Of a stretch of DNA of 64,000 nucleotides, positions 1-64,000 are shown piece by piece. A program made the translations under genes and the position numbers. Source of the stretch: an uncultured archaeon (GTDB lineage Archaea; Thermoproteota; Nitrososphaeria; Nitrososphaerales; Gagatemarchaeaceae); assembly GCA_963817525.1 (NCBI GenBank), contig CAWFOU010000007.1, positions 32,001 through 96,000 of the forward strand. The letters run 5' to 3'. The first letter of the stretch is position 1; every line of letters begins with the position of its first letter. The notes under the pieces were generated by a model. That model searched no databases, was not told the DNA's origin, and saw only the letters and a list, made by a program, of their open reading frames with translations.

Positions 1-1
1 C

Positions 2-58
2 GAGACGCTCAGCGCCGTTTCGGCTGACGAGTTCGAGAAGATCTCCGAGTCGATCTAG
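2..58 (+). CDS. C-terminal end of a CDS entering from the left edge (ETLSAVSADEFEKISESI*)
   Basis: Open frame to TAG at 56-58 with host-like codon usage; too short to identify. Confidence 0.35.
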   Translation, partial: ETLSAVSADEFEKISESI

Positions 59-168
59 GAAACTCCATTCGCCCAATCGTCCGCCTTCGTCTCGCACGTT
101 AGCTGCGCCGAGATTCCTCGGCACAAGGGATTAATGAGGGAGGGGCGTCGGCCACAGGCAATTCGCGG

Positions 169-1624
169 TTGTCCAACAAGGGAAAACTCGGCATCCCCCT
201 TATCCTCGTGGCAGCCATTTGTGCTCGTCCTCCTTGTGGTCGCGGACGCCGCAGGAGCCTTGACTGGGATTGGACAGACCTCGCCTCCCCTCTCCACGCA
301 GCCGCTCCAGTCTGCGGGGTGCAACTACACGCTCTCTATGGAAGGGAGTACGGCGGTCGCGGTCTCTTCCGCAGGAAAGGAGACAAAGGCACCCCAGGGA
401 ACGGATGCTGCCGCGCTCGTCAACTCTCTCCTCGCCTCGCATGAGACACTCTGCTTCACTGCGGGGGACTACTACCTGACCACAGAGATAGCGGTCATGT
501 ATCTGGAGGGGGTGACGCTGAGCCTCGACGAGGGCGCCGTGCTGAAGGCGACGGCCAACAGGAGCGTCCTGCTCGTCTACGACAGTCCCGATACGGTCGT
601 GAGAGGGGGAGAGTGGATCGGGCCCGGGATGGGTAACATATCCACGATCAGGATACAGTACGGGAGCAACAACTCGGTCGTCGAGGGGACAGAGGTGACC
701 AATGCAGGATACAACGGGATCCTCATCTACGATAACGGCCGACCCTCCTTCAACGTCTCCGTCCTGGACAACATCGTCGAGGACAACGGCCGCTACGGCA
801 TCCAGGAGTTCTCGAACGCCTCCACCCCGATGATGGGGACCGTCATCTCAGGGAACGTCGCCCTCGACAACGCCGACGGCGGCATCTACACCAACGAGAT
901 AGCGGGGGTCACCATCACAAAGAACTTCGTCTCCAACACGCAGGGGGACGGCCCCGGCGAGATCGGGATAGGGGTGACCAACGGGCACAACGAGACGATA
1001 ACCTTGAACCAGGTGTCCCACATGACCTGGTTCGGGATACAGGCATACTACAACAACTACACGCTCATCTCAGACAACATATCCACCTTCAACGGGGGCT
1101 CCAACGACCAGTCGGGGATAACCAACGACCACAGCTCCTTTGACACGATAGAAGGCAACGTGGTCGAGTCGAACGACAGGTACGGCGTCTACGTGGAAAG
1201 GTCCTGGAACGTCACGGTAAGCGGGAACACCGCGGACGGGAACGGCGGCTATGGGATAGAGTTCTACCACGGCTCGTGGCCTGTGGAAGGGCGCAGCGAC
1301 ATCGTGGGGAACCTGTGCAGCTTCAACAGCCTCGGGGGGATAATCCTGAACTCGGGGATCGACAGCGTCATTTCCATGAACCAGTGCTACAACAACTCGG
1401 GCTACGGGATACTGCTCTACAACGACCCCGGGCAGCTCGGGTCGACAGGGAACCTGGTCTCGGGCAATTGGGTAGGGAACCAGGCCGGGTCGCCTCAGAC
1501 GCAGAGGTTCGGGATCAGCGAGGGGGATGACTCGGGCGACAACACGGTCGTCTCGAACGTGACGTTCAACAACACGGTGGCGGATGTGTCGCTCGTCCCG
1601 CCCCAGAACGCGTCCTCCCCGTGA
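169..1624 (+). CDS. Secreted/membrane-anchored right-handed parallel beta-helix (NosD/pectate-lyase-like) protein
   Basis: Repeated 'N.V..N...GI' PbH1-type motifs. The signal/TM segment (LSNKGKLGIPLILVAAI-VLVLLVV) is restored by removing one T at ~218-220. Confidence 0.8.
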
Positions 1625-1633
1625 GGGCGCGCC

Positions 1634-2476
1634 TCAGACCTCTTCGGAAAGGCCCGTGAGCGCGCAGCTCAGCTTCCACAGCCGGTCCTGCGCCTCGACG
1701 TCGGCGCTGAGTGCGGAGCTCATCGTCTTCCCGTCGTGGACCAGCGCGCCGGTCGTCCCCTCGAAGTCTGGCGAAGAGGCAAAGTGAACGAGCCCCCTGG
1801 AGGCGCGCTTGGAGGAGACGCCCATGAACACGTTGAGCACGCCCGTTACGGCCCTGACCGCGGTCGGGGCCTTGCGGACGAGCCTCGTTCGGACGAGGCC
1901 GGGATGATACGCGTTGACGGCCACCCGCCTCCCCTGGAGCCTGCGCGCGAGGGCGAAGGTGAACAGCAGGTCGGCTGCCTTGGACGCACCAAAGGCCCCT
2001 ATGGCCCCGAAGGCCTTCTCTCCTTGCAGGTCGTCAAACTCGGGCATTATGGACGAGGGGGCGGAGACGTTGACCACGCGGGAAGGGGCGGCGGCCTCCA
2101 GTTTGGGGATGAGGAGCCGGGTGAGGAGGAAGGGTCCCAGGTAGTTCGTGGCGAACATCAGCTCGAAGCCGTCCGGGGTCACGATGCGCTCGCCCACGAA
2201 CACGGCAGCGTTGTTGACGAGGAGGTCGAGCCTGGGATACTTGGATGAGAAGTCCGCGGCGAGGGCCCGTACCGACGCGGGCGACGAGAGGTCTGCCGTC
2301 ATCAGGGCCGCGGACTGGTTCCCGCTCTCGGACACCACCTTCGCTCGGGCCGCTTTCCCCCTAGCCTCGTCGCGGCAGACCATCACGACGACCGCGCCGA
2401 TCTCCGAGAGGGCCATCGTGGTGGCCCTCCCGATGCCCGAGCTCGCGCCCGTGACCAGGCACACCTTCCCCTTCAT
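1634..2476 (-). CDS. Short-chain dehydrogenase/reductase (retinol-DH-like SDR)
   Basis: TGASSGIG nucleotide-binding motif, NNAA, NYLGPFLLT, HPG; the YxxxK motif reads FGASK. Confidence 0.9.
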   Translation of the reverse strand: MKGKVCLVTGASSGIGRATTMALSEIGAVVVMVCRDEARGKAARAKVVSESGNQSAALMTADLSSPASVRALAADFSSKYPRLDLLVNNAAVFVGERIVTPDGFELMFATNYLGPFLLTRLLIPKLEAAAPSRVVNVSAPSSIMPEFDDLQGEKAFGAIGAFGASKAADLLFTFALARRLQGRRVAVNAYHPGLVRTRLVRKAPTAVRAVTGVLNVFMGVSSKRASRGLVHFASSPDFEGTTGALVHDGKTMSSALSADVEAQDRLWKLSCALTGLSEEV

Positions 2477-2593
2477 CTCACCTGCTTCGAGCGTTTGACC
2501 TCAACCTTCTGCGACGCGCCGGCTTATTATTTAGGTTCCAACGGGCCACGAGGACGTCTCGCCTCCCGGAAGGGAACCCGGACCGGTTGAGAG

Positions 2594-2956
2594 CTAGAAG
2601 TCGTCGCCGCCTTCGTCGATGTCCTTCGCCGTGGCGTAGGCGTCGTAGACGCCGTATATCCAGAACAGCGGATAGAGGACGAGTGCGAAGTTGCGGATGG
2701 TTCCCATGCCAAGAAGCGGGGACAGGCATAGGGCCGCTATGATGATGAACAGCACCCCCTTTCGAGGCTCGCCATCGTAGATCTGGCCGAGGCCGGGGAA
2801 TATCGCGGACGCAACAGCCGCGCCGACTAGGCTCTTCTGCTGCCCCGAGGACTGCTGCGATGTCGCGGCCACCGCGCCGCAATTTGGACACCTCTCTGCT
2901 CCCGCGGTCATCTGCGCCCCGCAGCTCGCGCACGTCTTTGTGAGCGAAGAGCTCAA
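2594..2956 (-). CDS. Zinc-ribbon plus TM2-like small membrane protein
   Basis: CxxC...CPNCG ribbon followed by 'SAIFPGLGQIY.G..RKG' and 'WIYGVYDAY'. Confidence 0.75.
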   Translation of the reverse strand: MSSSLTKTCASCGAQMTAGAERCPNCGAVAATSQQSSGQQKSLVGAAVASAIFPGLGQIYDGEPRKGVLFIIIAALCLSPLLGMGTIRNFALVLYPLFWIYGVYDAYATAKDIDEGGDDF

Positions 2957-3145
2957 CTTCTCGCACGGGGTTTTGGTGGGTTTCGTTATTTAAGCGTGGC
3001 TGGCGTCAGCGCTCATCCCGCGCGCTCAGATTGAGTCCCCCGACCTCCGCGGCGGGCTCGCAAGCCTTGCTTGCCCCAATCCCTAGCAAGGCTCGGCATT
3101 CAGAGCCCAATCGTTAAACCTGCGCCCGAGCGAGCCGACCCGGGT

Positions 3146-3619
3146 ATGGGCGAAGAGAAGTTCGAGGTTGCCGCTGCCGACCCGCGCGGCCCGGAAGCCG
3201 CCGAGCTCATCAGGGCTCTGTCCGCCGAGCTGGCACGGAGATACGACTACATGGAGGACGGGTCGGGAGGTTTCGAACCGGAGCACGCCCTAGGCCCAAG
3301 AGGCGCGTTCGTCATCGGCCGCGTCGGAGGGAGGCCCGTCGCCTGCGGCGCAATCCGACCTCTGGGAGGGGAAGTTGCGGAGCTGAAGAGGGTGTACGTC
3401 AACGACGAGTTTCGGGGAAGAGGGTACTCGAAGGTGGTCGTCAAGGAACTGGAGCGTCTCGCCAAGGAGCGGGGGTACAAGGTCATGCGTTTGGAGACGG
3501 GCGTGCGCCAGCCCGAGGCGATTTCTCTCTACGAGAGCCTCGGCTACCACCGGATCCCGAACTACGGGGAGTACCGAGACAGCAGTCTGAGCGTCTGCTA
3601 TGAGAAGACGCTGTCCTAG
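3146..3619 (+). CDS. GNAT family N-acetyltransferase
   Basis: AELKRVYV...RGRGYS, LETGVRQPEAISLYESLGY motifs; ATG at 3146. Confidence 0.9.
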   Translation: MGEEKFEVAAADPRGPEAAELIRALSAELARRYDYMEDGSGGFEPEHALGPRGAFVIGRVGGRPVACGAIRPLGGEVAELKRVYVNDEFRGRGYSKVVVKELERLAKERGYKVMRLETGVRQPEAISLYESLGYHRIPNYGEYRDSSLSVCYEKTLS

Positions 3620-3771
3620 AGCTTCTTCCTTAGCTTCTGGCCTGCCTTCTTGACGTCGTGGGCTCCTTTTTCGACCGCCTTCTCGACGTCCTTTCCGGCC
3701 TTCTTCGCGTCGTGACCAACCTTCTTTACGTCCGCGTCGACTCTCTGCCTTCGTTTGCCTTTGGATGACAT
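3616..3771 (-). CDS. 51-aa Lys-rich hydrophilic repeat protein (LEA/CsbD-like)
   Basis: Hand translation MSSKGKRRQRVDADVKKVGHDAKKAGKDVEKAVEKGAHDVKKAGQKLRKKL*; AT-rich TATA-like box upstream; below the ORF-track cutoff. Confidence 0.65.
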   Translation of the reverse strand: MSSKGKRRQRVDADVKKVGHDAKKAGKDVEKAVEKGAHDVKKAGQKLRKKL

Positions 3772-3887
3772 CCTAGGGTCTGGGACGAGTATCCGACATT
3801 ATAATGATTCGTGTGCCTCTGGAGTTCGCCGTTCGGAAGTCCGTCACGCCTCTTTTTTAGCGACGCCAGACTTCGGTCTGACCTGAA

Positions 3888-4232
3888 TTGATATCCGGAG
3901 TGCACTTCGTGCTCTACAGCAGGGACGCCGAAGCCGACCGAGAATTCTTCCGCGACGCCCTTAGGCTGTCGAACGTGGACATAGGCGACGGATGGCTCAT
4001 CTTCGCCCTCCCTCCCGCCGAGCTAGCCGTCCATCCGGCGAAGGAGAACGGCGGGCACGAGGTGTACCTGATGTGCGAGGACATCAAGGCGACGATGAGC
4101 GCCTTGAAGCGGATGAAGGTGAAGTGTACCCCGCCTCGTGACCTTGCGTGGGGCAGGCTCACGATGGTCAGGTTGCCTGGAGGAGGCAAGGTGGGCCTGT
4201 ACCAGCCGAAGCACGCTATGGCCAGAAGCTAG
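3888..4232 (+). CDS. VOC/glyoxalase (extradiol dioxygenase-like) protein
   Basis: H..LYSRDAEADREFFRD, GWLIFALPPAELAVHP, WGRLT...LPGGGKVGLYQPKH. Confidence 0.85.
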   Translation: MISGVHFVLYSRDAEADREFFRDALRLSNVDIGDGWLIFALPPAELAVHPAKENGGHEVYLMCEDIKATMSALKRMKVKCTPPRDLAWGRLTMVRLPGGGKVGLYQPKHAMARS

Positions 4233-4315
4233 CTGGCCAGCCTGAGCGCTGCCCCGAGGAAGCGAGACTCATCTAGTCCTGCCTCTAACCAAAGGGTTTC
4301 GCATCGTATATACGC

Positions 4316-4842
4316 ATGCTTGGAAAAGCTGCCCGGGGCGAACAAAAACGTCTTCAAGCAACGAACGAGCTGATCGCACGATACTCTCGACGCCCGACAC
4401 AATCGAGCGGCGCCCGTGGGGGTCCTTCTCGGTCTATCTTCAGGGAAAGGTTCCCACCCCGTCCTGGGAGGCGAGCTTCCTCGGGGAGCTCCGGTCGACC
4501 TACCACCCTGAGGGCGAGCTCCTGGCGCACGAGCCCGGCGAGGCGCTCACCGTGAAGATCATCCACGTCTACGCAAAGTCGCGGCTCAGCCTTCAATACC
4601 ACCGCCATCGCACCGAGGAGTGGTATTGTCTCTCCGGCCGCGCATACGCGATCTTCAAGCGCGGCGGCAAGCTCGAAGAGGTGCCCCTCGAGAAGGACTC
4701 GCACGTCGTCGTCCCTAGGTTGATGGTCCATCGCCTCGGCTGCAAGGAAGAGAGCGCGGAGATCCTCGAAGTCTCGAAGGGGGACTTCGACGAGGCCGAC
4801 ATCGTGAGGCTCGAGGACGACTACAGGGTAGTCTCAGGCTGA
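4316..4842 (+). CDS. Cupin, mannose-6-phosphate isomerase type II C-terminal-like
   Basis: ERRPWGSF (in frame from 4381), RLSLQYHRHRTEEW, HRL, ILEVS...DIVRLEDDY. Start uncertain: ATG 4316 needs a frameshift near 4380, otherwise ATA at 4381. Confidence 0.8.
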
Positions 4843-5301
4843 CCAGGCCCGGGGCGACGCAAGAGGTCGCGAAGACCGGGCCGCATGCCGACTGGTCTGC
4901 GAAGCGGCCAGCTCTGCGAGCGGCAGCCCGCTTGAATACTTAATCATCACTCAGGTCTAATTATATGTAATTACATTATCCCTTTCGTACCTTCGTCATG
5001 CAAAGGTATGGCTTCCAGAGGCGGCGGATTCTCCGCCACCCTGGGGTCTCTAGCTTACGTGGATCGGGTCGACATCGTGCCGTTGGAGCCCTCAAACGCA
5101 AAAGTATTGAAGACGGGAAACCCGGTCTCTCGCCGAATCGCAGCCGAACGCCTTCCGTGAGGCCGGACAGGAAGGAGCTGGTCTTGGGCGGGCGAGGGAT
5201 GTCTTTTGCCTGTGACGGGCAGGATTTGACTTGCTCGCCCTGCTCGGCCACGACTCGACGGCTGGGCGTTCCGCTACTGAGCTTGTCCCTGCAGGAAAAG
5301 A

Positions 5302-6456
5302 CTACGCGAATGCCTGGCGGGCCCACTTCCATACGACTATTCCGATTGCGAGCCCCGCGAGCGCTATCACCAGAATCGTTGCAAGGGCGTCGTCGCCTAT
5401 CCCGGGTATGAGGCTTCCCCGCGACAGTTGACTTGTTGAGGCTACGGCAGAGTTTGCAAATGGCTGGATTTCCGAGACGGTGTCTCCGCCCCCATTGGCC
5501 ACGAATAGCTCATCCTTTGAGGAGTCGTAGGCCACGGCGACGGGACCCGTTCCCACGCTCACCCTCGAGATTGTCTGGAAGGGGGCCGCACCAGAGATGA
5601 CCGAGACGGCGTTGTCATGATAATCGGTGGCGAACAGCTCGCCCGTGGAGGAGTCAACGGCGACCTCTGTGGGGCCGCCCGCCACGTTCACCGTAGCCAC
5701 GACTGCGTCGGTCGCGTCGGAGATGACCGAGATGTTGCCGTCTTGATAATCCGCCACGAAGACGTCACCGTTGGAAGGGTCGTAAGTGATGTCCCAGGGG
5801 CCATTTCCGACGCCGACCGTCTTGACCACGGTATCGTTGGCGTCGGAGATGACCGAGACGGTGTGGTCGCCATAGTTGGTCACGAAGATTTCGCCTTTAG
5901 CGGGATCGTAGGTCACCCCGCGCGGACTATCTCCGACGTCCACCGTAGCCACAATGTCGTTGTTGGCATCAGAGATGACCGAGACCGTTCGGTTGCCGAA
6001 ATTGGAGACGAAGATTTCTCCTGCGGAAGCGTCATAGGCGATGCCGCGAGGACCGGCTCCCACGCCAATTGTTGCGACGACTACGTTGTCGGAGTCGGAG
6101 ATGACGGAAATGGTGTTGTCCAGGCTGTTGGTCACGAAGACCTCTCCCTTCGCGGGATCATAGGCGACGCCAAACGGCCACCTCCCCACACCTACGGTCG
6201 CCACGACCTCGTTGGTGATGTCGGATATCACCGACACTGTGCCAGGCACAAAGGGCGGCCCTAACCAAGCCCCATTCGCGACGAAGATCTCGCCTCTGGC
6301 AGTATCGTAGGCGACGTCCCAGGGATGATTTCCCACGCCCACCGTAGAGACCACGGTTTGGGCGTGCGCGAACGGCGCGACCATTACCGACAATAGAACG
6401 AGGGGCACCAAAAGGCGCGAAGCCACCCCAAAGCGGCTATGCTTGCTCTTGGCCAT
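5302..6456 (-). CDS. YVTN/YncE-type beta-propeller surface protein with signal peptide and C-terminal TM anchor
   Basis: About 7 repeats of 'VG..P.GVAYD...GEIFVTN....TVSVIS'; hydrophobic N- and C-termini. Confidence 0.9.
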   Translation of the reverse strand: MAKSKHSRFGVASRLLVPLVLLSVMVAPFAHAQTVVSTVGVGNHPWDVAYDTARGEIFVANGAWLGPPFVPGTVSVISDITNEVVATVGVGRWPFGVAYDPAKGEVFVTNSLDNTISVISDSDNVVVATIGVGAGPRGIAYDASAGEIFVSNFGNRTVSVISDANNDIVATVDVGDSPRGVTYDPAKGEIFVTNYGDHTVSVISDANDTVVKTVGVGNGPWDITYDPSNGDVFVADYQDGNISVISDATDAVVATVNVAGGPTEVAVDSSTGELFATDYHDNAVSVISGAAPFQTISRVSVGTGPVAVAYDSSKDELFVANGGGDTVSEIQPFANSAVASTSQLSRGSLIPGIGDDALATILVIALAGLAIGIVVWKWARQAFA

Positions 6457-6599
6457 TGGAGCTCTTGGGCAGGCGAAGGAATAGCAGAATCTCGTCGGGA
6501 AGGGTCTCAGGAGAAAGCCGCGCTGCGGAATCAACTCTCCAAAGCATCACCGGCTCTAGCCGCGCGACTAGTAGTCGAACTTCTGTCCTGTCGTTCTCG

Positions 6600-6755
6600 T
6601 CAGACACGCTTGGCGCGCGACCTCTTGGTCCTGCGTGCGGCAATCCATGCATCCACTATTCCGTTTAGCCACGCATTAATTTCTGGTTCAGGCTGTGCGA
6701 GCTTGGCTCTGAGGTATGACAAGTCCTCCATGTGCTCCTCCTCTGAACGCTTCAT
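6600..6755 (-). CDS. Small hypothetical protein (51 aa)
   Basis: ATG at 6755 preceded by a TTATAT TATA-like box ~6780. Confidence 0.4.
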   Translation of the reverse strand: MKRSEEEHMEDLSYLRAKLAQPEPEINAWLNGIVDAWIAARRTKRSRAKRV

Positions 6756-6843
6756 CTTATGTAAAAAGGAGGAGGGGAAATATAAGCGCACATCCCGTGC
6801 GACAGAAACAGAGAAGCTTCCGGCCTTGGGAGGCCAGACCCGT

Positions 6844-6905
6844 CTAGGTCCCTGTGATCGGCTGGATGTGGACTTCCTCGCCGTGCTCGCCCACAGCGCA
6901 TCCGC
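6844..6905 (-). repeat. Displaced copy of the 3' end of tes (GCAVGEHGEEVHIQPITGT*)
   Basis: Direct repeat of 11864-11925; differences mostly at third codon positions; ends at TAG. Confidence 0.9.
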
Positions 6906-7121
6906 CTCTCCGATCATTGTCGGGTACGGCAGAGAGAAGCTTGGTTCGGCTGTCGCCTCATGGAGCTTATCGCCGAGTATTGGCACGCCCTTCCTAGCTC
7001 ACGGAGCGTTTCGACTTTTCGACAAGAGATTAATAGAGCACTCCGTGTTGGCTGCCCGGGCCTCGGGGTCACCCGACGATTTGATGACGAAGGCGGGGTG
7101 CCCCGGCCCGGGCGGCCATTT

Positions 7122-7161
7122 TTGAAAAGCGAAAAAGGGGAGATGCCCCCGGTGGGGGGCC
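7122..7161 (-). terminator. Putative terminator after the PQQ-like gene
   Basis: Minus strand GCCCCC-CACC-GGGGGC hairpin followed by T-rich tract CTTTTTCGCTTTTC. Confidence 0.5.
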
Positions 7162-7177
7162 TGTTTTGGTTGTGCCT

Positions 7178-9706
7178 CTAGGAGGCGGGCTTCCTGCCAC
7201 GCATGGCAAGATAGCCCGTAGCGATGATGAAGATCACGGCGACTATGGCTACTGCGTATAGCGCTGTGTTGCTGCTTGATGATGTGGATGTAGAGGTGAC
7301 CGTGGTAGTTGCACCGCTCATGGTGACCGTGGTTGTCTGCCCGTTGGCTCCGGTCGTTACCGTGACGGTAGCGCCTGAGGCCGTGGAAGTGGTTGTGGAT
7401 ACTGCCGTCGTTGTCGACACTGATGTAGTCGTGGATGTTGCTGTCACCGTGGTGGTGCTAGTGCTCGCGGTGGAAGGCGGGAGGTTCTGCAGGGTCAGGG
7501 CCACGATGTCTCCTGGCGTTGTGCCTGGACATGTCGAGACGGCCTCGAAGCTGCAAGTCCCTACTGGTACGAGGAGGTACTCCTGCCCGCCGACGGACGC
7601 TCCGATCGTCACGCCTTGGTCCATTGGCGCGCCGATGTAGTAGTCTCTGATCAGCGCGCCTGTCGCGGCGTTGACCATAGTGATGTCGCCCGAGGAAAGG
7701 ACGTTGTAGACGACGTTACCGCTGACGTCGGTCTGTCCACGGTATCCCTGCAAGGACCCTACGGGGTAGTGCCAGTTGAGGACCCCGGTCTGTGCGTTGA
7801 TGGACCACAGCGTGGCGTTGTTGTAGAGGACTCCGCAGCTCGGACACGGCACACCTCCTTCGCCTGTCGAGGAGAAGTAGGTGGACGCGTTGAGCCCGAA
7901 GTAGCCCATGTAGCTGGGTACCACGTGCGAAGTCGGGAAGATGGTGTTGCTCCCTGCGTCGAACGCCTGCTCGTCCTCGAAGCCGGCCAGTTCAGATGGC
8001 CACTGGAGGAACGGAGGCTGCGAGCCCCTGTCACAAGCGATGGTGTATGCCGGGTAGCAGTTGGTGAGTGCGGACGGGAAGTCGATGCCGGTCTGGGACG
8101 CGTTCATCGGGTTCATCGGGTAGCAGACTGGACATCTGCTAGGCCCGGAGGTCTCGATGTTAGCGGGCGGATCCCACGCCCAGATCAAGTTGCCTGTGAG
8201 GGCATTGATCTCGAAGAGGTATCCGTCCTTGCACGTCTTCAGGATGACCTCGGTGTTGACGCCCGAGACGGTCTCGTTGGCTAGGGCTTGCCACCAGGAG
8301 CAGTCGTAGTCCCAGACGTCGTGTGTGGTGGTCTGGAAGCCCCAGACTATCTGGCCTGTGGTGATGTTGAGTCCGAGGACTGAAGCTGACCAGAGGTCAG
8401 GTCCTGGGTCGCAAGGCCCAGTGAACGGGTCCTTGTTGTTCGTCCCTAGGAAGACCATTCCCTCTGATTGGCCGGAGCCCACTATCCAGGCGCCGCCCCA
8501 AGCGGAGCCTGTGGAGCCCGTGGAGCCGCCGCCGTCGATGGCGAGGCACTGGGCCGTCTGGTCGGACTGTCCCCAGTCGTTGTAGAGAGTGGTGTTGAGC
8601 TGAGTTGCCGACAGCGCCTTCCAGTTGACGACGATGTCGTCGTTGACGTTCATCAGCGTTCCTCCTGCCACCTCCGTCGGAGTCGTGTACCCGTTGGTAG
8701 AGCCGTTCTCACCAGGGTAGAAGGTCGTCGCGGTGGTCATGTTGGCGATGAGCTGCTGGTCGAAGTACGGGTTGAGAGAAGCGGTCGGGCTGCCCGGCTG
8801 AGGTGGGACGTCGTACGTGATCCACTTCATGGTCACCGGGTTGGTGTTCAGGTTCCACCCTGCGAAGAAGCCTCTTCCGTTGTCGGCGTCGATCTCAGCG
8901 TCGTGGCCAGAGACTAGGATGCCTAGCTGCTGGTTGATGACGATGTTCGAAGCGCCGATCCCGTTGTAGATGCTCTGCGGGTTGTTGCCTGCCACCATGT
9001 TGAGCCCGGTGAAGTCGCTGAAGTTCAGCTCATGGTCACCGTTCAAGGCGTTGATTGCATAGACCCTGTTGTTCTCACCCTGGTACCACAGCGTCGGGCC
9101 GGACACGCCGGAGCCGAACGTCGCTGTGGAGAACCACTCGTTGCCGTCGTGGTCGTGCAGCGGGACCGGGCCTGTTGCCTGACCCGAGGTCTGGTTGACC
9201 GCGAGGGGCGACTGGTCGGTCCAGAGCACGTCGCCGTTGGCGACGTTGAACGCTATGGTCTCGTCGAAGTTTGTGGTGGCGAACGCCGTGCCGTTGACGA
9301 CGATTATCGCCATGCCTATCCCGGGACCGCCGATGCCGCCCGAGAGGGGCGTCAGGGAGGTCGGGACGTTAGGCAGCGGGTAGAGCCAGGCCAGTCCGAG
9401 ATACTGGACGTTGGAGCTGTTGATCTGTGTCTGCGGGTTGTAGTCCTGGTTGAAGGCGTTGCCGTTCGGGAACTCCCAGTTGGCCTCCGCCTGCGTCAGC
9501 GCTGGCTGGGCTGCGACGGGTGCCGCGGCCGAGGGCGCTGCAGTGTTGGGCGTAGCTGCGGCTGGATTGAGGAGCACTGACGCTCCGATTCCTGAGACGA
9601 TGAAAAGAAGACTTAGTGCGATTGCGCGGATTGATGTGTTGCTTAATGTTTTCTTAATACTTTTCGTAAATTCGTTCGTGTTTCGTTTCGATAATACGTT
9701 AGTCAT
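7178..9706 (-). CDS. Membrane-anchored PQQ-dependent dehydrogenase-like beta-propeller protein
   Basis: GPDLWSASVLGLN..TG.IVWGFQ...HDVWDYD, KDGYLFEINALTG; signal peptide, Thr/Ser linker, C-terminal TM. Confidence 0.8.
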   Translation of the reverse strand: MTNVLSKRNTNEFTKSIKKTLSNTSIRAIALSLLFIVSGIGASVLLNPAAATPNTAAPSAAAPVAAQPALTQAEANWEFPNGNAFNQDYNPQTQINSSNVQYLGLAWLYPLPNVPTSLTPLSGGIGGPGIGMAIIVVNGTAFATTNFDETIAFNVANGDVLWTDQSPLAVNQTSGQATGPVPLHDHDGNEWFSTATFGSGVSGPTLWYQGENNRVYAINALNGDHELNFSDFTGLNMVAGNNPQSIYNGIGASNIVINQQLGILVSGHDAEIDADNGRGFFAGWNLNTNPVTMKWITYDVPPQPGSPTASLNPYFDQQLIANMTTATTFYPGENGSTNGYTTPTEVAGGTLMNVNDDIVVNWKALSATQLNTTLYNDWGQSDQTAQCLAIDGGGSTGSTGSAWGGAWIVGSGQSEGMVFLGTNNKDPFTGPCDPGPDLWSASVLGLNITTGQIVWGFQTTTHDVWDYDCSWWQALANETVSGVNTEVILKTCKDGYLFEINALTGNLIWAWDPPANIETSGPSRCPVCYPMNPMNASQTGIDFPSALTNCYPAYTIACDRGSQPPFLQWPSELAGFEDEQAFDAGSNTIFPTSHVVPSYMGYFGLNASTYFSSTGEGGVPCPSCGVLYNNATLWSINAQTGVLNWHYPVGSLQGYRGQTDVSGNVVYNVLSSGDITMVNAATGALIRDYYIGAPMDQGVTIGASVGGQEYLLVPVGTCSFEAVSTCPGTTPGDIVALTLQNLPPSTASTSTTTVTATSTTTSVSTTTAVSTTTSTASGATVTVTTGANGQTTTVTMSGATTTVTSTSTSSSSNTALYAVAIVAVIFIIATGYLAMRGRKPAS

Positions 9707-9958
9707 CCGTAACAAAAAAGTCGAGCAATCGGATATTATGCATTCGCCGCGACATGGTAGCAGATTCCGACACGAGAAGGGGCGGCATTCGTATTCCCCG
9801 ACTGGGATTAGGTGGACAAGCCATCCGTGCTAGCGCATGGCGCGCCAGTAGGCGGGGGCGCCGACACGGGGAGGCTCGCAAGGCTGACTCGAGCCTATAG
9901 CAGGGATACTGACTGCCTCCGTCTTCATTGCAGCGCTGACGAGACCAATGCCAGTTTT

Positions 9959-10900
9959 TCAGTTCGGCCGGCGCGGCGACGGGCCTTGACCTTGCCTGGC
10001 AATGATTTCATCCAGCGCGTTTTCATAAAGGCTAAGGCTATCGTATTTGAAATTCAATTGCAATTCTTTGACTCCACGCAGGCTGCGGGTCCAATCGACA
10101 ATCTCCTTTACGACATGGATGTTGGGGATGATGAACTCGAAATAGCCATGGCTTGCACTTCCCCATCCAGCCCGAAGGATGTAGTCCTCGAATCTTCCGA
10201 ATATTATTCGGTCTACCTCGCGTTTGAACTCATCTGAGGCGTAGGACACAAAGAGAGAGACTGACGATGCACCCTCAAAGCGACTGACATCGATTATTGG
10301 TCGAAAGAAGATGGCCTTGCTCATGGCGAGCTTCTTGAGCCTCCTCTGGACTGTCCTGCTCGAAATCCCAAGCTTGTCGGCCACCTCGGAGTATCGAATC
10401 AACGGATTCGGTCTGAACGCATTGATGACTCGCCAGTCCGTGCGACTCAACTGGACCTCTGGTTGTGGGTAGTTCACCGCATATGTCGTCAACTCTTTCG
10501 TTCCGGCCAACTCTGAGATTAGTTCGATCCTATTTCTGAAGACAAGTTCGTTTTCGCAGATTATTCCAATACCGAGGGTGTCTACGACCTCGAAGGCGAT
10601 TGATGTAACACCTTGGACAAGCATGATCTTGCGGACTGCGTCCTGTGTTCCCAGCTGCGGACTCACCGTTACTCGGGCGCCGTATAATTTGAGCCCCAGG
10701 ACGCCCGGATTAACCACGAGTTGCCACCCTCGAAATATTCCTGCAGATTCCAATCTGTCTACTCGCTTCCTGACGGTGTCTTCGTCCAGAACTAGCGTCT
10801 TCGCGATCCTTCCAAAGACACCTTGCAACACGGGTTGGCTTCCAATGCTGGAAGTCCCACGGGACAGCCCCCCGAGCACCTTGATGTCGATGCGGTCCAA
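9959..10900 (-). CDS. Tandem Lrp/AsnC winged-helix transcriptional regulator
   Basis: Two HTH modules (MDRIDIKVL...IAKTL.LDEDTVRKRVDRL; LSRTDWRVI...YSEVADKLGISSRTVQRRLKKL). Confidence 0.85.
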   Translation of the reverse strand: MDRIDIKVLGGLSRGTSSIGSQPVLQGVFGRIAKTLVLDEDTVRKRVDRLESAGIFRGWQLVVNPGVLGLKLYGARVTVSPQLGTQDAVRKIMLVQGVTSIAFEVVDTLGIGIICENELVFRNRIELISELAGTKELTTYAVNYPQPEVQLSRTDWRVINAFRPNPLIRYSEVADKLGISSRTVQRRLKKLAMSKAIFFRPIIDVSRFEGASSVSLFVSYASDEFKREVDRIIFGRFEDYILRAGWGSASHGYFEFIIPNIHVVKEIVDWTRSLRGVKELQLNFKYDSLSLYENALDEIIARQGQGPSPRRPN

Positions 10901-11251
10901 ACGAGGTTCACTCGTACGCTTGCGGCGGGACGTCGTCCTGAGAAACTCGTGGAAGTTTGAAGTCGAAGGCTAGTTTTCCCGCCTCAGGCAACCGGCGGGA
11001 GTCGGAAAGGATCCTGTAGACGTTGATGGCGCTCGCCGCGCCCATCCACTCTTCGTGGGCAGGGAACGCCATAGGCGAAAGTGGGCGTTCGGATGTATAT
11101 AGCAGTTGTTACAAATTCTCGTCAGATTATTAACCCGTACGGGTCGGAATCCCAATTTTAGCGGTGCAGTCGATTCGCTGTTCACAACTAATACGGCGAC
11201 CGGGCACAAAGATGGCCCAAGAAAGGCCTAGCCCAGGGACGAGCGTTCCGC

Positions 11252-11302
11252 CTAGGCCCCGGTGATCGGCAGGATGTGGACTTCCTCGCCCGGCTCGCCA
11301 AC
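11252..11302 (-). repeat. Displaced copy of the 3' end of tes (VGEPGEEVHILPITGA*)
   Basis: 51-bp direct repeat of the tes terminus ending at TAG. Confidence 0.85.
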
Positions 11303-11344
11303 TCGTGGACGCAACGGTCATTTCTCGCGACTAGATTCTATTCC

Positions 11345-11763
11345 TTAGGCTCGCGTTCGAGCAGGCAGTAGAGCGAGCTTCATTGTCAACCCAAGGACAG
11401 TGTCAAGCATTGCGAACTCTTCCCACAAGGTTTCCGGGCTTCTGACAGCGGCGAAAGGTATCCTGCGAATTAGCGAGACCTCGACCTGTTCGAGGGTTGC
11501 CTTGAGGAGACCGATGTCCTCCGGCGATGCCATCCAGAAATCACTTTATCCATCCATTCCTCGGCGAAAGTGGTGTCCTTGAGCTTCTCTTGGAATGCGC
11601 GCCATTCTTCGGGCTTCAGGGGTTCGCGCATCATCTTTGAGTAGTTCTTTGCCCAACGAGAGTTTGGCGAGACCCCTTTCGCTTTGAAGATGCGCGCGTC
11701 CAAGACCCGGTTTGCCCACTCCGTCGACTCCTCTTTCGATGCGTCCGACGACATCCAAGTCAT
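11345..11763 (-). CDS. Hypothetical protein, possibly one frameshifted gene or two small ORFs; cargo between tes and its first stub
   Basis: Overlapping ORFs 11470-11763 and 11345-11533; TATA-like box at ~11785. Confidence 0.4.
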
Positions 11764-11863
11764 CGAAGAAGTAGGACCGGAGATATAAGCCTAGATACCT
11801 CCGGCCGATTCTCCAGTCGGGTCGCCTGATGCGAATAGGCTATTCGCGCATTGCGAGGGAAGC

Positions 11864-13537
11864 CTAGGTTCCTGTGATAGGCTGGATGTGGACTTCCTCG
11901 CCCTGCTCGCCGACCGCGCAGCCGCAGCCCGCGTGGTGGGTGCCCCTTCTCAGGGTGCCACGGTAGAGCCCGTCCTCGAGCTTCTTCCCGTTCTTCGCTT
12001 CCCAGGCCTCGATCGGCAGCCCGTACTTTTGCTGTATCTTGTCCCTGTACCACTCGGGGATGACGTTGAACGAGCAGAACGGGATGATCCTCAAGTCGGG
12101 GGTGAGGTAGTGGATGTCGCAGCGTTGGAGCCTCTCCTCGTCCTGATTATACTTATCTTGGAAGTGCATCATGCCGATGAACATGCTCTTCGTGTGGAAG
12201 TCCCCGATGGCCGAGTAGTCGTGCCTGATCAACGCGTTGGTGATCATCTTCGCGAAGCTCATGCCCTTGGGCTGCTTCTCCTTGTTGACGAAGCGGGACA
12301 TCTGGGTGAGGACCTTCCCGGCCACCACGTACCTGTTGGTGCCCGAGTAAATCTCCTCCGTCTTCTCCTCGAGGTACTCGATGAGCCCCTGGATGTCGAC
12401 GAAGTTTGTCAGAGGCACGAGCTTCTTTGTCTCGGCGTCCTCGAAGACGTAGGTCCCCGCGCCGCACGCGAAGTGTATCGAGAGCTCGTACTGCTCCTTC
12501 TTGGTGAAGGCCTCGATGAAGCTCGTCAGCGGAGAGCACGACGGGACTGGGAACCAGCCGTCCGACGTGATATCACCGTTGGTCTGCTCCTCGATCCTCT
12601 TGATGCAGTCGGGTATCGTGATCCGGTACTTGTCCCTCTCCTTCTTGGTCATCCTGCCGGTCAGCGAGACTGGTTGGAAGTTGACCGCGTGGACCGTGCC
12701 GAGGTACTTGTGCCCAAAGTCGATGATCGAGCCGAGCTCATGGTCGTTGACAGTCTTGATGACCGTCGGGACGAGCACGACGCCGATATTGTTCTTCCTG
12801 CACGCTTCGAGCGTGTAAGGCGCCTCCCAGTGGTTCTTGGGGTTCGTCTTCGGGCTAGTGCCGTCGAACGACATGTAGAGGTTGGAGACACCTGCCTCGT
12901 GGAGCCGCCCCGCGAGGGACGGGTCTAGTGCAAGGTTGATGCCGTTCGTGTTGAGCTGGACGTGGTCTATGCCCTCCTCGTGCATCATTCTGATGATCTC
13001 GGGGAGCTCCGGACGGATGGTCGGCTCGCCGCCTGTGAGCTGGACCGAGTTCCCTGGGACTGGCCTCTCGGACTTTAGCGTCCTGGCCATCTCCCTCACC
13101 TGGTCCATCGTAGGCTCGTAGACGTACGCGCCCTCGAGGCCCTTCTTGACGTAGAAGAAGCAGTACCAGCACGTCAAGTCGCACCTGTTCGTGATGATGA
13201 TGTTGGACAGGCCCGTGTGAGATAGGTGGTTTGAGCATAGCCCGCAATTGGCGGGGCAGGAGCAGACGTCCATGGGCACGTTGGGCGCATGGGTCCCCTT
13301 CCCGTCCTTCCAGAAGCGGGCGAACTTTGCGTACATCTGGTAGTCGCCGAAGTACAACTCCTCTGTCTCTCCATGCTCTGGGCACGTCTTGGTCATGAAG
13401 ACCTTGTTATCGCGTTCGAAAACTATCGCCGGGAGTATCTTGTTGCAGTCAGGGCAGATGGACTGCGTCTGTCGAATGAATCTTCCCTTCGCACTCTCCT
13501 TCCTGAGGTCTAGGGAGATGTCTACGATCTGAGCCAT
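11864..13537 (-). CDS. tes: Radical SAM tetraether lipid synthase (GDGT-MAS, MJ0619 family)
   Basis: N-terminal CPDC...CPEHG, CPANCGLC..H, CDLTCWYC SAM cluster, QLTGGEPT, C-terminal MMHFQD.YN.D..RLQRC.IHY..PD.RIIPFC. Confidence 0.9.
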   Translation of the reverse strand: MAQIVDISLDLRKESAKGRFIRQTQSICPDCNKILPAIVFERDNKVFMTKTCPEHGETEELYFGDYQMYAKFARFWKDGKGTHAPNVPMDVCSCPANCGLCSNHLSHTGLSNIIITNRCDLTCWYCFFYVKKGLEGAYVYEPTMDQVREMARTLKSERPVPGNSVQLTGGEPTIRPELPEIIRMMHEEGIDHVQLNTNGINLALDPSLAGRLHEAGVSNLYMSFDGTSPKTNPKNHWEAPYTLEACRKNNIGVVLVPTVIKTVNDHELGSIIDFGHKYLGTVHAVNFQPVSLTGRMTKKERDKYRITIPDCIKRIEEQTNGDITSDGWFPVPSCSPLTSFIEAFTKKEQYELSIHFACGAGTYVFEDAETKKLVPLTNFVDIQGLIEYLEEKTEEIYSGTNRYVVAGKVLTQMSRFVNKEKQPKGMSFAKMITNALIRHDYSAIGDFHTKSMFIGMMHFQDKYNQDEERLQRCDIHYLTPDLRIIPFCSFNVIPEWYRDKIQQKYGLPIEAWEAKNGKKLEDGLYRGTLRRGTHHAGCGCAVGEQGEEVHIQPITGT

Positions 13538-13669
13538 CGAGTCCGGTGGGTCAGGTAGAGGATATAAGCATTTTAACTTCTTCTACGGTGAGGAGTGAAA
13601 TGCCCCGATTGGGACTCTGTCCCATCTTCGGGTGTTTTGAAGGGGCGTTGCACGGCGGGTGATTCTGTG

Positions 13670-13972
13670 CTACAAACAGAGATTTCCTATCCTAAGGTAA
13701 GGGTTAGCGATACAATTCGCACAATCGTAACCATCGCTGAGGTGTTGACACCACACGTAAAAATGGTTGGAAGATGGATGGCCGTTGTCGAGGGCGACGG
13801 GGCCGGACATGAAACCATATCCCAGATACTTGTAAGAAATGGACTCGCTGTTCGCCCCACAACACGGTCCTTCGAAAATGTATGGGGTTGGCAGCATCGG
13901 GACAAGCAGCAGGGCCGCGAAAGCGACTCCGCCGCAGACCAGTAGCAGCAAGCCCTTGCTTCTTCCCTTCAA
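13670..13972 (-). CDS. Small membrane-anchored Cys-containing protein, similar in layout to 41761-42048
   Basis: N-terminal TM ending LLVP, then 'ESISYKYLGYG'; start codon uncertain. Confidence 0.5.
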   Translation of the reverse strand: MKGRSKGLLLLVCGGVAFAALLLVPMLPTPYIFEGPCCGANSESISYKYLGYGFMSGPVALDNGHPSSNHFYVWCQHLSDGYDCANCIANPYLRIGNLCL

Positions 13973-14701
13973 GGTCTCTATGGCAAAGAGTGAACGGACT
14001 CTTCTAAGGCTTGTGACAACAACTCCTTCCAGCCCTTCGGCGCAAGGCCCGCCGCTTGAGCGGGAGTCTGACCTTCCAGCGCCATGTGAGGCTTGACAAA
14101 GTTGTATTGGATTCTCGCTCCTTCGGCGAGCGGGGTCTTCATGCTCTTCCATCCTCGCTGGACCTTGGCCCGCTTGCTCGCGGAGCGTCCCGTCCAACCT
14201 CTCGACTCTTGTTATTAGCGTGGGGCCTTCCGAAGGGGCGTCCCGAAATGGCTGATTCCCGGTTGCCCTACAAGTCCTCTATTCGGCTTCCAAATCTCGA
14301 ATGACAGACCGCACAACCATCCTTTACTTTTGCGAATGAATAGACCGCACCACAATCTTGACACACCCGAAGGTTACTCTTCGATTCAGGCATGGAAACC
14401 TGTTGACAAGTTTCTTGCTTAAAAGAACTATTTTATGGAAAGTCACCAAGCAATACTCTATCTTTTGAGTCTCGTGCGGTCTAGCCCTGACGAAATATCT
14501 AGCGCCGTTCTTCTTGGTGTTGAACGGAGTCATCGCCTTTTGAACGCAAGAGACGCGGTTGCTCCGACGATGACCAGACCAATCGATGCAATCGCCGTTA
14601 GGGATTCAAGGTCGGCGGCCGTGATATCGCCCCAGTCCCCGGCAAAGGGGTCAGAGACCTAGAGGTCGAAGTAAAGGTCAGCGTTGGTAATCCAAACGGC
14701 T

Positions 14702-16237
14702 CTATCCGCAGTTGTATTCCGCTGTGAACGTCTGGGCGGAGCTAGTCGCGGTGAAGGACATCGGATCGGCCGTCGCGCCGCCGGACCAGCTGGAGAAGGT
14801 GCAGCTGCCGTAGTTGTCCACTTGCACCTGGTATGACTGCCCTACGGTCGTGGTGAAGGTGTAAGGGGTGAAGCCGTCAGCGATTACCGTCCCGCTAGAG
14901 CTGTAAAGGACCGTGTAGTAGCCGGTGATGGCAGCGCCGTCCTGGTTGACAGAGTTCACCGTGACGCTGGAGCCCGGCGACGTCGTACCTGAGCAGTTGT
15001 AGATCGCGGTGAAGGTCGTCGGTGAGCTTGTAGCTGTGAAAGTCCGGGGGTTGCTGGTCACGCCGTCGGACCACGCACTAAAGACGCAGCTGCCGTAGTT
15101 GTCCACCTGCACACTGTACGCGTCCCCAGACGTCGTGGGGAAGGTAGCTGGAGTATAGCCAGTATCAGCGACGCTTCCGCTGGCGCCGTAGAGGATGGTG
15201 TAGTAGCCGGTGATGGCGGCACCAGCCTGGTTCTGCGAGTTGACAGTGGCGCTGGAGCCCGTACTCGTACTCGTGCTGGATGAGGTGGAAGTCGAGCTCG
15301 TGGTCGTGCTAGTGCTGGACGAGGTGGAACTTGAACTCGTGGACGTACTCGTACTCGTGCTGGTTGAAGTGGAAGTCGAGCTTGTGCTGGTGCTGGTGCT
15401 AGTGCTGGTTGAAGTGGAAGTCGAGCTCGAGGTCGTGGTGGTCGTCCCGCCTCCCCAAGCAACCGAGAAGCTCGTCCCGTCGCTCGAGATCGCAGAGGGC
15501 GTCGCCTCGGTCGAGCCTGAGCCCGAGACCATCGTGATCTCTTGCACGGCAGGCCCGAAGGAGCTGATCGTCCCGGTTACCCCGCTGACCGTGGCGTAAT
15601 CGGTGGAGGCGACGCCGGTGTTGTCTACGCCGTAGAATGCTGTGCCGAAATCAGCCAGCGGCAGAATCCTGGTACTGGAAGAAGGAGCCTCAGCTATCCA
15701 CTCTGCCGAGCTCTCCGCCGCCGAGGCCACCGCCTGGGTGATGCTGTAGGCCTTCCCCGTGGTCACATCGGTGATTGTTGTGGTGAACTCGCCTCCAGAG
15801 TAGGTCACTCCCGCCGACATCTTGTTACCTGGCGAGACTGGGACGCTCGTTATGTCGTAAGAGCCGCTCGGGTAGAACTCGTACCACGCGTAGTAGCTGG
15901 GGGTGCCCCTCAGGCACTGGGCCATCGTCCCCGTCTGCTCCACCGTGTCGGAAGAGTAACCGTCGATCCCCACCCAGAAGGCCGCGTACGAGCTCGTCGA
16001 TGAGCAGGTCACGCTGGGAGCAATCCAGGAGCCCTCCACGTTCGTCACAGAACCCGTGGGGCCTGTGACGGCGTAGCCGCTCCAGTTCTCGCTGCTGCCG
16101 TTGGCGTAGGTAATCCTCGGGTGGGAGGCGGGAGTCACATTCGCCTGGGCGGAGGGAGGTAGAGCGAGGGTGAGAAACGAAGCTGCGAACAATATGAGCA
16201 CGGCGACTGACACGACAGTCGATAACCGCGACTTCAT
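14702..16237 (-). CDS. Secreted glutamic peptidase family G1 (peptidase A4) with Ser/Thr linker and two C-terminal ~87-aa repeats
   Basis: SENWSGYA, WVGIDG, VEQTGT (catalytic Q), YYAWYEFYP, SAEWIAEAP (catalytic E), LADFG. Confidence 0.92.
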   Translation of the reverse strand: MKSRLSTVVSVAVLILFAASFLTLALPPSAQANVTPASHPRITYANGSSENWSGYAVTGPTGSVTNVEGSWIAPSVTCSSTSSYAAFWVGIDGYSSDTVEQTGTMAQCLRGTPSYYAWYEFYPSGSYDITSVPVSPGNKMSAGVTYSGGEFTTTITDVTTGKAYSITQAVASAAESSAEWIAEAPSSSTRILPLADFGTAFYGVDNTGVASTDYATVSGVTGTISSFGPAVQEITMVSGSGSTEATPSAISSDGTSFSVAWGGGTTTTTSSSTSTSTSTSTSTSTSSTSTSTSTSTSTSTSSSSTSSSTSTTTSSTSTSSSTSTSTGSSATVNSQNQAGAAITGYYTILYGASGSVADTGYTPATFPTTSGDAYSVQVDNYGSCVFSAWSDGVTSNPRTFTATSSPTTFTAIYNCSGTTSPGSSVTVNSVNQDGAAITGYYTVLYSSSGTVIADGFTPYTFTTTVGQSYQVQVDNYGSCTFSSWSGGATADPMSFTATSSAQTFTAEYNCG

Positions 16238-16411
16238 ACGGAGCGTTCTTGGGACTATGAGAATTAAAGCCTTTTGAAAAGTAGTTCTACGTTATGGCTT
16301 CCACCCCAACGTCTACCGCCGCGAAAGTCAATTAATTGCGAGAAACGCCGAAATTTTTCCGCAGGTGTGAAGTGTTCCCGTCACATTGCTTCGTGGACAG
16401 CCATTGCGAAC

Positions 16412-17689
16412 TCACCCTTCGGGTCTGTGGCGGAGAGTATCGCCCTCCGCAAAGTCGGCGCCTCGGTATCGTCTCGGAATCTCTGCGCGTGTCGTTCGAG
16501 CGGCCCGAGCGGCGCCTGCGCCCAGAGTCGCTGCCCCCCTCCTGGCCAGGACGGCCACAGCGACCGCCAAGGCTAGGACTGCCGAACCAGCCTCGGACAA
16601 GTAGCGCGAGGCAATTGATGAAAGCGCACCCCATAGGACCAGGGCTATGGATGCCAGGCCGCCAGGCAAGATAGGCAGGACCATCTCGTTAGGACTGAAC
16701 GTCTTCCCAGTTCCCGACGACGTCGAGACGGCGGTGAGGTTCTGGTTGTCGAAGTACGAGAACGTAGGGATCCTCGGGACCATCCCTATCCCCCCTCCGT
16801 TCGGCGCCAAGACGTTGATAGTCCCGTTCATCGAGTGGTCGGTGTCAAGGGACGAGTAGTAGAAGTAGCTGCCAGGGGTGGTGAAGGTGTAGTTGAAGAT
16901 CTGGAACTGCTTGAGGGTCGGGGAGTTCGCGGCCGGGAGCGTGGTGAAAATCACGTTGTGGTCGCCTGTTCCCGGGCCGGCCGCCTCCCCGCACACTGAC
17001 GCAGGGCCGTCGAGGTTCTGCCAGTAGACGGTGCTCCCGGCGGTGACGTTCAGCACGCTCGGGTAGAAGACGCTCGCCGACGCGTAGGTGCTGGGAGACA
17101 TGATGACGCTGTACTGCACGACCATGAGGTTGAAGCTCGCACTCTGCGAGTACGCCCCCGCGACACCCTGCACCTCTATCGTGTCGTTACCAAGGGTCGC
17201 ATTCGAGGCCGCGATGACGTCCAAGGTCACGTTCACGTCCGCGCCGGACTGGAGGGCGACAGGGTTGGAGGGCGAGAACTGTACGCTGATTCCGGTCGGA
17301 GAAGTGCTGTTGAGAGTGACAAATTCGCCCCCGGATCCGGGAGCATGGCTGATTGTCAGCGAGACGACGTAGCTGTAACCTCCTGGAGAGACCAGGGCAT
17401 CCGAGGCTTGCGCAAGGGAGAACTCGAACGGAAACAAAGCGCCCGAGGCGTTCGAGGTGGAGGAGAGGGTGGTCGAGGTGGCGGTCGAGGAGGTCGCTTG
17501 GCTTGTCGAGGTCGTCTGCGACTGGCTGCTGGTGGTTTTCGAGCTCGAGCTCAGGATGAAATACCCTCCGACGGCCACGACGAGGACAATCACGACGACC
17601 GCGGCGAGGATCGCCGTGCCGACAGCGCTGCGTGCCCCGCCGCTTGCTCCGACACCGTGCCCAAACCGTCTGCTTCCGCGGCTCGACAT
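16412..17689 (-). CDS. Membrane-anchored Ig-like plus cupredoxin-fold protein
   Basis: F.PSVLNVTAGSTVYWQN, HNVIF, FTTPGSYFYYSSLDTDHSMNGTINV; N- and C-terminal TM segments. Confidence 0.75.
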   Translation of the reverse strand: MSSRGSRRFGHGVGASGGARSAVGTAILAAVVVIVLVVAVGGYFILSSSSKTTSSQSQTTSTSQATSSTATSTTLSSTSNASGALFPFEFSLAQASDALVSPGGYSYVVSLTISHAPGSGGEFVTLNSTSPTGISVQFSPSNPVALQSGADVNVTLDVIAASNATLGNDTIEVQGVAGAYSQSASFNLMVVQYSVIMSPSTYASASVFYPSVLNVTAGSTVYWQNLDGPASVCGEAAGPGTGDHNVIFTTLPAANSPTLKQFQIFNYTFTTPGSYFYYSSLDTDHSMNGTINVLAPNGGGIGMVPRIPTFSYFDNQNLTAVSTSSGTGKTFSPNEMVLPILPGGLASIALVLWGALSSIASRYLSEAGSAVLALAVAVAVLARRGAATLGAGAARAARTTRAEIPRRYRGADFAEGDTLRHRPEG

Positions 17690-17787
17690 GGCCAACAATC
17701 GTGTCCGCGAGGCCCCCTTATATCATGTGATGGGACCAATCGGGTTCGAGCAGACACCGGACGCGCCCGCCTTTGCCCCGGTCGTGC

Positions 17788-18978
17788 CTAGATTACCTGG
17801 AATGTCGCGGAGCCGGTGCCCGAGGTGTAACCAGGGGCCGACGCTGCTGCGATCAAGCTGTAGGTTCCGACCGGCGCGCTCCTGCCGGTCGCGTAGCTGA
17901 AGCTCACGGAGCCACCGTTGCCCGTGGTGCCTCTGCCTGTGGCCTCCCCCCCGTTCGGGATGGTCAGCGTGACAGACACGCTCGCCCTCGAGACCGGCGA
18001 GCCGGTGCTGGTCGTGACCAAGACATTGATCGTCACCGTCGAACCCGGGGAGTAGCTGGCCCGGTTCGTCGTCAGGGTCACCACAAGCTGCGATGGGCTG
18101 GTGGTCGATGTCGAAGTGGAACTCGTTGTGGTGGTGGTCGTAGTTGTGGTGGTCGTTGTAGTCGAACTGGTGCTCGACGTGGTGGTGGTCGAGGTCCCCC
18201 ACGCCACCGAGAAGCTCGTCCCGTCGCTCGAAATCGCGGAGGGGGTTGCCTCCACCGAGCCCGAGCTCGAGATCATCGTGATCTCCTGCACGGCAGACCC
18301 GAAGGAGCTCATGGTCCCCGTGACGCCACTGACCGTCGCGTAGTTCGTGGAAGCGACGCCCGTGTTGTCGTCGCCGTAGTAGGCCGTAGCAAAGTCCGCC
18401 AAGGGCAGAATCGAGTTTCCTGAGGACGGCGCCTCAGCTATCCACTCCGCGGAGCTCTCCTGTGCTGAAGCGACAGCCTGAGAGGTGCTGTAGGTCTTTC
18501 CCGTCGTCACGTCTGTAATCGTAGTGGTGAAAATCCCTCCGGAGTAAGCGACGGCGGCGGACATCACGTTGCCAGGCGCGACTGGGACGCTCGATATCAA
18601 GTAGGAGCCGCTAGGGTAGAACTCATACCAGGCGTAGTAGCTCGCGGTGCCCCCCTGGCATTCGGCCATCGTCCCCGTCTGCTCCACGGTGCTGGAGGAG
18701 TAACCGTCAATCCCCACCCAGAAGGCGGCGTAGGCGCTCCTCGAGGAGCAGGTGACGCTGGGAGCAATCCAGGAGCCCTGCACGTCCGTGACCGAGCCCG
18801 TGGGGCCTGTCACAGCGTAGCCGCTCCAGTTCTCGCTGCTCCCGTTGGAGTTTGTCAACCTCGGGTGGGAGGCGGGGACCTCGTTCCTTTGGGCCGAGGC
18901 GGGGATTGCGAGGGTGAGGAACGAGGCGGCGAGGAGCACCATCAACACGGTAGTCGTCGCTCCAGTTGAAAATCGCAA
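17788..18978 (-). CDS. Secreted glutamic peptidase family G1 with Ser/Thr linker and C-terminal Ig-like domain
   Basis: Same G1 motifs as 14702-16237 (close paralog); different C-terminal domain (TNRASYSPGSTVTINV). Confidence 0.92.
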   Translation of the reverse strand: MRFSTGATTTVLMVLLAASFLTLAIPASAQRNEVPASHPRLTNSNGSSENWSGYAVTGPTGSVTDVQGSWIAPSVTCSSRSAYAAFWVGIDGYSSSTVEQTGTMAECQGGTASYYAWYEFYPSGSYLISSVPVAPGNVMSAAVAYSGGIFTTTITDVTTGKTYSTSQAVASAQESSAEWIAEAPSSGNSILPLADFATAYYGDDNTGVASTNYATVSGVTGTMSSFGSAVQEITMISSSGSVEATPSAISSDGTSFSVAWGTSTTTTSSTSSTTTTTTTTTTTTTSSTSTSTTSPSQLVVTLTTNRASYSPGSTVTINVLVTTSTGSPVSRASVSVTLTIPNGGEATGRGTTGNGGSVSFSYATGRSAPVGTYSLIAAASAPGYTSGTGSATFQVI

Positions 18979-19125
18979 CTTCTAACGGGCCCGACAGGGC
19001 GGCTCTCGGACTTAAGCCTTATCGAATGGGATTACATGAATCACGTTCACGTGGGGTGGTTGTTGGGCACGGCCACGGCTTGCCGCGCCAGAAGCCTTTA
19101 GTGGCGCCGCGAGGGTCCACACGCC

Positions 19126-19584
19126 ATGCCTCCAGGATGGAAGGCCGCCCCGCCGAAGGACGACTCGGAATACTTCGAGAGGATGAGCAGGAGCCTCTTC
19201 ACAGCCGGGCTGAACTGGAGCATGGTCGAGAAGAAGTGGCCGAACTTCCGGAAGGCCTTCGCCGCGTTCTCGCCTGAGAAGGTCTCGAAGATGACCGAGA
19301 AGGACGTGAAGACCCTGATGGGCGACTCGGGGATAGTAAGGAACGAGCGCAAGATCAGGGCGACGGTCCACAACGCGGGCGAGGTGATCGAGTTGGAGAA
19401 GGAGTTTGGCTCCTTCAATGGCTACATCGCCTCGTTCGGGAAGGACGAGACGAGGCTCGTGGAAGACCTGCAGAAGAGGTTCAAGCACGTAGGAGGGTCC
19501 ACCGCGAGGATGTTCCTCTGGTCGGTCGGGTACAAGCTCACGCCGACGGCCGAAGAGAAAGAGTGGCTCGCGAAGAGCGTGTAG
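19126..19584 (+). CDS. tag: DNA-3-methyladenine glycosylase I family protein
   Basis: FTAGLNW..VEKKWPNFRKAF..F, GIVRNERKIRATVHNA, FKHVGG.TA..FL. Confidence 0.85.
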   Translation: MPPGWKAAPPKDDSEYFERMSRSLFTAGLNWSMVEKKWPNFRKAFAAFSPEKVSKMTEKDVKTLMGDSGIVRNERKIRATVHNAGEVIELEKEFGSFNGYIASFGKDETRLVEDLQKRFKHVGGSTARMFLWSVGYKLTPTAEEKEWLAKSV

Positions 19585-19672
19585 CGGTCGTCGCGGGTGT
19601 TCTGGAGATTGGAATCCCGTTCTAAAGATTAGAATCATATAGCATCCCCTCCTTCCTCTCCTCGAAAGTCCA

Positions 19673-20417
19673 ATGGTCGAAGGTCATAATCGTGGCAGGC
19701 GGTCGCGGAGGGCGCTTGGGACGGCGTCTCTGGCGGCTATCGTGGTCGTCATCGCCATTGTCGGTGTCGCCTCAATCCTTGTGATGGGCAACGGGGTCGG
19801 AGTCTCCCAGGCGTCCAACTCATCCAGTACTTCCAGCATCCTTTGCCACTTCCACCTCCACGGGCGCCTCAACGTACACCAGCGTAGCGTCCCCGGCAAG
19901 CGGGCTCGAGCTCTCCTTGGGGCTCAACGGCACGAGCATCTCGACGGGAGAGGAGCTCACCGCCACGGCGGTAGATGTGAACACCCTGACGACCGCCGAC
20001 AACGTGTCCGCCGCCAAGGATTGGCCGATTGGAAACCTCGCGATCGGACCATGCGGGCAGCTCAACAGCCCGGTGGGAATCGCCGTCCTCAGCGGGAACT
20101 ACGACGCCGCGAACGTCTCGTCTGGGAAGTCGCTCCAGATATACGATCCAGCGGTGTACGCGTGCCCCGCGATGCTCTCTGGAATCGACGGCTTCCTCTT
20201 CCAGCCCTCGAGCGACAACGCCACGGTCTACGGTAGCTGCGGGTCAGCCGCGTGCTTCAACGAGACCGCGAGCGCGACTCTCTCGGTGACGGGCTATTGG
20301 ACTGGGGGCCCCTCCACCTTCACGAGCTTCCCCAGCGGGGTCTACACCGTGATCGCGGGGGACGAATGGGGAGGCATCGCGATATTGCACTTCGCGGTTG
20401 TGGCAAGCGGCGCCTGA
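19673..20417 (+). CDS. Membrane-anchored extracellular protein of the 'GVYTV.AGDEWG' family (frameshift ~19842)
   Basis: TM in ORF 19673 joins ORF 19917 after removing one T; shares motifs with 37922-38701 and 48128-49240. Confidence 0.7.
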
Positions 20418-20537
20418 GCGACTCGGCGAACGTATCATGTTCGAATCAAAATCGCAATAAAATTGACACCAAAGCTCTAATAGCAGGCGGGCCCAGCGTT
20501 ATGGCAACGGTCCGATAGAGAGCTTAGGTGGTTCTAA

Positions 20538-20810
20538 ATCCAAAAGAGAGCGTTCGTCCTGGTGACGGTCTACAGCGATGCTGACCGCTCCGGACTTTTC
20601 GAGATACGCGACATTCCGTCGGTCACCCAGGTCGACATGGTGCTCGGGGCCTTCGACGCCGTCGTGACGGTCGAGGCGGAGGACGAGAAGGCCATCGAGA
20701 AAGCGGTCACGAGCATATCTAGGACGAGGGGGGTCAAGGAGGCGAAGCCCCTCGTAGAGGTACAGGTAGGCTCCCATGGAAGCCTAAAGCCCGTCATAGG
20801 CCGCATGTAG
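20538..20810 (+). CDS. Stand-alone Lrp/AsnC ligand-binding (RAM) domain protein
   Basis: RAFVLVTV...I..VTQVDMVLGAFDAVVTVEA...I....GV; the conserved first strand lies upstream of the first GTG (ATC at 20538 after AGGTGG). Confidence 0.75.
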   Translation: MQKRAFVLVTVYSDADRSGLFEIRDIPSVTQVDMVLGAFDAVVTVEAEDEKAIEKAVTSISRTRGVKEAKPLVEVQVGSHGSLKPVIGRM

Positions 20811-20900
20811 CCCGGCTCAGCCGCTGCTTTCTTTTTCGACTTCAGAAAGAGTTTCGGAGAGGCGTAGCTTAAGTATCGCACTAGGGTCGAGCAGAAGGCT

Positions 20901-21583
20901 TTGGTGAGCCTCCCGGGCGTGACCTTCAGCAGGAAGGAGGGCACTATCGTCAAGAGGATGGTCGACTACGTGATCCTCGTGAGGGAGACCGAGCAGAGCT
21001 CTGCCGATCCTCGTCGCGGCCGTCGCCGCGGGCGACGTCCAGGCGTGCGTCGAGGGCAGGACCAAGATATTCAGCCTCGAGTCGAGCTCCGCCGCCGTCG
21101 CCCGAGAACTCAGCACTCTTATCGCAGAGGGCGCCTTCTTCGGAGGAGTCAGGGAGGACATGCTCAACCTGATCACGAAGATACACTCGATAGCGGACAA
21201 GGCGAAGGACGCCGCGCGCCTGATCACTCTTGCCAGAGTCACCGACGCCAGAGCTATCAATGTGCTGCGTTCGGAGGACATGAAGCAGTTTCTTGCGAAC
21301 CTCGACAAGGCGGTGGTCGCACTCCAAGGGCTGATAGAGGCTTTCGCAATCGACCGCAAGGCAGTTCTGGAGAGGGTTCACAACGTCGAAGAGTACGAGG
21401 AGGAGGCGGACACGTTCAAGCAGAACATGCTCGTGGCTCTCTTCGACAAGTCCCACGGAGAGATCGACCCCGTCACCCTGATACTGGTGAGGGACTTTCA
21501 TTTTCTGCGCGGACGACGTCGCGGACAGGTCCGAAGAAGCGAGCGACATCGCGCTCGTCCTAGTCGCGAAAGGCTATGGATGA
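20901..21583 (+). CDS. DUF47 / PhoU-like phosphate transport regulator (two apparent frameshifts, ~21000 and ~21496)
   Basis: GAFFGGVREDMLNLI...IADKAKDAA, EEEADT, DDVADRSEEASD; directly upstream of PiT. Confidence 0.8.
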
Positions 21584-22520
21584 ATACATCCCGCTCATCC
21601 TGGCCGGAATCCTTACGTTCGTCTTCGGCTGGAACAACAGCGGAATACTCATAGGCAACGAAAGGGGCTCTGGGACACTCTCCGGAGTGGAGTCCACGAT
21701 CCTGTGCTCCATCGGCATGCTCCTCGGGGTGGCGCTCGAAGGCTCGGAAACGACCAAGAGCCTCGGGGGGATGATTACGACTCCACCGACCTACGCGATA
21801 GTGCTGGTGACCCTCGTGGTCTCGGTCGTCCTCACGTTCGGTCTCACGCTCGGACGCGTCCCCGTGACCTTTAGCGCCACGATGGTGGGCGCCTTCGCAG
21901 GGGCGCCATTGGCGTCCTCGGCGCACATCAAGGGGGACGACGTCGCGACAATAATCGCGTTCTGGGCGATAGCACCCCTCGCGACGATGGGCGCTACCAT
22001 CCTGAGCTACAGGGCAATCCAGAGGGCGATCGCGAATCTGAGCCTGGTCTCCGTCGATGCCTTCAACAGGGCAGGGGTCGGGCTGGTCTCTCTGGCGCTG
22101 GCGTTCGTGCTCGGGGCGAACAACATCGGCCTGATCTACGGAACATCCTTCACAGGGAGCCGGCCTTCCTCCGCCGACGCGGTCATGACCCTCCTTGCGC
22201 TCGCGGCGTGCGCGATCGTCGCAATGGCGCTCTTCGGGAGGAGTGGCGTCGCGAGCACCGTCGGAGACAGGTTGCTGTCGCTCTCTCCTCAGGGGGTGCT
22301 AGCCGCTTTCATCGGGACCATCCTCGTCATGTGGGTGGCGACCCAGCTTGCAATCCCCGTCTCCGTGAGCCAATGCCTCATAGGCGGGATGTTCGGGGCG
22401 GCCTTCACGAGGAAGATAGCCATCGTCAACCGGAGGCTGGCGCTGGAGGTCGTCTCCTCCTGGGTGGTGGTCCCCCTCGCCGCCTTCTTTCTGGCTTTGA
22501 TCCTCGCCCCGCTCCTTTAG
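21576..22520 (+). CDS. Inorganic phosphate transporter (PiT family)
   Basis: FGWNN / LGANNIG repeated signature, IPVSVSQCLIGGMFG, multiple TM helices. Confidence 0.85.
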   Translation: MDEYIPLILAGILTFVFGWNNSGILIGNERGSGTLSGVESTILCSIGMLLGVALEGSETTKSLGGMITTPPTYAIVLVTLVVSVVLTFGLTLGRVPVTFSATMVGAFAGAPLASSAHIKGDDVATIIAFWAIAPLATMGATILSYRAIQRAIANLSLVSVDAFNRAGVGLVSLALAFVLGANNIGLIYGTSFTGSRPSSADAVMTLLALAACAIVAMALFGRSGVASTVGDRLLSLSPQGVLAAFIGTILVMWVATQLAIPVSVSQCLIGGMFGAAFTRKIAIVNRRLALEVVSSWVVVPLAAFFLALILAPLL

Positions 22521-22635
22521 CCCGGCAGCCGAAGGAGGGACGCGGCGAGAGGGGGCAACCGATAAGTAGAGTCGAGGCGGCGAGAAGGACGAGCTTGTCA
22601 CGAGTCGCCCGCCGCGGCGAGGTCGCCCCGTAGCC

Positions 22636-23430
22636 ATGAGCCTCAGCGACAGGGCCGCTACAGCCCTAGAGTCCCTGGGCCTCACGAAGACGGAGATCCG
22701 GAGCTACGTCGCGCTGCTTGAGGGAGGGACGATGACCCCGAGCGAGGTGAGCCGCGCGGCGCGCGTGCCCTACTCCAAGGTGTACCAGGCCCTCGAGTCC
22801 CTGCACAGGAAGGGGTGGGTCGACAGGCAGCGCAGCAGGCCGGTCCTCTACACGGCCAAGCCCCCCGAGAGCGCCCTCGAGGAGCTGAGGTCCCAGCGCG
22901 AGTCCGAGACGCGCGAGATGGAGAAGGTCGCCCTTGCGGAGCTCATCAGCGTCTTCGAGAAGAAGGGGGAGCAGGAGCGGCCCGACATCTGGATCCTGAG
23001 GGGGACCACGGAGATACTCTCGCGCGTGAAGAGCACGGTCGTGAACTCGAGGAACGAGCTGCTCATAGCGCTCCCGTCGGGCATCGCCCCCTACGCTGAC
23101 CAGTTCAGCCCTCTCCTGGCGGCGGTCAAGGAGAAGGGGGTGAAGGTCTCCATACTGACCTCCCTGGGGCTATCCGAGGAGACCCTCGCTGCCCTCGCGA
23201 CCAGCGCCGAGGTGCGCACGAGGAAGATGATGTACGGCGGAGGCGTAATAGCGGACTCCAAGGACGTGGTCCTGCTCCTCGGAGGAGGGGAGAGAGGAGA
23301 GGGGGCGAGCTCTGCCCTCGCGATATGGGCGGACCACCCCGGCCTCGCGAGCTTCGCCCGTGACTACTTCGAGTTCCTCTGGAACTCGCGCGAGACCTCG
23401 AGGGAGAAGGCTCCGGCCCGCGCTAGCTGA
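22636..23430 (+). CDS. TrmB family transcriptional regulator
   Basis: LGLT..E...YVALL, VPYSKVYQALESL..KGWV, RPVLYTAKPP; C-terminal effector domain. Confidence 0.9.
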   Translation: MSLSDRAATALESLGLTKTEIRSYVALLEGGTMTPSEVSRAARVPYSKVYQALESLHRKGWVDRQRSRPVLYTAKPPESALEELRSQRESETREMEKVALAELISVFEKKGEQERPDIWILRGTTEILSRVKSTVVNSRNELLIALPSGIAPYADQFSPLLAAVKEKGVKVSILTSLGLSEETLAALATSAEVRTRKMMYGGGVIADSKDVVLLLGGGERGEGASSALAIWADHPGLASFARDYFEFLWNSRETSREKAPARAS

Positions 23431-24293
23431 GGCGTCCTCCCTGAAGGAGGATAATCAGCATCGTGGCGTAGAGGACCACCAAGCTCACCACGAGGGTCTT
23501 CTCGACCCGGAGGCCCGAGGCCACGCTCATCCCGGCCCCCACCACGCCGGCGCCCCAGGCCTGGAAGAAGGCGAACATCACGGTCACCGCGGCGCTGTCC
23601 GCGAAGATCGAGGACGAGAACCCAGGCCCCTCGGAGAGCAGGTGGAGCGCCGCGCCGAAGAGGCAGAGCGGGAGGAAGGACAGGGCAGTCGACGCAAGAA
23701 GGGTGGGAACGTCCGCGCGCTCCTTGAAGGCGACGGCGAGGGCGACGTAGGCCGCCAGCGGCGAGCGCGCCGAGGCTGCCTGCGTATGTGGCGAGCGACA
23801 GCAGCACCCCTGAAGAAGGTGAGAACGAGAAGAGGACGAGCTCGTCGCGGGACACGAGGAGGAGGCCGAGCGCAATGGCCGAGATGCCCAGGAGGCTCGC
23901 GAGTGCCTTCGAGGGCGTCGAGGTGAGAGGGACAATGAGCGCCCTCGGGACGAAGACCTCGCTTACCGAGCCCCACAGGGTCTTCTTCTTCATCGCCTTC
24001 TCGATCCCCTGCATCGACTGCGCGGGCGTCTTCCCCTCGTCGTTGAGCTCCGCGAAGATCTCCCGCCCCAGGCGGGTGAGGGCGTACCTGCGCTCGGGGT
24101 CCCTGGTGACTATGTTCTCGAGGGTGTCGAGATGGTGGTAGAGGGAGCCGGTCTTGACCCCCACCTCCGTCGAGAGCTCCTTCCAGGTCATGGGCCTCAC
24201 GGCGAGGAGCTCGATTATCCTCATGCGCACGGGGTGGTTGATTATCCGCATCACCTTGGCCGGGTCCAGCCCCCCTTCGCTCAATTGTTGCAA
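23423..24293 (-). CDS. ArsR-type HTH fused to a multi-pass membrane domain (frameshift ~23775)
   Basis: HPVRMRIIELL...GSLYHHLDTL...YALT; TM helices continue in ORF 23423-23935. Confidence 0.75.
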
Positions 24294-24351
24294 CTTGCAC
24301 TCACCATTCTAAAAGAATGACGGAGCCTGAATCCGCTCTCCGAGGGGCCCG

Positions 24352-24636
24352 CTACAGCAGCAGCCCGTAGGACTCGGCGAAGGCCTCGAACTGGTGGTAG
24401 TGCGCAAGGTACTCCGAGCCCTTCGCGCTGACGACGTACTTCACGCCCTTCTCCTCCTTCTTCTCGATAAGCATCCCCGCCGAGAGCAGCTGGGAGAGGA
24501 GCTGCTCCAGCCCTCGGTAGGAGAGGTTCGAGCGCCTCATGAGGACGGATGGGCTCACGCCTCCCTCGCCGCTTGAGTTCAGCGCGACGGAGAGGACGTC
24601 CGAGATGATGCGAAGCCTGTTTCGATATTGTTGCAT
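24352..24636 (-). CDS. Archaeal winged-helix DNA-binding protein (HTH_45-like)
   Basis: YRNRLRIISDVL...LMRRSNLSY...L..L...Y.VS.KG.EYL. Confidence 0.85.
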   Translation of the reverse strand: MQQYRNRLRIISDVLSVALNSSGEGGVSPSVLMRRSNLSYRGLEQLLSQLLSAGMLIEKKEEKGVKYVVSAKGSEYLAHYHQFEAFAESYGLLL

Positions 24637-24671
24637 TCCCGATTCACCAATCTATTGTTTCAGACCTCAAA

Positions 24672-26690
24672 TCAAAGCAAAACCGAGAGGTACCTCTTCC
24701 TGGCGGCGTAAGTCGCGAGGATCGCTAGAGTGACGACCACGACCGAGCCCGCGAGAACCGGGGCGTCGAGCTCGAGCGAGCTCTCTATGCTGTGGACGAT
24801 CACCCCGGCCACCTGGATGATGTGCACAGAGAAGTGGGGGATCGAGACGAGCAGTTGGATGGAGTCGGATGTCGCCACCAGGACGTATAGCGGCGGATTG
24901 GTCGACACCGGGTTGAGCACCTGCACCGCCGAGGAGGCCTCCGCGACCGGCGACCCGTCGAGCGTCACGTTAAGCGCGGGATAGAGCGCCAGCGGGGAGG
25001 TCTTGCTCATGTTGATGAGGAGGACGCGCGGGCCCGTGACGTTCTCACCGGAGATCCCGATCACCAGCCCGTTCCCGACCTGCTGCCCTACCGAGAGGGA
25101 GAACCTCGAGTCGAGCACGTTGGTCGTCGTGGAGAGGGGAGTGACCTGGACGGTGGCGGGGATTGTCAGGTTCTCGACCGCGTCCTGGATCTGCGCCTGG
25201 ACCTTGCTCCCCGCGCTTATCGTGGTAACGGCCGTGGTGGGGGTGCTAGTCGCGACCGAGGAGCTGGTCGCGCTCTGCGACCCGTTCGAGGCGGTGTCAG
25301 AGGCCGGCGACGAGAACACGGCGCTTGGCGGGACCAAGACCGCTAGCTGAGTGCCAGGGTCGCTGACTAGCACAAGCACCGGGGCTGCGGTCTTGAAGGC
25401 GGCCGCGTCAGAGACGTCGTAGACGGAGACCCCTAAGAGATAGCCCCCCGGGCTCTCCTGGATGCTCGAGTGCAATACTGCCTGGCCCAGCCTGTTGGTG
25501 GTCATCGTCCCCAGGTCGACGCGTGTCCCGTTGAGGACCAGCGCGGCGTCGTAGGTCGTCGACGGGTTGGCGTCCTGGAAGCCCACGACCGCGTCCAGCT
25601 GGGAGGACCGCGGGTTGAGCGAGACCACGGCTGTCCCAGTGGTGGGGAATCGGTAGCCTTCAGGGGCGCTCGCGTTCGTCGCCGGGACGAGGCTGAAAGA
25701 CCACACGAGCCCGCGGGAGGCAGGGGGAGGCACCGGGGTGGGGCTCCCCTGACCCGTGCTAACGGTGAAGCTCGAAGGGATGCTCGATAGCACTGGAGTG
25801 GGAACCGGGAAGGTCGATTGGTCTACCACGGACAAGCTAAGCACGAAAGTTCCCTGCCCTAGCTGGGCGCCCGCGGTTATGTTCCCGTTGCCCTCTGCGC
25901 TCGAGGTGTACTGCCCGATCGTCTTCTCGCTCCCGTTGAACGAGAGGACCAAGGCGAACTCGGTGGAGGGGTTCTGCCCAGAGAAACTCAGGCTAAAGCG
26001 GACGCCTCCACCCACGAGGGCGTATCCCCCGCCACCTGCCCCATAGGCGTAGGAGGGCGGGGCGTTGGGGACGCCGATGGGCGCGAAGGTCAGGGCGTCG
26101 ACCGCCTGCGGGGGCTGCGACGCGGTCGAGCTGCTCGAGGTGGTGGTCGAGGCCTGACCTGTGGTCGGCAGTGTGACCTCGATGGCCCTAGGGACGCTTA
26201 TGCCCACCGGAGACACCTGCTGCCCCGCGACGAATACAAGTAGCCCTACCTCATAGGTCCCAGGTTGCAGGGTGAGGTTCCCCTCGAAAACGCCCGCGCC
26301 CCTCGGGCCGGTGACCAGGCTCCCAACCGTGAAGTTCTCTTGCGCGGTCTGGACGACCGTGGTGAAGGCTGTCTCGGGGGCCCCGACGAAACTGGTCTTC
26401 ACTTGGAGCTGGTCGCCCGACGCCACGACCAGCGCCCCCCCTTGACCAAATGAGTAGTTCGCCGGGACCTGCTGGTGGAGGTACGCCGGCGTCGGGAGGA
26501 GCGCGTAACTAAGTCCGTTCCCAGGCGGCGGGGCGCCTAGGGGGCCTCCAGTTCCGCTCGAAGGCTGGCTGGACGCCGCGGAAGCGGGCACGGCGTAAGC
26601 CACGAACCCAAGGACCAGGAGGACTAAGGTTGCAAGAATCGCAATGACGTTGGGCCCTCGGCTTTCTCGATGCATGCCTATACGCGACAT
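24672..26690 (-). CDS. Large cell-surface protein with three internal beta-sandwich repeats and C-terminal TM anchor
   Basis: Signal peptide; repeats of 'F....P.T.F/Y...L......G...T...G.G......PG.Y.LGL.V'; IPHFSVH motif then TM plus basic tail. Confidence 0.7.
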   Translation of the reverse strand: MSRIGMHRESRGPNVIAILATLVLLVLGFVAYAVPASAASSQPSSGTGGPLGAPPPGNGLSYALLPTPAYLHQQVPANYSFGQGGALVVASGDQLQVKTSFVGAPETAFTTVVQTAQENFTVGSLVTGPRGAGVFEGNLTLQPGTYEVGLLVFVAGQQVSPVGISVPRAIEVTLPTTGQASTTTSSSSTASQPPQAVDALTFAPIGVPNAPPSYAYGAGGGGYALVGGGVRFSLSFSGQNPSTEFALVLSFNGSEKTIGQYTSSAEGNGNITAGAQLGQGTFVLSLSVVDQSTFPVPTPVLSSIPSSFTVSTGQGSPTPVPPPASRGLVWSFSLVPATNASAPEGYRFPTTGTAVVSLNPRSSQLDAVVGFQDANPSTTYDAALVLNGTRVDLGTMTTNRLGQAVLHSSIQESPGGYLLGVSVYDVSDAAAFKTAAPVLVLVSDPGTQLAVLVPPSAVFSSPASDTASNGSQSATSSSVATSTPTTAVTTISAGSKVQAQIQDAVENLTIPATVQVTPLSTTTNVLDSRFSLSVGQQVGNGLVIGISGENVTGPRVLLINMSKTSPLALYPALNVTLDGSPVAEASSAVQVLNPVSTNPPLYVLVATSDSIQLLVSIPHFSVHIIQVAGVIVHSIESSLELDAPVLAGSVVVVTLAILATYAARKRYLSVLL

Positions 26691-26827
26691 ATCCGGGCGG
26701 TGGCCGCTATAACGGATGAGTTCCAGGAAGTGATTTCTTGAAATAATCTCATTGTTCTACAGGATATGCTGAGAGAAATCACCGAGTTTATCGCAGGCCT
26801 TTTAATCGGAGACCCGTCGGTCGGACC

Positions 26828-27208
26828 GTGCCCAGAGACACGGCGTCCTTGGTCAGGGACATCCACGAGGCCCTCGAGATCCCCACTGAGGAGGCGGAGC
26901 TCTACGTCAAGGCCCTGACGGAGGGAGGCCTCACGCCGAAGGACGCGCGGACCAAGGACGCGGCGGAGTCCCTCTCCGCGAGGGGCATGCTGATAGTGGA
27001 CGCGAAGGGAGAGGCCTACCTGGCGGTCCACCCGCGGATGGCGCTCTCGAACCTCTTCAGGGCCTACGAAGAGAGGGCGGTGCGGCAGAGGAAGGAGAAG
27101 AGACTGCTCGTCGACAAGCTCACCCTCGAGCTCATCCCCCTCCTCCCGGGCGAAACGAAGGGCACAAATGCAAGTGGTCCGAGGGGAGCACGAACGGCCA
27201 CAGGTTGA
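26828..27208 (+). CDS. TrmB-like winged-helix protein (N-terminal domain only)
   Basis: L.IP.EEAELYVKAL.EG...L..RGML...Y.AVHPRMALSNL. Confidence 0.6.
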   Translation: MPRDTASLVRDIHEALEIPTEEAELYVKALTEGGLTPKDARTKDAAESLSARGMLIVDAKGEAYLAVHPRMALSNLFRAYEERAVRQRKEKRLLVDKLTLELIPLLPGETKGTNASGPRGARTATG

Positions 27209-27662
27209 TTGTGATTTGAGCGGCAACAGCAAGGGCGGACCGGCACACGAGCACGAGATAGTCCTCGCCGGCATGGTGAACGTCAACAGGGACAACTACC
27301 TCCAAGGGGTTGTCGACGTCTGGGTATGCAGGGGGTGCAAGAGGCTCTTCTGCGACGACAAGCGCTACGGCGAGCCCCTGAAGCCCAGCGTCGGGTTCGA
27401 GGAGGTGCCCGACGACGAGCAGTGGGGCATACTCACCTGCACCGACATCAAGGGGGTCTACATGATGAGCCTCGGGGTCAAGCCCGGGAAGGTCCTGAAG
27501 CACACCTGCCCCAGGGACGCAAGCCAGCACGAGTTCGTCGTGAGGGACGACTGGACGATCGCTCCCGACGACGGCGAGACGGTCCACCGCCTCTTCCTCG
27601 TGAAGGACCACATCAACAAGGTGATCGAGGCTGGCTTCTACAAGCTGCGGATGCTGAAATGA
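27168..27662 (+). CDS. Hypothetical protein with Cys/His metal-binding motifs
   Basis: CRGCKRLFC and HTC...H; host-like codon usage; start may be TTG ~27216. Confidence 0.6.
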   Translation: MQVVRGEHERPQVDCDLSGNSKGGPAHEHEIVLAGMVNVNRDNYLQGVVDVWVCRGCKRLFCDDKRYGEPLKPSVGFEEVPDDEQWGILTCTDIKGVYMMSLGVKPGKVLKHTCPRDASQHEFVVRDDWTIAPDDGETVHRLFLVKDHINKVIEAGFYKLRMLK

Positions 27663-28093
27663 ATTTTACCCCGATTCGCCTCGCGGGGTCAGTACTGAGC
27701 CTGGCCAGCGGGTCGTGGGCCGCATTCGTTGCCTACTACGGGGCCAACACGGTCTCCTGCGCTCCCTTCTCGACGTGCATCCTCGAGCAGGGCGGCTCGG
27801 GACCTCTCTCTGCGTCCGAGCTCCAGGCCGGGCTCTTCATCGTGGGGGCTTTCCTCGTGCTCGACGCGCTGGTCTCCTTCGCCGGGGTGAGGGCGAGCTT
27901 CCTCCTCGGCGCGGCGCTCTCGGCGGTGGTGCTGGTCGTGGTCGGCCTCCAGTGGGGGACCTACTCATCCGCCGATTCCTCGGTTGCTGTCGTCTTCTCC
28001 ATACTCGCCCTCGTGGCTGACGCTGTGGCCTCGAGGCCAGCGAGGGGGATGTCCGAGCAGACCAACCCGATGAACCTGCCCGTTTTCGGGTGA
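27659..28093 (+). CDS. Small multi-pass membrane protein
   Basis: ATG overlaps the previous stop; four hydrophobic segments; C-terminus HP/NPMNLPVFG-like. Confidence 0.65.
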   Translation: MNFTPIRLAGSVLSLASGSWAAFVAYYGANTVSCAPFSTCILEQGGSGPLSASELQAGLFIVGAFLVLDALVSFAGVRASFLLGAALSAVVLVVVGLQWGTYSSADSSVAVVFSILALVADAVASRPARGMSEQTNPMNLPVFG

Positions 28094-29330
28094 GCTACCC
28101 TTGACCGAAGTCACGGGCTTCTTGCTTCACAGGAGCGAACTTGCTTATCCGCCTGCGTTGGACAAGTAGAGGCCTCTCCTCGGCATGGACCTGCTCCAGG
28201 CCCACCTTCAGGATGTTACGAGCGGCGTTGACGTCGCGGTCAATGGTCAACCCGCATCGTGGACAGGCAGTGGGTCCGCACGGACAGCTCCTTCTGGACC
28301 ACCTCTTCGCATTCCGAGCATTTCTGCGACGTACCTCTAGGGTCGACATAGACGAGTCGTCCGCCACGCCTTTCCGCCTTGTAGGCGGTCAGTAGGCGCA
28401 GCTGCCCCCATGAGGCGTCCATTATTGCCGAAGCGAGATTGCTGTTCCTCACCATGTTCCCGACCCTCAAGTCCTCGAGGACTATCGTGTTGTTTTCCTT
28501 TGTGAGTTTGTCTGAGAGTTTGTGTGCGAAGTCTCTCCTCTGTCGTCGCAATTTTCTTTGAACCTTTGCGAGGGCTATCCGGGCCTTTTCCCTGTTCTTC
28601 GATCCTCGCTTTTTGCGAGACAATTTTCTTTGTAGCGTCAGGATACGGGCTGCCGATCGCTTCATGAGGCCAGGAGATTCTATTGTCGTCCCGTCGCTCA
28701 GGGCCACGACGTTCGTGACTCCGAGGTCGACGCCTATCTGAGCTTTCTTTGCTTCGATAGAATCGGCTTCCCCATCCGTGAGGATTGCGACGAACCACTG
28801 GTCAATATCCCTAATCACCGTGACTCTCTTGATTACGCCAATCACGATGCGATGGACATTCACTTTCACACTCCCAATTTTACTCAGTTGGATGTGACTA
28901 CCCTCCATCTTGAAGCCCGTCTGCGGATACGTGAACGAGTTGTATCTGGCTTTTCTCTTGAAGCGCGGGTGCCTTGCCAGGCCAACAAAGAATCCATTGA
29001 AGGCCTTGTCTAGCCTCAGCGAGACGTCCTGAAGTACCTGAGAATGGACGGCCTTGAGATACTTGCTTTCTTTCCCGACCTGAGTGAGCGTCTTATTCTG
29101 CTCATAGTAACCTACCCCATTCTCGATCCGGTCAGCGAGCATCGCGTTGTAGAGCCGTCTGCAGGTCTCGAGAGTGTCAGTCAAGACTCTCTCCTGCGCT
29201 TTGGTCGGATAAAATCTGAATTTGTATGTAATCAAAGACCTCCTGCTCGGCCATGTAATTCGTAATTGTATTTGAGGAGCCATGTCGTTGCGTTTGATAT
29301 GGAGCGAGTCAGTATCCACACGCCCGATCT
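28090..29330 (-). mobile_element. IS200/IS605-family non-autonomous element (tnpB only)
   Basis: Right end GAAGCCCGTGACTTCGGTCAAGGGTAGCTCAC ending in TCAC at 28090; lower GC; left end approximate. Confidence 0.7.
28095..29235 (-). CDS. tnpB: RNA-guided endonuclease TnpB (frameshift ~28270 in the Zn ribbon)
   Basis: YKFRFYPT HTH, IGVDLG, IVLEDL, TSQKCSEC, CPRCGLTIDRDVNAARNI; RuvC D-E-D residues present. Confidence 0.9.
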
Positions 29331-29388
29331 TTCCCTTCTGTCGACCCGCCAGACGCCGAAGCTCAGGGGACTTCCCTAAGCGCTTCGG

Positions 29389-29952
29389 CTAGATCCTGAA
29401 GGGTGCCAGCTTCCCCGCGGCGAGGGACCGCTCTACTTGCTTGCGGAGGCCGGGCACGTCTATGCCGTGGTATCTCCTCTCTGGCCAGGCTATCTGAGGC
29501 AGCGCTCGCCTGTATATCCCGAGCGCGACGTCGGGCTCGCCCCTCTGCTCGTGGACGAGAGCGGCGCAGACCAGGATGATCCCCTGGACGAGCCTCTTCT
29601 CCTCCCCCTTGGCCGGCCGCCAGACGGACTCCAGCGTCTCGTGGCACTCCCAGTACCGCTCGGCGTTGAAGTAGCTCACCGCCTCCGCCAGCACGTCCTC
29701 CTTCGGCTTGAAGGGAGGCACCTCGTCAAGGTTCTTGGTGAACTCCACTTTGGCCAGAGGCTCGAGGGTGGCGACGAAGAGCTCAAAGTCCGGTACGGAT
29801 GGAGTGAAGACGTCCACCTCTAGGGCGCCATACGACGTCCACCTGGGATGCTTGACCGCGAGGCCCAGGCTCCCCCCTATCGCCTTCATGGCGGCGAGGA
29901 GGGCGGGCCTTTCGCCCTCGTCGGGGAACAACCGGATGAGCGAGCGGGTCAA
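29389..29952 (-). CDS. DUF309 domain protein
   Basis: FNAERYWECHETLESVW...LVQGIILVCAALVH. Confidence 0.85.
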   Translation of the reverse strand: MTRSLIRLFPDEGERPALLAAMKAIGGSLGLAVKHPRWTSYGALEVDVFTPSVPDFELFVATLEPLAKVEFTKNLDEVPPFKPKEDVLAEAVSYFNAERYWECHETLESVWRPAKGEEKRLVQGIILVCAALVHEQRGEPDVALGIYRRALPQIAWPERRYHGIDVPGLRKQVERSLAAGKLAPFRI

Positions 29953-30085
29953 GTCCTAGGCGGCCGGGGGCCCTGCGAAGATAGGTTTTTGGCTTCGCGG
30001 GCGCACGGCGACTACGCGTGGGTGATGACCGCATTAGCCTATTTGAATCGATGAAAATGATCTTGAGTTGGGAACCCGCGCTCTA

Positions 30086-30256
30086 TCAGTCGTGGACGTG
30101 CTGTATCAGCTTGTAGCCCTCCTCGCTGCACGCCGAGGACTGGTGCAGGCAACCCGGGCACTCGTACTCGCGATGGATGTGGTCGGGACCGACGACCCGC
30201 TCTTCGACGAACTTCAGCCCCGCCCCGCAACGTTCGCAGCGGATGCCCTCGCTCAC
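30086..30256 (-). CDS. 56-aa zinc-ribbon protein
   Basis: Hand translation MSEGIRCERCGAGL...YECPGCLHQ...; not in the ORF track. Confidence 0.55.
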   Translation of the reverse strand: MSEGIRCERCGAGLKFVEERVVGPDHIHREYECPGCLHQSSACSEEGYKLIQHVHD

Positions 30257-30329
30257 GGCCTGCTCGACCCCGTCTCCACGATGCGCCGCACGCGCATCCG
30301 CGGGCTACCCTATTATTCGGTTCTGTTGC

Positions 30330-30467
30330 GTCTCCAAGACTATTCTTGGGCTTCTCCTTCAAAGCGATTCTCATGACGTGGTTGCACATGAGGCGGAACT
30401 CCTCAAAGAGGAGCGATAATTCCTCCGGGGCTTCATATTTGAAGAGGAGCGTCTCGAGCGATTGCAC
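30330..30467 (-). pseudogene. 5' fragment of an IS200/IS605 TnpB-related accessory gene
   Basis: MQSLETLLFKYEAPEEL..LFEEFRLMCNHVMRIALKEK resembles archaeal TnpB-related N-termini, then similarity breaks off. Confidence 0.45.
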
Positions 30468-30578
30468 ATCCTAAAGAGTGGCTTGACAATTTAAGCGCCC
30501 ACCCCCAAAGACGAACCGGAGTCTATATTCAAATATGGCCGATTCCTGGTCGACGGGGCCCCGGGGAGGGCAGTCATC

Positions 30579-31160
30579 ATGGTGGAAATAGATGTCACGT
30601 GCCATCTTGAAGCGTTCAGGAGGTTCCTTGTCAACAGCACCTGCAGGAGCTTCATCCCTGAATCCTATCTCAGGGACCCTGAGGTCTTCCCCGAGAAGGA
30701 GTCCGAGCCGGGCTCGATATACATCGAGGCGGCGGACAAGGTCACCCTGAAGAAGATACGCGACATCACGTTCGTGAACGCGAACGAGGTCTTAGGGATA
30801 ATCTACAAGTCGAAGAGCGGGCACAGCACGCTAAAGTGGCGCCACATCGAGCACGAGACGGGCAGGGTCACCGGGGACGCTTCCAACAACAGCCTGGTCA
30901 ACCTCTCGATGGCGAGGGTGATCTCTCCGGAATACGTAGAGGAGCTAGCGAGGAGTGAGCTGGAGGAGGAGCCTCACGAGACTCCGCCGCCTCCGATCGA
31001 TGCACCTCTAGAGGCCGGGTCCCCGCCGCACGAGCGGCCGCCGATAGGGGGCGAGCCGGGCTTCCCTCCCGACGAAGAGGAGGACGACCTGGAAGCAGCC
31101 GATGCCGACGCGGAGGAGCAAGAGGACGTGGAAGAGCAAGAAAGGGAAGAGACGGCCTAG
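30579..31160 (+). CDS. Conserved hypothetical protein with acidic C-terminal tail
   Basis: Globular N-terminal ~125 aa, low-complexity Pro/Glu tail; host-like codon usage. Confidence 0.7.
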   Translation: MVEIDVTCHLEAFRRFLVNSTCRSFIPESYLRDPEVFPEKESEPGSIYIEAADKVTLKKIRDITFVNANEVLGIIYKSKSGHSTLKWRHIEHETGRVTGDASNNSLVNLSMARVISPEYVEELARSELEEEPHETPPPPIDAPLEAGSPPHERPPIGGEPGFPPDEEEDDLEAADADAEEQEDVEEQEREETA

Positions 31161-31214
31161 GACCAGGGCTGCAGCAGATATCAATATAACTCTCCGGAAA
31201 AAAAGCGGTTGGTC

Positions 31215-31556
31215 ATGGTCCAAGTAAAGGTCCACCGCATAAGCAGCGTGACCGACCCCTACACAGGCCTCCCCGCGAAGCAGATAGAGCTCGTCGAGGT
31301 CAGGCAGAGGACCACGGGGCCGGGGCAGGTGTACGGGATGGGGGCGGAGGAGAACAGGATGGTCCAGAGCATGGTCTCGCAGCTCCAGGGCATGGGGCTG
31401 ATGCCCCAGGTGAGGGAGATGTCGTTTCCAAAGATAACGATGGTCCTGACCGAGAGCGAGTACGACATGTTCGGGATAAGGCTCGACGTGAACGAGGTAT
31501 ACGAGTTGGACATCAGGGGCGGGTCGATAGGCCTCAAGCCCGCGACGGGCGTCTAG
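31215..31556 (+). CDS. rcd-1: Arcadin-1-like protein
   Basis: Size and motif pattern (DP.TG...KQIELVE; PKITMVLTESEYDMFG.RLDVNEVYELDIRGGSI) match remembered Pyrobaculum arcadin-1. Confidence 0.7.
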   Translation: MVQVKVHRISSVTDPYTGLPAKQIELVEVRQRTTGPGQVYGMGAEENRMVQSMVSQLQGMGLMPQVREMSFPKITMVLTESEYDMFGIRLDVNEVYELDIRGGSIGLKPATGV

Positions 31557-31574
31557 CGCAGAGGGAGACCGAGC

Positions 31575-32069
31575 ATGGCGGGAGTCAAGGTTGGGGACCC
31601 GGCACCCGAGTTCGCGCTGAAGGCCCAGGACGGTGAGGTCGTCAGGCTGAGCGACCTGATCAGCCGCGGCCCGGCGGTCGTATACTTTTACCCGAAGGAC
31701 AATACTGCGGGCTGCACCGCGGAGGCTGGCGCGTTTCGCGAGAGCTATCCGAAGTTCGGCGAGCTCGGGGCCGAGGTGGTCGGGATAAGCTCTGACTCTG
31801 TCGACTCCCACAAGGGGTTCGCCGAGGACTGCCGCCTCCCCTTCAAGATCCTCAGCGACGTCAGGGGGGAGGTAAGGAAGGCGTACGGAGTGCAGTCGTC
31901 CATGGGGTTCCTTCCGGGCAGGGTGACGTACGTCATCGACAAGGGAGGGATGGTGAGGTTCATCTTCTCGTCGCAGCTCCACGCGACGCGCCACGCGCAG
32001 GAGGCACTCGAGTCGCTGAGGAAGATCGGGGAGGCAACGCAGGTCGGGCAGACGAATCGCGAAACATAA
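31575..32069 (+). CDS. bcp: Peroxiredoxin Q / bacterioferritin comigratory protein
   Basis: VYFYPKDNTAGCTAEA, GISSDSVDSH, GRVTYVID. Confidence 0.92.
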   Translation: MAGVKVGDPAPEFALKAQDGEVVRLSDLISRGPAVVYFYPKDNTAGCTAEAGAFRESYPKFGELGAEVVGISSDSVDSHKGFAEDCRLPFKILSDVRGEVRKAYGVQSSMGFLPGRVTYVIDKGGMVRFIFSSQLHATRHAQEALESLRKIGEATQVGQTNRET

Positions 32070-32134
32070 CTCCCGGAATCTGTCCGTGTTGGCCCTAAAT
32101 CGCCCAGAATATTCCTAGATTGGTGAAAAATAGG

Positions 32135-32221
32135 TGCGGCCGGGGGGATTCGAACCCCCGCAACAGGCTCTTTCCTCACAGGAATGGGAAGCCAGTATCC
32201 TAACCACTGGATCACGGCCGC
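32135..32221 (-). tRNA. tRNA-Gly(CCC) with a 15-nt intron at position 37/38
   Basis: GCGGCCG/CGGCCGC acceptor stem, ATCC/GGAT D-stem, CTGGC-TT-CCC-A, intron TTCCTGTGAGGAAAG, GGGGG-TTCGAAT-CCCCC T-arm; one T-T mismatch in the anticodon stem. Confidence 0.9.
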
Positions 32222-32308
32222 GCTGCGCCAGCGAACCCGAATGCCAGTATAAATGAGGTTAGCCCGTTCGCAATCATCGCTGATTGGGGATTAAATAATT
32301 GACAGCAA

Positions 32309-32699
32309 TTGAGGACGATGAACATCCGAACCATCGGCGCAATCCTCTACTGGTGTGAAGGCAGCAAAAGAGAGAAGGACTGTCGCGTCGAATTCGTAAA
32401 CTCTGACCCCGAAATGATCTCGCTATTCATGAGATACCTTCGAAGCAAGAGGATTGAGGAGGCGCGAATAAGGGCGAGGATGGCCATCCACGTCCAGGAC
32501 GACGAGTTGGGTGTGCAAGGACTTCTGGAAGAAAGTAACCTCCCTAGAAGATGCCAATTTCATGTCCACAATTGTGAAAAGCCCTAGCTATTCGAGGAAA
32601 GCCACTACCATACGGCACCCTCACTATTCGATACAACTCGCTAAGCCTCCTGCGGCAAATCATGGGGGAAATCTACGCGCTCGTGGAAGACCATTCTAG
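32309..32699 (+). pseudogene. LAGLIDADG-like single-domain protein, two frameshifts
   Basis: GAILYWCEGSK...VEFVNSDPEMI..F..YL, then CKDFWKKVT, then YGTLTIRYNS.SLLRQIMGEI in successive frames. Confidence 0.55.
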
Positions 32700-32749
32700 G
32701 ACTTGACCCCAGAAACCTGTATAAGCCGAAGCGAGGGCCGCAGCTGACC

Positions 32750-33391
32750 GTGCCGAACCGAAGGGGGAAGGACCTCCTCAAGAGCCCCCAGATATTGAAG
32801 CAACTAGAGTCCCTCGACAAGGGGGGGTACGCGAGGTCCTCCAGGAGCGGGAGGAAGCCCGAGACCAACCTCTACAGCGGCCTCGAAGAGGAAAGGCTCC
32901 AGACGATCTTCCTCGACGACCCATCTTTCAACTTCGACTACGCCCACATCCTGCCGAAGACCGAGAAGTGCTCGGTTATGCACGGGCACACGTCCTCGGC
33001 GCTGGTCGAGATAGTGGGGTATCCCGTAGACGGGATGGTCGTCGACTTTAACCACGCGAAGCCGATAATCAGGAACGCGATCGCGGCCCTCGACCACAAG
33101 CTCTTCATAGGCGAAAAGTACGTCACGGGAAGGACGCCCACGCACGTGGACCTGAGCTTCGCGACGGTCCACGGGGACTTTGGGCTCCACGTCCCAAAGG
33201 AGACCGCCGTCCTCCTGGAGGGCGAGGCCACGGTGGAGAACCTGGCCCAGGAGCTCCTAAGGAGGATCGCTCCGAAGATGCCCCAGAACGTGGAGGCGGT
33301 GGGGGTCTACGTCTACGAAGGGCTGAACAAGGGCACCCACCTGCTGGCGAGGCTCCACGAAAGAGGAGCAGAGAAGAGACGGAAGCGATAG
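32750..33391 (+). CDS. queD: 6-carboxytetrahydropterin synthase QueD
   Basis: FDYAHIL...KC..MHGH, GMVVDF, LDHKLF, ATVENLA, V.VYEG. Confidence 0.88.
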   Translation: MPNRRGKDLLKSPQILKQLESLDKGGYARSSRSGRKPETNLYSGLEEERLQTIFLDDPSFNFDYAHILPKTEKCSVMHGHTSSALVEIVGYPVDGMVVDFNHAKPIIRNAIAALDHKLFIGEKYVTGRTPTHVDLSFATVHGDFGLHVPKETAVLLEGEATVENLAQELLRRIAPKMPQNVEAVGVYVYEGLNKGTHLLARLHERGAEKRRKR

Positions 33392-34017
33392 TCCTCCTGT
33401 CGGGCGGGATAGACTCTGCCACCTGCCTCTGCATGGCGAGGAGGGACGGGTACTCCGCGAGGGCTCTGACGATAGAGATCCACGGGACGGCCGCCGCTGA
33501 GCTGCGGGCGGCGAGGCTCCTCGGCAAGCGCGTCGGGGTCCTGGAGCACAGGTTCGTGAGGATGCCGGACGTGAGGGAGGCGGGGGACATCGCGGGGTCG
33601 AGCGAGCTCACGAGGAAGGAGGTCCCCGCCACCTACATCCCCTTGAAGAACGCCGTCTACTACTCCCTGGCCGCGGCCTACGCGGAGGAGAAGGGAGCGG
33701 ACTGCATCATCGGGGGGCAGAACGCGGACGACAGGCGCGTCTTCGAGGACACCAGCGAGGAGTTCTTCGCCAGCCTCCAGAAGACCATCACTGCGTCGTC
33801 TCCCAGGCTCAGGCGCTGGGGGCTCAAGGTCTTGAGGCCGTTGAAGGACAAGTCCAAGCCAGAGGTGGTCGCCCTGGCGGCGGGGATGGGCGTTCCCCTG
33901 GAGCTTACCTGGAGCTGCCACCGGTCGGGCGAGGAGCACTGCTGGAGGTGCGACGGGTGCAAGACGAGGCTCGAGGCCTTCCAGGCGGCAGGGGTCGAGG
34001 ACCCGCTCCGCCGCTAG
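33379..34017 (+). CDS. queC: 7-cyano-7-deazaguanine synthase QueC (start unresolved)
   Basis: AIVLLSGGIDSAT in frame upstream of the first ATG; TYIP.KN, TWSC...HCWRCDGC..R..AF...G..DP. Confidence 0.88.
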   Translation, partial: TEAIVLLSGGIDSATCLCMARRDGYSARALTIEIHGTAAAELRAARLLGKRVGVLEHRFVRMPDVREAGDIAGSSELTRKEVPATYIPLKNAVYYSLAAAYAEEKGADCIIGGQNADDRRVFEDTSEEFFASLQKTITASSPRLRRWGLKVLRPLKDKSKPEVVALAAGMGVPLELTWSCHRSGEEHCWRCDGCKTRLEAFQAAGVEDPLRR

Positions 34018-34152
34018 CGCCTGAAGGTGAGGTCCGGGCGCTGTAGAATGCCTGGGCGACCGCGGCGTCTGGCTCAGCGGGAATTTCTGCTGAAATCTTC
34101 CTCCAGTCCGCGTCCGTGGGGGCACGGGCGATACGGGGGGAATCCTCCGGGT

Positions 34153-34908
34153 TCAGATGTCTTTCAGGTAGAAGTAGGCTGAAGAGAGCGCTGTCGAGGC
34201 CGCAGAAATCGCGAGGAAGCCTGCGACTGTCTCCCAGTCCCCGATAGTCCACGCGCCCCTCGCAATCGCCGGAAGCCTGTCCATCAGGTCGCCGGGGGAA
34301 AGCACTCCGAGGCCCAAGGCGGGGAAGAAGAACGTCATCGAATACCAAAGGACGAGGAGCGTGACGATCGCCATGACGCTGTTGGGCATCGCGATGCTGA
34401 GCCCCACCCCCAGGGCCGTTAGCATCGCCATGGTCAGGGCCACGACCAGGATGGCCGACGACAGGCCCAGAGAGTCGGCGCCGCCGCCCTCCAGCCTAAG
34501 GGCGAGCCCGACCAAGACGGCCGTCACCAGCGAGAACGTGAGGAGGGTGTAAGCTATGCGCGACGCGAATTTCGCCAGAACGTAGTCGAGACGCGTCACA
34601 GATTTGCTCATTATCGAGTCCGCGAGCTCCCCGGCTTCCGACGAGACCGAGCTCGCCGCCAGCCCTATCAGGACCAGCGCCCAGATGTAGACAAAGTCGG
34701 AGAGCCCTGAGGAGACCACGGCCGGGGCCGTGGCCGTCGCCTGCGAGCTCAGCGTCCTTATGACCTGGATGAAGACCGCGGCCAGGAGCCAGCCGTAGGT
34801 GATCCTGCTCCTGAACACCCCCTTCAGGTCGGCCTCGGAGATCGCCCAGAAGGCCCCGAGCGACGACTTCCGGCTAGGCTGCCCTGAGGAGTCCGCGCGA
34901 TTCTTCAT
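34153..34908 (-). CDS. ABC-2 type transporter permease
   Basis: SSEAGEL..IMSKSVTRLDYVLAKF; six TM helices; start uncertain. Confidence 0.85.
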   Translation of the reverse strand: MKNRADSSGQPSRKSSLGAFWAISEADLKGVFRSRITYGWLLAAVFIQVIRTLSSQATATAPAVVSSGLSDFVYIWALVLIGLAASSVSSEAGELADSIMSKSVTRLDYVLAKFASRIAYTLLTFSLVTAVLVGLALRLEGGGADSLGLSSAILVVALTMAMLTALGVGLSIAMPNSVMAIVTLLVLWYSMTFFFPALGLGVLSPGDLMDRLPAIARGAWTIGDWETVAGFLAISAASTALSSAYFYLKDI

Positions 34909-35836
34909 CTCTAAGCAGCCCCACGAAGGCGTCCTCTATGGTCGACCCTGAAGCTACAGAGATCAGGTCCAGCCCGCTCTGCGAGACCAGGTCGGACGCC
35001 TCCCTCACTGCGTCTGCCATCGTAATGTCTTGGGCGAACGAGATGTCGACTGCGAAGCCAGATCTTCTCTGGACGCCCACGACCCATTTCAACGCCTTCA
35101 ACGCTTCGCAGAACTTGTCCACGTCCCCCTCTAGCTCGAGGCGGACGACGTTGGCGCGCGCGCTCTTCTTCAACTCCTTGATCGAGCCCGAGAATATGCA
35201 CTTGCCGCCGCTTATCACCCCCACGTCCGTGCATATCCGCTCGACGTCGCTCAGTATGTGAGACGAGACCACGATGGTCTTCTCTCTGCCGAGCTCCTCT
35301 ATCAGCTCCAGGGTCGACTTCCTCCCCTCGGGGTCGAGCCCCGTCGTGGGCTCGTCGAGTATGAGCAGCTGGGGGTCGTTCATGAGTGCGGCCGCGAGCC
35401 CCAAGCGGGTCAGCATCCCGGTGGAGAACCCGGCGATCTCCCTGGACGAGTCGCCCAGGAGCCCGACGGAGCGCACGAGGGCGGAGAGGCGCTTCTTCCT
35501 CTCCTCCTTCTCGATGTCGAAGAGCCTCCCCACAAAGTCGAGGTATGCTATCGGCGTCATCTTGGGCGGGAACCTGGGGTTCGTCGGAAGATAGCCCATC
35601 ATCTTTCGCAGGCCGGCGGACCCGGGCGTCATCTTCTCGCCGAAGACCTTTGCCTCGCCCGCGGACGGCCGAATCAAGCCTAGGAGCAGCCTGATCGTCG
35701 TCGTCTTGCCGGCGCCGTTCGGTCCGAGGAAGCCGTAGATGGCGCCCTGCTCCACCGAGAAGCTCACGTTATTTACGGCGATCAGCCTCTCGCCGAAGAT
35801 CTTGGTCAAGCCGTTCAGTTCGATGACCCGGCTCAT
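34874..35836 (-). CDS. ABC transporter ATP-binding protein
   Basis: GPNGAGKTT, FSTGM, LLILDEPT, SSH. Confidence 0.95.
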   Translation of the reverse strand: MSRVIELNGLTKIFGERLIAVNNVSFSVEQGAIYGFLGPNGAGKTTTIRLLLGLIRPSAGEAKVFGEKMTPGSAGLRKMMGYLPTNPRFPPKMTPIAYLDFVGRLFDIEKEERKKRLSALVRSVGLLGDSSREIAGFSTGMLTRLGLAAALMNDPQLLILDEPTTGLDPEGRKSTLELIEELGREKTIVVSSHILSDVERICTDVGVISGGKCIFSGSIKELKKSARANVVRLELEGDVDKFCEALKALKWVVGVQRRSGFAVDISFAQDITMADAVREASDLVSQSGLDLISVASGSTIEDAFVGLLRDEESRGLLRAA

Positions 35837-36221
35837 CGGCGAGACACGGAAGTTCGAGTTCGCCGCGGCGTATTAAGCCGTTCCAGGAGGGGCGTCCGTC
35901 ATCCCTGAATCGATGCGCCCGCGCCCGGCCTCCTCCAGCCACTTCTCCTTCCTTCACCCTAGGGCATTAACCCCTACGCGTTTAATATCGCGAAAAAGGT
36001 ATAGCGCCAGAATATTTAAGGGAATATGCCGGACGATTTTCGTAAAATCCTCCGACCCGTGAAGACTAACAAGAAAAAGACGAAGGATGTCGCCGGTCGA
36101 GGGCCTCTGACCTGCCATCGCCGTGTTCAAATCCTGCTTACACGATCGCTGACAAAGATTCAACCGGCTAGATTCGCGCGACCAAACAGGAACCTCCGTT
36201 TCCAAGAATATTGATTCAAGC

Positions 36222-36647
36222 TCACTCGTGAGTCGGTCGTCGCTTTCTTACCAAGAGGGAGAGCGCTTCTGCCACGGTGATAATCCGGATCCCGCCAAAT
36301 GCGTGCAGCTCCAGCATGTGACGGTCTCCCGTGACAATGAAGTCTGCCTCCCCTGCTTTCGCCGTGCCCAGGATCTTGTCGTCGGGGTCGTTCAGGACTC
36401 TGACTTCAGGCAGGGACCTGACGAAGACCGCCCCAGAGAGCAGGGCCTTCAGGAATGCCGAGGCGGCCGCTTCATCAAGGTAGCGCCTAATCCTCGCATC
36501 GGAACTCACCCTCGAGAACTCCTCCACGATTGGTTCCGAGACTATCACCGCGTGTTGTGGACCAAGGAGCGTCTTGAGCAAGCGCCGAGGTTTTCCGCCT
36601 TTGATTAGAGCTGACACGAGGACGTTCGTGTCAAGGACTGCTCTCAT
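36222..36647 (-). CDS. vapC: PIN-domain toxin (VapC-like)
   Basis: MRAVLDTNVLVSALI, DPDDKIL.TA, FIVTGDRHML. Confidence 0.9.
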   Translation of the reverse strand: MRAVLDTNVLVSALIKGGKPRRLLKTLLGPQHAVIVSEPIVEEFSRVSSDARIRRYLDEAAASAFLKALLSGAVFVRSLPEVRVLNDPDDKILGTAKAGEADFIVTGDRHMLELHAFGGIRIITVAEALSLLVRKRRPTHE

Positions 36648-36656
36648 TGCGTAGCG

Positions 36657-36929
36657 CTAGCTCTTACCGTGCCGATATCTCTGGACGATCTTGTTTATCT
36701 CGACTTCAGTGAGCCCTTCTTGTTTCCTGCTCCTTTCTTCGACCCGCCTGAAGACCGCCTCAAGCTGGCTCTCGACATCCTTGACCTCCAGCTTCTTCAT
36801 GATGAGGGTGTCGTCATGAGGATAGACCAGGAGCTTGCTCTTCGCCCCAATTCCGAGTCTCTGCCTCATGCTCTGAGGTATTACCACCTGACCCTTGCTG
36901 CTGACTACCACGACGTCAGGCTCCTCCAT
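36657..36929 (-). CDS. AbrB/MazE/SpoVT antitoxin
   Basis: VSSKGQVVIPQSMRQRLGI; directly upstream of the PIN gene. Confidence 0.9.
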   Translation of the reverse strand: MEEPDVVVVSSKGQVVIPQSMRQRLGIGAKSKLLVYPHDDTLIMKKLEVKDVESQLEAVFRRVEERSRKQEGLTEVEINKIVQRYRHGKS

Positions 36930-37033
36930 TGCTATCTCGAGTCCTTCTTACTTTCTTACTTTAATAGTTTACTGCACCAGCGTAAGAATTGTGTGCCGCT
37001 TTGAACTCAAATATTTGGGCTAACGTCCCACCT

Positions 37034-37195
37034 CTTGGCATACACTTACCCAAGCCAATGTAACATGTTCGCGTCATTCCTTTTCGTCATGGTTCTACAG
37101 GTTCAAGCGCTGCCCTTGGCACACTTTTACCATGCCAAGGTTACACGTTCTCGCGTTATTCCTGTTCGCCAATGGTCTACAGGTTCAAGCTCTCC
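37034..37195. repeat. Degenerate tandem repeat, 2 x 81 bp
   Basis: Units start CTTGGCA at 37034 and 37115; both contain GCCAA and TCTACAGGTTCAAGC. Confidence 0.7.
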
Positions 37196-37292
37196 ATTGA
37201 CCCTTTCGTGGCAGGGGACGATTTCGGAAATTGCTCAGAGGTGCGGGGACTAACAAGATAAAGGACGAAAGCCGGCACCGGTCGACAGTCAG

Positions 37293-37472
37293 TTGCCGGA
37301 CGACCCGGTCGTAGCCGCGGTCAAGGTCCTCCCGAAGAGGGCCGTCCAGCTGCCCCCCGAGGTCATGGAGAGGCTGGGCCTGAAGCCTAGTACGAAGCTG
37401 ATAGTCACGACGGCCGCCTGTCACGACGCCGGCGCTGACGGGCGAACTGACGAGGACGGCGCCGCCTGCTGA
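37293..37472 (+). pseudogene. Truncated AbrB-like gene
   Basis: LPDDPVVAAVKVLPKRAVQLPPEVMERLGLKPSTKLIV, then similarity lost at ~37412. Confidence 0.5.
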
Positions 37473-37921
37473 CCGGGGGTCGCGGGAGGCTGACCGGGGT
37501 CACGAGGTGTGAGAGGGGGAGTCACGCACGGAGTGGGCGAGAATGGCGGCAACCACTGCCCTCTGCCAAGTGGGTCACAGGACGGGCGGGCAATCATGGC
37601 CGGGAACAGGAGGGGCCAAGGCGAAAAGAGCCCGACCGCTTGTGACCCCCGAGCATGAGCGTCTCGCTCGGATTTAGTCAGAGGCACATTGTCGCTTATC
37701 CGGAAATCAGGGCACGATATTAACCGGTGGGAGGCGCGGTGACGAGCCCTGGGGCAATCAACCTCATGCGGGGCTTTCTCGCGCCCTTCTGCGTGCCTGT
37801 CCGCGGATTCGAGGAAGGGGACTCACCCTGGCGTTCACCTCGGCTCGCGTGTTTTAGCCCGAACGACCGAATATCAGCCGAGTCTGCAAAATCGTGTGGA
37901 TGCCCCATATTCCACCCTTCT

Positions 37922-38701
37922 TCATGGTTCCACGATGAAATGAAGCACCGCGGTCTGTCCCCACTCGTCGGCGACTGCCACCGTGTAGACGCCCGGAGTG
38001 AACGGGATTGCGATCGGTGGCGTTGGAGGGGACTGCTGGCCAATGATGGGCTCGTTGAGCTCCTGCGAGTTGTTAAGGAGGTCCCAGTAGCCGTTCGTGG
38101 CAAAGGATAGAGACAAATGGTGCGGACCGAGCGTGAAGTTACCGTCGCTTGCAGGGATGTTCACTCCGGTTAGGTTGGCCATTGAACTGCTCGGTTGGAA
38201 GGTCAGGAGGTTTACGCTGACGCCTTGCGAACACCGGTAGCTGAAGGTGACGTTCGCCGCGCTCTGCAAGTCTTGAGCCGTGTAATTGCCCTTCAGCACG
38301 ACCGCCTCACCAGGAAGGTTGAGGTAGCATGGAGGCCACAGTGCCACCGGGATTCCTTGGAAGTCCCAGTCATTTGAAGTGCGTATGGAGTTGGTCGACG
38401 GGAAGGCGTTGAAGAGCGAGACGCTGGCGTTTAGGCTCTGCCCTACCTTGAGAGTGGTCGCGTTCAAAGCGAGGATCAGGTCGACGCCCGTGCTACCATT
38501 CGAATCTACCTCCATCGCCGCGGCGCCAAGGACGAAGGGCACGGTTACGGTTGATAAGGAGGTCGTGGTGGACGTGCTGACGGAAATCGAGGTCGAAGTG
38601 ATTGTCTCAGCGCCCCTCGCGCTGTTTCCAGAAAGGTAGCCAACGCCGAGGCTCGCCAAAACTAGAAAAGCGATAATCGCCGCGGTGGTCCCCTTCCTCA
38701 T
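37922..38701 (-). CDS. Membrane-anchored partner protein, 'GVYTV.VADEWG' family (cassette 1 partner)
   Basis: N-terminal TM, Thr/Ser linker, L.LNATTL..GQ.L..SVSLFN, GNYT, GYW, PGVYTVAVADEWGQ. Confidence 0.8.
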   Translation of the reverse strand: MRKGTTAAIIAFLVLASLGVGYLSGNSARGAETITSTSISVSTSTTTSLSTVTVPFVLGAAAMEVDSNGSTGVDLILALNATTLKVGQSLNASVSLFNAFPSTNSIRTSNDWDFQGIPVALWPPCYLNLPGEAVVLKGNYTAQDLQSAANVTFSYRCSQGVSVNLLTFQPSSSMANLTGVNIPASDGNFTLGPHHLSLSFATNGYWDLLNNSQELNEPIIGQQSPPTPPIAIPFTPGVYTVAVADEWGQTAVLHFIVEP

Positions 38702-38748
38702 CACTGCTCGTGTGTAAGTTTGCAAGAGGCCCCACTTTACTACACCAG

Positions 38749-39729
38749 TTAAGTACCACAGGCGGTTGAAAAGGTTTCCGAGAAGTCCGAACTTGAATCA
38801 ATGCTACTCGTTGGGGTAATGTTGTCGGTCGAAGTGCCGCTGCACGAATTCTGCATTGTGATTTGGGTTTGGATCATATTGTAGAAGCTACCGCATTGGA
38901 GGGGGTTTTGCAGGGAACTAAGGTAGTAACATTCGTCGTTACCGGAGAGGGTGAGACCGCTACCTGAGTTGAAGGTTGCAAGCGCGGAGCTCGAACCCCC
39001 AACTTCTATGCGTTCCACGAGGGTTTCTGCATAATCGGTAATCGCTGTGCCGGAAGGCGCTGCGGTTGACCCGCTCGAGCAAACCCATCCGGTGCCAGTA
39101 TCTTCGAAGAGGAAGGTCCGATAGTCATTGGAGGAGCCTCCCCAATAGTAACCGTTTTCAACTTCCGCTTGCATCGAATCTCCCGCAGCTAGTGTGTCGG
39201 TGGAGGCACATTGCATTTGGTTTGCCGGATAGAAGTCCCACCATCCGAAATAAGAAGGTGTGGGACAACTCAGCGACGTGCAGTTCATTTCGGCCTCCGT
39301 GCCCGTCTGCGCGAGGAAAGACGCGCTGTTGTTGTATATACCGTTGATGAGTCCGGTCCAAACGCCTACAGTACAATCGTAAGGAGACTGCATACAGTAC
39401 GAGTTGGAAGTAGCTGTGGGCGTCGCAAAGGACATGTCGCTGTAGACTTGGTTGGTTTGGACGCCGCCATACGTTGTATGCACTTGATATCCATCAACGA
39501 TGTGGTCGGTGCCAGAAGAAGCACAGTCGCCCCTGTTCACTTGAACGTTGACTACGTGAGTCAGGCTTGGGTTCTCAAATACCTGAATTCCAACGGAACT
39601 GCCGCAGTTCGAGCTCACGGAATCACGTAGGTAGAAATTCACTGAGACTGCAGTCATGCTCAGATCGGAACACGTGGCTGTATTGAACGAATATGACGGG
39701 CCGATTGAAACAAACGAGTAATTTGATAC
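38749..39729 (-). pseudogene. 5'-truncated secreted G1-like peptidase (cassette 1)
   Basis: VWTGL, LAQTGT, YFGWWDFYP, AGDSM, YAETLVER. The frame runs up to the DUF2283 stop with no signal peptide. Confidence 0.75.
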
Positions 39730-40002
39730 TCATTTGTGTGGGCGGCTGACGATAGACAATCTATTCGCGCTTTCTTTCAGCAACGCTCTGGCGTTGGTGG
39801 GCATCTTTTTCATGTCGTCGCTGTTGAGCTTACCAAGAGCGATTATCTCGAAACCAATTATCTCCCCGCGGCGGTTGCGCTTACCGACGAGATTTTCGGT
39901 GATTGGTTCAGCTTCACTCTCGCTTGACGGATCACCAAGCCAGATGTCGAGGGTGTCGGTGCCTGGGTTATAGTAGAGCGACCTCACTGTTTCTGTTTCC
40001 AT
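39730..40002 (-). CDS. DUF2283 domain putative antitoxin
   Basis: YYNP.TDTLDIWLGDP...GEIIGFEII. Confidence 0.8.
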   Translation of the reverse strand: METETVRSLYYNPGTDTLDIWLGDPSSESEAEPITENLVGKRNRRGEIIGFEIIALGKLNSDDMKKMPTNARALLKESANRLSIVSRPHK

Positions 40003-40304
40003 ATCGAATCACCGATCATCCTTTTGGTCAAGTAGGCCGTAATAATGAAGCCATCCCCATTTAAGAACTTGACTACGGTGCAGACAAGAAGCTTCGCCTT
40101 GAACTTGCCGTAGTGGAGGTGGACGCTATGATCTCTCTTGCTCCTCCTGACCTCGACTGGTTCGGTCAGCGAGCTCTTGACGAACTCTTCCAGTCCGCGC
40201 ATGGAAGGATGCTTGACGTTCACTATGTAATCCCAGTAGGACTTGTTTATTCTGATTCTCTTCTCAAGCTTCGAAACTACTTCAAAGAGCGGTTCGGAAG
40301 ACAC
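39984..40304 (-). CDS. DUF4258/RelE-like putative toxin
   Basis: W.YI...KHP.M, EP.EVRRS, VVKFLNGDGFIITAY; overlaps the DUF2283 gene. Confidence 0.7.
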   Translation of the reverse strand: MSSEPLFEVVSKLEKRIRINKSYWDYIVNVKHPSMRGLEEFVKSSLTEPVEVRRSKRDHSVHLHYGKFKAKLLVCTVVKFLNGDGFIITAYLTKRMIGDSIWKQKQ

Positions 40305-40354
40305 TGAAATTAAACGGCATCGCGCCTCTAGTTAAGAATAGCCGCAGCTTCTAG

Positions 40355-41121
40355 GATACCGTTAAGATGAGGGATTGAATCCTTTGTCTAGTCGTCTTGG
40401 TTTGATGGTTGAACGACCTTCAGGGCATACCGCACTTATGTGAACCCATACAATACGCTTCTGAAGGCCGTCCAGGACGCCCACGTCTTCAAGAGGAATA
40501 AAATTCCACCGGAGACAAAGGTGGTTGCCTCTCTGCTCTACTTGTCTGGACTATCCTACCGAGGGATGGCGTACCAGACGAGGCTTGTCGGGGCGAGCCA
40601 CGTCTCCGTCTTCAACTGGGTCCATGCGCTCAAGGGGATAGTCTCGCGCGTCCCAAGGAAGGAGAGGAAGATCGTCGCGATCGACGAGACCAAGCTCAAG
40701 ATCAAGGGCAGGCAGGTCTTCGTCTGGGCCGCCATCGACGCGGACACCAAGGAGCTCCTCGCGGTGTACGCCTCCTACTACCGGTCGCACATCAACACCA
40801 TCGTCTTCCTCAAGAGGGTCCTCGAGACGTGCATCGGCAGGAAGCCCATCGCCCTGGCGGACGGCGGGCCTTGGTACCCATGGCCTCTCAACGACATGGG
40901 CTTCAAATGGTTGCACGTGACGTTCGGCTACAGGAACACCATAGAGAGGTTCTTCCGGACCTTGAAGGAGAGGACGAGGCGGTTCTACAACAACCTGCCG
41001 TCGACGCGGATGGACAACCTCCAGTCGTTCATGGACGTCTTCATGCTCTGGTACAACCACCTCAGGAGGCACCAGGGGCTAGGAAGAATCCCAGTGGAAG
41101 TGATGCTATCTTAACGGTATC
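40355..41121 (+). mobile_element. Complete IS6-family insertion sequence (767 bp)
   Basis: Perfect 14-bp TIRs GATACCGTTAAGAT (40355-40368 / 41108-41121); 8-bp TSD GCTTCTAG (40347-40354 / 41122-41129). Confidence 0.95.
40440..41114 (+). CDS. IS6 family DDE transposase
   Basis: AIDETKLK, VWAAID, DGGPWY, RNTIERFFRTLKER, YNHLRRHQ. Confidence 0.95.
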   Translation: MNPYNTLLKAVQDAHVFKRNKIPPETKVVASLLYLSGLSYRGMAYQTRLVGASHVSVFNWVHALKGIVSRVPRKERKIVAIDETKLKIKGRQVFVWAAIDADTKELLAVYASYYRSHINTIVFLKRVLETCIGRKPIALADGGPWYPWPLNDMGFKWLHVTFGYRNTIERFFRTLKERTRRFYNNLPSTRMDNLQSFMDVFMLWYNHLRRHQGLGRIPVEVMLS

Positions 41122-41221
41122 GCTTCTAGGACTGACAACGCTGTGAAAGTGCCTCCAGCGCGCGTTGGTGGCATTCCTGCCCGCTTGATCCTCTGGAAAC
41201 ACCACCAAGTTTGAATTTCCT

Positions 41222-41480
41222 TCAGATACGAGTTCGCTTGGCGATTTTCCCAAGGAAATAAACCCCGACGACGAGGAATCCGAAGATGGTCATCGGGAAG
41301 TATTCTTCGTTCGGCGGCGGAGGTATGCGGACGACGTTATGGTAGGTCTGAAAGACGCTGCTCACTCCCCAGGAGTTGGTGATCCCGAACAGGTACGTCC
41401 CGTTCGCGGTCATCGGCAACGATAGCTCATAGAATCCGTAGCATCCGTGGGAGAAGGCGGCTCCGCGTTCGATGTCAACG
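41222..41480 (-). pseudogene. 3' fragment of a membrane-anchored protein gene
   Basis: NGTYLFGITN...TM plus basic tail; no 5' part. Confidence 0.35.
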
Positions 41481-41760
41481 AGTCATTGACGATCAGGTTC
41501 CCGTTCGGGTCTCTCATCCAGAGGCTCGTCGCCCCTCTGGTCTGAGGCCCTATCATCGCGAGCGCCTGAAAGCTCGTTAGTTATGTATGCACGTTCACCG
41601 GGCTCCCGCCTCCCCCATCGAGATTCGCTTAGGTCGTGCTGGTACCACCAAAGACGAATCCGTAGGTCTCGCTCAGGTTCCCAGGTTACTGGCGAGACGA
41701 ACGACAGAGTGGTGCCGTTCCGATGGATGAGCAGGTTGGGGCGCATTATCTGCGGCCACG

Positions 41761-42048
41761 TCAGAGGATGCCGTGTGTAGTGGGCAGTTCGCAACCCAGT
41801 TGAAAGAAAAAGTTAGTTCGTGCAAACCATTGGCCATAGCCATCTGGGCCAAGCAATACGCCGTAGCCAATAATTCCACAGCCTGCGGACCGAAAGATAG
41901 GCGTGGGAACTGAAAGCGGAGGGGCGTTAGGAGTGGTAAACCAGTAAAACACAGGTGCAAAAAAGAAGAGGGCTAACCCCACAAAAAGCGCACAAGCAAG
42001 CAAGACCTGTCTCGAACGGCGCATGAGTGAATAAACATCCCCCTTCAT
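41761..42048 (-). CDS. Small membrane-anchored protein (cassette 2 partner)
   Basis: TM ending FFFAPV, 'RSAGC.IIGYG'; own TTAAAT TATA-like box. Confidence 0.6.
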   Translation of the reverse strand: MKGDVYSLMRRSRQVLLACALFVGLALFFFAPVFYWFTTPNAPPLSVPTPIFRSAGCGIIGYGVLLGPDGYGQWFARTNFFFQLGCELPTTHGIL

Positions 42049-42110
42049 TTAAGGGCTATTGGCGCTAGGGCGACTTGAAAAAGGAGTTTGAACACCTCAC
42101 GGCACACCCT

Positions 42111-43256
42111 TTACCCCTTGACAACAAGAGGACAATCGTTTCCTTCGCAAACGAAGTTCAGTGAAGGCAAAGTGGCTCCGCTAGTCTGGGTAGTCGAAGC
42201 TCCGGAAAGCCCCCACTCGTTATCGATGTAGTTCTGAATGCCTGAATCGGATCCAAATTGATCGTAATAGCTGTACGAGGTAACGTGATTGTTGTCGGTT
42301 TCATATGTGAGGCCTGAACCATAGGCGTTAGTAGGCACCAACCCTCCTCCTATGTTGAAATTGGTTGTGTCATATGACATGGCATATGTATCTCCGGAGC
42401 TGAACGCATAGGCACTAACGCCCAAGTTCGAGTTATCGCTAAGGAAGTCACCTGCCGAGACGTCTGTGACCTCCATCGCCATTGAAGGGTCAACCGAGTA
42501 GCTTCCTTGATCATACGATACTGCACTCGTTGTGGTCCCAATGCTCGAGATGGAATTCGAACTACAGGACGTGTCAGCTGGATCCAATAACATCTGTGTC
42601 GACGGACTACCATAGGTAGTGACCCCAGACGAGGTGACAACCATCAGATAGGTGAGAGTACCGCTTTCACTCACTATGAACCACCAACCAGTGATGCTAT
42701 TGTGTGTTACATATTCTACTTCATCCGTCACCGACGCGGTCCCGCTACTCACCAAATCCGTGCTCCAGGTGTAGGTAAGGGCTCCTACGGAGGAGGAGCC
42801 GCTGAGCGCTTCAATCAGCGTCACGAATGGAACCGGTTCGTCGTTTGAACTGGAATACTGCACCGCCCCTTGGAAGACAATTCCGGTGATGGTGTATTGA
42901 GTGGAGCTGCAAGTGAGCGTTCCACCTGCGCTGAATGGAGCATTGACCAGAAAATAAGCAAAATAGGTATCCGTCCCCATCGTGTACGACGAAGCTAAAT
43001 CCATCCATGCAGTCCCAACACTCGTTTGACCCGTTGAGGCAAGGGTCCCTATTGCCCAATCGGGGTCTGAACCGGGACATTCTCCATACACACACGACTG
43101 AGGCACTCCTAAACCTCTAGGTGATGTAGGATTTCCTGAGGCCGTAGCATGTGCGCTATCCAGGAATACGGCTGCCGCCGGAGAAGAGACCATCAATACG
43201 AGCAGCACGATCGGCAAGACCTTCGCCAATGTGGAATTCCTCAACAACTTCATCAT
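42111..43256 (-). CDS. Secreted divergent G1/thermopsin-like putative peptidase (cassette 2)
   Basis: Signal peptide; YFLVNA, IVFQGAV (putative Q), PSMAMEV (putative E); motif order parallels 50121-51584. Confidence 0.6.
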   Translation of the reverse strand: MMKLLRNSTLAKVLPIVLLVLMVSSPAAAVFLDSAHATASGNPTSPRGLGVPQSCVYGECPGSDPDWAIGTLASTGQTSVGTAWMDLASSYTMGTDTYFAYFLVNAPFSAGGTLTCSSTQYTITGIVFQGAVQYSSSNDEPVPFVTLIEALSGSSSVGALTYTWSTDLVSSGTASVTDEVEYVTHNSITGWWFIVSESGTLTYLMVVTSSGVTTYGSPSTQMLLDPADTSCSSNSISSIGTTTSAVSYDQGSYSVDPSMAMEVTDVSAGDFLSDNSNLGVSAYAFSSGDTYAMSYDTTNFNIGGGLVPTNAYGSGLTYETDNNHVTSYSYYDQFGSDSGIQNYIDNEWGLSGASTTQTSGATLPSLNFVCEGNDCPLVVKG

Positions 43257-43260
43257 TCTG

Positions 43261-43376
43261 TCCAGAAGTCATTTGCTCGGACCTAAAAAGGAAGATTCAC
43301 GACTGATAACACAGTTGAGTAATCAACTGATAACAATGTTCTGTAAAAATCATAGGCAAGCGCATCTACCATCGTC
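43261..43376 (-). promoter_or_regulatory. Conserved cassette promoter/operator, copy A
   Basis: 75-bp core 43274-43348 identical to 54954-55028 and 57294-57368; TTTTTAGG box ~25 nt before ATG. Confidence 0.85.
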
Positions 43377-43730
43377 CTAGACCTCCCCTGTCTCCCGGTA
43401 TCCCTTCAAAGTATCTTCTATGTACCTGAGTACGACTGGATTTTTACAGGCGAACTTGTAGGTCTTCTACCGTCCATGAACTCTTGTTGTGACCTCGGCT
43501 ACGAGGTGAAGCCGCAGCAACGAATACTCGGGCTCGTATGAGCCTGGTCGGCCGCGAATGACTCCGCTAACTTCACTCGGGTAGAGACGTGTCTTGTGAC
43601 AAATCTCGGAGACAGACAGTGCATCCAAGCTCTTCATGAGAGTCCAGAGCACGAGACGCCGAACCCGGCTTCGCAATGCCACGTTAAGAGAGCGACGATC
43701 GACATTGGCGTCCCGGGAGGTATCAGACAT
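43377..43730 (-). pseudogene. EarA/DUF1495-like winged-helix regulator with in-frame TAG at 43467-43469
   Basis: ALRSRVRR.VL, SEI....YPSEV.GVIRG..G.Y....SLL.L.LV; the frame continues KTYKFACKNP...GYRETGEV*. Confidence 0.75.
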
Positions 43731-43910
43731 GGCAAAGCCAGAAGATTTGTCCCACTGCCTCCGTATTTAGGCATTCTCACGAAATTGAAAGCCAAAAAGT
43801 GATGTTACGGCTAAATCTGCCACGATGAGTTCAACGCCTCTTTAAGGCCAACCGGTAATCTGACACCTCGAATAGAGATATTCTCGATAACATATGGTTG
43901 CCATGAGCAC

Positions 43911-43955
43911 AGAGTTCGAATCTATTCCGAGGAAGAATTGGTGGCGGGCCCCGTC
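43911..43955 (-). repeat. tRNA 3'-end remnant / att-like scar, homologous to 51921-51965
   Basis: Minus strand GGGGCCCGCCACCAATTCTTCC; plus strand aligns with 51921-51965. Confidence 0.45.
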
Positions 43956-44335
43956 TGGCCCGCCTGCTTTTGGCTCATAATCGCTTTGGACCCAAGAGGG
44001 TGGTTTATACCCTTAAATATTCTAGCACGACAATGCTTTCGAGATGTTATATGGAGAAGGTTAAATGGAACGGGAGCGCTTCCAGTCCAATATGACGATC
44101 CGGTGGTTCTAATCGCAAATCAATCCGTCGAAACTCTTAGCATATTGCTAATTGGTATTGTATCACTTTTGCGGTGACAGGCTCAATCGAACTTTACCGC
44201 GCGGCCCTTGAAGTAAGAAGGCGTTCTCTCAATGCGGATTCTGGCCGCCTAGGCGAAAATGCAATCTAGCCGCTGCGACGAGTCCAGCGCTCGCGGTCGT
44301 TCGGCTCTCCGCATGCTCGGCTGGTCATGTGAACT

Positions 44336-44456
44336 CTAGGCCCTAGTGATCGGCTGGATGTGGACTTCCTCGGCCTGCTCGCCCACCGCGCATCCGCAGC
44401 CCGCATGGTGTGCCCCTTCTCAGGGTGCCATGGTAGAGCCCGTCCTCGAGCTTCTT
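44336..44456 (-). repeat. Displaced copy of the 3' end of tes (KKLEDGLYHGTLRRG...EEVHIQPITRA*)
   Basis: 121-bp direct repeat of 11864-11985 with mostly third-position changes and a 1-bp deletion; ends at TAG. Confidence 0.92.
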
Positions 44457-44708
44457 GTGGTTCTCGGCAAGAGCGCCTGCCTTCAGCCGCGCGATGCATA
44501 ACCTTGGGAGGGTTCCAGGCCCGACCCGTCTAACCGACCTGAGTTGATCTGGATGCTTGTCTAGGAAGGCTCTGACACGTTCTTTTGCCGCGTCCATCTC
44601 TGAGAGTTTTCCGCTGTCAAGCCTCTTCTTTCTATCGACGATAACTTGCGGATCCTCCTGCGCCTTGGATTCGAGCGAGAGGGACCGCATTGCCTTTTCC
44701 AAGTCCGA

Positions 44709-45584
44709 CTACGGAGTCACTGTGGTCGTGACGGTGGAGGTTACCGTCGGCTCGCTGTATGTGCAACTGGTCACTGTGATGGTTTGGGTGTAGATGGTCG
44801 AGGTTAATGTTGTCGTTACCGTTGTAGTAGACTGAGCCCCGACAGTAGTTGTGGCAGTGACCGTCAACTCACCACCGGGATAACAGTTAGAGGTCGGAAG
44901 CGCATAAGTCGTTGTAGGCGTGGAAGCCTGCGTCGTGACGGTCGCCGTCGATGTAACGATGTCGACCGTGGGGCCGATCGAGATAGTCGCATTGATCATT
45001 AGGGATCGGCCAAGCTGGTATGTGCCCGTGGGGAAACCGCTTACCGGTTCTATGTACGGCCATATGCTCAAGATGTAACTCTGTCCGACAGTGAGGTTTA
45101 AGGTCGGAATGTTGTCGAGGTCAGGGCCCGTTGACTCTCCGGCTGTATAATTGGCACCGGAGTGGATTTGAAAAGAGTCTGATGCCCAGACCTGTGTGCC
45201 ATTCTTCGAATAGATTACCGGGTTGATGAATGGACCTGCTTGATAGACTAACTGGTCTTGGCCGGAGATATCGGTGAGAGTGGCATTGGCCTCGATTGGC
45301 TCGCCTTTTGGCACCACCGAACTGCCTAGTATCACCGAAAAGTTCCAGTCCCCATCACTCTTGTAGAAGGAAACCCGCCCCGCCGCTGTCGAGTTAGTGC
45401 TCAAAGAAGAGGAAGATGAGGAAGCTGCCGAAGAACCTGTCAAGGAAGATGAAGAAGAGGAAGCGGACGACAGGGGTTGACTCGATGTCGTTGTTGTTGG
45501 GTTCCCAGGGGTGGTCGTGATGGCGAAGACTGCGACAACGGCGAGTATTAGCACCACTGCGATTCCAATCAGTCTCTTGTTCAT
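44709..45584 (-). CDS. Membrane-anchored partner with BsuPI-like Ig domain and Thr-rich tail (cassette 3 partner)
   Basis: TM, Ser linker, GEPIEANATLTDISG...VIYSKNGTQVWAS. Confidence 0.65.
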   Translation of the reverse strand: MNKRLIGIAVVLILAVVAVFAITTTPGNPTTTTSSQPLSSASSSSSSLTGSSAASSSSSSLSTNSTAAGRVSFYKSDGDWNFSVILGSSVVPKGEPIEANATLTDISGQDQLVYQAGPFINPVIYSKNGTQVWASDSFQIHSGANYTAGESTGPDLDNIPTLNLTVGQSYILSIWPYIEPVSGFPTGTYQLGRSLMINATISIGPTVDIVTSTATVTTQASTPTTTYALPTSNCYPGGELTVTATTTVGAQSTTTVTTTLTSTIYTQTITVTSCTYSEPTVTSTVTTTVTP

Positions 45585-45805
45585 GATGCGGGCCTCTATA
45601 TTTCACGGGGTTTGGCTTGTCTGTAAGTCTTGCGTTTAGGGTCTTGGAACGCAATTAGGGCTGCCGAGACAAGATATGGAAAATTCATTCTGCTTCATCG
45701 GTGATTGAGTAAAAGCGAGAAGAATACCGAATTCTGTTGCAACTGTGGATGACCTTGTTCTGACATGGGGTACCCAAGAGGACATGGGAACGCCAAGTTC
45801 AGATC

Positions 45806-47077
45806 TTATGTGCCACAGCTACTCTGCCAGGTCTCGGTGAAATATCCGTGCACTCCGTCGGCTATAACGTCCCCTGGGTAAAGGTCAGCTTCGTTGCATC
45901 CGCTGATATCTATTTCATAACTACCATAATAGTTGTCATTATAGTTTGTATAAATGCTCCAGTTGTCCGGCTCATAAGTAGAGCCAAAGTCGAGATCGGC
46001 GCCATAGAATCCATAGTCGTTGGTGAGTTCAGGCAACACGTTGGAACCGGTCGTTATGTCGAATATCTCAGAATAGTATGCGTCACCCATTCCACTGAAG
46101 GTAGAACCCGAGGTGGAAAAGGGTATGCAAGTTTCTCCCGCTCCGCCGTCTGCAGATGAGTCTGCAATGTCGAAGACATAGCTATCCAGTGAGTTACTGT
46201 TGGAATAATATTTTGCACTGTACACTATCGAGGCCATAGCGTCACCGGACGAAATTGCGTAGTCCCAAGAAAGCCCAGCCCCGCATATGGTTGGAGAGTT
46301 CGACCCGTTGTATAACCAATAGAAGGCTTCATAGGATGATGTGCAACTGCCTCCACTGGTGCAGGAAAGCTCGTCGAGGACGCCGTCCATGGCTGCATCA
46401 TAAGACGGGCCGATGCCGCCCGACTGCGCCGCCGTCTCTTGATACATTTCACAATCCGAGCTCACACAAGCGTTCGATGGACTTGAGGGCTGGGAGATTG
46501 CTTGCGCTGCATATTCAGCAGTAATGTCGAGTACCGGAACGGTGGCCCCAGAATCGTTGTAGAAGTCGTACCCCGAAATTCCAGTCGATGTTGTTATCGC
46601 AGGAGATACTCCCCCATGGAAAGGAGATGGGAGAGGCGGATAGAAGGTTGAACTCTGAACGGATGACAATGTTGGGTTCTCCCCCACGTCAAGCTTGCCC
46701 ACCAATGTGTTACCGTTCATTATGTCGAAAACAAAGTGGACAGATTGAATCGTCGCCTGGCATGTAGTCATTCGGTAGCCGCTATCGAATGTTGCGTTGT
46801 ACTGGGAAGTTAGTGCCCGGAACTCAGAAGCCGACTCCGCCAGTTGGACTCCTGTCGCGAGATCAACACTAGCTTGCGTCGACATGATATCGGACGCAAC
46901 ACGGGCACCACACTCACTCGCCGCGTTAGAATTGGCCCCGGAGTTAGTGTCAGCATGAGCTAGATTCACGCCCGACAATCCTCGCGAGAATACGAGGAGG
47001 GCGAGAACAGCCAGTATGATTCCGGCATTCACGCTAGGCCCTGCTGCATTAAGTCGATTGCGATTGGAGACCATCAT
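45806..47077 (-). CDS. Secreted G1-fold protein with pro-domain and degenerate catalytic positions (cassette 3)
   Basis: Colinear with 56059-57276 (ISGYD, C...CE, C....CTSSYEAFY, ISSGD, YYSEIFD). Confidence 0.65.
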   Translation of the reverse strand: MMVSNRNRLNAAGPSVNAGIILAVLALLVFSRGLSGVNLAHADTNSGANSNAASECGARVASDIMSTQASVDLATGVQLAESASEFRALTSQYNATFDSGYRMTTCQATIQSVHFVFDIMNGNTLVGKLDVGENPTLSSVQSSTFYPPLPSPFHGGVSPAITTSTGISGYDFYNDSGATVPVLDITAEYAAQAISQPSSPSNACVSSDCEMYQETAAQSGGIGPSYDAAMDGVLDELSCTSGGSCTSSYEAFYWLYNGSNSPTICGAGLSWDYAISSGDAMASIVYSAKYYSNSNSLDSYVFDIADSSADGGAGETCIPFSTSGSTFSGMGDAYYSEIFDITTGSNVLPELTNDYGFYGADLDFGSTYEPDNWSIYTNYNDNYYGSYEIDISGCNEADLYPGDVIADGVHGYFTETWQSSCGT

Positions 47078-47118
47078 TGCTCATGCAATCTTGGTATAGG
47101 AAATGTCGGCTATATTAT

Positions 47119-47159
47119 CAAGAATCACAACTGTATACACAGCTGCATAATCAGTTGTG
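47119..47159 (-). promoter_or_regulatory. Diverged cassette operator, copy E
   Basis: AAGAATCA-CAACTG-N6-CAGCTG-N6-CAGTTG aligns without gaps to the conserved leader. Confidence 0.7.
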
Positions 47160-47207
47160 GAACGGCGTTTCGGTTCAAAGTCAGTCTCGCATGCATGCAA
47201 GATTTAG

Positions 47208-47562
47208 TTAGCTCTCTCCGACTCTCCGATATCTTTCGAGAACTCCTTTCGATATAATTCAACAGAATCGGGTTCTTGCAGATGAACTTGTACGTCTTCT
47301 GTTGTCTACTGCCTGCGACTTTCGAGATGCTTTCGCTTACGAGCTGAAGTCGAAGCAAGGAGTATTGGGGCTCATACTGACCTTTGACGCCACGAATGAC
47401 ACCAGCCACTTCACTCGGGCTAAGACCTGCGTGGCGGCCAATCTCCGAAATGGATAGAGAGGCTCCACTGTTCTTGAGAGTCGAAAGCACGAGGCGCCGA
47501 ACACGGCTCTGCAGCGCGATACGAAGCAGATCCAGAATTTGCTCCACTTCGCCTGTGCTCAA
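47208..47562 (-). CDS. EarA/DUF1495-like winged-helix regulator, probably the intact copy
   Basis: LQSRVRRLVL...SEIGR.AGL.PSEV.GVIRG..GQY....SLL.L.LV..KTYKF. Removing one base at ~47248 gives ...VLERYRRVGES*, matching the paralog ends. Confidence 0.75.
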
Positions 47563-48127
47563 GCTAGAAAAACAACCGGCACAATGTTCCGATATCGAGT
47601 TATATACGCATTTTTCGTAAACTATGTGTCATAGATTCGTGTAACGGCTAATGTCGACAAAACATTCAGCCCGAATTGGCCAGCGAGAACCACGCCCGCA
47701 ACCTGATTGGCTCGGCAAGCACAATCGAACACAAACTCAAGATTCCTAGGAAGCACTGCGATGCGGTACATGAAGACTATGAGTCAATCCTGAAAACTAG
47801 GCTCGTTCGAGCTTCCATACACCAGTATTGACGCGATATTGAAAGAGATAGCCTCATGCCAGGATATCGGCATCTAGTACTTTATAGTGAGTTTTCCTGA
47901 AAAGGATGAGACAAGATTGATAGAACTCTTTGTCGTCGAGATGGCGTTAAAAATAGCGTTCACATACCTCTGCCTCAAAAGGTTACCTCTCCTGTACGCT
48001 ACCGCGCAGCGTGTCTGTGAATGACTCGGAATGTGGAAGCCCTCAGAGAGTCCTCGGCCTTGCACCCTCCGCTCCGACCCGTTTCTTCGTGACCCATTGT
48101 CGTCAGAAATCGCAGCTATCGCTAACT

Positions 48128-49240
48128 CTAATCCGAGGATGCAACCAAAACCTGATTCACGTACGAGAAACGCACCCCGTTCAGGAGGGTACCGGTGACG
48201 GTGAGGGGATATTGCTCGGCAGTATTGATTCCCGCGCCAACCAAAGTAGGCGCGCTCTGAATCCTCTGACCGGTCAGCACTGGGTTCGACGAACTCGCGT
48301 TGAATGAGAAGGCGAAAACGGTCGTCGGAGTACCGACCAAGCCCCTGAGGCTGGCGTTCAACGAAGCGATAGGGGCCAGACCGATGTTCTCCAGCGACAT
48401 GGTGACCTCGTGTCCCTCCGGGCTGTACCCCGCGATTGCGACCGAGACTGCCCCGACGTGATTGTTCGACGTCGCTGAGACTTGGAAGGGCGCGCAGATG
48501 GTCTGATTCCACTCGTCTTCTACGGCGAGGGTATACTGCCCAGGCGAGAGGTAGTGGAAGTAGGGCGAGCTCGTCGTGGCCGCGCCTAGGTCTAGGTAGC
48601 CCTTAACAGGAGCCCAGTAGCCGAACAAGCTTGTTCCTTCGGGGCAATGGGTATCGGATGCGTTCCCACAATATTCGGTAGTCGCGTTGGTCGCAAGGCG
48701 GTATAGTCCCCCCAGAACGCCAAGGCTCGCATTGCTGCTGTCGGGCAGGAACACGACCGAGTCGGATCCCTGGACAATGCAGGGAAGTGCCACGGGAGGC
48801 GCAAGCCAGAGAGGGGTCACTGCGGACGAGAGGTTCTCTGACGAGTAATGGCCTTGGAACAGAGCGTAGGCCCCAAGAGAGAACAGGGTGTTGTCACCGC
48901 ATACGAAGTCGTCGTTCGTCCAAGCCGCTATCGTGGAGTTGGGCGAGTTCGCGATGGAAACTGAGAGGTTCTGGTCGAGCGGGTTGTAGAACGAAATCTG
49001 CGCACCCAATGCGGAGCCCATCCCAATCGTGGTGGCGTTGAGATTCAGGTTGAGCTCGAGACCTGAGGGCGCGGTAACCGAGTAGGTACTCGGTAGTTGG
49101 GAGTGCGATGACTGCTGTGAGGACCTTGAGGAAACCTTGGCCGCGGACGAGTAAGCGCTGTTGATTTCAATCGCAACCAACGAAGTCACAAGAATCACCA
49201 CGGCGACCGCCGTCATGATTCGATGCGAATATTCCGACAT
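48128..49240 (-). CDS. Membrane-anchored partner, 'GQYTL.VEDEW' family plus extra Ig-like domain (cassette 4 partner)
   Basis: TM; SGLELNLNLNATTI..G; GHYS..NLS; GYW; PGQYTLAVEDEWNQ. Confidence 0.75.
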   Translation of the reverse strand: MSEYSHRIMTAVAVVILVTSLVAIEINSAYSSAAKVSSRSSQQSSHSQLPSTYSVTAPSGLELNLNLNATTIGMGSALGAQISFYNPLDQNLSVSIANSPNSTIAAWTNDDFVCGDNTLFSLGAYALFQGHYSSENLSSAVTPLWLAPPVALPCIVQGSDSVVFLPDSSNASLGVLGGLYRLATNATTEYCGNASDTHCPEGTSLFGYWAPVKGYLDLGAATTSSPYFHYLSPGQYTLAVEDEWNQTICAPFQVSATSNNHVGAVSVAIAGYSPEGHEVTMSLENIGLAPIASLNASLRGLVGTPTTVFAFSFNASSSNPVLTGQRIQSAPTLVGAGINTAEQYPLTVTGTLLNGVRFSYVNQVLVASSD

Positions 49241-49412
49241 TACTAACTCTGAAGGATAAGGGCGCGCCCGATTTATTGCTACTTCTTAGAAAAAAAATGC
49301 TAGCATTTATTTCAAAACAGTCCTAGCTTTATTGAGATTCTTCTATGCGGTATGTGCATGGATGACTGGAGCTGACCTCCTTCAACATGTCGCGCCTTCG
49401 TTGGCGGAAGCT

Positions 49413-49826
49413 CTAGACATCCTGTCTTAGCGTACTAAACGTCTGGTGAAAAGACACCAAAAGCGACACCGCTATCGTAATCACCGAGAACAAGTAGGAG
49501 GGCGACGTCAAGGTGGACGGCCGAAGGAGAGTGACAAGAAACACGAGTGACGTTGCCAAAAATACAGAAAACGCAGCCCACAACGGGATCAGTGTCCTCC
49601 TAACTCTGATCATATTCTCAAAGACCACTCTATCTGCCACGTAACCATCACCTCCTTCGTGAATTAATCCCAATCGAACCAACTTTTGTAGATGATACTC
49701 TGCAACCGAAGATGAACTCAAATTGAGAGCTCGCTGAACGTCTGACAGACGGGCGGGTCCGTGCTTGAAGACATGTCTATAAACTCGTAGTGAAGTACCC
49801 GTCAGAGCCTCGCGCCGAGACGACAT
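49413..49826 (-). CDS. HTH regulator with two C-terminal TM helices
   Basis: LTGTSLRVYR..F..GP....DVQRALNLSSSSVAEYHLQKL..LGLI. Confidence 0.8.
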   Translation of the reverse strand: MSSRREALTGTSLRVYRHVFKHGPARLSDVQRALNLSSSSVAEYHLQKLVRLGLIHEGGDGYVADRVVFENMIRVRRTLIPLWAAFSVFLATSLVFLVTLLRPSTLTSPSYLFSVITIAVSLLVSFHQTFSTLRQDV

Positions 49827-50120
49827 GGCCTATTCTCCAGAGAGCAAATTGCTACGAGGATTGATTACCTTTCCGTATCCTTGCCTCTTTTTCTGTGGAC
49901 TCTTGTTTTCTTGCCGTGGATTGAGTCGTCTTGAATAGAGAAATTGCATGCACAGAACTCGCAACCTTTGGCCATCGTCCGCTATCTTTACTTTGAAACC
50001 GCCGTTTCTGCAGGCAGGTCGTCAATAACTTACATGAAGAGGCGAATCTTACATTTTGCTAGAATCATCTACCACCGCCTCATGATGCAAAAAGGGAGGG
50101 GTGGTGACGACCCCTCAGTG

Positions 50121-51584
50121 CTAGAAAAGTGCCGTAGCATAGGTATTGGTTGCTCCGGTACAGACGTACCCCGTGTCACCTATGTCAACGTCTGGCGATG
50201 AGACGCCTGTACACTGGGTGTTACCCCCTTCGAGGAACCACGACGGAGTAGCTACGCACTCCCCTACAGCAGTGTATGGCCAAGAACCGGCCGGGCTACA
50301 GCTAGGGCTGTCATTTGAATTGACTACATAACCTGTCGATGGGTTGTTCCAGGATCCCGATGAATAATACTCGAACGAAGGACTCTGGGTGTTCGACATG
50401 CCACTGAAGACACTCTGTGTCGAGTCGTATGATTCGAAGGCGAATGGTTCCTGTGCCACGCCGTAATAGGTAGTACTACTTGGACAGCATTGCGTGATCC
50501 AAGATGCAAATGGATAGGAGTTCGCACCGAAGAGTACGTTCCAGCCCGAGCTGTAATAGATTTCCATGGTGTTTGAACCAGAAGAGCCTTCGTTTGCGAT
50601 GTTCGCAGCGTAGTAATTGCACGGGTTTGACGAGCAGTCGTTGTAGAAGAGCACCAGTTCCCAATTGTGATTGTTGGTTCCATTAGAGGGGTTTTCGAGG
50701 ACCGCTTGCAGAAACATATTTGGATCGATTATTGCATTGACGGTGAAGAAGACTGGTGAACCCGACGGTGGCGAGAGGCTAGGATAGCTGAGACCTACGG
50801 AAACCGCGGTGACCGAACTCCAACTAATTCCTGTATTGCCGCATTGCGTTTTGGCCGAACTGTTGCAAAGGCCTACGCCGAGCGCCCAAGAGGGGTCCTT
50901 GCCATGCCCATGCCATATTCCCGTGGCCTGACTCTGTGAAGCGCCGGGAGACGATTCATGGTTCTGGCCCACTCCTATACTGTGGTTGATCGTCGAGTTC
51001 GCGCTCGTGAGCGGAATGCCGGCGTTTAGCCTTACTACAACGAGCTGGGTAACGGAATAGCCCGAGACTGGGTCGACGTAATGACACCCTACCTCAAAGC
51101 TCCCGATGGCCCCGGTTTCTGGCGCCGTGGGGTCTACTCTAATCAGCAAGGACATCGACGAACTCTTTCCGTATGGTACAGTTATTGAAGGGACAGACGT
51201 GGCCACCTGCAACCAGCTCGGGATTGCCCCGCCATGCGCGGGGAAAGGATAGATTGCAAAGGTAACAACCACCGTGGAATTCGGCGATACGGAAGGGTTC
51301 GCCCACGGAAATGCGAAGTCAACTATGACCGACTCTGAACCTGGTTGGGCATTGAAACTCATGATCCCCGAATCTGCGGAGCCGTTTAGGTAAATACCCG
51401 CCAAGACGGGATCTGCGAGGCCCGCTGCTGACCCGGAATTATTTGTGGCCTGTCGGGACGTGTTGGCGGCCGCGCTCGTGTTCGCGTACGCACTCACACT
51501 GGTTGAAAGCATGCTAATCAATAGAACTCCGAGAATCAACAGAACGCTTGAGCTTCTTATTTTTGAAATCATTCGTGAGTTCAT
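50121..51584 (-). CDS. Secreted Ig-like plus divergent G1-like putative peptidase (cassette 4)
   Basis: Signal peptide; FFTVNA...MFLQAVL (putative Q), EPFAFESYD (putative E); Cys-rich. Confidence 0.6.
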   Translation of the reverse strand: MNSRMISKIRSSSVLLILGVLLISMLSTSVSAYANTSAAANTSRQATNNSGSAAGLADPVLAGIYLNGSADSGIMSFNAQPGSESVIVDFAFPWANPSVSPNSTVVVTFAIYPFPAHGGAIPSWLQVATSVPSITVPYGKSSSMSLLIRVDPTAPETGAIGSFEVGCHYVDPVSGYSVTQLVVVRLNAGIPLTSANSTINHSIGVGQNHESSPGASQSQATGIWHGHGKDPSWALGVGLCNSSAKTQCGNTGISWSSVTAVSVGLSYPSLSPPSGSPVFFTVNAIIDPNMFLQAVLENPSNGTNNHNWELVLFYNDCSSNPCNYYAANIANEGSSGSNTMEIYYSSGWNVLFGANSYPFASWITQCCPSSTTYYGVAQEPFAFESYDSTQSVFSGMSNTQSPSFEYYSSGSWNNPSTGYVVNSNDSPSCSPAGSWPYTAVGECVATPSWFLEGGNTQCTGVSSPDVDIGDTGYVCTGATNTYATALF

Positions 51585-51618
51585 CGCTCTGTTTGTCTGA
51601 GAAAATTCTCATATAAGC

Positions 51619-51670
51619 AAGATTCATAGTTGTGAATATAGCTGTGAATATAGCTGTGAATATAGCTGTG
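51619..51670 (-). promoter_or_regulatory. Cassette operator, copy F: 12-bp tandem repeat ATAGYTGTGAAT x ~4
   Basis: AAGATTCA followed by TAGTTG/TAGCTG at 12-bp period, next to a CTTATAT TATA box upstream of 51584. Confidence 0.75.
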
Positions 51671-51948
51671 TAGCCGCTGTGCGAAAGAATCATCTACGTG
51701 AACGCTCTTTCTGCATGCGCGACGCGACTGCTCAGCCCTCTCCTTTTATTCGATATCTTTCAAGAAGCCCTTCCGATAGCGAGCAAAGGGTCTTTGGGCA
51801 TCGGGAGCCGAAGACCCACCTGATTGATCGGGTGAGTCCTCCGGTCCGGGCCTTGTTACTTCCCGACGGAACGAAATGCGGTCGCGTCGTTGTCATAGAT
51901 TGCCCCACTTCGCCGCCATCAGGGTTCGAATCCAACTCTAGGGAAGTA

Positions 51949-51989
51949 TTGGTGGCGCGCCCCACCGGACTTGAACCCTCGACCTCTTT
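51949..51989 (-). repeat. Degenerate tRNA 3'-half remnant (att scar)
   Basis: Minus strand AAGAGGTCGAGGGTTCAAGTCCGGTGGGGCGCGCCACCA; no 5' half. Confidence 0.55.
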
Positions 51990-51991
51990 GG

Positions 51992-52109
51992 GCAGTATCA
52001 AGCGTGGTATTTTTATGCTCCAGTCCGCTTAAAGCAGCACAATGGAATCCAGTCCGTCGGAGGAACCTAGGTTCCGAACCCCCCGGGGTTCGAATCCCGT
52101 CGGGCCCGC
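51992..52109 (+). repeat. 118-bp direct repeat (integrase promoter, 5' end and tRNA-like att core), copy 1
   Basis: Near-identical to 57842-57959; contains GGGTTCGAATCCCGTCGGGCCCGC. Confidence 0.9.
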
Positions 52110-52761
52110 CTCCACCCGGGTCCGGAACCTGCCGTTAAATGGGGAGAAGCACCTCTTCGTCATGGTCGGTGGCCAGCTGAGGAGGACGTCGAAGTACGCC
52201 CACCTCCTCGAGGAGGATCCCGCGTTCAGGGCCTGGCTCGCGAACGTCGTGAGGGCATCGCACAACACGGGAGGGCACTACTTCCTCAAGGTGGGGTTCA
52301 TCTGCGACGAGGTCTACCACATCCCGCCATCCGGGATAGCTGTGATGAACACGGTCGAGCTGATGACCTTCGTCTCGAACGTCATATCGGAACTGGAGGA
52401 GCGGGGGGCCGTCGGGACCACCATCAACTCCTACGTAAAGGCGGTGAAGTCCTGGGCGCGCTTCGACGGCAAGAGGCTGGACGAGAAGGTCAACGTCCCC
52501 GAGAGCGAGAACATGTACGCCGGGGAGGTGGTCCCCAGGCCGGATGAGGTCCAGACGCTCCTGGACCACGCGCCCCTGAGGGTGAAGGTGGCCGTCTCCC
52601 TCATGGCGTTCGCGGGCCTCCGCCCGGGCACGATAGGGGACTCTCGCGGCCTGGACGGGCTGAAGGTGAAGGACCTGCCCGAGATGGAGGTCAGGGACGG
52701 CAGGATTGCCCACTCGAAGGTGCCCGTTCTTGCATTTACTGATTCTTTGAAGAGCTTTTGA
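52042..52761 (+). pseudogene. SSV-type tyrosine integrase, C-terminally truncated
   Basis: GSNPVGPA (tRNA-encoded), SYVKAVKSW, VP..DEV..LL, LMAFAGLRP, DGLKVKDLPE; lacks HxxR and the catalytic Tyr. Confidence 0.85.
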
Positions 52762-52874
52762 TATTAAGGCCTCTTCGGACGGGTGCTGTCCGATCTTCGC
52801 CTGGTCTTCCGCGAGATGCATCTGGCGAAGCGACAGCTCGAATACAACGCGGTGCCGTCATTCCTCAAGCTAAA

Positions 52875-53678
52875 CTAGATCTGAGCCAGACGATTGGAAC
52901 ATGCTGCATCTTCAATTAGGGCAGCCTTCGTGCCGTTCGTAAGTGCGGCGTACGAGTACGCGATGTACTCGCCGGCGTAGACTCCCTGAGAGACGACTGC
53001 CGACCCGCTGGGAAGCCCCTCAGCGCATGGCCAGACCGTGGTGGTCTGGGGCCAGAGGACAGGGAGCCTCGATTGCGTTGCGCCGGGACCCCCCGACGGG
53101 ACCGTCACGTTCCCCGAAGGCACGGGAATCGTCATATTGACCACGTTGTTCACCTCGACGCCGACCACGATGTCGTTCCACCCCAGAGGGATGCTCCCTG
53201 CCTCGATCAAGTAGAACGGGCCCGAGGGGTCGGTGATCGATATCCAGCCTGAGGAATCGGTCGTGTACTCCTTCAGCGGGCAGGCCGGGAGGGTGGTCGT
53301 CGTCCCGTTTACCACCACCGTCTCGTTGTCGACGACCGCCCCGCTAGGCACCTCATGCACGCACTCGCTCAGGGTGTAGGACAAATCCAAGGTGACCTCC
53401 ACGTCGTTCGGTGAAGGAGCCGGGCCAGCTATGACGGACATTCCCGCTATCGGAGTCATCCCTGATTCATTCACCACCTGTATGAAGATCGCACCCCCCG
53501 ACGCTGAGTCTGAGGAGGACATGGAGTAGGACGACGCGGTCAGGTTCCTTCCCCCCGGATTCCCCAGAATCCCCTGGTTCGTGTACACCAAGACGGCCGT
53601 CACGGACGCAACAATGACCACAACCGCTATCGCCACTGCGGGAATCTTCCGGGATTTCGCACCGGTTGCCGGTCTCAA
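52875..53678 (-). CDS. Membrane-anchored partner protein (cassette 5 partner)
   Basis: N-terminal TM, Ser linker, transthyretin/Ig-like 'IFIQVVNESG.TPI.G..V...TTDSSGWI'. Confidence 0.7.
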   Translation of the reverse strand: MRPATGAKSRKIPAVAIAVVVIVASVTAVLVYTNQGILGNPGGRNLTASSYSMSSSDSASGGAIFIQVVNESGMTPIAGMSVIAGPAPSPNDVEVTLDLSYTLSECVHEVPSGAVVDNETVVVNGTTTTLPACPLKEYTTDSSGWISITDPSGPFYLIEAGSIPLGWNDIVVGVEVNNVVNMTIPVPSGNVTVPSGGPGATQSRLPVLWPQTTTVWPCAEGLPSGSAVVSQGVYAGEYIAYSYAALTNGTKAALIEDAACSNRLAQI

Positions 53679-54018
53679 GAGGGCCTAACCTCGAGGAAAT
53701 CCATGGTTTTGTTGCGTTTAAGAGTTTCCTCAATCCGAACCGCGCAGTTGCCACCGCATCTGACCGAAAACACGTTCACAGACCATCCTGTTGGGGCTGC
53801 TGCCCCATCTGGTGCACCTGATGGTTTTCCTGACTGCCGAACTTCGTACACAACCATCCACCTCTTTCAAACGTGAACTCTGATTCTGAAGGGGAGGGTG
53901 CCGGCAACAATGCCCTTCCCCACGGGCTTATGATTCGTTCTCGTGTGCATGCTCTCGGTCCCGGTTATCCTCAGGAGTTCGACTATGGCGGGTACCCTGC
54001 GGATGAACACTGTACCGT

Positions 54019-54937
54019 TCAACTATCCTTCCAGTCGAGGGTGAGGTCAGGGCCGCTGTTCCAATTGACCGGCATACTTGGGGTGCAGAAGCTGGTAGAA
54101 CTCGAGGACTCAGTAGCGGAAGCACCACTCGGACTCGTTACCGAAGAGTAAGAGCTAAAGGTGTCTGAAGTCGTTCCAGGCATTTGTGTGCAGGTGGTCA
54201 AATTGTACTCTTCGAGGGAGCCGAAAACGGCCGTTTGGTACTGGTCCGTGGTGCACTCTGTCAGATATGAGCCTTGGCTCGCGGTGACATCCACGGACTC
54301 TACGTAGTACGCCGGTCCGTCGCTGGCGCACCCAGAATAACTTGATTCATACGTAATCGTCCCTTTAATGGTGTCACCGGCAGTGGCGCTGTAAGGGGTG
54401 GCATAGTTGGGGGGGGTTGCTTCCGAAAAGGGCATATGCCACAATCCTCCAGCTATTGGAGCAGTTAGATGAGGTGATACAGCCATAAAGCAGAACAGGC
54501 TGCACTATGTCATTAGTGTTGTCAAGGCCGTCGTACAACGCGGAGAATTGGTCCCCGCTGTAAGTCCCGCTTGAGGGAACTGGAGGAGTGGTCCATTCGT
54601 CCTGGAAGCTGGTCCAATAGGCAGTGGGCGTCAAATCCAAATCTCCTTCTGCAGGATGGCCGGAGGTGCCCAATACAAAACTCGTCATCTGGCAGGGGAA
54701 TTTTGTTATCGCCACGGCGGTGCCATTCGGAAGCGTGACTCTGCCAATTGGACTGTCAACAATTGAACCTGACGGTACTTCTCGAGCACAAACCATACCA
54801 CGTTGATGCGAGGATACCACGGCAGAATTCGAATTCGGAACGGCGGCTGCCGCCGACATTCCTCCTGATGCGACCAAGAGTGCTACCACTGCGAACAGAC
54901 CTACGACCTCCACTTTGGATATTGCCCGACGCATCAT
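54019..54937 (-). CDS. Secreted G1-like putative peptidase (cassette 5), frameshift at ~54427
   Basis: WTTPPVP, LYDGL, IVQPVLLYG (Q), W.IVAY, AGDTIKGTI, GSLEEY...C (E); two ORFs joined across an A-run. Confidence 0.7.
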
Positions 54938-54942
54938 TCCGT

Positions 54943-55095
54943 CAGAAGTGATCTGCTCGGACCTAAAAAGGAAGATTCACGACTGATAACACAGTTGAGT
55001 AATCAACTGATAACAATGTTCTGTAAAATTACGGGCAAGCATACCTGCTATCCTACTAGACTTCCCGTGTTTCTCGGTATCCCTTCAAAGTTTCG
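54943..55095 (-). promoter_or_regulatory. Conserved cassette promoter/operator, copy B, with a 3' stub of the EarA-like gene
   Basis: Identical 75-bp core 54954-55028; 55056-55095 encodes ...ETLKGYRETREV*. Confidence 0.85.
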
Positions 55096-55108
55096 TTCTG
55101 TACCGGGT

Positions 55109-55990
55109 TCAACCCCGGTTTTCCTCGGTAAGGAAGATGACACTCCCCCCGGTGTACCCGATGATGAACCCTGTCAACGGAGAGTCGGGGCATTCGTTGA
55201 GACCCGGGTAGGGCGGATAGTCTGAGTTGTTGACCTGAGAGGGTGAATAGCCGACTGCCAAGGGAATTTGGATGCAAGCGACCACGCCTGGGTTGAAAGA
55301 AAGCGCCGCGCTCGGCCCAAGACCGTCGAACCCGGTCGAGTTCTCTCCGGTGGAGATCTGGTACTCGACGACGATGCTCTGGTTCGAGTCGAGAGAGAAG
55401 CTCCCGGGCGACGGCGTCACGGTCACGTTGTTGGCCGGAACTATGAGCGTGTCGTTGACCCCTCCCGGGGTTATGACCGCAGTGTAACCGCGCCACTCGG
55501 TCGCGTTCAGCACCGGGGGCGACGAGTAGTTCAGGTTGACGCCATCGTGTGAGAAGTAGTCTATGAACAAGACGCAGATGTCCATGGTCGAGCCGGCGTG
55601 AACAACGAAGACCGGTTCTGCGTATGCAAAGACCGAGGTGCCGTTAGCGAAATTGGTGGTGTTGGAAGGCGGGAGCTTGTACGGCTCGGTGCACGGCGCC
55701 GGGCCCGGCGCCGTGCTGGTCGAGGAGGCTGCGCTCGTTGAGGAGGATTCGCTGGTGGCACTCGAAGAGGTTGTGAGCGTTGAGGTCGCACTGGCCTGCG
55801 GACGGTATGAGGCCTCGTAGATGACGGCACCTAACAGTATCACAATTGTGGTTGCAACGACAAGTCGAATCGCTCGACGGGCTCCAGGTCCCTTCGGACT
55901 GTTTTCCATGTCAAACATCAGCCCTCTTGTTTGCGAACGTGCGGCCTCGTAAATAGGTTTCTCTGAGTTCATTCTTTCTTTTCGCAACAC
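55109..55990 (-). CDS. Membrane-anchored partner protein (cassette 6 partner)
   Basis: TM, Ser/Thr linker, Cys-containing beta domain (PVFVV..GST..ICV; IPLAVGYSPSQVNNSD); start uncertain. Confidence 0.7.
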   Translation of the reverse strand: MLRKERMNSEKPIYEAARSQTRGLMFDMENSPKGPGARRAIRLVVATTIVILLGAVIYEASYRPQASATSTLTTSSSATSESSSTSAASSTSTAPGPAPCTEPYKLPPSNTTNFANGTSVFAYAEPVFVVHAGSTMDICVLFIDYFSHDGVNLNYSSPPVLNATEWRGYTAVITPGGVNDTLIVPANNVTVTPSPGSFSLDSNQSIVVEYQISTGENSTGFDGLGPSAALSFNPGVVACIQIPLAVGYSPSQVNNSDYPPYPGLNECPDSPLTGFIIGYTGGSVIFLTEENRG

Positions 55991-56058
55991 ACAGCCTAGT
56001 TCCTATTCGTACAGGTGTAGGCGAGGGTCCCTCCGCCCGGAATTGACGCTCTGGAATC

Positions 56059-57276
56059 TCAATCGCAACTTCCACGCGTGTACTCACTAGAAAGCCAGTG
56101 AGTAGTAAAGCCGCTTGAGGTGATGGTGTTCGTGTTGACGTTTTGCACGTCAGTGCATGAGAAGGGGTAATCCACCTCAGGAGTGCCATGGTACATCTGG
56201 AAAGTCTCGGTGTCCCCGTTTTGGTAGGCTGTGTACGGAGATATGTTGGAGCCAGTGGAAGCATCCTCCAAGTCTAGTCCCGTGAAAGAGACCGTCCCAA
56301 ACTTGGCCAGCGATACATCAGTCGGTCCGTCGTAGGGAAGCTCTGTAATCCACTCAGCATAGGTCGGAGCCGTCATAGTAGAGAAAGAAATGTCCCCTGC
56401 ATAGCAGCTGGTGTTGCTTGTCACATCGTCGATGTTGATCGAATAGGTTGAGTCGCTTTCGGAGTACAGTACATTGTTGATGACGTTGGTCTCTATGGTA
56501 TTGTCGGAGGAAACGGTGGTATCATTGTTACCAGAAACGCAGTCTACTACAGCCCCCACTTGTGTGGAGGCATCAAAGGTCTCGTACCATGCGAAATAGC
56601 TGGCCGTGCAAGTGCTTGAGGGTCCGCACTCGCCGGTAGTGCCATCTTGCACTATGTCGCCGTCACCGTTGCTTTGATCGGTCAATCCGGTCCAAGTCGA
56701 TACCTCGCAAGCCACGTCGTTTTCGCATCCGGTAGACGGGTATTGAGCATCTGATTGGTTGTATTCTATATAACTGGCATAGGTGTCTATCCCACTTCCA
56801 GGGCTCGCGTCGTACCCTGCATAACCTTCAGAATCGACCGTATTCGCCCTCTGATCAGGCTGTATGGAAGAACCCAATATCGCAAGACCTTGCGATTCTG
56901 AAATTACTAGATTGGCCACTACGGAGCCGGTGCTGTTGTGCAACACGAACACGACGTTGTAACTCTCAACCTGCTGCTCGCACGTAGAGGTGGAGATTGT
57001 ACTGTCAATCTGGAAGATGCTGTTGAACGTCGGCTGGTAGTATGAAGTGACTCCTTGGGAGTACAGGCTCGAGAACCGAGCATTTGCGATTGCAGTCGTC
57101 TGATTCATGCTGTCATAGGTCTGTCGAATAGCGGACTGGCAATTGGCAGAAGGTGCAGCGATAGAATTGCTAGCTGAGGTGGCGTTTCCTGCCGGGAGTC
57201 CACGAGAAGCAACCAAAAGGACCAGAATTGCAAGCATGCCTGCGACCCCCAGTTTGGACATAGCTCGGCGCGTCAT
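56059..57276 (-). CDS. Secreted G1 family glutamic peptidase with pro-domain (cassette 6)
   Basis: YAGYD, TWTGL, IVQDGT (Q), YFAWYE, YAEWITE (E), LAKFGTVSF. Confidence 0.85.
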   Translation of the reverse strand: MTRRAMSKLGVAGMLAILVLLVASRGLPAGNATSASNSIAAPSANCQSAIRQTYDSMNQTTAIANARFSSLYSQGVTSYYQPTFNSIFQIDSTISTSTCEQQVESYNVVFVLHNSTGSVVANLVISESQGLAILGSSIQPDQRANTVDSEGYAGYDASPGSGIDTYASYIEYNQSDAQYPSTGCENDVACEVSTWTGLTDQSNGDGDIVQDGTTGECGPSSTCTASYFAWYETFDASTQVGAVVDCVSGNNDTTVSSDNTIETNVINNVLYSESDSTYSINIDDVTSNTSCYAGDISFSTMTAPTYAEWITELPYDGPTDVSLAKFGTVSFTGLDLEDASTGSNISPYTAYQNGDTETFQMYHGTPEVDYPFSCTDVQNVNTNTITSSGFTTHWLSSEYTRGSCD

Positions 57277-57280
57277 CCTG

Positions 57281-57396
57281 TCCAGAAGTGATTTGCTCGG
57301 ACCTAAAAAGGAAGATTCACGACTGATAACACAGTTGAGTAATCAACTGATAACAATGTTCTGTAAAATCACGGACCAGCGGATCCACCTATCGTC
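57281..57396 (-). promoter_or_regulatory. Conserved cassette promoter/operator, copy C
   Basis: Identical 75-bp core 57294-57368. Confidence 0.85.
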
Positions 57397-57753
57397 CTAG
57401 ACCTCGCCTGTCTCTCGATATCCCTTCAAAGTATTTTCTATGTAACTGAGTGTAGTCGGGTCCCTACAGGTGAACTTGTAGGTCTTCTGCCTTCAATCTT
57501 CATGAACTTCTGTGGCGACCTCGACCACGAGGTGCAGTCGCAGCAACGAATACTCGGGCTCGTATGAGCCTGGTCGGCCACGAATGACTCCGATAACTTC
57601 ACTTGGGTAGAGACGTGTCTTGTGACAAATCTCGGAGACAGAAAGCGGATCCAGAGTGTTCATGAGAGTCCAAAGCACCAGACGCCGAACCCGGCTTCGC
57701 AATGCGATATTCAGGAGACGACGATTGACATTGGCGTCGCCAGGGTCAGACAT
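57397..57753 (-). pseudogene. EarA/DUF1495-like regulator with in-frame TGA at 57493-57495
   Basis: Close paralog of 43377-43730; the frame continues RQKTYKFTC...GYRETGEV*. Confidence 0.75.
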
Positions 57754-57841
57754 GACAAGCCCAGAAGATTGTTCTGCTGCCTTCGTATTTACGCATTTTC
57801 ACGCAATCGAAGGCCGGAAATTGATGTTACGGCTATGTCTC

Positions 57842-58270
57842 GCAGTATCAAGAGTGGCATTTTTATGCTCCAGTCCGCTTAAAGCAGCACAATGGAATCC
57901 AGTCCGTCGGAAGAAACAAGGTTCCGAACCCCCCGGGGTTCGAATCCCGTCGAGCCCGCTCCCAGCCGCGTTCGAGGCCCAGCGTTAAGCGTGGTCCATG
58001 CCTCGAGCGGCATTGTCAGCGGGGAGGAGAGGAGGACTTATCCAAGTACTCGCACCCCGAGGGGGACGAGACATTCAGAACGGGGTGCTGGAACGCCCTT
58101 CGCGGGTCGTATGCGACCAGTTCGGTCCTATCTTCTCAGGATTGGAAGACGTGCGAGCTCTGCAGCGTCACACCTGAGGATAGCCTCGATGACCAAGGTC
58201 GAGCTCATGCCTTCACCAAGGCAATCTCGGAGCACGAGAAAGCAGGCGTATCAGGCGGAACCATTGGTTC
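57842..58270 (+). pseudogene. Second, decayed integrase 5' region with att-core repeat (copy 2, 57842-57959)
   Basis: MESSPSEE.RFRTPRGSNPV, then frameshifted SKYSH..GDETFR...YLLRIG similar to the 52042 integrase. Confidence 0.75.
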
Positions 58271-58327
58271 TTAGACCTTCTCGCAGGTCTCCAAGGCTCG
58301 AACCTCCGAAATCTGCTCACAACTAAG

Positions 58328-58378
58328 GCTCAACCCTTGAGCACTACCGCGTGTTGAGTAATGCTCAACCCTTGAGCA
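58328..58378. repeat. Direct repeat of palindrome GCTCAA-CCC-TTGAGC(A), period 35 bp
   Basis: Exact 16-mers at 58328-58343 and 58363-58378. Confidence 0.8.
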
Positions 58379-58782
58379 TTAACAAACCCAGGGCGGTTAC
58401 CCCCGGCCTCGCAAGTCTGGGCCATAAAGGCCCATCCGAGATGTCCAAGCTCTAGGAGGTTCCATTTCTAGTGGTACACGACCCCTGACTTAAGGGAAAC
58501 GATTGCGTGGGCAACCGCCCGAATTCGGCTTACAGGCCCCACCGAAAAGGCGCAGAAAATGGCAACGCCGAAAGCAACCCGCCCTGCTAGTCGAGAAACA
58601 CCCAGTCTCTCCATTGAGCGTGTGAGCCGCCTTTCGGATTCAAAATCGTGGACAACGTCAGATTGGGAATCTGGCACCTAAACTCCCGGCGAAGCTGATG
58701 ACCCTCTTGACCGCCGGAAGTAAACTGGTTACCGGTTTCTATCTGCCTGAATCGGTACAAAATTACCGGACGTATCGGCCAC

Positions 58783-59193
58783 CTACCCTGCCACAGTAAT
58801 GGACACTACCGTGGCGGCCGAGAGTGCAAGGCCGGCGGGGCTAACGGCAAATAGGGTCGCGGAGAACGCGCCAGCGGGAAGACCGAACTGCGCTACCCAG
58901 GCCGTTCCATTCCCCTCAGCGGGAAGAGTTACAGTCGCGGTGGAGATTTCGACTGTCTGGCCAGCATTGTTATGGAATACGCCGAAGACGATCCCGATGG
59001 AGGCTCCGTTCGCAGTATTCGTGTAGTTGATTGCTACTGACTGGTAGGCGCCGAGGTTGCCGACGGTCGGAGTCCCCGCCGTTATCCAACATGGCTCTTG
59101 ACAGGTGGTGGCCTGGACTGAATGAACTGCCCCGCCCTGGCAGAAAAATAGGACCGTGGTAATCAAGGCCGCCAATGCTGTTCGACTTCTCAT
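58783..59193 (-). CDS. Small secreted Ig-like protein (cassette 7 partner)
   Basis: Signal peptide; GVFHNNAGQTVEISTAT..L...GLPAG.F.AT.FAVS..G.ALS. Confidence 0.7.
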   Translation of the reverse strand: MRSRTALAALITTVLFFCQGGAVHSVQATTCQEPCWITAGTPTVGNLGAYQSVAINYTNTANGASIGIVFGVFHNNAGQTVEISTATVTLPAEGNGTAWVAQFGLPAGAFSATLFAVSPAGLALSAATVVSITVAG

Positions 59194-59321
59194 TCGGTCT
59201 CAACTCCATACCTATGCCTGCTGGCCTTAAAGTAAATGGAAGGAGTCCTCCTCTTGCTTTCCGCTTCGAAGAGCCCTTCGAAGCGGGCTAACCTCGTTCC
59301 TGAACCTTGACGGCGAGGTAG

Positions 59322-60329
59322 TCATCGGAAGTATTGAACGGGTTGCATTGACACCCCGGGCTGGTTTGAAAGCTGTGGCTTTTGCGAGGCAGGGGCAGCG
59401 GAACCAGAGGTGCACGATCCCGTTATTTGACAGCCTATCGGCAAGGACTGTCCATGGACCTTTCCATGATGTATCTTCCACGGCGCACAGGTCCATGTTA
59501 ATGTTGTCGTGCTTGAACCGGATGATACCGAATAGCATTGTAAATTCGACCCCTCCAATGTGAGATAATTGTTAGGAGTTGTTCCCGCTATCAAGGGGAA
59601 GTAGGTGTTCACGGAGCAATACGAAGGATTTGATTCACACCCTGCTGTCACAACACCAACAACGCCACTACTAGTAAATCCCGTGAGGCTTAGAGTGGTA
59701 CTCGAACTCACAGTAGATGGTGCGAAAGTACTCGTGCACGAATTGCCGTAGCAAAATGGATAAAGCTGGAACCACACCGCAGCTACGTTGTTGAATGTTG
59801 GGTAGGAAACGGTGGGCATTGTCAAATACGTACTAGTGGTGACGTCATAGACGCTTGCGCTCGAGTAGACCACTGTATAGGACGTTCCGCTCCCGCTAAA
59901 TGTGCCTGAGGTGTAGAATTGATACTTGTCGGTATAGCCAGGGGTTCCCGACTGACATTGACTGTAAATCGTTCCGCCCCAATAGACTTCGACTGCCTCA
60001 AGACAGCTATGCGTGTTAGAGGAGTCAAACATGACCACGACCTGAAACAGTGCGCTAGCCAGCTCTTGGTTGTCCTGAAGACTGAAACACCAAGTACCCG
60101 TGGTAGTCTCACAGCATGTACTCGCACAAGTGTACAGCTTTGCGGATGTCGGTGCGGTACTCCACGATATAGTTGACGTCTGGGACCATGAAGACGACGC
60201 GCTTGCCGGAGGAACCTGACTCAATGCTGCTAGAACAGTAGCTAGAACTATCGAGATACCCACGAGGCGCGAATTGTTGCGTGTGCCTCCTAAGGTGAAA
60301 GCTTTCCGTGCACCGGGCATCATTCGCAA
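59322..60329 (-). CDS. Secreted thermopsin-like (peptidase A5-like) protein (cassette 7)
   Basis: Signal peptide; WCFSLQDN...LFQVVV, YGNSCTSTF, TLEGSNL resemble thermopsin-family motifs. Confidence 0.55.
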   Translation of the reverse strand: MRMMPGARKAFTLGGTRNNSRLVGISIVLATVLAALSQVPPASASSSWSQTSTISWSTAPTSAKLYTCASTCCETTTGTWCFSLQDNQELASALFQVVVMFDSSNTHSCLEAVEVYWGGTIYSQCQSGTPGYTDKYQFYTSGTFSGSGTSYTVVYSSASVYDVTTSTYLTMPTVSYPTFNNVAAVWFQLYPFCYGNSCTSTFAPSTVSSSTTLSLTGFTSSGVVGVVTAGCESNPSYCSVNTYFPLIAGTTPNNYLTLEGSNLQCYSVSSGSSTTTLTWTCAPWKIHHGKVHGQSLPIGCQITGSCTSGSAAPASQKPQLSNQPGVSMQPVQYFR

Positions 60330-60374
60330 GCACCTTCAACGTTCAGTTTGGATATTGCACGGCGAATCATTGTG

Positions 60375-60517
60375 TCTGGAAGGAATTCGCCCGGAAATAA
60401 TAAGGAAGATTCACGACTGATAACACAGTTGAATAATCAACTGATAAGGAACAAGGTTCTGTAAAATCTAGGGCGAGTGCATCTACCGTCGTCTGAATCT
60501 CCCCTGTTTCCCGATAT
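60375..60517 (-). promoter_or_regulatory. Conserved cassette promoter/operator, copy D, with a very short EarA stub
   Basis: AAGGAAGATTCACGACTGATAACACAGTTGAATAATCAACTGATAA...GTTCTGTAAAA; CTCCCCTGTTTCCCGATATC matches the EarA-like 3' end. Confidence 0.8.
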
Positions 60518-61187
60518 CTAGACTATGAGGAGCGAAGGCGCGAGAGAAGGTGGATTGGAGATTTTAATCGGACGTGCTATAACTCGCTCCGATACTCGTC
60601 CTCACGTACCGTTCAGTCGGGAAGGAATGCGAGTTCCGGATGATACGCATGCTGTCAGATGATTCGCGCGCCGTTAAGCAGCTATGAGCGGATGAGGGGT
60701 GTGCGCAAGCAGTCAAGAGTCTGGCGAGCGCCAGAGGCCGAGCCAAGGACTTGGGAGGCAAAGACCGGTCAAAAAAAAATAATGAGAGAGGATGAGAGAA
60801 TATCCGCAACGGAGCGTGGTAATCTTTGGATCCCGCGAACTGCCGCCAAAGTTTCTTCTAGGCGCCTCAAGAGAGATGTAGGCAGAGATCAGCCGCCAAC
60901 AATCCGGCTCGGTGTTTTCACGGCTTGCGATGTACACTCGTTAGTGGACATGGGCAAGTTCGCTTACCATTATTTTTGTTTCATTTCGGTTTGGGACTTG
61001 GTCAACTTCTCCTCTTTACCCTGTACACGTAGCTGCAGGGCTATTAGCCCACGATGGGCCCACGATGGCGTCCGCTCGCGCCGAACCTTCAAATGCCGTC
61101 CTAAAATAGAGAGAAAGATAGAATACAGTATCGAAGGCGCGGCGAGTATTTAACACGGGCTAGGCACGTTGCCCTCTGGGGACGGAC

Positions 61188-61402
61188 GTTGACATCCCGG
61201 CGGAGTGAAATGTCAACATCTGAGGGCGATCTGGCAACATCGGAGGCTGTCATGTCAACATAAAGGGCGGCGTGTCAACATAAGGTTGCCACGGATGTCA
61301 ACATCGGCCCGTAATTTGGCAACCCTAAGGCTTCTCTTGGCAACCCTTCAACCCAAAATTGGCAACCCTGGGCGCAAGCTTGGCAACCCTATGTGGCAAC
61401 CT
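61188..61402. repeat. Iteron-like array, TG(T/G)CAAC core at ~21-bp period
   Basis: Cores at 61211, 61232, 61253, 61273, 61296, 61317, 61338, 61360, 61381, plus 61394 and inverted copies. Confidence 0.75.
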
Positions 61403-61751
61403 TGCCAAAATGGTGGGAGCGAGCACAAATCGACTAAATCGGCACGCTGCATGTCCACTCGGGGTTCCCAGACCCAGGCACTAACCCTGCACACCGATTT
61501 CCCAGACTGTATGCACTCTCTCCAGTTGGACATCCCAGTCTGCACACACTGTCCTGGGCAGGTCAGGGTGTATAGGCCCTGTTCATTCCGGTCTCCCAGC
61601 CTGCACACGGTTTCAGGCCGGGAATACGGCGAAGGTCCACCTCCGCCGCACTAGCACTACGAAGTTGATAACCGAGGCGTCCCGTCAGACACGGTCTCTG
61701 CGGACGCGTTACCCAAGGCAAGGTGCGACTAAAATGACGATAAGCGCGAGA

Positions 61752-62547
61752 TCAGGACTTCAGCTCGGCGATAGCCCTGGAGACCTCTGTTTGCCCGACA
61801 CCGAGATTCCGCGAAACTGCCGCGTAGTCATCGGCGGTGAAAAAGGACACGACGTCGTTGGCTCTTCCTTGGCCGATCATGGCAGACGCTCCTCTCTTCA
61901 GGTCGCTGACTTCTGAATCGGAGTGCCACAGAAGCCCGTAGATGTCCGCGATGTCCTTTAGCCGCTTGTGCTCCTTGTCCCTGTTTGAGACGGAGTTGAG
62001 CTTGGTCGCCAGCAGCACCTCGGGCTTGGGCAGGATGAGCTTCGCGCCGAATTCCTCCACCGTGACGTGCCTCTTCCCGTCGAAGACCTCCGAGAGCAGG
62101 GGCTCGTCGATCGGCACGAACCCGAGGACCTCCTTGGCGCGAGGATGTATCTTATCGACGATCGGGTCGATGTACATGTCGAAGATGAAGGACTGGTTCA
62201 CCTTCTTTGCCTTCCCTTCCGACAGCTCCTTCTTCGTCTCGGTGTCGACGTGCTTGACAAACTGAAAGCTGATGGGCTCGAAGCCCACGTCGCCGATTCT
62301 CTTGATGGTCTGCGCGAACACAGAGCTCCTGAGCTCCGAATCGGTCCATCGTGGATCTATGTGAAAGCCGAGGTCGATGTCCCGAGAGCCGATGAAATTC
62401 CTACCCTGCGAAGCGCTGAAGTTCTTGTTCACATTGATTTAGACCGCCCATTCCCCCTAGAAGGCATATCTGGCCTCCCAGCTCCCTGAGGACGGTGGAG
62501 AGCTGCGACCGGGAGACCTCTACCTCATAATCCTGGTAGAGAGACAT
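61752..62547 (-). pseudogene. Nucleotidyltransferase toxin (AbiEii-like, type IV TA), disrupted near 62440-62452
   Basis: CLLGG(W)AV, GSRDIDLG, LLATKL, DKEHKRLKDIADIYGL; a frameshift plus TAA in the GGWAVY motif. Confidence 0.7.
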
Positions 62548-63142
62548 TCTTCGACTCCTTGTCCATCAGCATCTCGGCCGCTTCCACGCACACCCCGCCT
62601 TCGCTGAGCAGGTCAACTATCAACTGAGGCATAGAGACGATTTTAAGACCACCCCTATCGAAGGAGCGGTAGAAGACCTGCTCGTCTCCGATCAGCACCC
62701 GCGTGTTCCCCTTCCCCACCAGGCCCTCCTTCGAAAGCAAGCTGTGCCACTTCGGCAGCTCCTCCGGCTTGATGTAAAAGTCGACCCTCGAGGGGAAGAG
62801 GTAGTTCTGGACGCGATTCTCTGCCTGATAGGTCGTGAGCGCGTAGCCCAGGCTTGTCTTGTTGAGCACGTCGAGCGGCTTCCTCAGCATGTACTCCCTC
62901 CTGTTTGGTTCCAGCCGCCACTTTTGCCACAGCGCCATCAGTTTCTTGTAGTCCTTCACCTTCGTTCCCTGCAGCATGCCACCGCGTTCCAGGTTTCTCA
63001 GGAGTTCGTGTACCCATGGGTACGCTCCCAGGGATTCTTTGGCTATCCTGTACTTCGACAGGGTTCCGGAAGGATTGTTCAGCAGTATCCGGAGTACCCT
63101 CTCTCTGATCGTCCCTCTTCTCTCAGGCATCCGACCAACCAA
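62525..63142 (-). CDS. AbiEi-like antitoxin (wHTH plus C-terminal domain)
   Basis: SKYRIAKE...YPWVHELLRNLE, YALTTY.AEN, IVSMPQLIVDLL.EGG...EAAE. Confidence 0.75.
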   Translation of the reverse strand: MVGRMPERRGTIRERVLRILLNNPSGTLSKYRIAKESLGAYPWVHELLRNLERGGMLQGTKVKDYKKLMALWQKWRLEPNRREYMLRKPLDVLNKTSLGYALTTYQAENRVQNYLFPSRVDFYIKPEELPKWHSLLSKEGLVGKGNTRVLIGDEQVFYRSFDRGGLKIVSMPQLIVDLLSEGGVCVEAAEMLMDKESKNVSLPGL

Positions 63143-63358
63143 GTATGTAGGTAACGCCCATATGAAGTCTCGATTACCTATATATCGGTAAGTATCAAAC
63201 TATTTAAACCCTACCTACACTATTAACAATGGCATTAGATACGCGCGGGCCCAATAAGATAGGGTCTGCTGCAGACCGGCCATCATGCCCTAGTGAAGGG
63301 CGCAAGGTAAGCTCCGCAGAATCGAAGTTTATCCTCTCCCTGTTCCGGATTCGCGGAG

Positions 63359-63453
63359 ATGTGGACAAATGCTGTCCACAATTCTGGACAAGAGTTATGG
63401 ACAGATGCCGTCCATAAGTCCAAACAAGAGTTATGGCCCAATGCGGGCCATAA
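63359..63453. repeat. Three palindromes at 36-bp period
   Basis: TGTGGACA-AATGC-TGTCCACA; TTATGGAC-AGATGCC-GTCCATAA; TTATGGCCC-AATGC-GGGCCATAA. Confidence 0.75.
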
Positions 63454-63827
63454 CTTTGCCAGGTTGCGATCCTTCTTCATGGTCTTTTTCACTTCAGGGC
63501 CGATGGTGTGCTTTCCCCGCGTCAGGCCGACGTGCCGGGCAGTCTCGCTGACCCTGCGATACATCCCACCGATGCCATACTTTCCGTACCAGGTCGACGA
63601 TCAGCTTCACGGGACGCCTTACCCCCGTTGACGCAGACGGAGTTCTCCGGCTTGTCGATTACCCCCATCTCCTCGTGGACGCACTTCGTCCTGAGATCTG
63701 CCATCTCGAAGTGCGGCCTCAGCGTCGTGAACGGGAAGTCGGCCTCAGCGACTAAAGCGACCCCTTGCTGCTCAGACAGATTCCGACTGGGTGTGGACGA
63801 CCTGCGGCGAGGTCGCCAGAGGATAGG

Positions 63828-64000
63828 CTAGGGTGCACCGCAGCCCACGTCAACCAGCGTCGCGTTCACGTTGCCCGTGGCCTGCACGTCGTGGAGGGCG
63901 AGCAGGTCTCCAGAGGCCGAGACGTAGAGCTCGCCCGCGTTGGCGTCGTACCCCGCGAAACTCGGCATGCTGGAGAAAGAGTACATGTTCAGCAGGGTGC
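63828..64000 (-). CDS. 3' end of a probable beta-propeller surface protein entering from the right edge
   Basis: ...PSFAGYDANAGELYVS...GCGAP* resembles a YVTN-type blade. Confidence 0.5.
   Translation of the reverse strand, partial: TLLNMYSFSSMPSFAGYDANAGELYVSASGDLLALHDVQATGNVNATLVDVGCGAP

Follow-up and report, generated by a model that had tools for sequence, protein, structure and literature searches.

An island in the genome of a soil archaeon of the Gagatemarchaeaceae (Group I.1c) was built by accretion of gene pairs, each of which couples a large secreted-type protein with a smaller surface or secreted partner. The reading that we favour, with a probability of roughly 0.5, is that these are mobile cassettes of an exported acid peptidase of the glutamic (Gln/Glu) fold and its cognate surface inhibitor, which would protect the envelope of the producing cell. 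The evidence comes from the enzyme families, their exchangeable front modules, the partners and the way in which enzymes and partners are paired across related genomes.

Layout of the island

The window is the whole 64,000-nucleotide stretch of DNA that was analysed. It holds the seven minus-strand gene pairs of the initial annotation, with every listed open reading frame present, and the described alternation is confirmed: large secreted-type genes rich in Cys, Ser and Thr are followed by smaller genes with a hydrophobic N-terminus. The array does not end at position 60517, as first proposed. An eighth pair, E8 and its partner (G000:C7:97795-100426), lies beyond the window; E8 is 52-57% identical to E6, and its partner is 42% identical to P6, which was co-duplicated with E6.

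Predicted secreted enzymes

E1: 38749..39657, minus strand, G1-like peptidase domain (Q117/E215)
E2: 42111..43256, minus strand, secreted protein, putative peptidase
E3: 45806..47077, minus strand, belongs to a G1-like family, with Met in place of the catalytic Gln and the Glu kept
E4: 50121..51584, minus strand, signal peptide, prodomain of ~130 aa and predicted glutamic-peptidase-fold domain
E5: 54019..54937, minus strand, chassis signal peptide, short Cys-bounded propeptide and G1-like domain (Q146, later Glu)
E6: 56059..57276, minus strand, intact prepro-G1 peptidase (Q210/E312)
E7: 59322..60329, minus strand, secreted Cys/Ser-rich protein, putative peptidase

All of the Gln motifs on which the peptidase proposal was based are present (QTGT at Q117 of E1, QGAV at Q128 of E2, QAVL at Q293 of E4, QPVL at Q146 of E5 and QDGT at Q210 of E6), and a later Glu follows the motif in each of these five proteins. 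A shared peptidase fold is supported for five of the seven large proteins (E1, E3, E4, E5 and E6) and is unproven for E2 and E7. The large proteins had also been described as mutually very divergent; this does not hold for E1, E3 and E6, which are detectable homologues (29% identity), so the seven are not all mutually unrelated.

E6 matches the G1 family directly (PF01828, E=1.8e-5, above the Pfam cut-off), and E1 and E3 match it through their family profile, whose alignment with canonical G1 has a probability of 99% and keeps the Gln and the Glu in register. Among 54 members of this family, the Gln is conserved in 51 and the Glu in at least 52. The Gln column holds Met in E3, which is a probable inactive homologue judging from its sequence, and E1 is 5'-truncated, without signal peptide and most of the propeptide, and cut off beside a toxin-antitoxin-like (TA-like) pair; a set of seven active enzymes is not supported. 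A PDB sequence search with E6 found no relative and a pattern search with E6 matched no named genome. Canonical G1 genes elsewhere in the window (at 14702 and 17788) lack a ~100-aa or Cys-bounded propeptide. Membership of the thermopsins (A5) was rejected: the PF05317 profile has no match in the island, and the genome's sole match lies on contig C8.

The gene for E5 exists, with its extent corrected to 54019-54937 and split over two frames. Short-read contigs have one base fewer in a C-run near 54409 in two of four runs, from two studies. Because contigs of these two runs lack the extra base, the frameshift is probably an assembly error and the gene intact, and a pseudogene was rejected. The E5 family aligns with the E1/E3/E6 family profile at 82%, and one relative matches PF01828 at E=5e-4.

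E4 is the sole enzyme with a usable model. It shows a two-sheet beta-sandwich whose best Foldseek match is scytalidoglutamic peptidase (E=7.8e-5) and which aligns with neprosin at Z 13.5 (rmsd 3.4, 184 residues aligned); a profile search against G1 gave no significant match, and it is by its predicted fold only that E4 is tied to the glutamic peptidases. Its Q293 and E384 are kept in 110 and 112 of 113 homologues, respectively, and their G1 register comes from a low-scoring profile alignment together with this conservation. With that basis for E4, the catalytic Gln and Glu are in G1 register in E1, E4, E5 and E6, and are near-invariant in this register across three families. The E4 family has 100-plus members in Nitrososphaerales and Bathyarchaeia; an Atlas search with its domain returned unnamed clusters only. 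A proposal that the E4 prodomain is a P6-type domain was unsupported (1.4%).

E2 and E7 gave no significant match in profile searches against G1. The E2 family keeps the Glu motif in four of four members and the Gln in three, with the Gln shifted in the fourth; the single-sequence AlphaFold model of E2 has a pLDDT of 34. One real homologue of E7 was found, and this two-member family has no conserved Glu in G1 order. Comparison of E7 with G1, thermopsin and two other chassis-linked proteins likewise gave no significant match, and its resemblance to thermopsin is presumably confined to a motif.

These features leave some room for the large proteins to be not general peptidases but glycopeptidases, lectins or adhesins built on this beta-sandwich, which form a two-part surface receptor with their partners, considering that the fold also occurs in lectins, in GH16 and in HC7, the last of which was crystallised in complex with a triglycopeptide, that E3 has no catalytic Gln and that E2 and E7 have no fold assignment, but the near-invariant Gln and Glu in three families and the rank of glutamic peptidases above lectins in the structural matches make this very unlikely.

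Exchangeable front modules and mobile elements

Chassis of E2: 43253..43751, minus strand, leader with direct repeats and an EarA-like copy with an internal stop
EarA-like winged-helix regulator, intact: 47125..47562, minus strand, PF07381 (E=1.7e-8)
R: 49413..49826, minus strand, membrane-bound HTH regulator
Chassis of E5: 54933..55110, minus strand, leader and the remaining 3' end of an EarA-like gene
Chassis of E6: 57273..57777, minus strand, leader and an EarA-like copy with an internal stop
Chassis of E7: 60332..60518, minus strand, leader and the beginning of a chassis signal peptide, orphaned and out of frame
DUF2283 gene with small partner (TA-like pair) and IS6-type transposase: 39730..41114, no strand assigned, interrupts the E1 cassette
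Copy of the 3' end of tes (tetraether synthase): 44335..44464, minus strand, probable cassette boundary
Att-like repeat similar to the 3' end of a tRNA, with a truncated gene for a tyrosine integrase that overlaps it: 51992..52761, plus strand
Second att-like repeat: 57842..57988, plus strand, 88% identical to 51992-52138

The initial annotation placed all seven cassettes under one regulon. This is overstated, as the shared leader precedes four enzymes only (E2, E5, E6 and E7); an intact EarA-like gene of its own accompanies E3, the repeat at E4 is of another kind and E1 has none. The associated idea of a fixed chassis with exchangeable enzymes is borne out: several genomes have this EarA-like gene, with the leader and the beginning of the signal peptide, in front of enzyme families that are unrelated to one another. 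The leader and signal start stand ahead of E5, E6 and E8, of another type of protein and, as far as the signal peptide goes, of an E4 homologue, which amounts to a conserved front module with exchangeable payloads, as in polymorphic toxins. Judged from its sequence, the orphaned signal-peptide start at the E7 chassis is the scar of an enzyme swap.

The surroundings are those of a conflict-like region, with TA modules, insertion sequence and integrase remnants, and broken and swapped copies. Two att-like repeats bracket the block of E5/P5 and E6/P6; their link to a tRNA comes from a BLAST match to a tRNA-like locus, and Rfam gave no tRNA at either repeat. The truncated integrase gene has a weak XerA match (E=0.004). 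A joint that skips the block between the repeats occurs in a single contig, which covers only 25 bases to one side of it, and was not taken as excision. The spread of the enzymes is patchy, with matches in 29 of 97 family genomes and 0-12 in each.

Partner proteins

P1: 37922..38698, minus strand, N-terminal transmembrane segment (TM), S/T stalk and probable Ig-like domain
P2: 41761..42048, minus strand, 95-aa single-TM protein
P3: 44709..45584, minus strand, TM, S/T stalk and beta-rich domain
P4: 48128..49240, minus strand, surface protein of the P1 family, enlarged by a further domain at the C-terminus
P5: 52875..53678, minus strand, TM-anchored; residues ~104-134 repeat the E5 propeptide motif
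P6: 55109..55990, minus strand, TM, S/T stalk and beta-rich domain
P7: 58783..59193, minus strand, secreted stand-alone version of the domain at the C-terminus of an exported protein of ~1,000 aa

The partner families compared have no homology to one another or, by HMM, to inhibitor families. The P1 family has 24 genes in this genome and the P2 family has seven. The nearest named ESM Atlas clusters to the P1 domain are BsuPI proteinase-inhibitor-like at 0.88-0.89, a lead only, being under 0.9; the PF12690 (BsuPI) HMM has no match anywhere in the genome, P1 and P4 included, and a 40-member P1 alignment found nothing in the PDB and no consistent Pfam family. A predicted complex of the P1 domain and the peptidase domain of E1 (score 0.02, mark 0.32) carries no weight either way. 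P4 had been taken as the follower of E4 with the gene at 49413 between them; it sits behind that gene, R, which is directly upstream of a P1-family gene at four of its six copies in this genome, and the R module also occurs without an enzyme. P7 shares 45% identity over 96 aa with the C-terminal domain of the exported protein. Searches gave no name for that protein of 1,066 aa, so the label "S-layer" for the domain is one that we infer. No enzyme lies upstream of the nearest relative of P7 (73%), and a candidate enzyme occurs at one of the four P7 loci examined. E3 keeps its partner despite Met at the catalytic Gln, an observation that runs against inhibition.

The match of P5 to the E5 propeptide is short, and when 46 partners were scored against that propeptide the top two (144 and 58; next 39) were both partners of E5-type enzymes. 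Among 29,881 open reading frames, the non-enzyme matches were these two E5-type partners and an orphan relative of one of them. Propeptide copies occur in two of five E5-type pairs only, with none among partners of the E1/E3/E6 family. Such copies, which a tethered inhibitor might carry, point towards inhibition.

Pairing across genomes

A co-oriented gene with an N-terminal TM lies next downstream of 35 of 52 enzyme genes, compared with 7 of 52 upstream; as a baseline, such a TM gene is next downstream of 84 of the 829 remaining genes at those loci, and of 93 of 845 across 800 kb of this genome. These adjacency counts come from a crude gene caller and loci chosen around enzymes, with kin that are not independent. 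The arrangement, partner downstream and co-oriented, is conserved in related genomes and exceeds chance; 17 of the 52 enzymes have no called TM partner. The tree and Mantel analyses used 46 pairs, with quick and FastTree trees, after 22 of 68 rows (fragments, duplicates, canonical G1 and those with no clear co-oriented partner) had been removed by hand, and the set is therefore biased towards pairs; the count of 35 of 52 is independent of that curation. The enzyme tree shows 13 changes of partner family, compared with 20.2 in shuffles (minimum 17, 0 of 500), and P1-domain distance follows enzyme distance in 15 pairs (rho 0.26, p=0.007); linkage alone could produce such tracking.

Partners assort non-randomly and follow the enzyme clade, with swaps, and strict one-to-one exclusivity is not supported, since partner families swap between enzyme clades and most partner-family genes are orphans. 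The P3 and P1 families each follow differing enzyme types, and a P3 homologue sits behind an E4-type gene in genome G017. The 46 pairs contain 19 unrelated partner clusters. This genome has 56 partner-family genes, of which nine are directly behind an enzyme, and whole rows of such genes occur without enzymes. Strict immunity is weakened because the other 47 have no enzyme directly in front.

Function of the pairs

The layout may be that of weapon and antidote, with the partner shielding the cell from its cognate protease. An EarA-like activator and the leader would drive expression, and the leader and signal-peptide start, which precede different enzymes, would serve as a recombination anchor for the exchange of enzyme genes that the sequences show. 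By analogy with G1 and neprosin biology, the prepro-enzyme would be exported and would activate itself at low pH. The partner on its S/T stalk would then block the cognate enzyme at the cell's own surface, a task that in the E5 lineage could fall to the tethered propeptide copy, and the spread of partner genes as orphans could provide protection from enzymes of neighbours.

Surface-tethered scavenging, in which the partner docks an active peptidase or captures its substrate, so that a heterotroph keeps the products and enzyme diversity widens the substrates, is an unlikely alternative with several facts to recommend it. A study whose peptidase tables include a G01 column describes members of the family as heterotrophs that secrete low-pH peptidases and possess transporters for peptides (PMC10640624). 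Enzymes have no anchors of their own and partners are anchored, and an anchored relative of E4 is widespread outside pairs. A propeptide copy is, however, more naturally an active-site blocker than a dock, tethering needs neither 19 partner clusters nor patchy presence, and no transporter genes turned up in the island's open reading frames.

It is also quite unlikely that the partners are a mobile pool of surface proteins, used for adhesion or for evasion of viruses or epibionts, with peptidases that ride along and at most process or shed them. The few partner-family genes behind enzymes, the enzyme-free rows, the module formed by R and the P1 family, and the occurrence of P7 as a stand-alone version of a domain from a large exported protein all suit such a repertoire; the asymmetry of gene order, the tracking of enzyme clades and the propeptide copies in cognate partners argue against it.

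If the partners are inhibitors, as in our preferred reading, we lean slightly towards enzymes that serve mainly antagonism rather than feeding. A full system of polymorphic antagonism among soil archaea, in which secreted glutamic peptidases shear the protein envelopes of competitors, surface antidotes neutralise them and orphan antidotes are stockpiled, is a tentative and somewhat doubtful extension. The antidotes would then be convergently recruited Ig-like domains, tethered propeptide copies and S-layer-like decoy domains, and the dozens of orphan antidote genes in mobile cassette rows would be an acquired defence.

Little is known of competition among archaea. With small soluble ectodomains and expressible acid proteases, the pairs are directly testable candidates for archaeal competition and for glutamic-peptidase inhibitors, and through them dozens of surface genes that have no annotation, in a lineage common in acid soils, would gain a function. 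Should the partners turn out to be tethers, the island would still contribute new families of the glutamic-peptidase fold that escape Pfam, the E4 family among them.

Comparison with known systems

Literature searches turned up no archaeal locus of this kind, nor any case in which a glutamic peptidase and a protein that inhibits it are encoded side by side. Archaeal G1 homologues have already been noted, with their in vivo role given as unknown (PMC3009609). The enzymes resemble the G1 eqolisins of MEROPS (scytalidoglutamic peptidase and bacterial pepG1) in their Gln/Glu dyad, beta-sandwich and secreted zymogen form, and differ in their divergent families, ~100-aa or Cys-bounded propeptides, downstream membrane-protein partners and arrangement in arrays on mobile islands. 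Neprosin, described as a zymogen with a beta pro-domain (PMC9343461), is the best structural match of the E4 domain; it uses two glutamates, whereas E4 has an invariant Gln followed by Glu, and identity is 6-13%.

Secreted proteases encoded beside cognate inhibitors are known from SpeB-Spi, staphopain-staphostatin and Bacteroides Bfp-Bfi; Spi is described as a propeptide analogue, some Bfi as predicted lipoproteins and some bfp genes as lying on mobile elements (PMC2873492). Those operons have cysteine proteases and one inhibitor fold per family, whereas the archaeal pairs have glutamic-type enzymes, many unrelated partner families and many orphans, and their inhibition is what we infer. Protealysin and emfourin share an operon and have been proposed as an effector-immunity pair for interbacterial competition; they are an intracellular metalloprotease and a soluble inhibitor, neither polymorphic nor arrayed as described (PMC9505478). 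Like polymorphic toxins and the VARTIG system of Thermococcales, in which the large multi-Ig protein is described without a peptidase (PMC8416519), the island combines a conserved front, an exchangeable payload, small downstream genes and orphans, and arrays of orphan immunity genes are known elsewhere (PMC12247911). Unlike in polymorphic toxins, Pfam found no delivery or repeat domains with a C-terminal toxin tip: the enzymes, of 300-490 aa, have a single catalytic domain, and the conserved part consists only of a promoter and a signal peptide.

Island layout and mobile context

All ORFs that the initial annotation listed for the array of large secreted-type genes (E1–E7, numbered by rising coordinate, all on the minus strand) and their smaller partners (P1–P7) are present. 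It had described the array as one regulon; an exchangeable upstream chassis does exist, but the locus is an accreted island rather than one operon. The island extends past the window (G000:C7:32001-96000) to an eighth pair (E8/P8, G000:C7:97795-100426 on the same contig) and a gene that reads from its sequence as tyrosine-integrase-like. GC content is ~61% in the main contigs, whereas it is 50–55% over most of the island, where the following features occur:

Within the island: TA-like pairs, an IS6 transposase and an AbiEii-type gene
44335-44464: copy of the 3′ end of the housekeeping gene tes
Two att-like repeats: resemble a tRNA 3′ end; one overlaps a truncated integrase

Short direct-repeat tracts comprise 12-bp repeats upstream of E4 (51626-51670), a 43-bp repeat pair left of the island (37069-37193) and 29-bp repeats at its right (61210-61323). 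A frameshifted membrane-protein gene copy at 41246-41724 is 84% identical to C7:1262132-1262618. Two canonical G1 peptidases (14702-16237 and 17788-18978; PF01828 E about 1e-34) have S/T linkers and C-terminal extra domains, with further near-identical copies on small contigs C10 and C14. At least three more enzyme-partner clusters occur in this genome (G000:C7:697273-702394, 1046281-1051490 and 1246034-1251131), and those at 697273 and 1246034 hold two further divergent enzyme types missed by the profiles used.

Enzyme families

E1, E3 and E6 form one family with a signal peptide, a ~100-aa propeptide and a G1 domain, in which E6 exceeds the Pfam G1 cut-off. The canonical G1 proteins of this genome are matched by the family profile at 99%, and the Gln and Glu positions coincide in that alignment; 51 of 54 members retain the Gln and at least 52 the Glu. 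In E3 the catalytic Gln column holds Met, and the signal peptide of E1 has been lost. The E5 family matches this family by profile at 82%. The E5 frameshift sits in a C-run, the extra base is absent from contigs of two of four runs (two studies), and an intact relative is 55% identical. An ice-binding-like domain (PF11999) heads fusions with E6-family peptidases and with a different secreted domain (P0008, P0012, L220:1978-3765).

E4 has 111 database relatives, mostly shorter proteins, and those aligned end in a hydrophobic tail; Q293 is kept in 110 of 113 rows and E384 in 112 of 113. Its predicted model (pLDDT 73) has scytalidoglutamic peptidase as top Foldseek match (E=7.8e-5), and a wide structure search ranks neprosin first (Z 13.5), with HC7 at 12.3, lectin/GH16 folds at 9.6 or less and two uncharacterised proteins in between. 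The initial claim of a shared peptidase fold therefore holds for five of the seven large proteins (E1, E3, E4, E5 and E6); E2 (three homologues, late Glu conserved) and E7 are not tied to it. For E7, a search of 1.84 billion representatives gave a single real homologue, and comparison of the two revealed no clear Gln/Glu dyad. No more than three of the fold-tied five, E4, E5 and E6, seem to be intact and to have a complete catalytic dyad. The E4 domain is related to a family of 100-plus members in Nitrososphaerales and Bathyarchaeia (L083-L088, P0030-P0136) with near-invariant Gln/Glu and, in members aligned, a C-terminal membrane anchor; this is probably an unannotated glutamic-peptidase family.

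Chassis and enzyme exchange

The proposal of a fixed chassis with exchangeable enzymes is borne out in several genomes, where the same leader or signal start precedes different enzyme families. A ~100–170 bp leader lies ahead of E2, E5, E6, E7, E8 and enzymes in two related genomes, G008 and G009 (mean column identity 83%). The chassis signal peptide starts E5, E6, E8, an E4 homologue (P0022) and another protein type, and at E7 its first 16 codons persist out of frame; enzyme genes are thus swapped where the coding region begins. The EarA-like regulator subfamily of the chassis has nine matches, spread over 5 of the 23 genomes of the genus, seven preceding genes of G1-fold-tied families and two preceding secreted proteins of unproven fold. 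EarA-like copies here are broken before E2, E6 and E8 and intact before E3, so that trans-activation by the intact gene is possible.

Pairing across genomes

Of the 97 genomes of the archaeal family, 29 carry E1/E3/E6-family genes, frequently clustered, with up to 12 matches per genome. Across 40 fetched loci and five regions of this genome (52 enzymes), a co-oriented membrane-anchored gene is next downstream of 35 enzymes and upstream of 7, against a background of about 10%. In 46 pairs hand-curated from 68 rows, partners form 19 clusters and 16 belong to the P1 family. The assortment anticipated by the initial annotation is non-random, since partner type changes 13 times along the enzyme tree, vs 20.2 when shuffled, but strict pairing fails because swaps occur: the P3 family lies behind E3 here and in G017 behind a gene of the E4 type. 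The correlation between P1 distances and enzyme distances is weak (rho 0.26). Such tracking reflects inheritance of enzyme and partner as units and says nothing on binding. At L190 in G017, an E4 homologue is split by inserted sequence and its P3-family partner is retained.

Partner identity and function

The pairs, the fold of five enzymes, the exchangeable chassis, the mobile context and the propeptide copies are supported directly. Beyond these, the enzyme would be exported, would then self-activate in acid and would act on some presumed target, with the partner as its putative inhibitor. We assign a probability of about 0.5 to partners being cognate surface inhibitors of their paired enzymes. 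Pfam searches name no family for the partners; the nearest named Atlas clusters to the P1 domain are BsuPI inhibitor-like (0.88–0.89), which is a lead only, and a BsuPI HMM had no match in the whole genome.

The strongest clue to partner role is the propeptide copies of the E5 lineage. An E5-family propeptide profile searched over 29,881 ORFs matched, beyond enzymes, only P5 (E about 3e-4 to 6e-4), the partner of the E5 homologue in G001 (E=5e-18; multi-TM and unrelated to P5) and, in G020, an orphan related to that G001 partner. P5 and the G001 cognate partner are the top two of 46 partners by direct alignment to the E5 propeptide. Two partner scaffolds of different kinds therefore present a copy of their E5-type enzyme's propeptide, which occurs in just two of five such pairs; the G001 copy may be a plain partial gene duplication. 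Much like these copies, Spi is an analogue of the SpeB propeptide (PMC2873492). G020 also has an enzyme-free, anchored copy of the E4 prodomain (E=4e-38). Two exported proteins lacking a peptidase domain (G000:C1:723349-723825 and 732127-732942) resemble the E6-family propeptide by eye and were not picked up by the propeptide profile; one of them is encoded immediately ahead of a P6-family gene.

A partner that tethers its enzyme for scavenging is a less likely alternative. It would suit Gagatemarchaeaceae, which are described as acid-soil heterotrophs with secreted peptidases (Sheridan et al., PMC10640624) and for which the same authors' peptidase tables include a G01 column, but the propeptide copies point to inhibition. 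Somewhat less likely is a variable surface repertoire. Against cognate inhibition, only 9 of 56 genes of the seven partner families here lie directly behind an enzyme, and long enzyme-free rows of small TM-anchored, S/T-stalked surface genes occur (G000:C1:352000-367000 and 720000-745000; C7:146000-152000 and 589000-607000). Moreover, the closest relative of P7 is an orphan, and P4 is part of a regulator-plus-P1 module that occurs alone three more times. These orphans fit a surface repertoire and acquired immunity (PMC12247911) equally well. P7 corresponds to a free-standing version (45%) of the domain that ends an exported protein of ~1,000 aa, possibly the S-layer protein; the domain occurs once each in ORFs of 830–1,140 aa in 10 of 23 genus genomes. 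A membrane-bound HTH regulator family (49413-49826) lies directly before P1-family genes in four of six copies here, and also occurs in G009; it is possibly a sensor for an inducible surface protein. That the large proteins are non-peptidases, as the unassigned E2 and E7 would allow, is improbable.

Comparison with known systems

G1 peptidases in archaea (PMC3009609) and protease-inhibitor operons in bacteria (PMC2873492, PMC9505478) are already known. In literature on archaeal glutamic peptidases, this lineage and archaeal antagonism, mostly outside subscription papers and seen in part, we found no such pairs or arrays. The nearest archaeal analogues are VARTIG (PMC8416519) and haloarchaeal protease-precursor antagonism (PMC12893001), both of which, as far as the consulted text describes them, differ in layout from enzyme-partner cassettes. 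The cassette system is real and family-wide, and is akin to the protease-inhibitor or effector-immunity kind, with putative inhibition by the partners.
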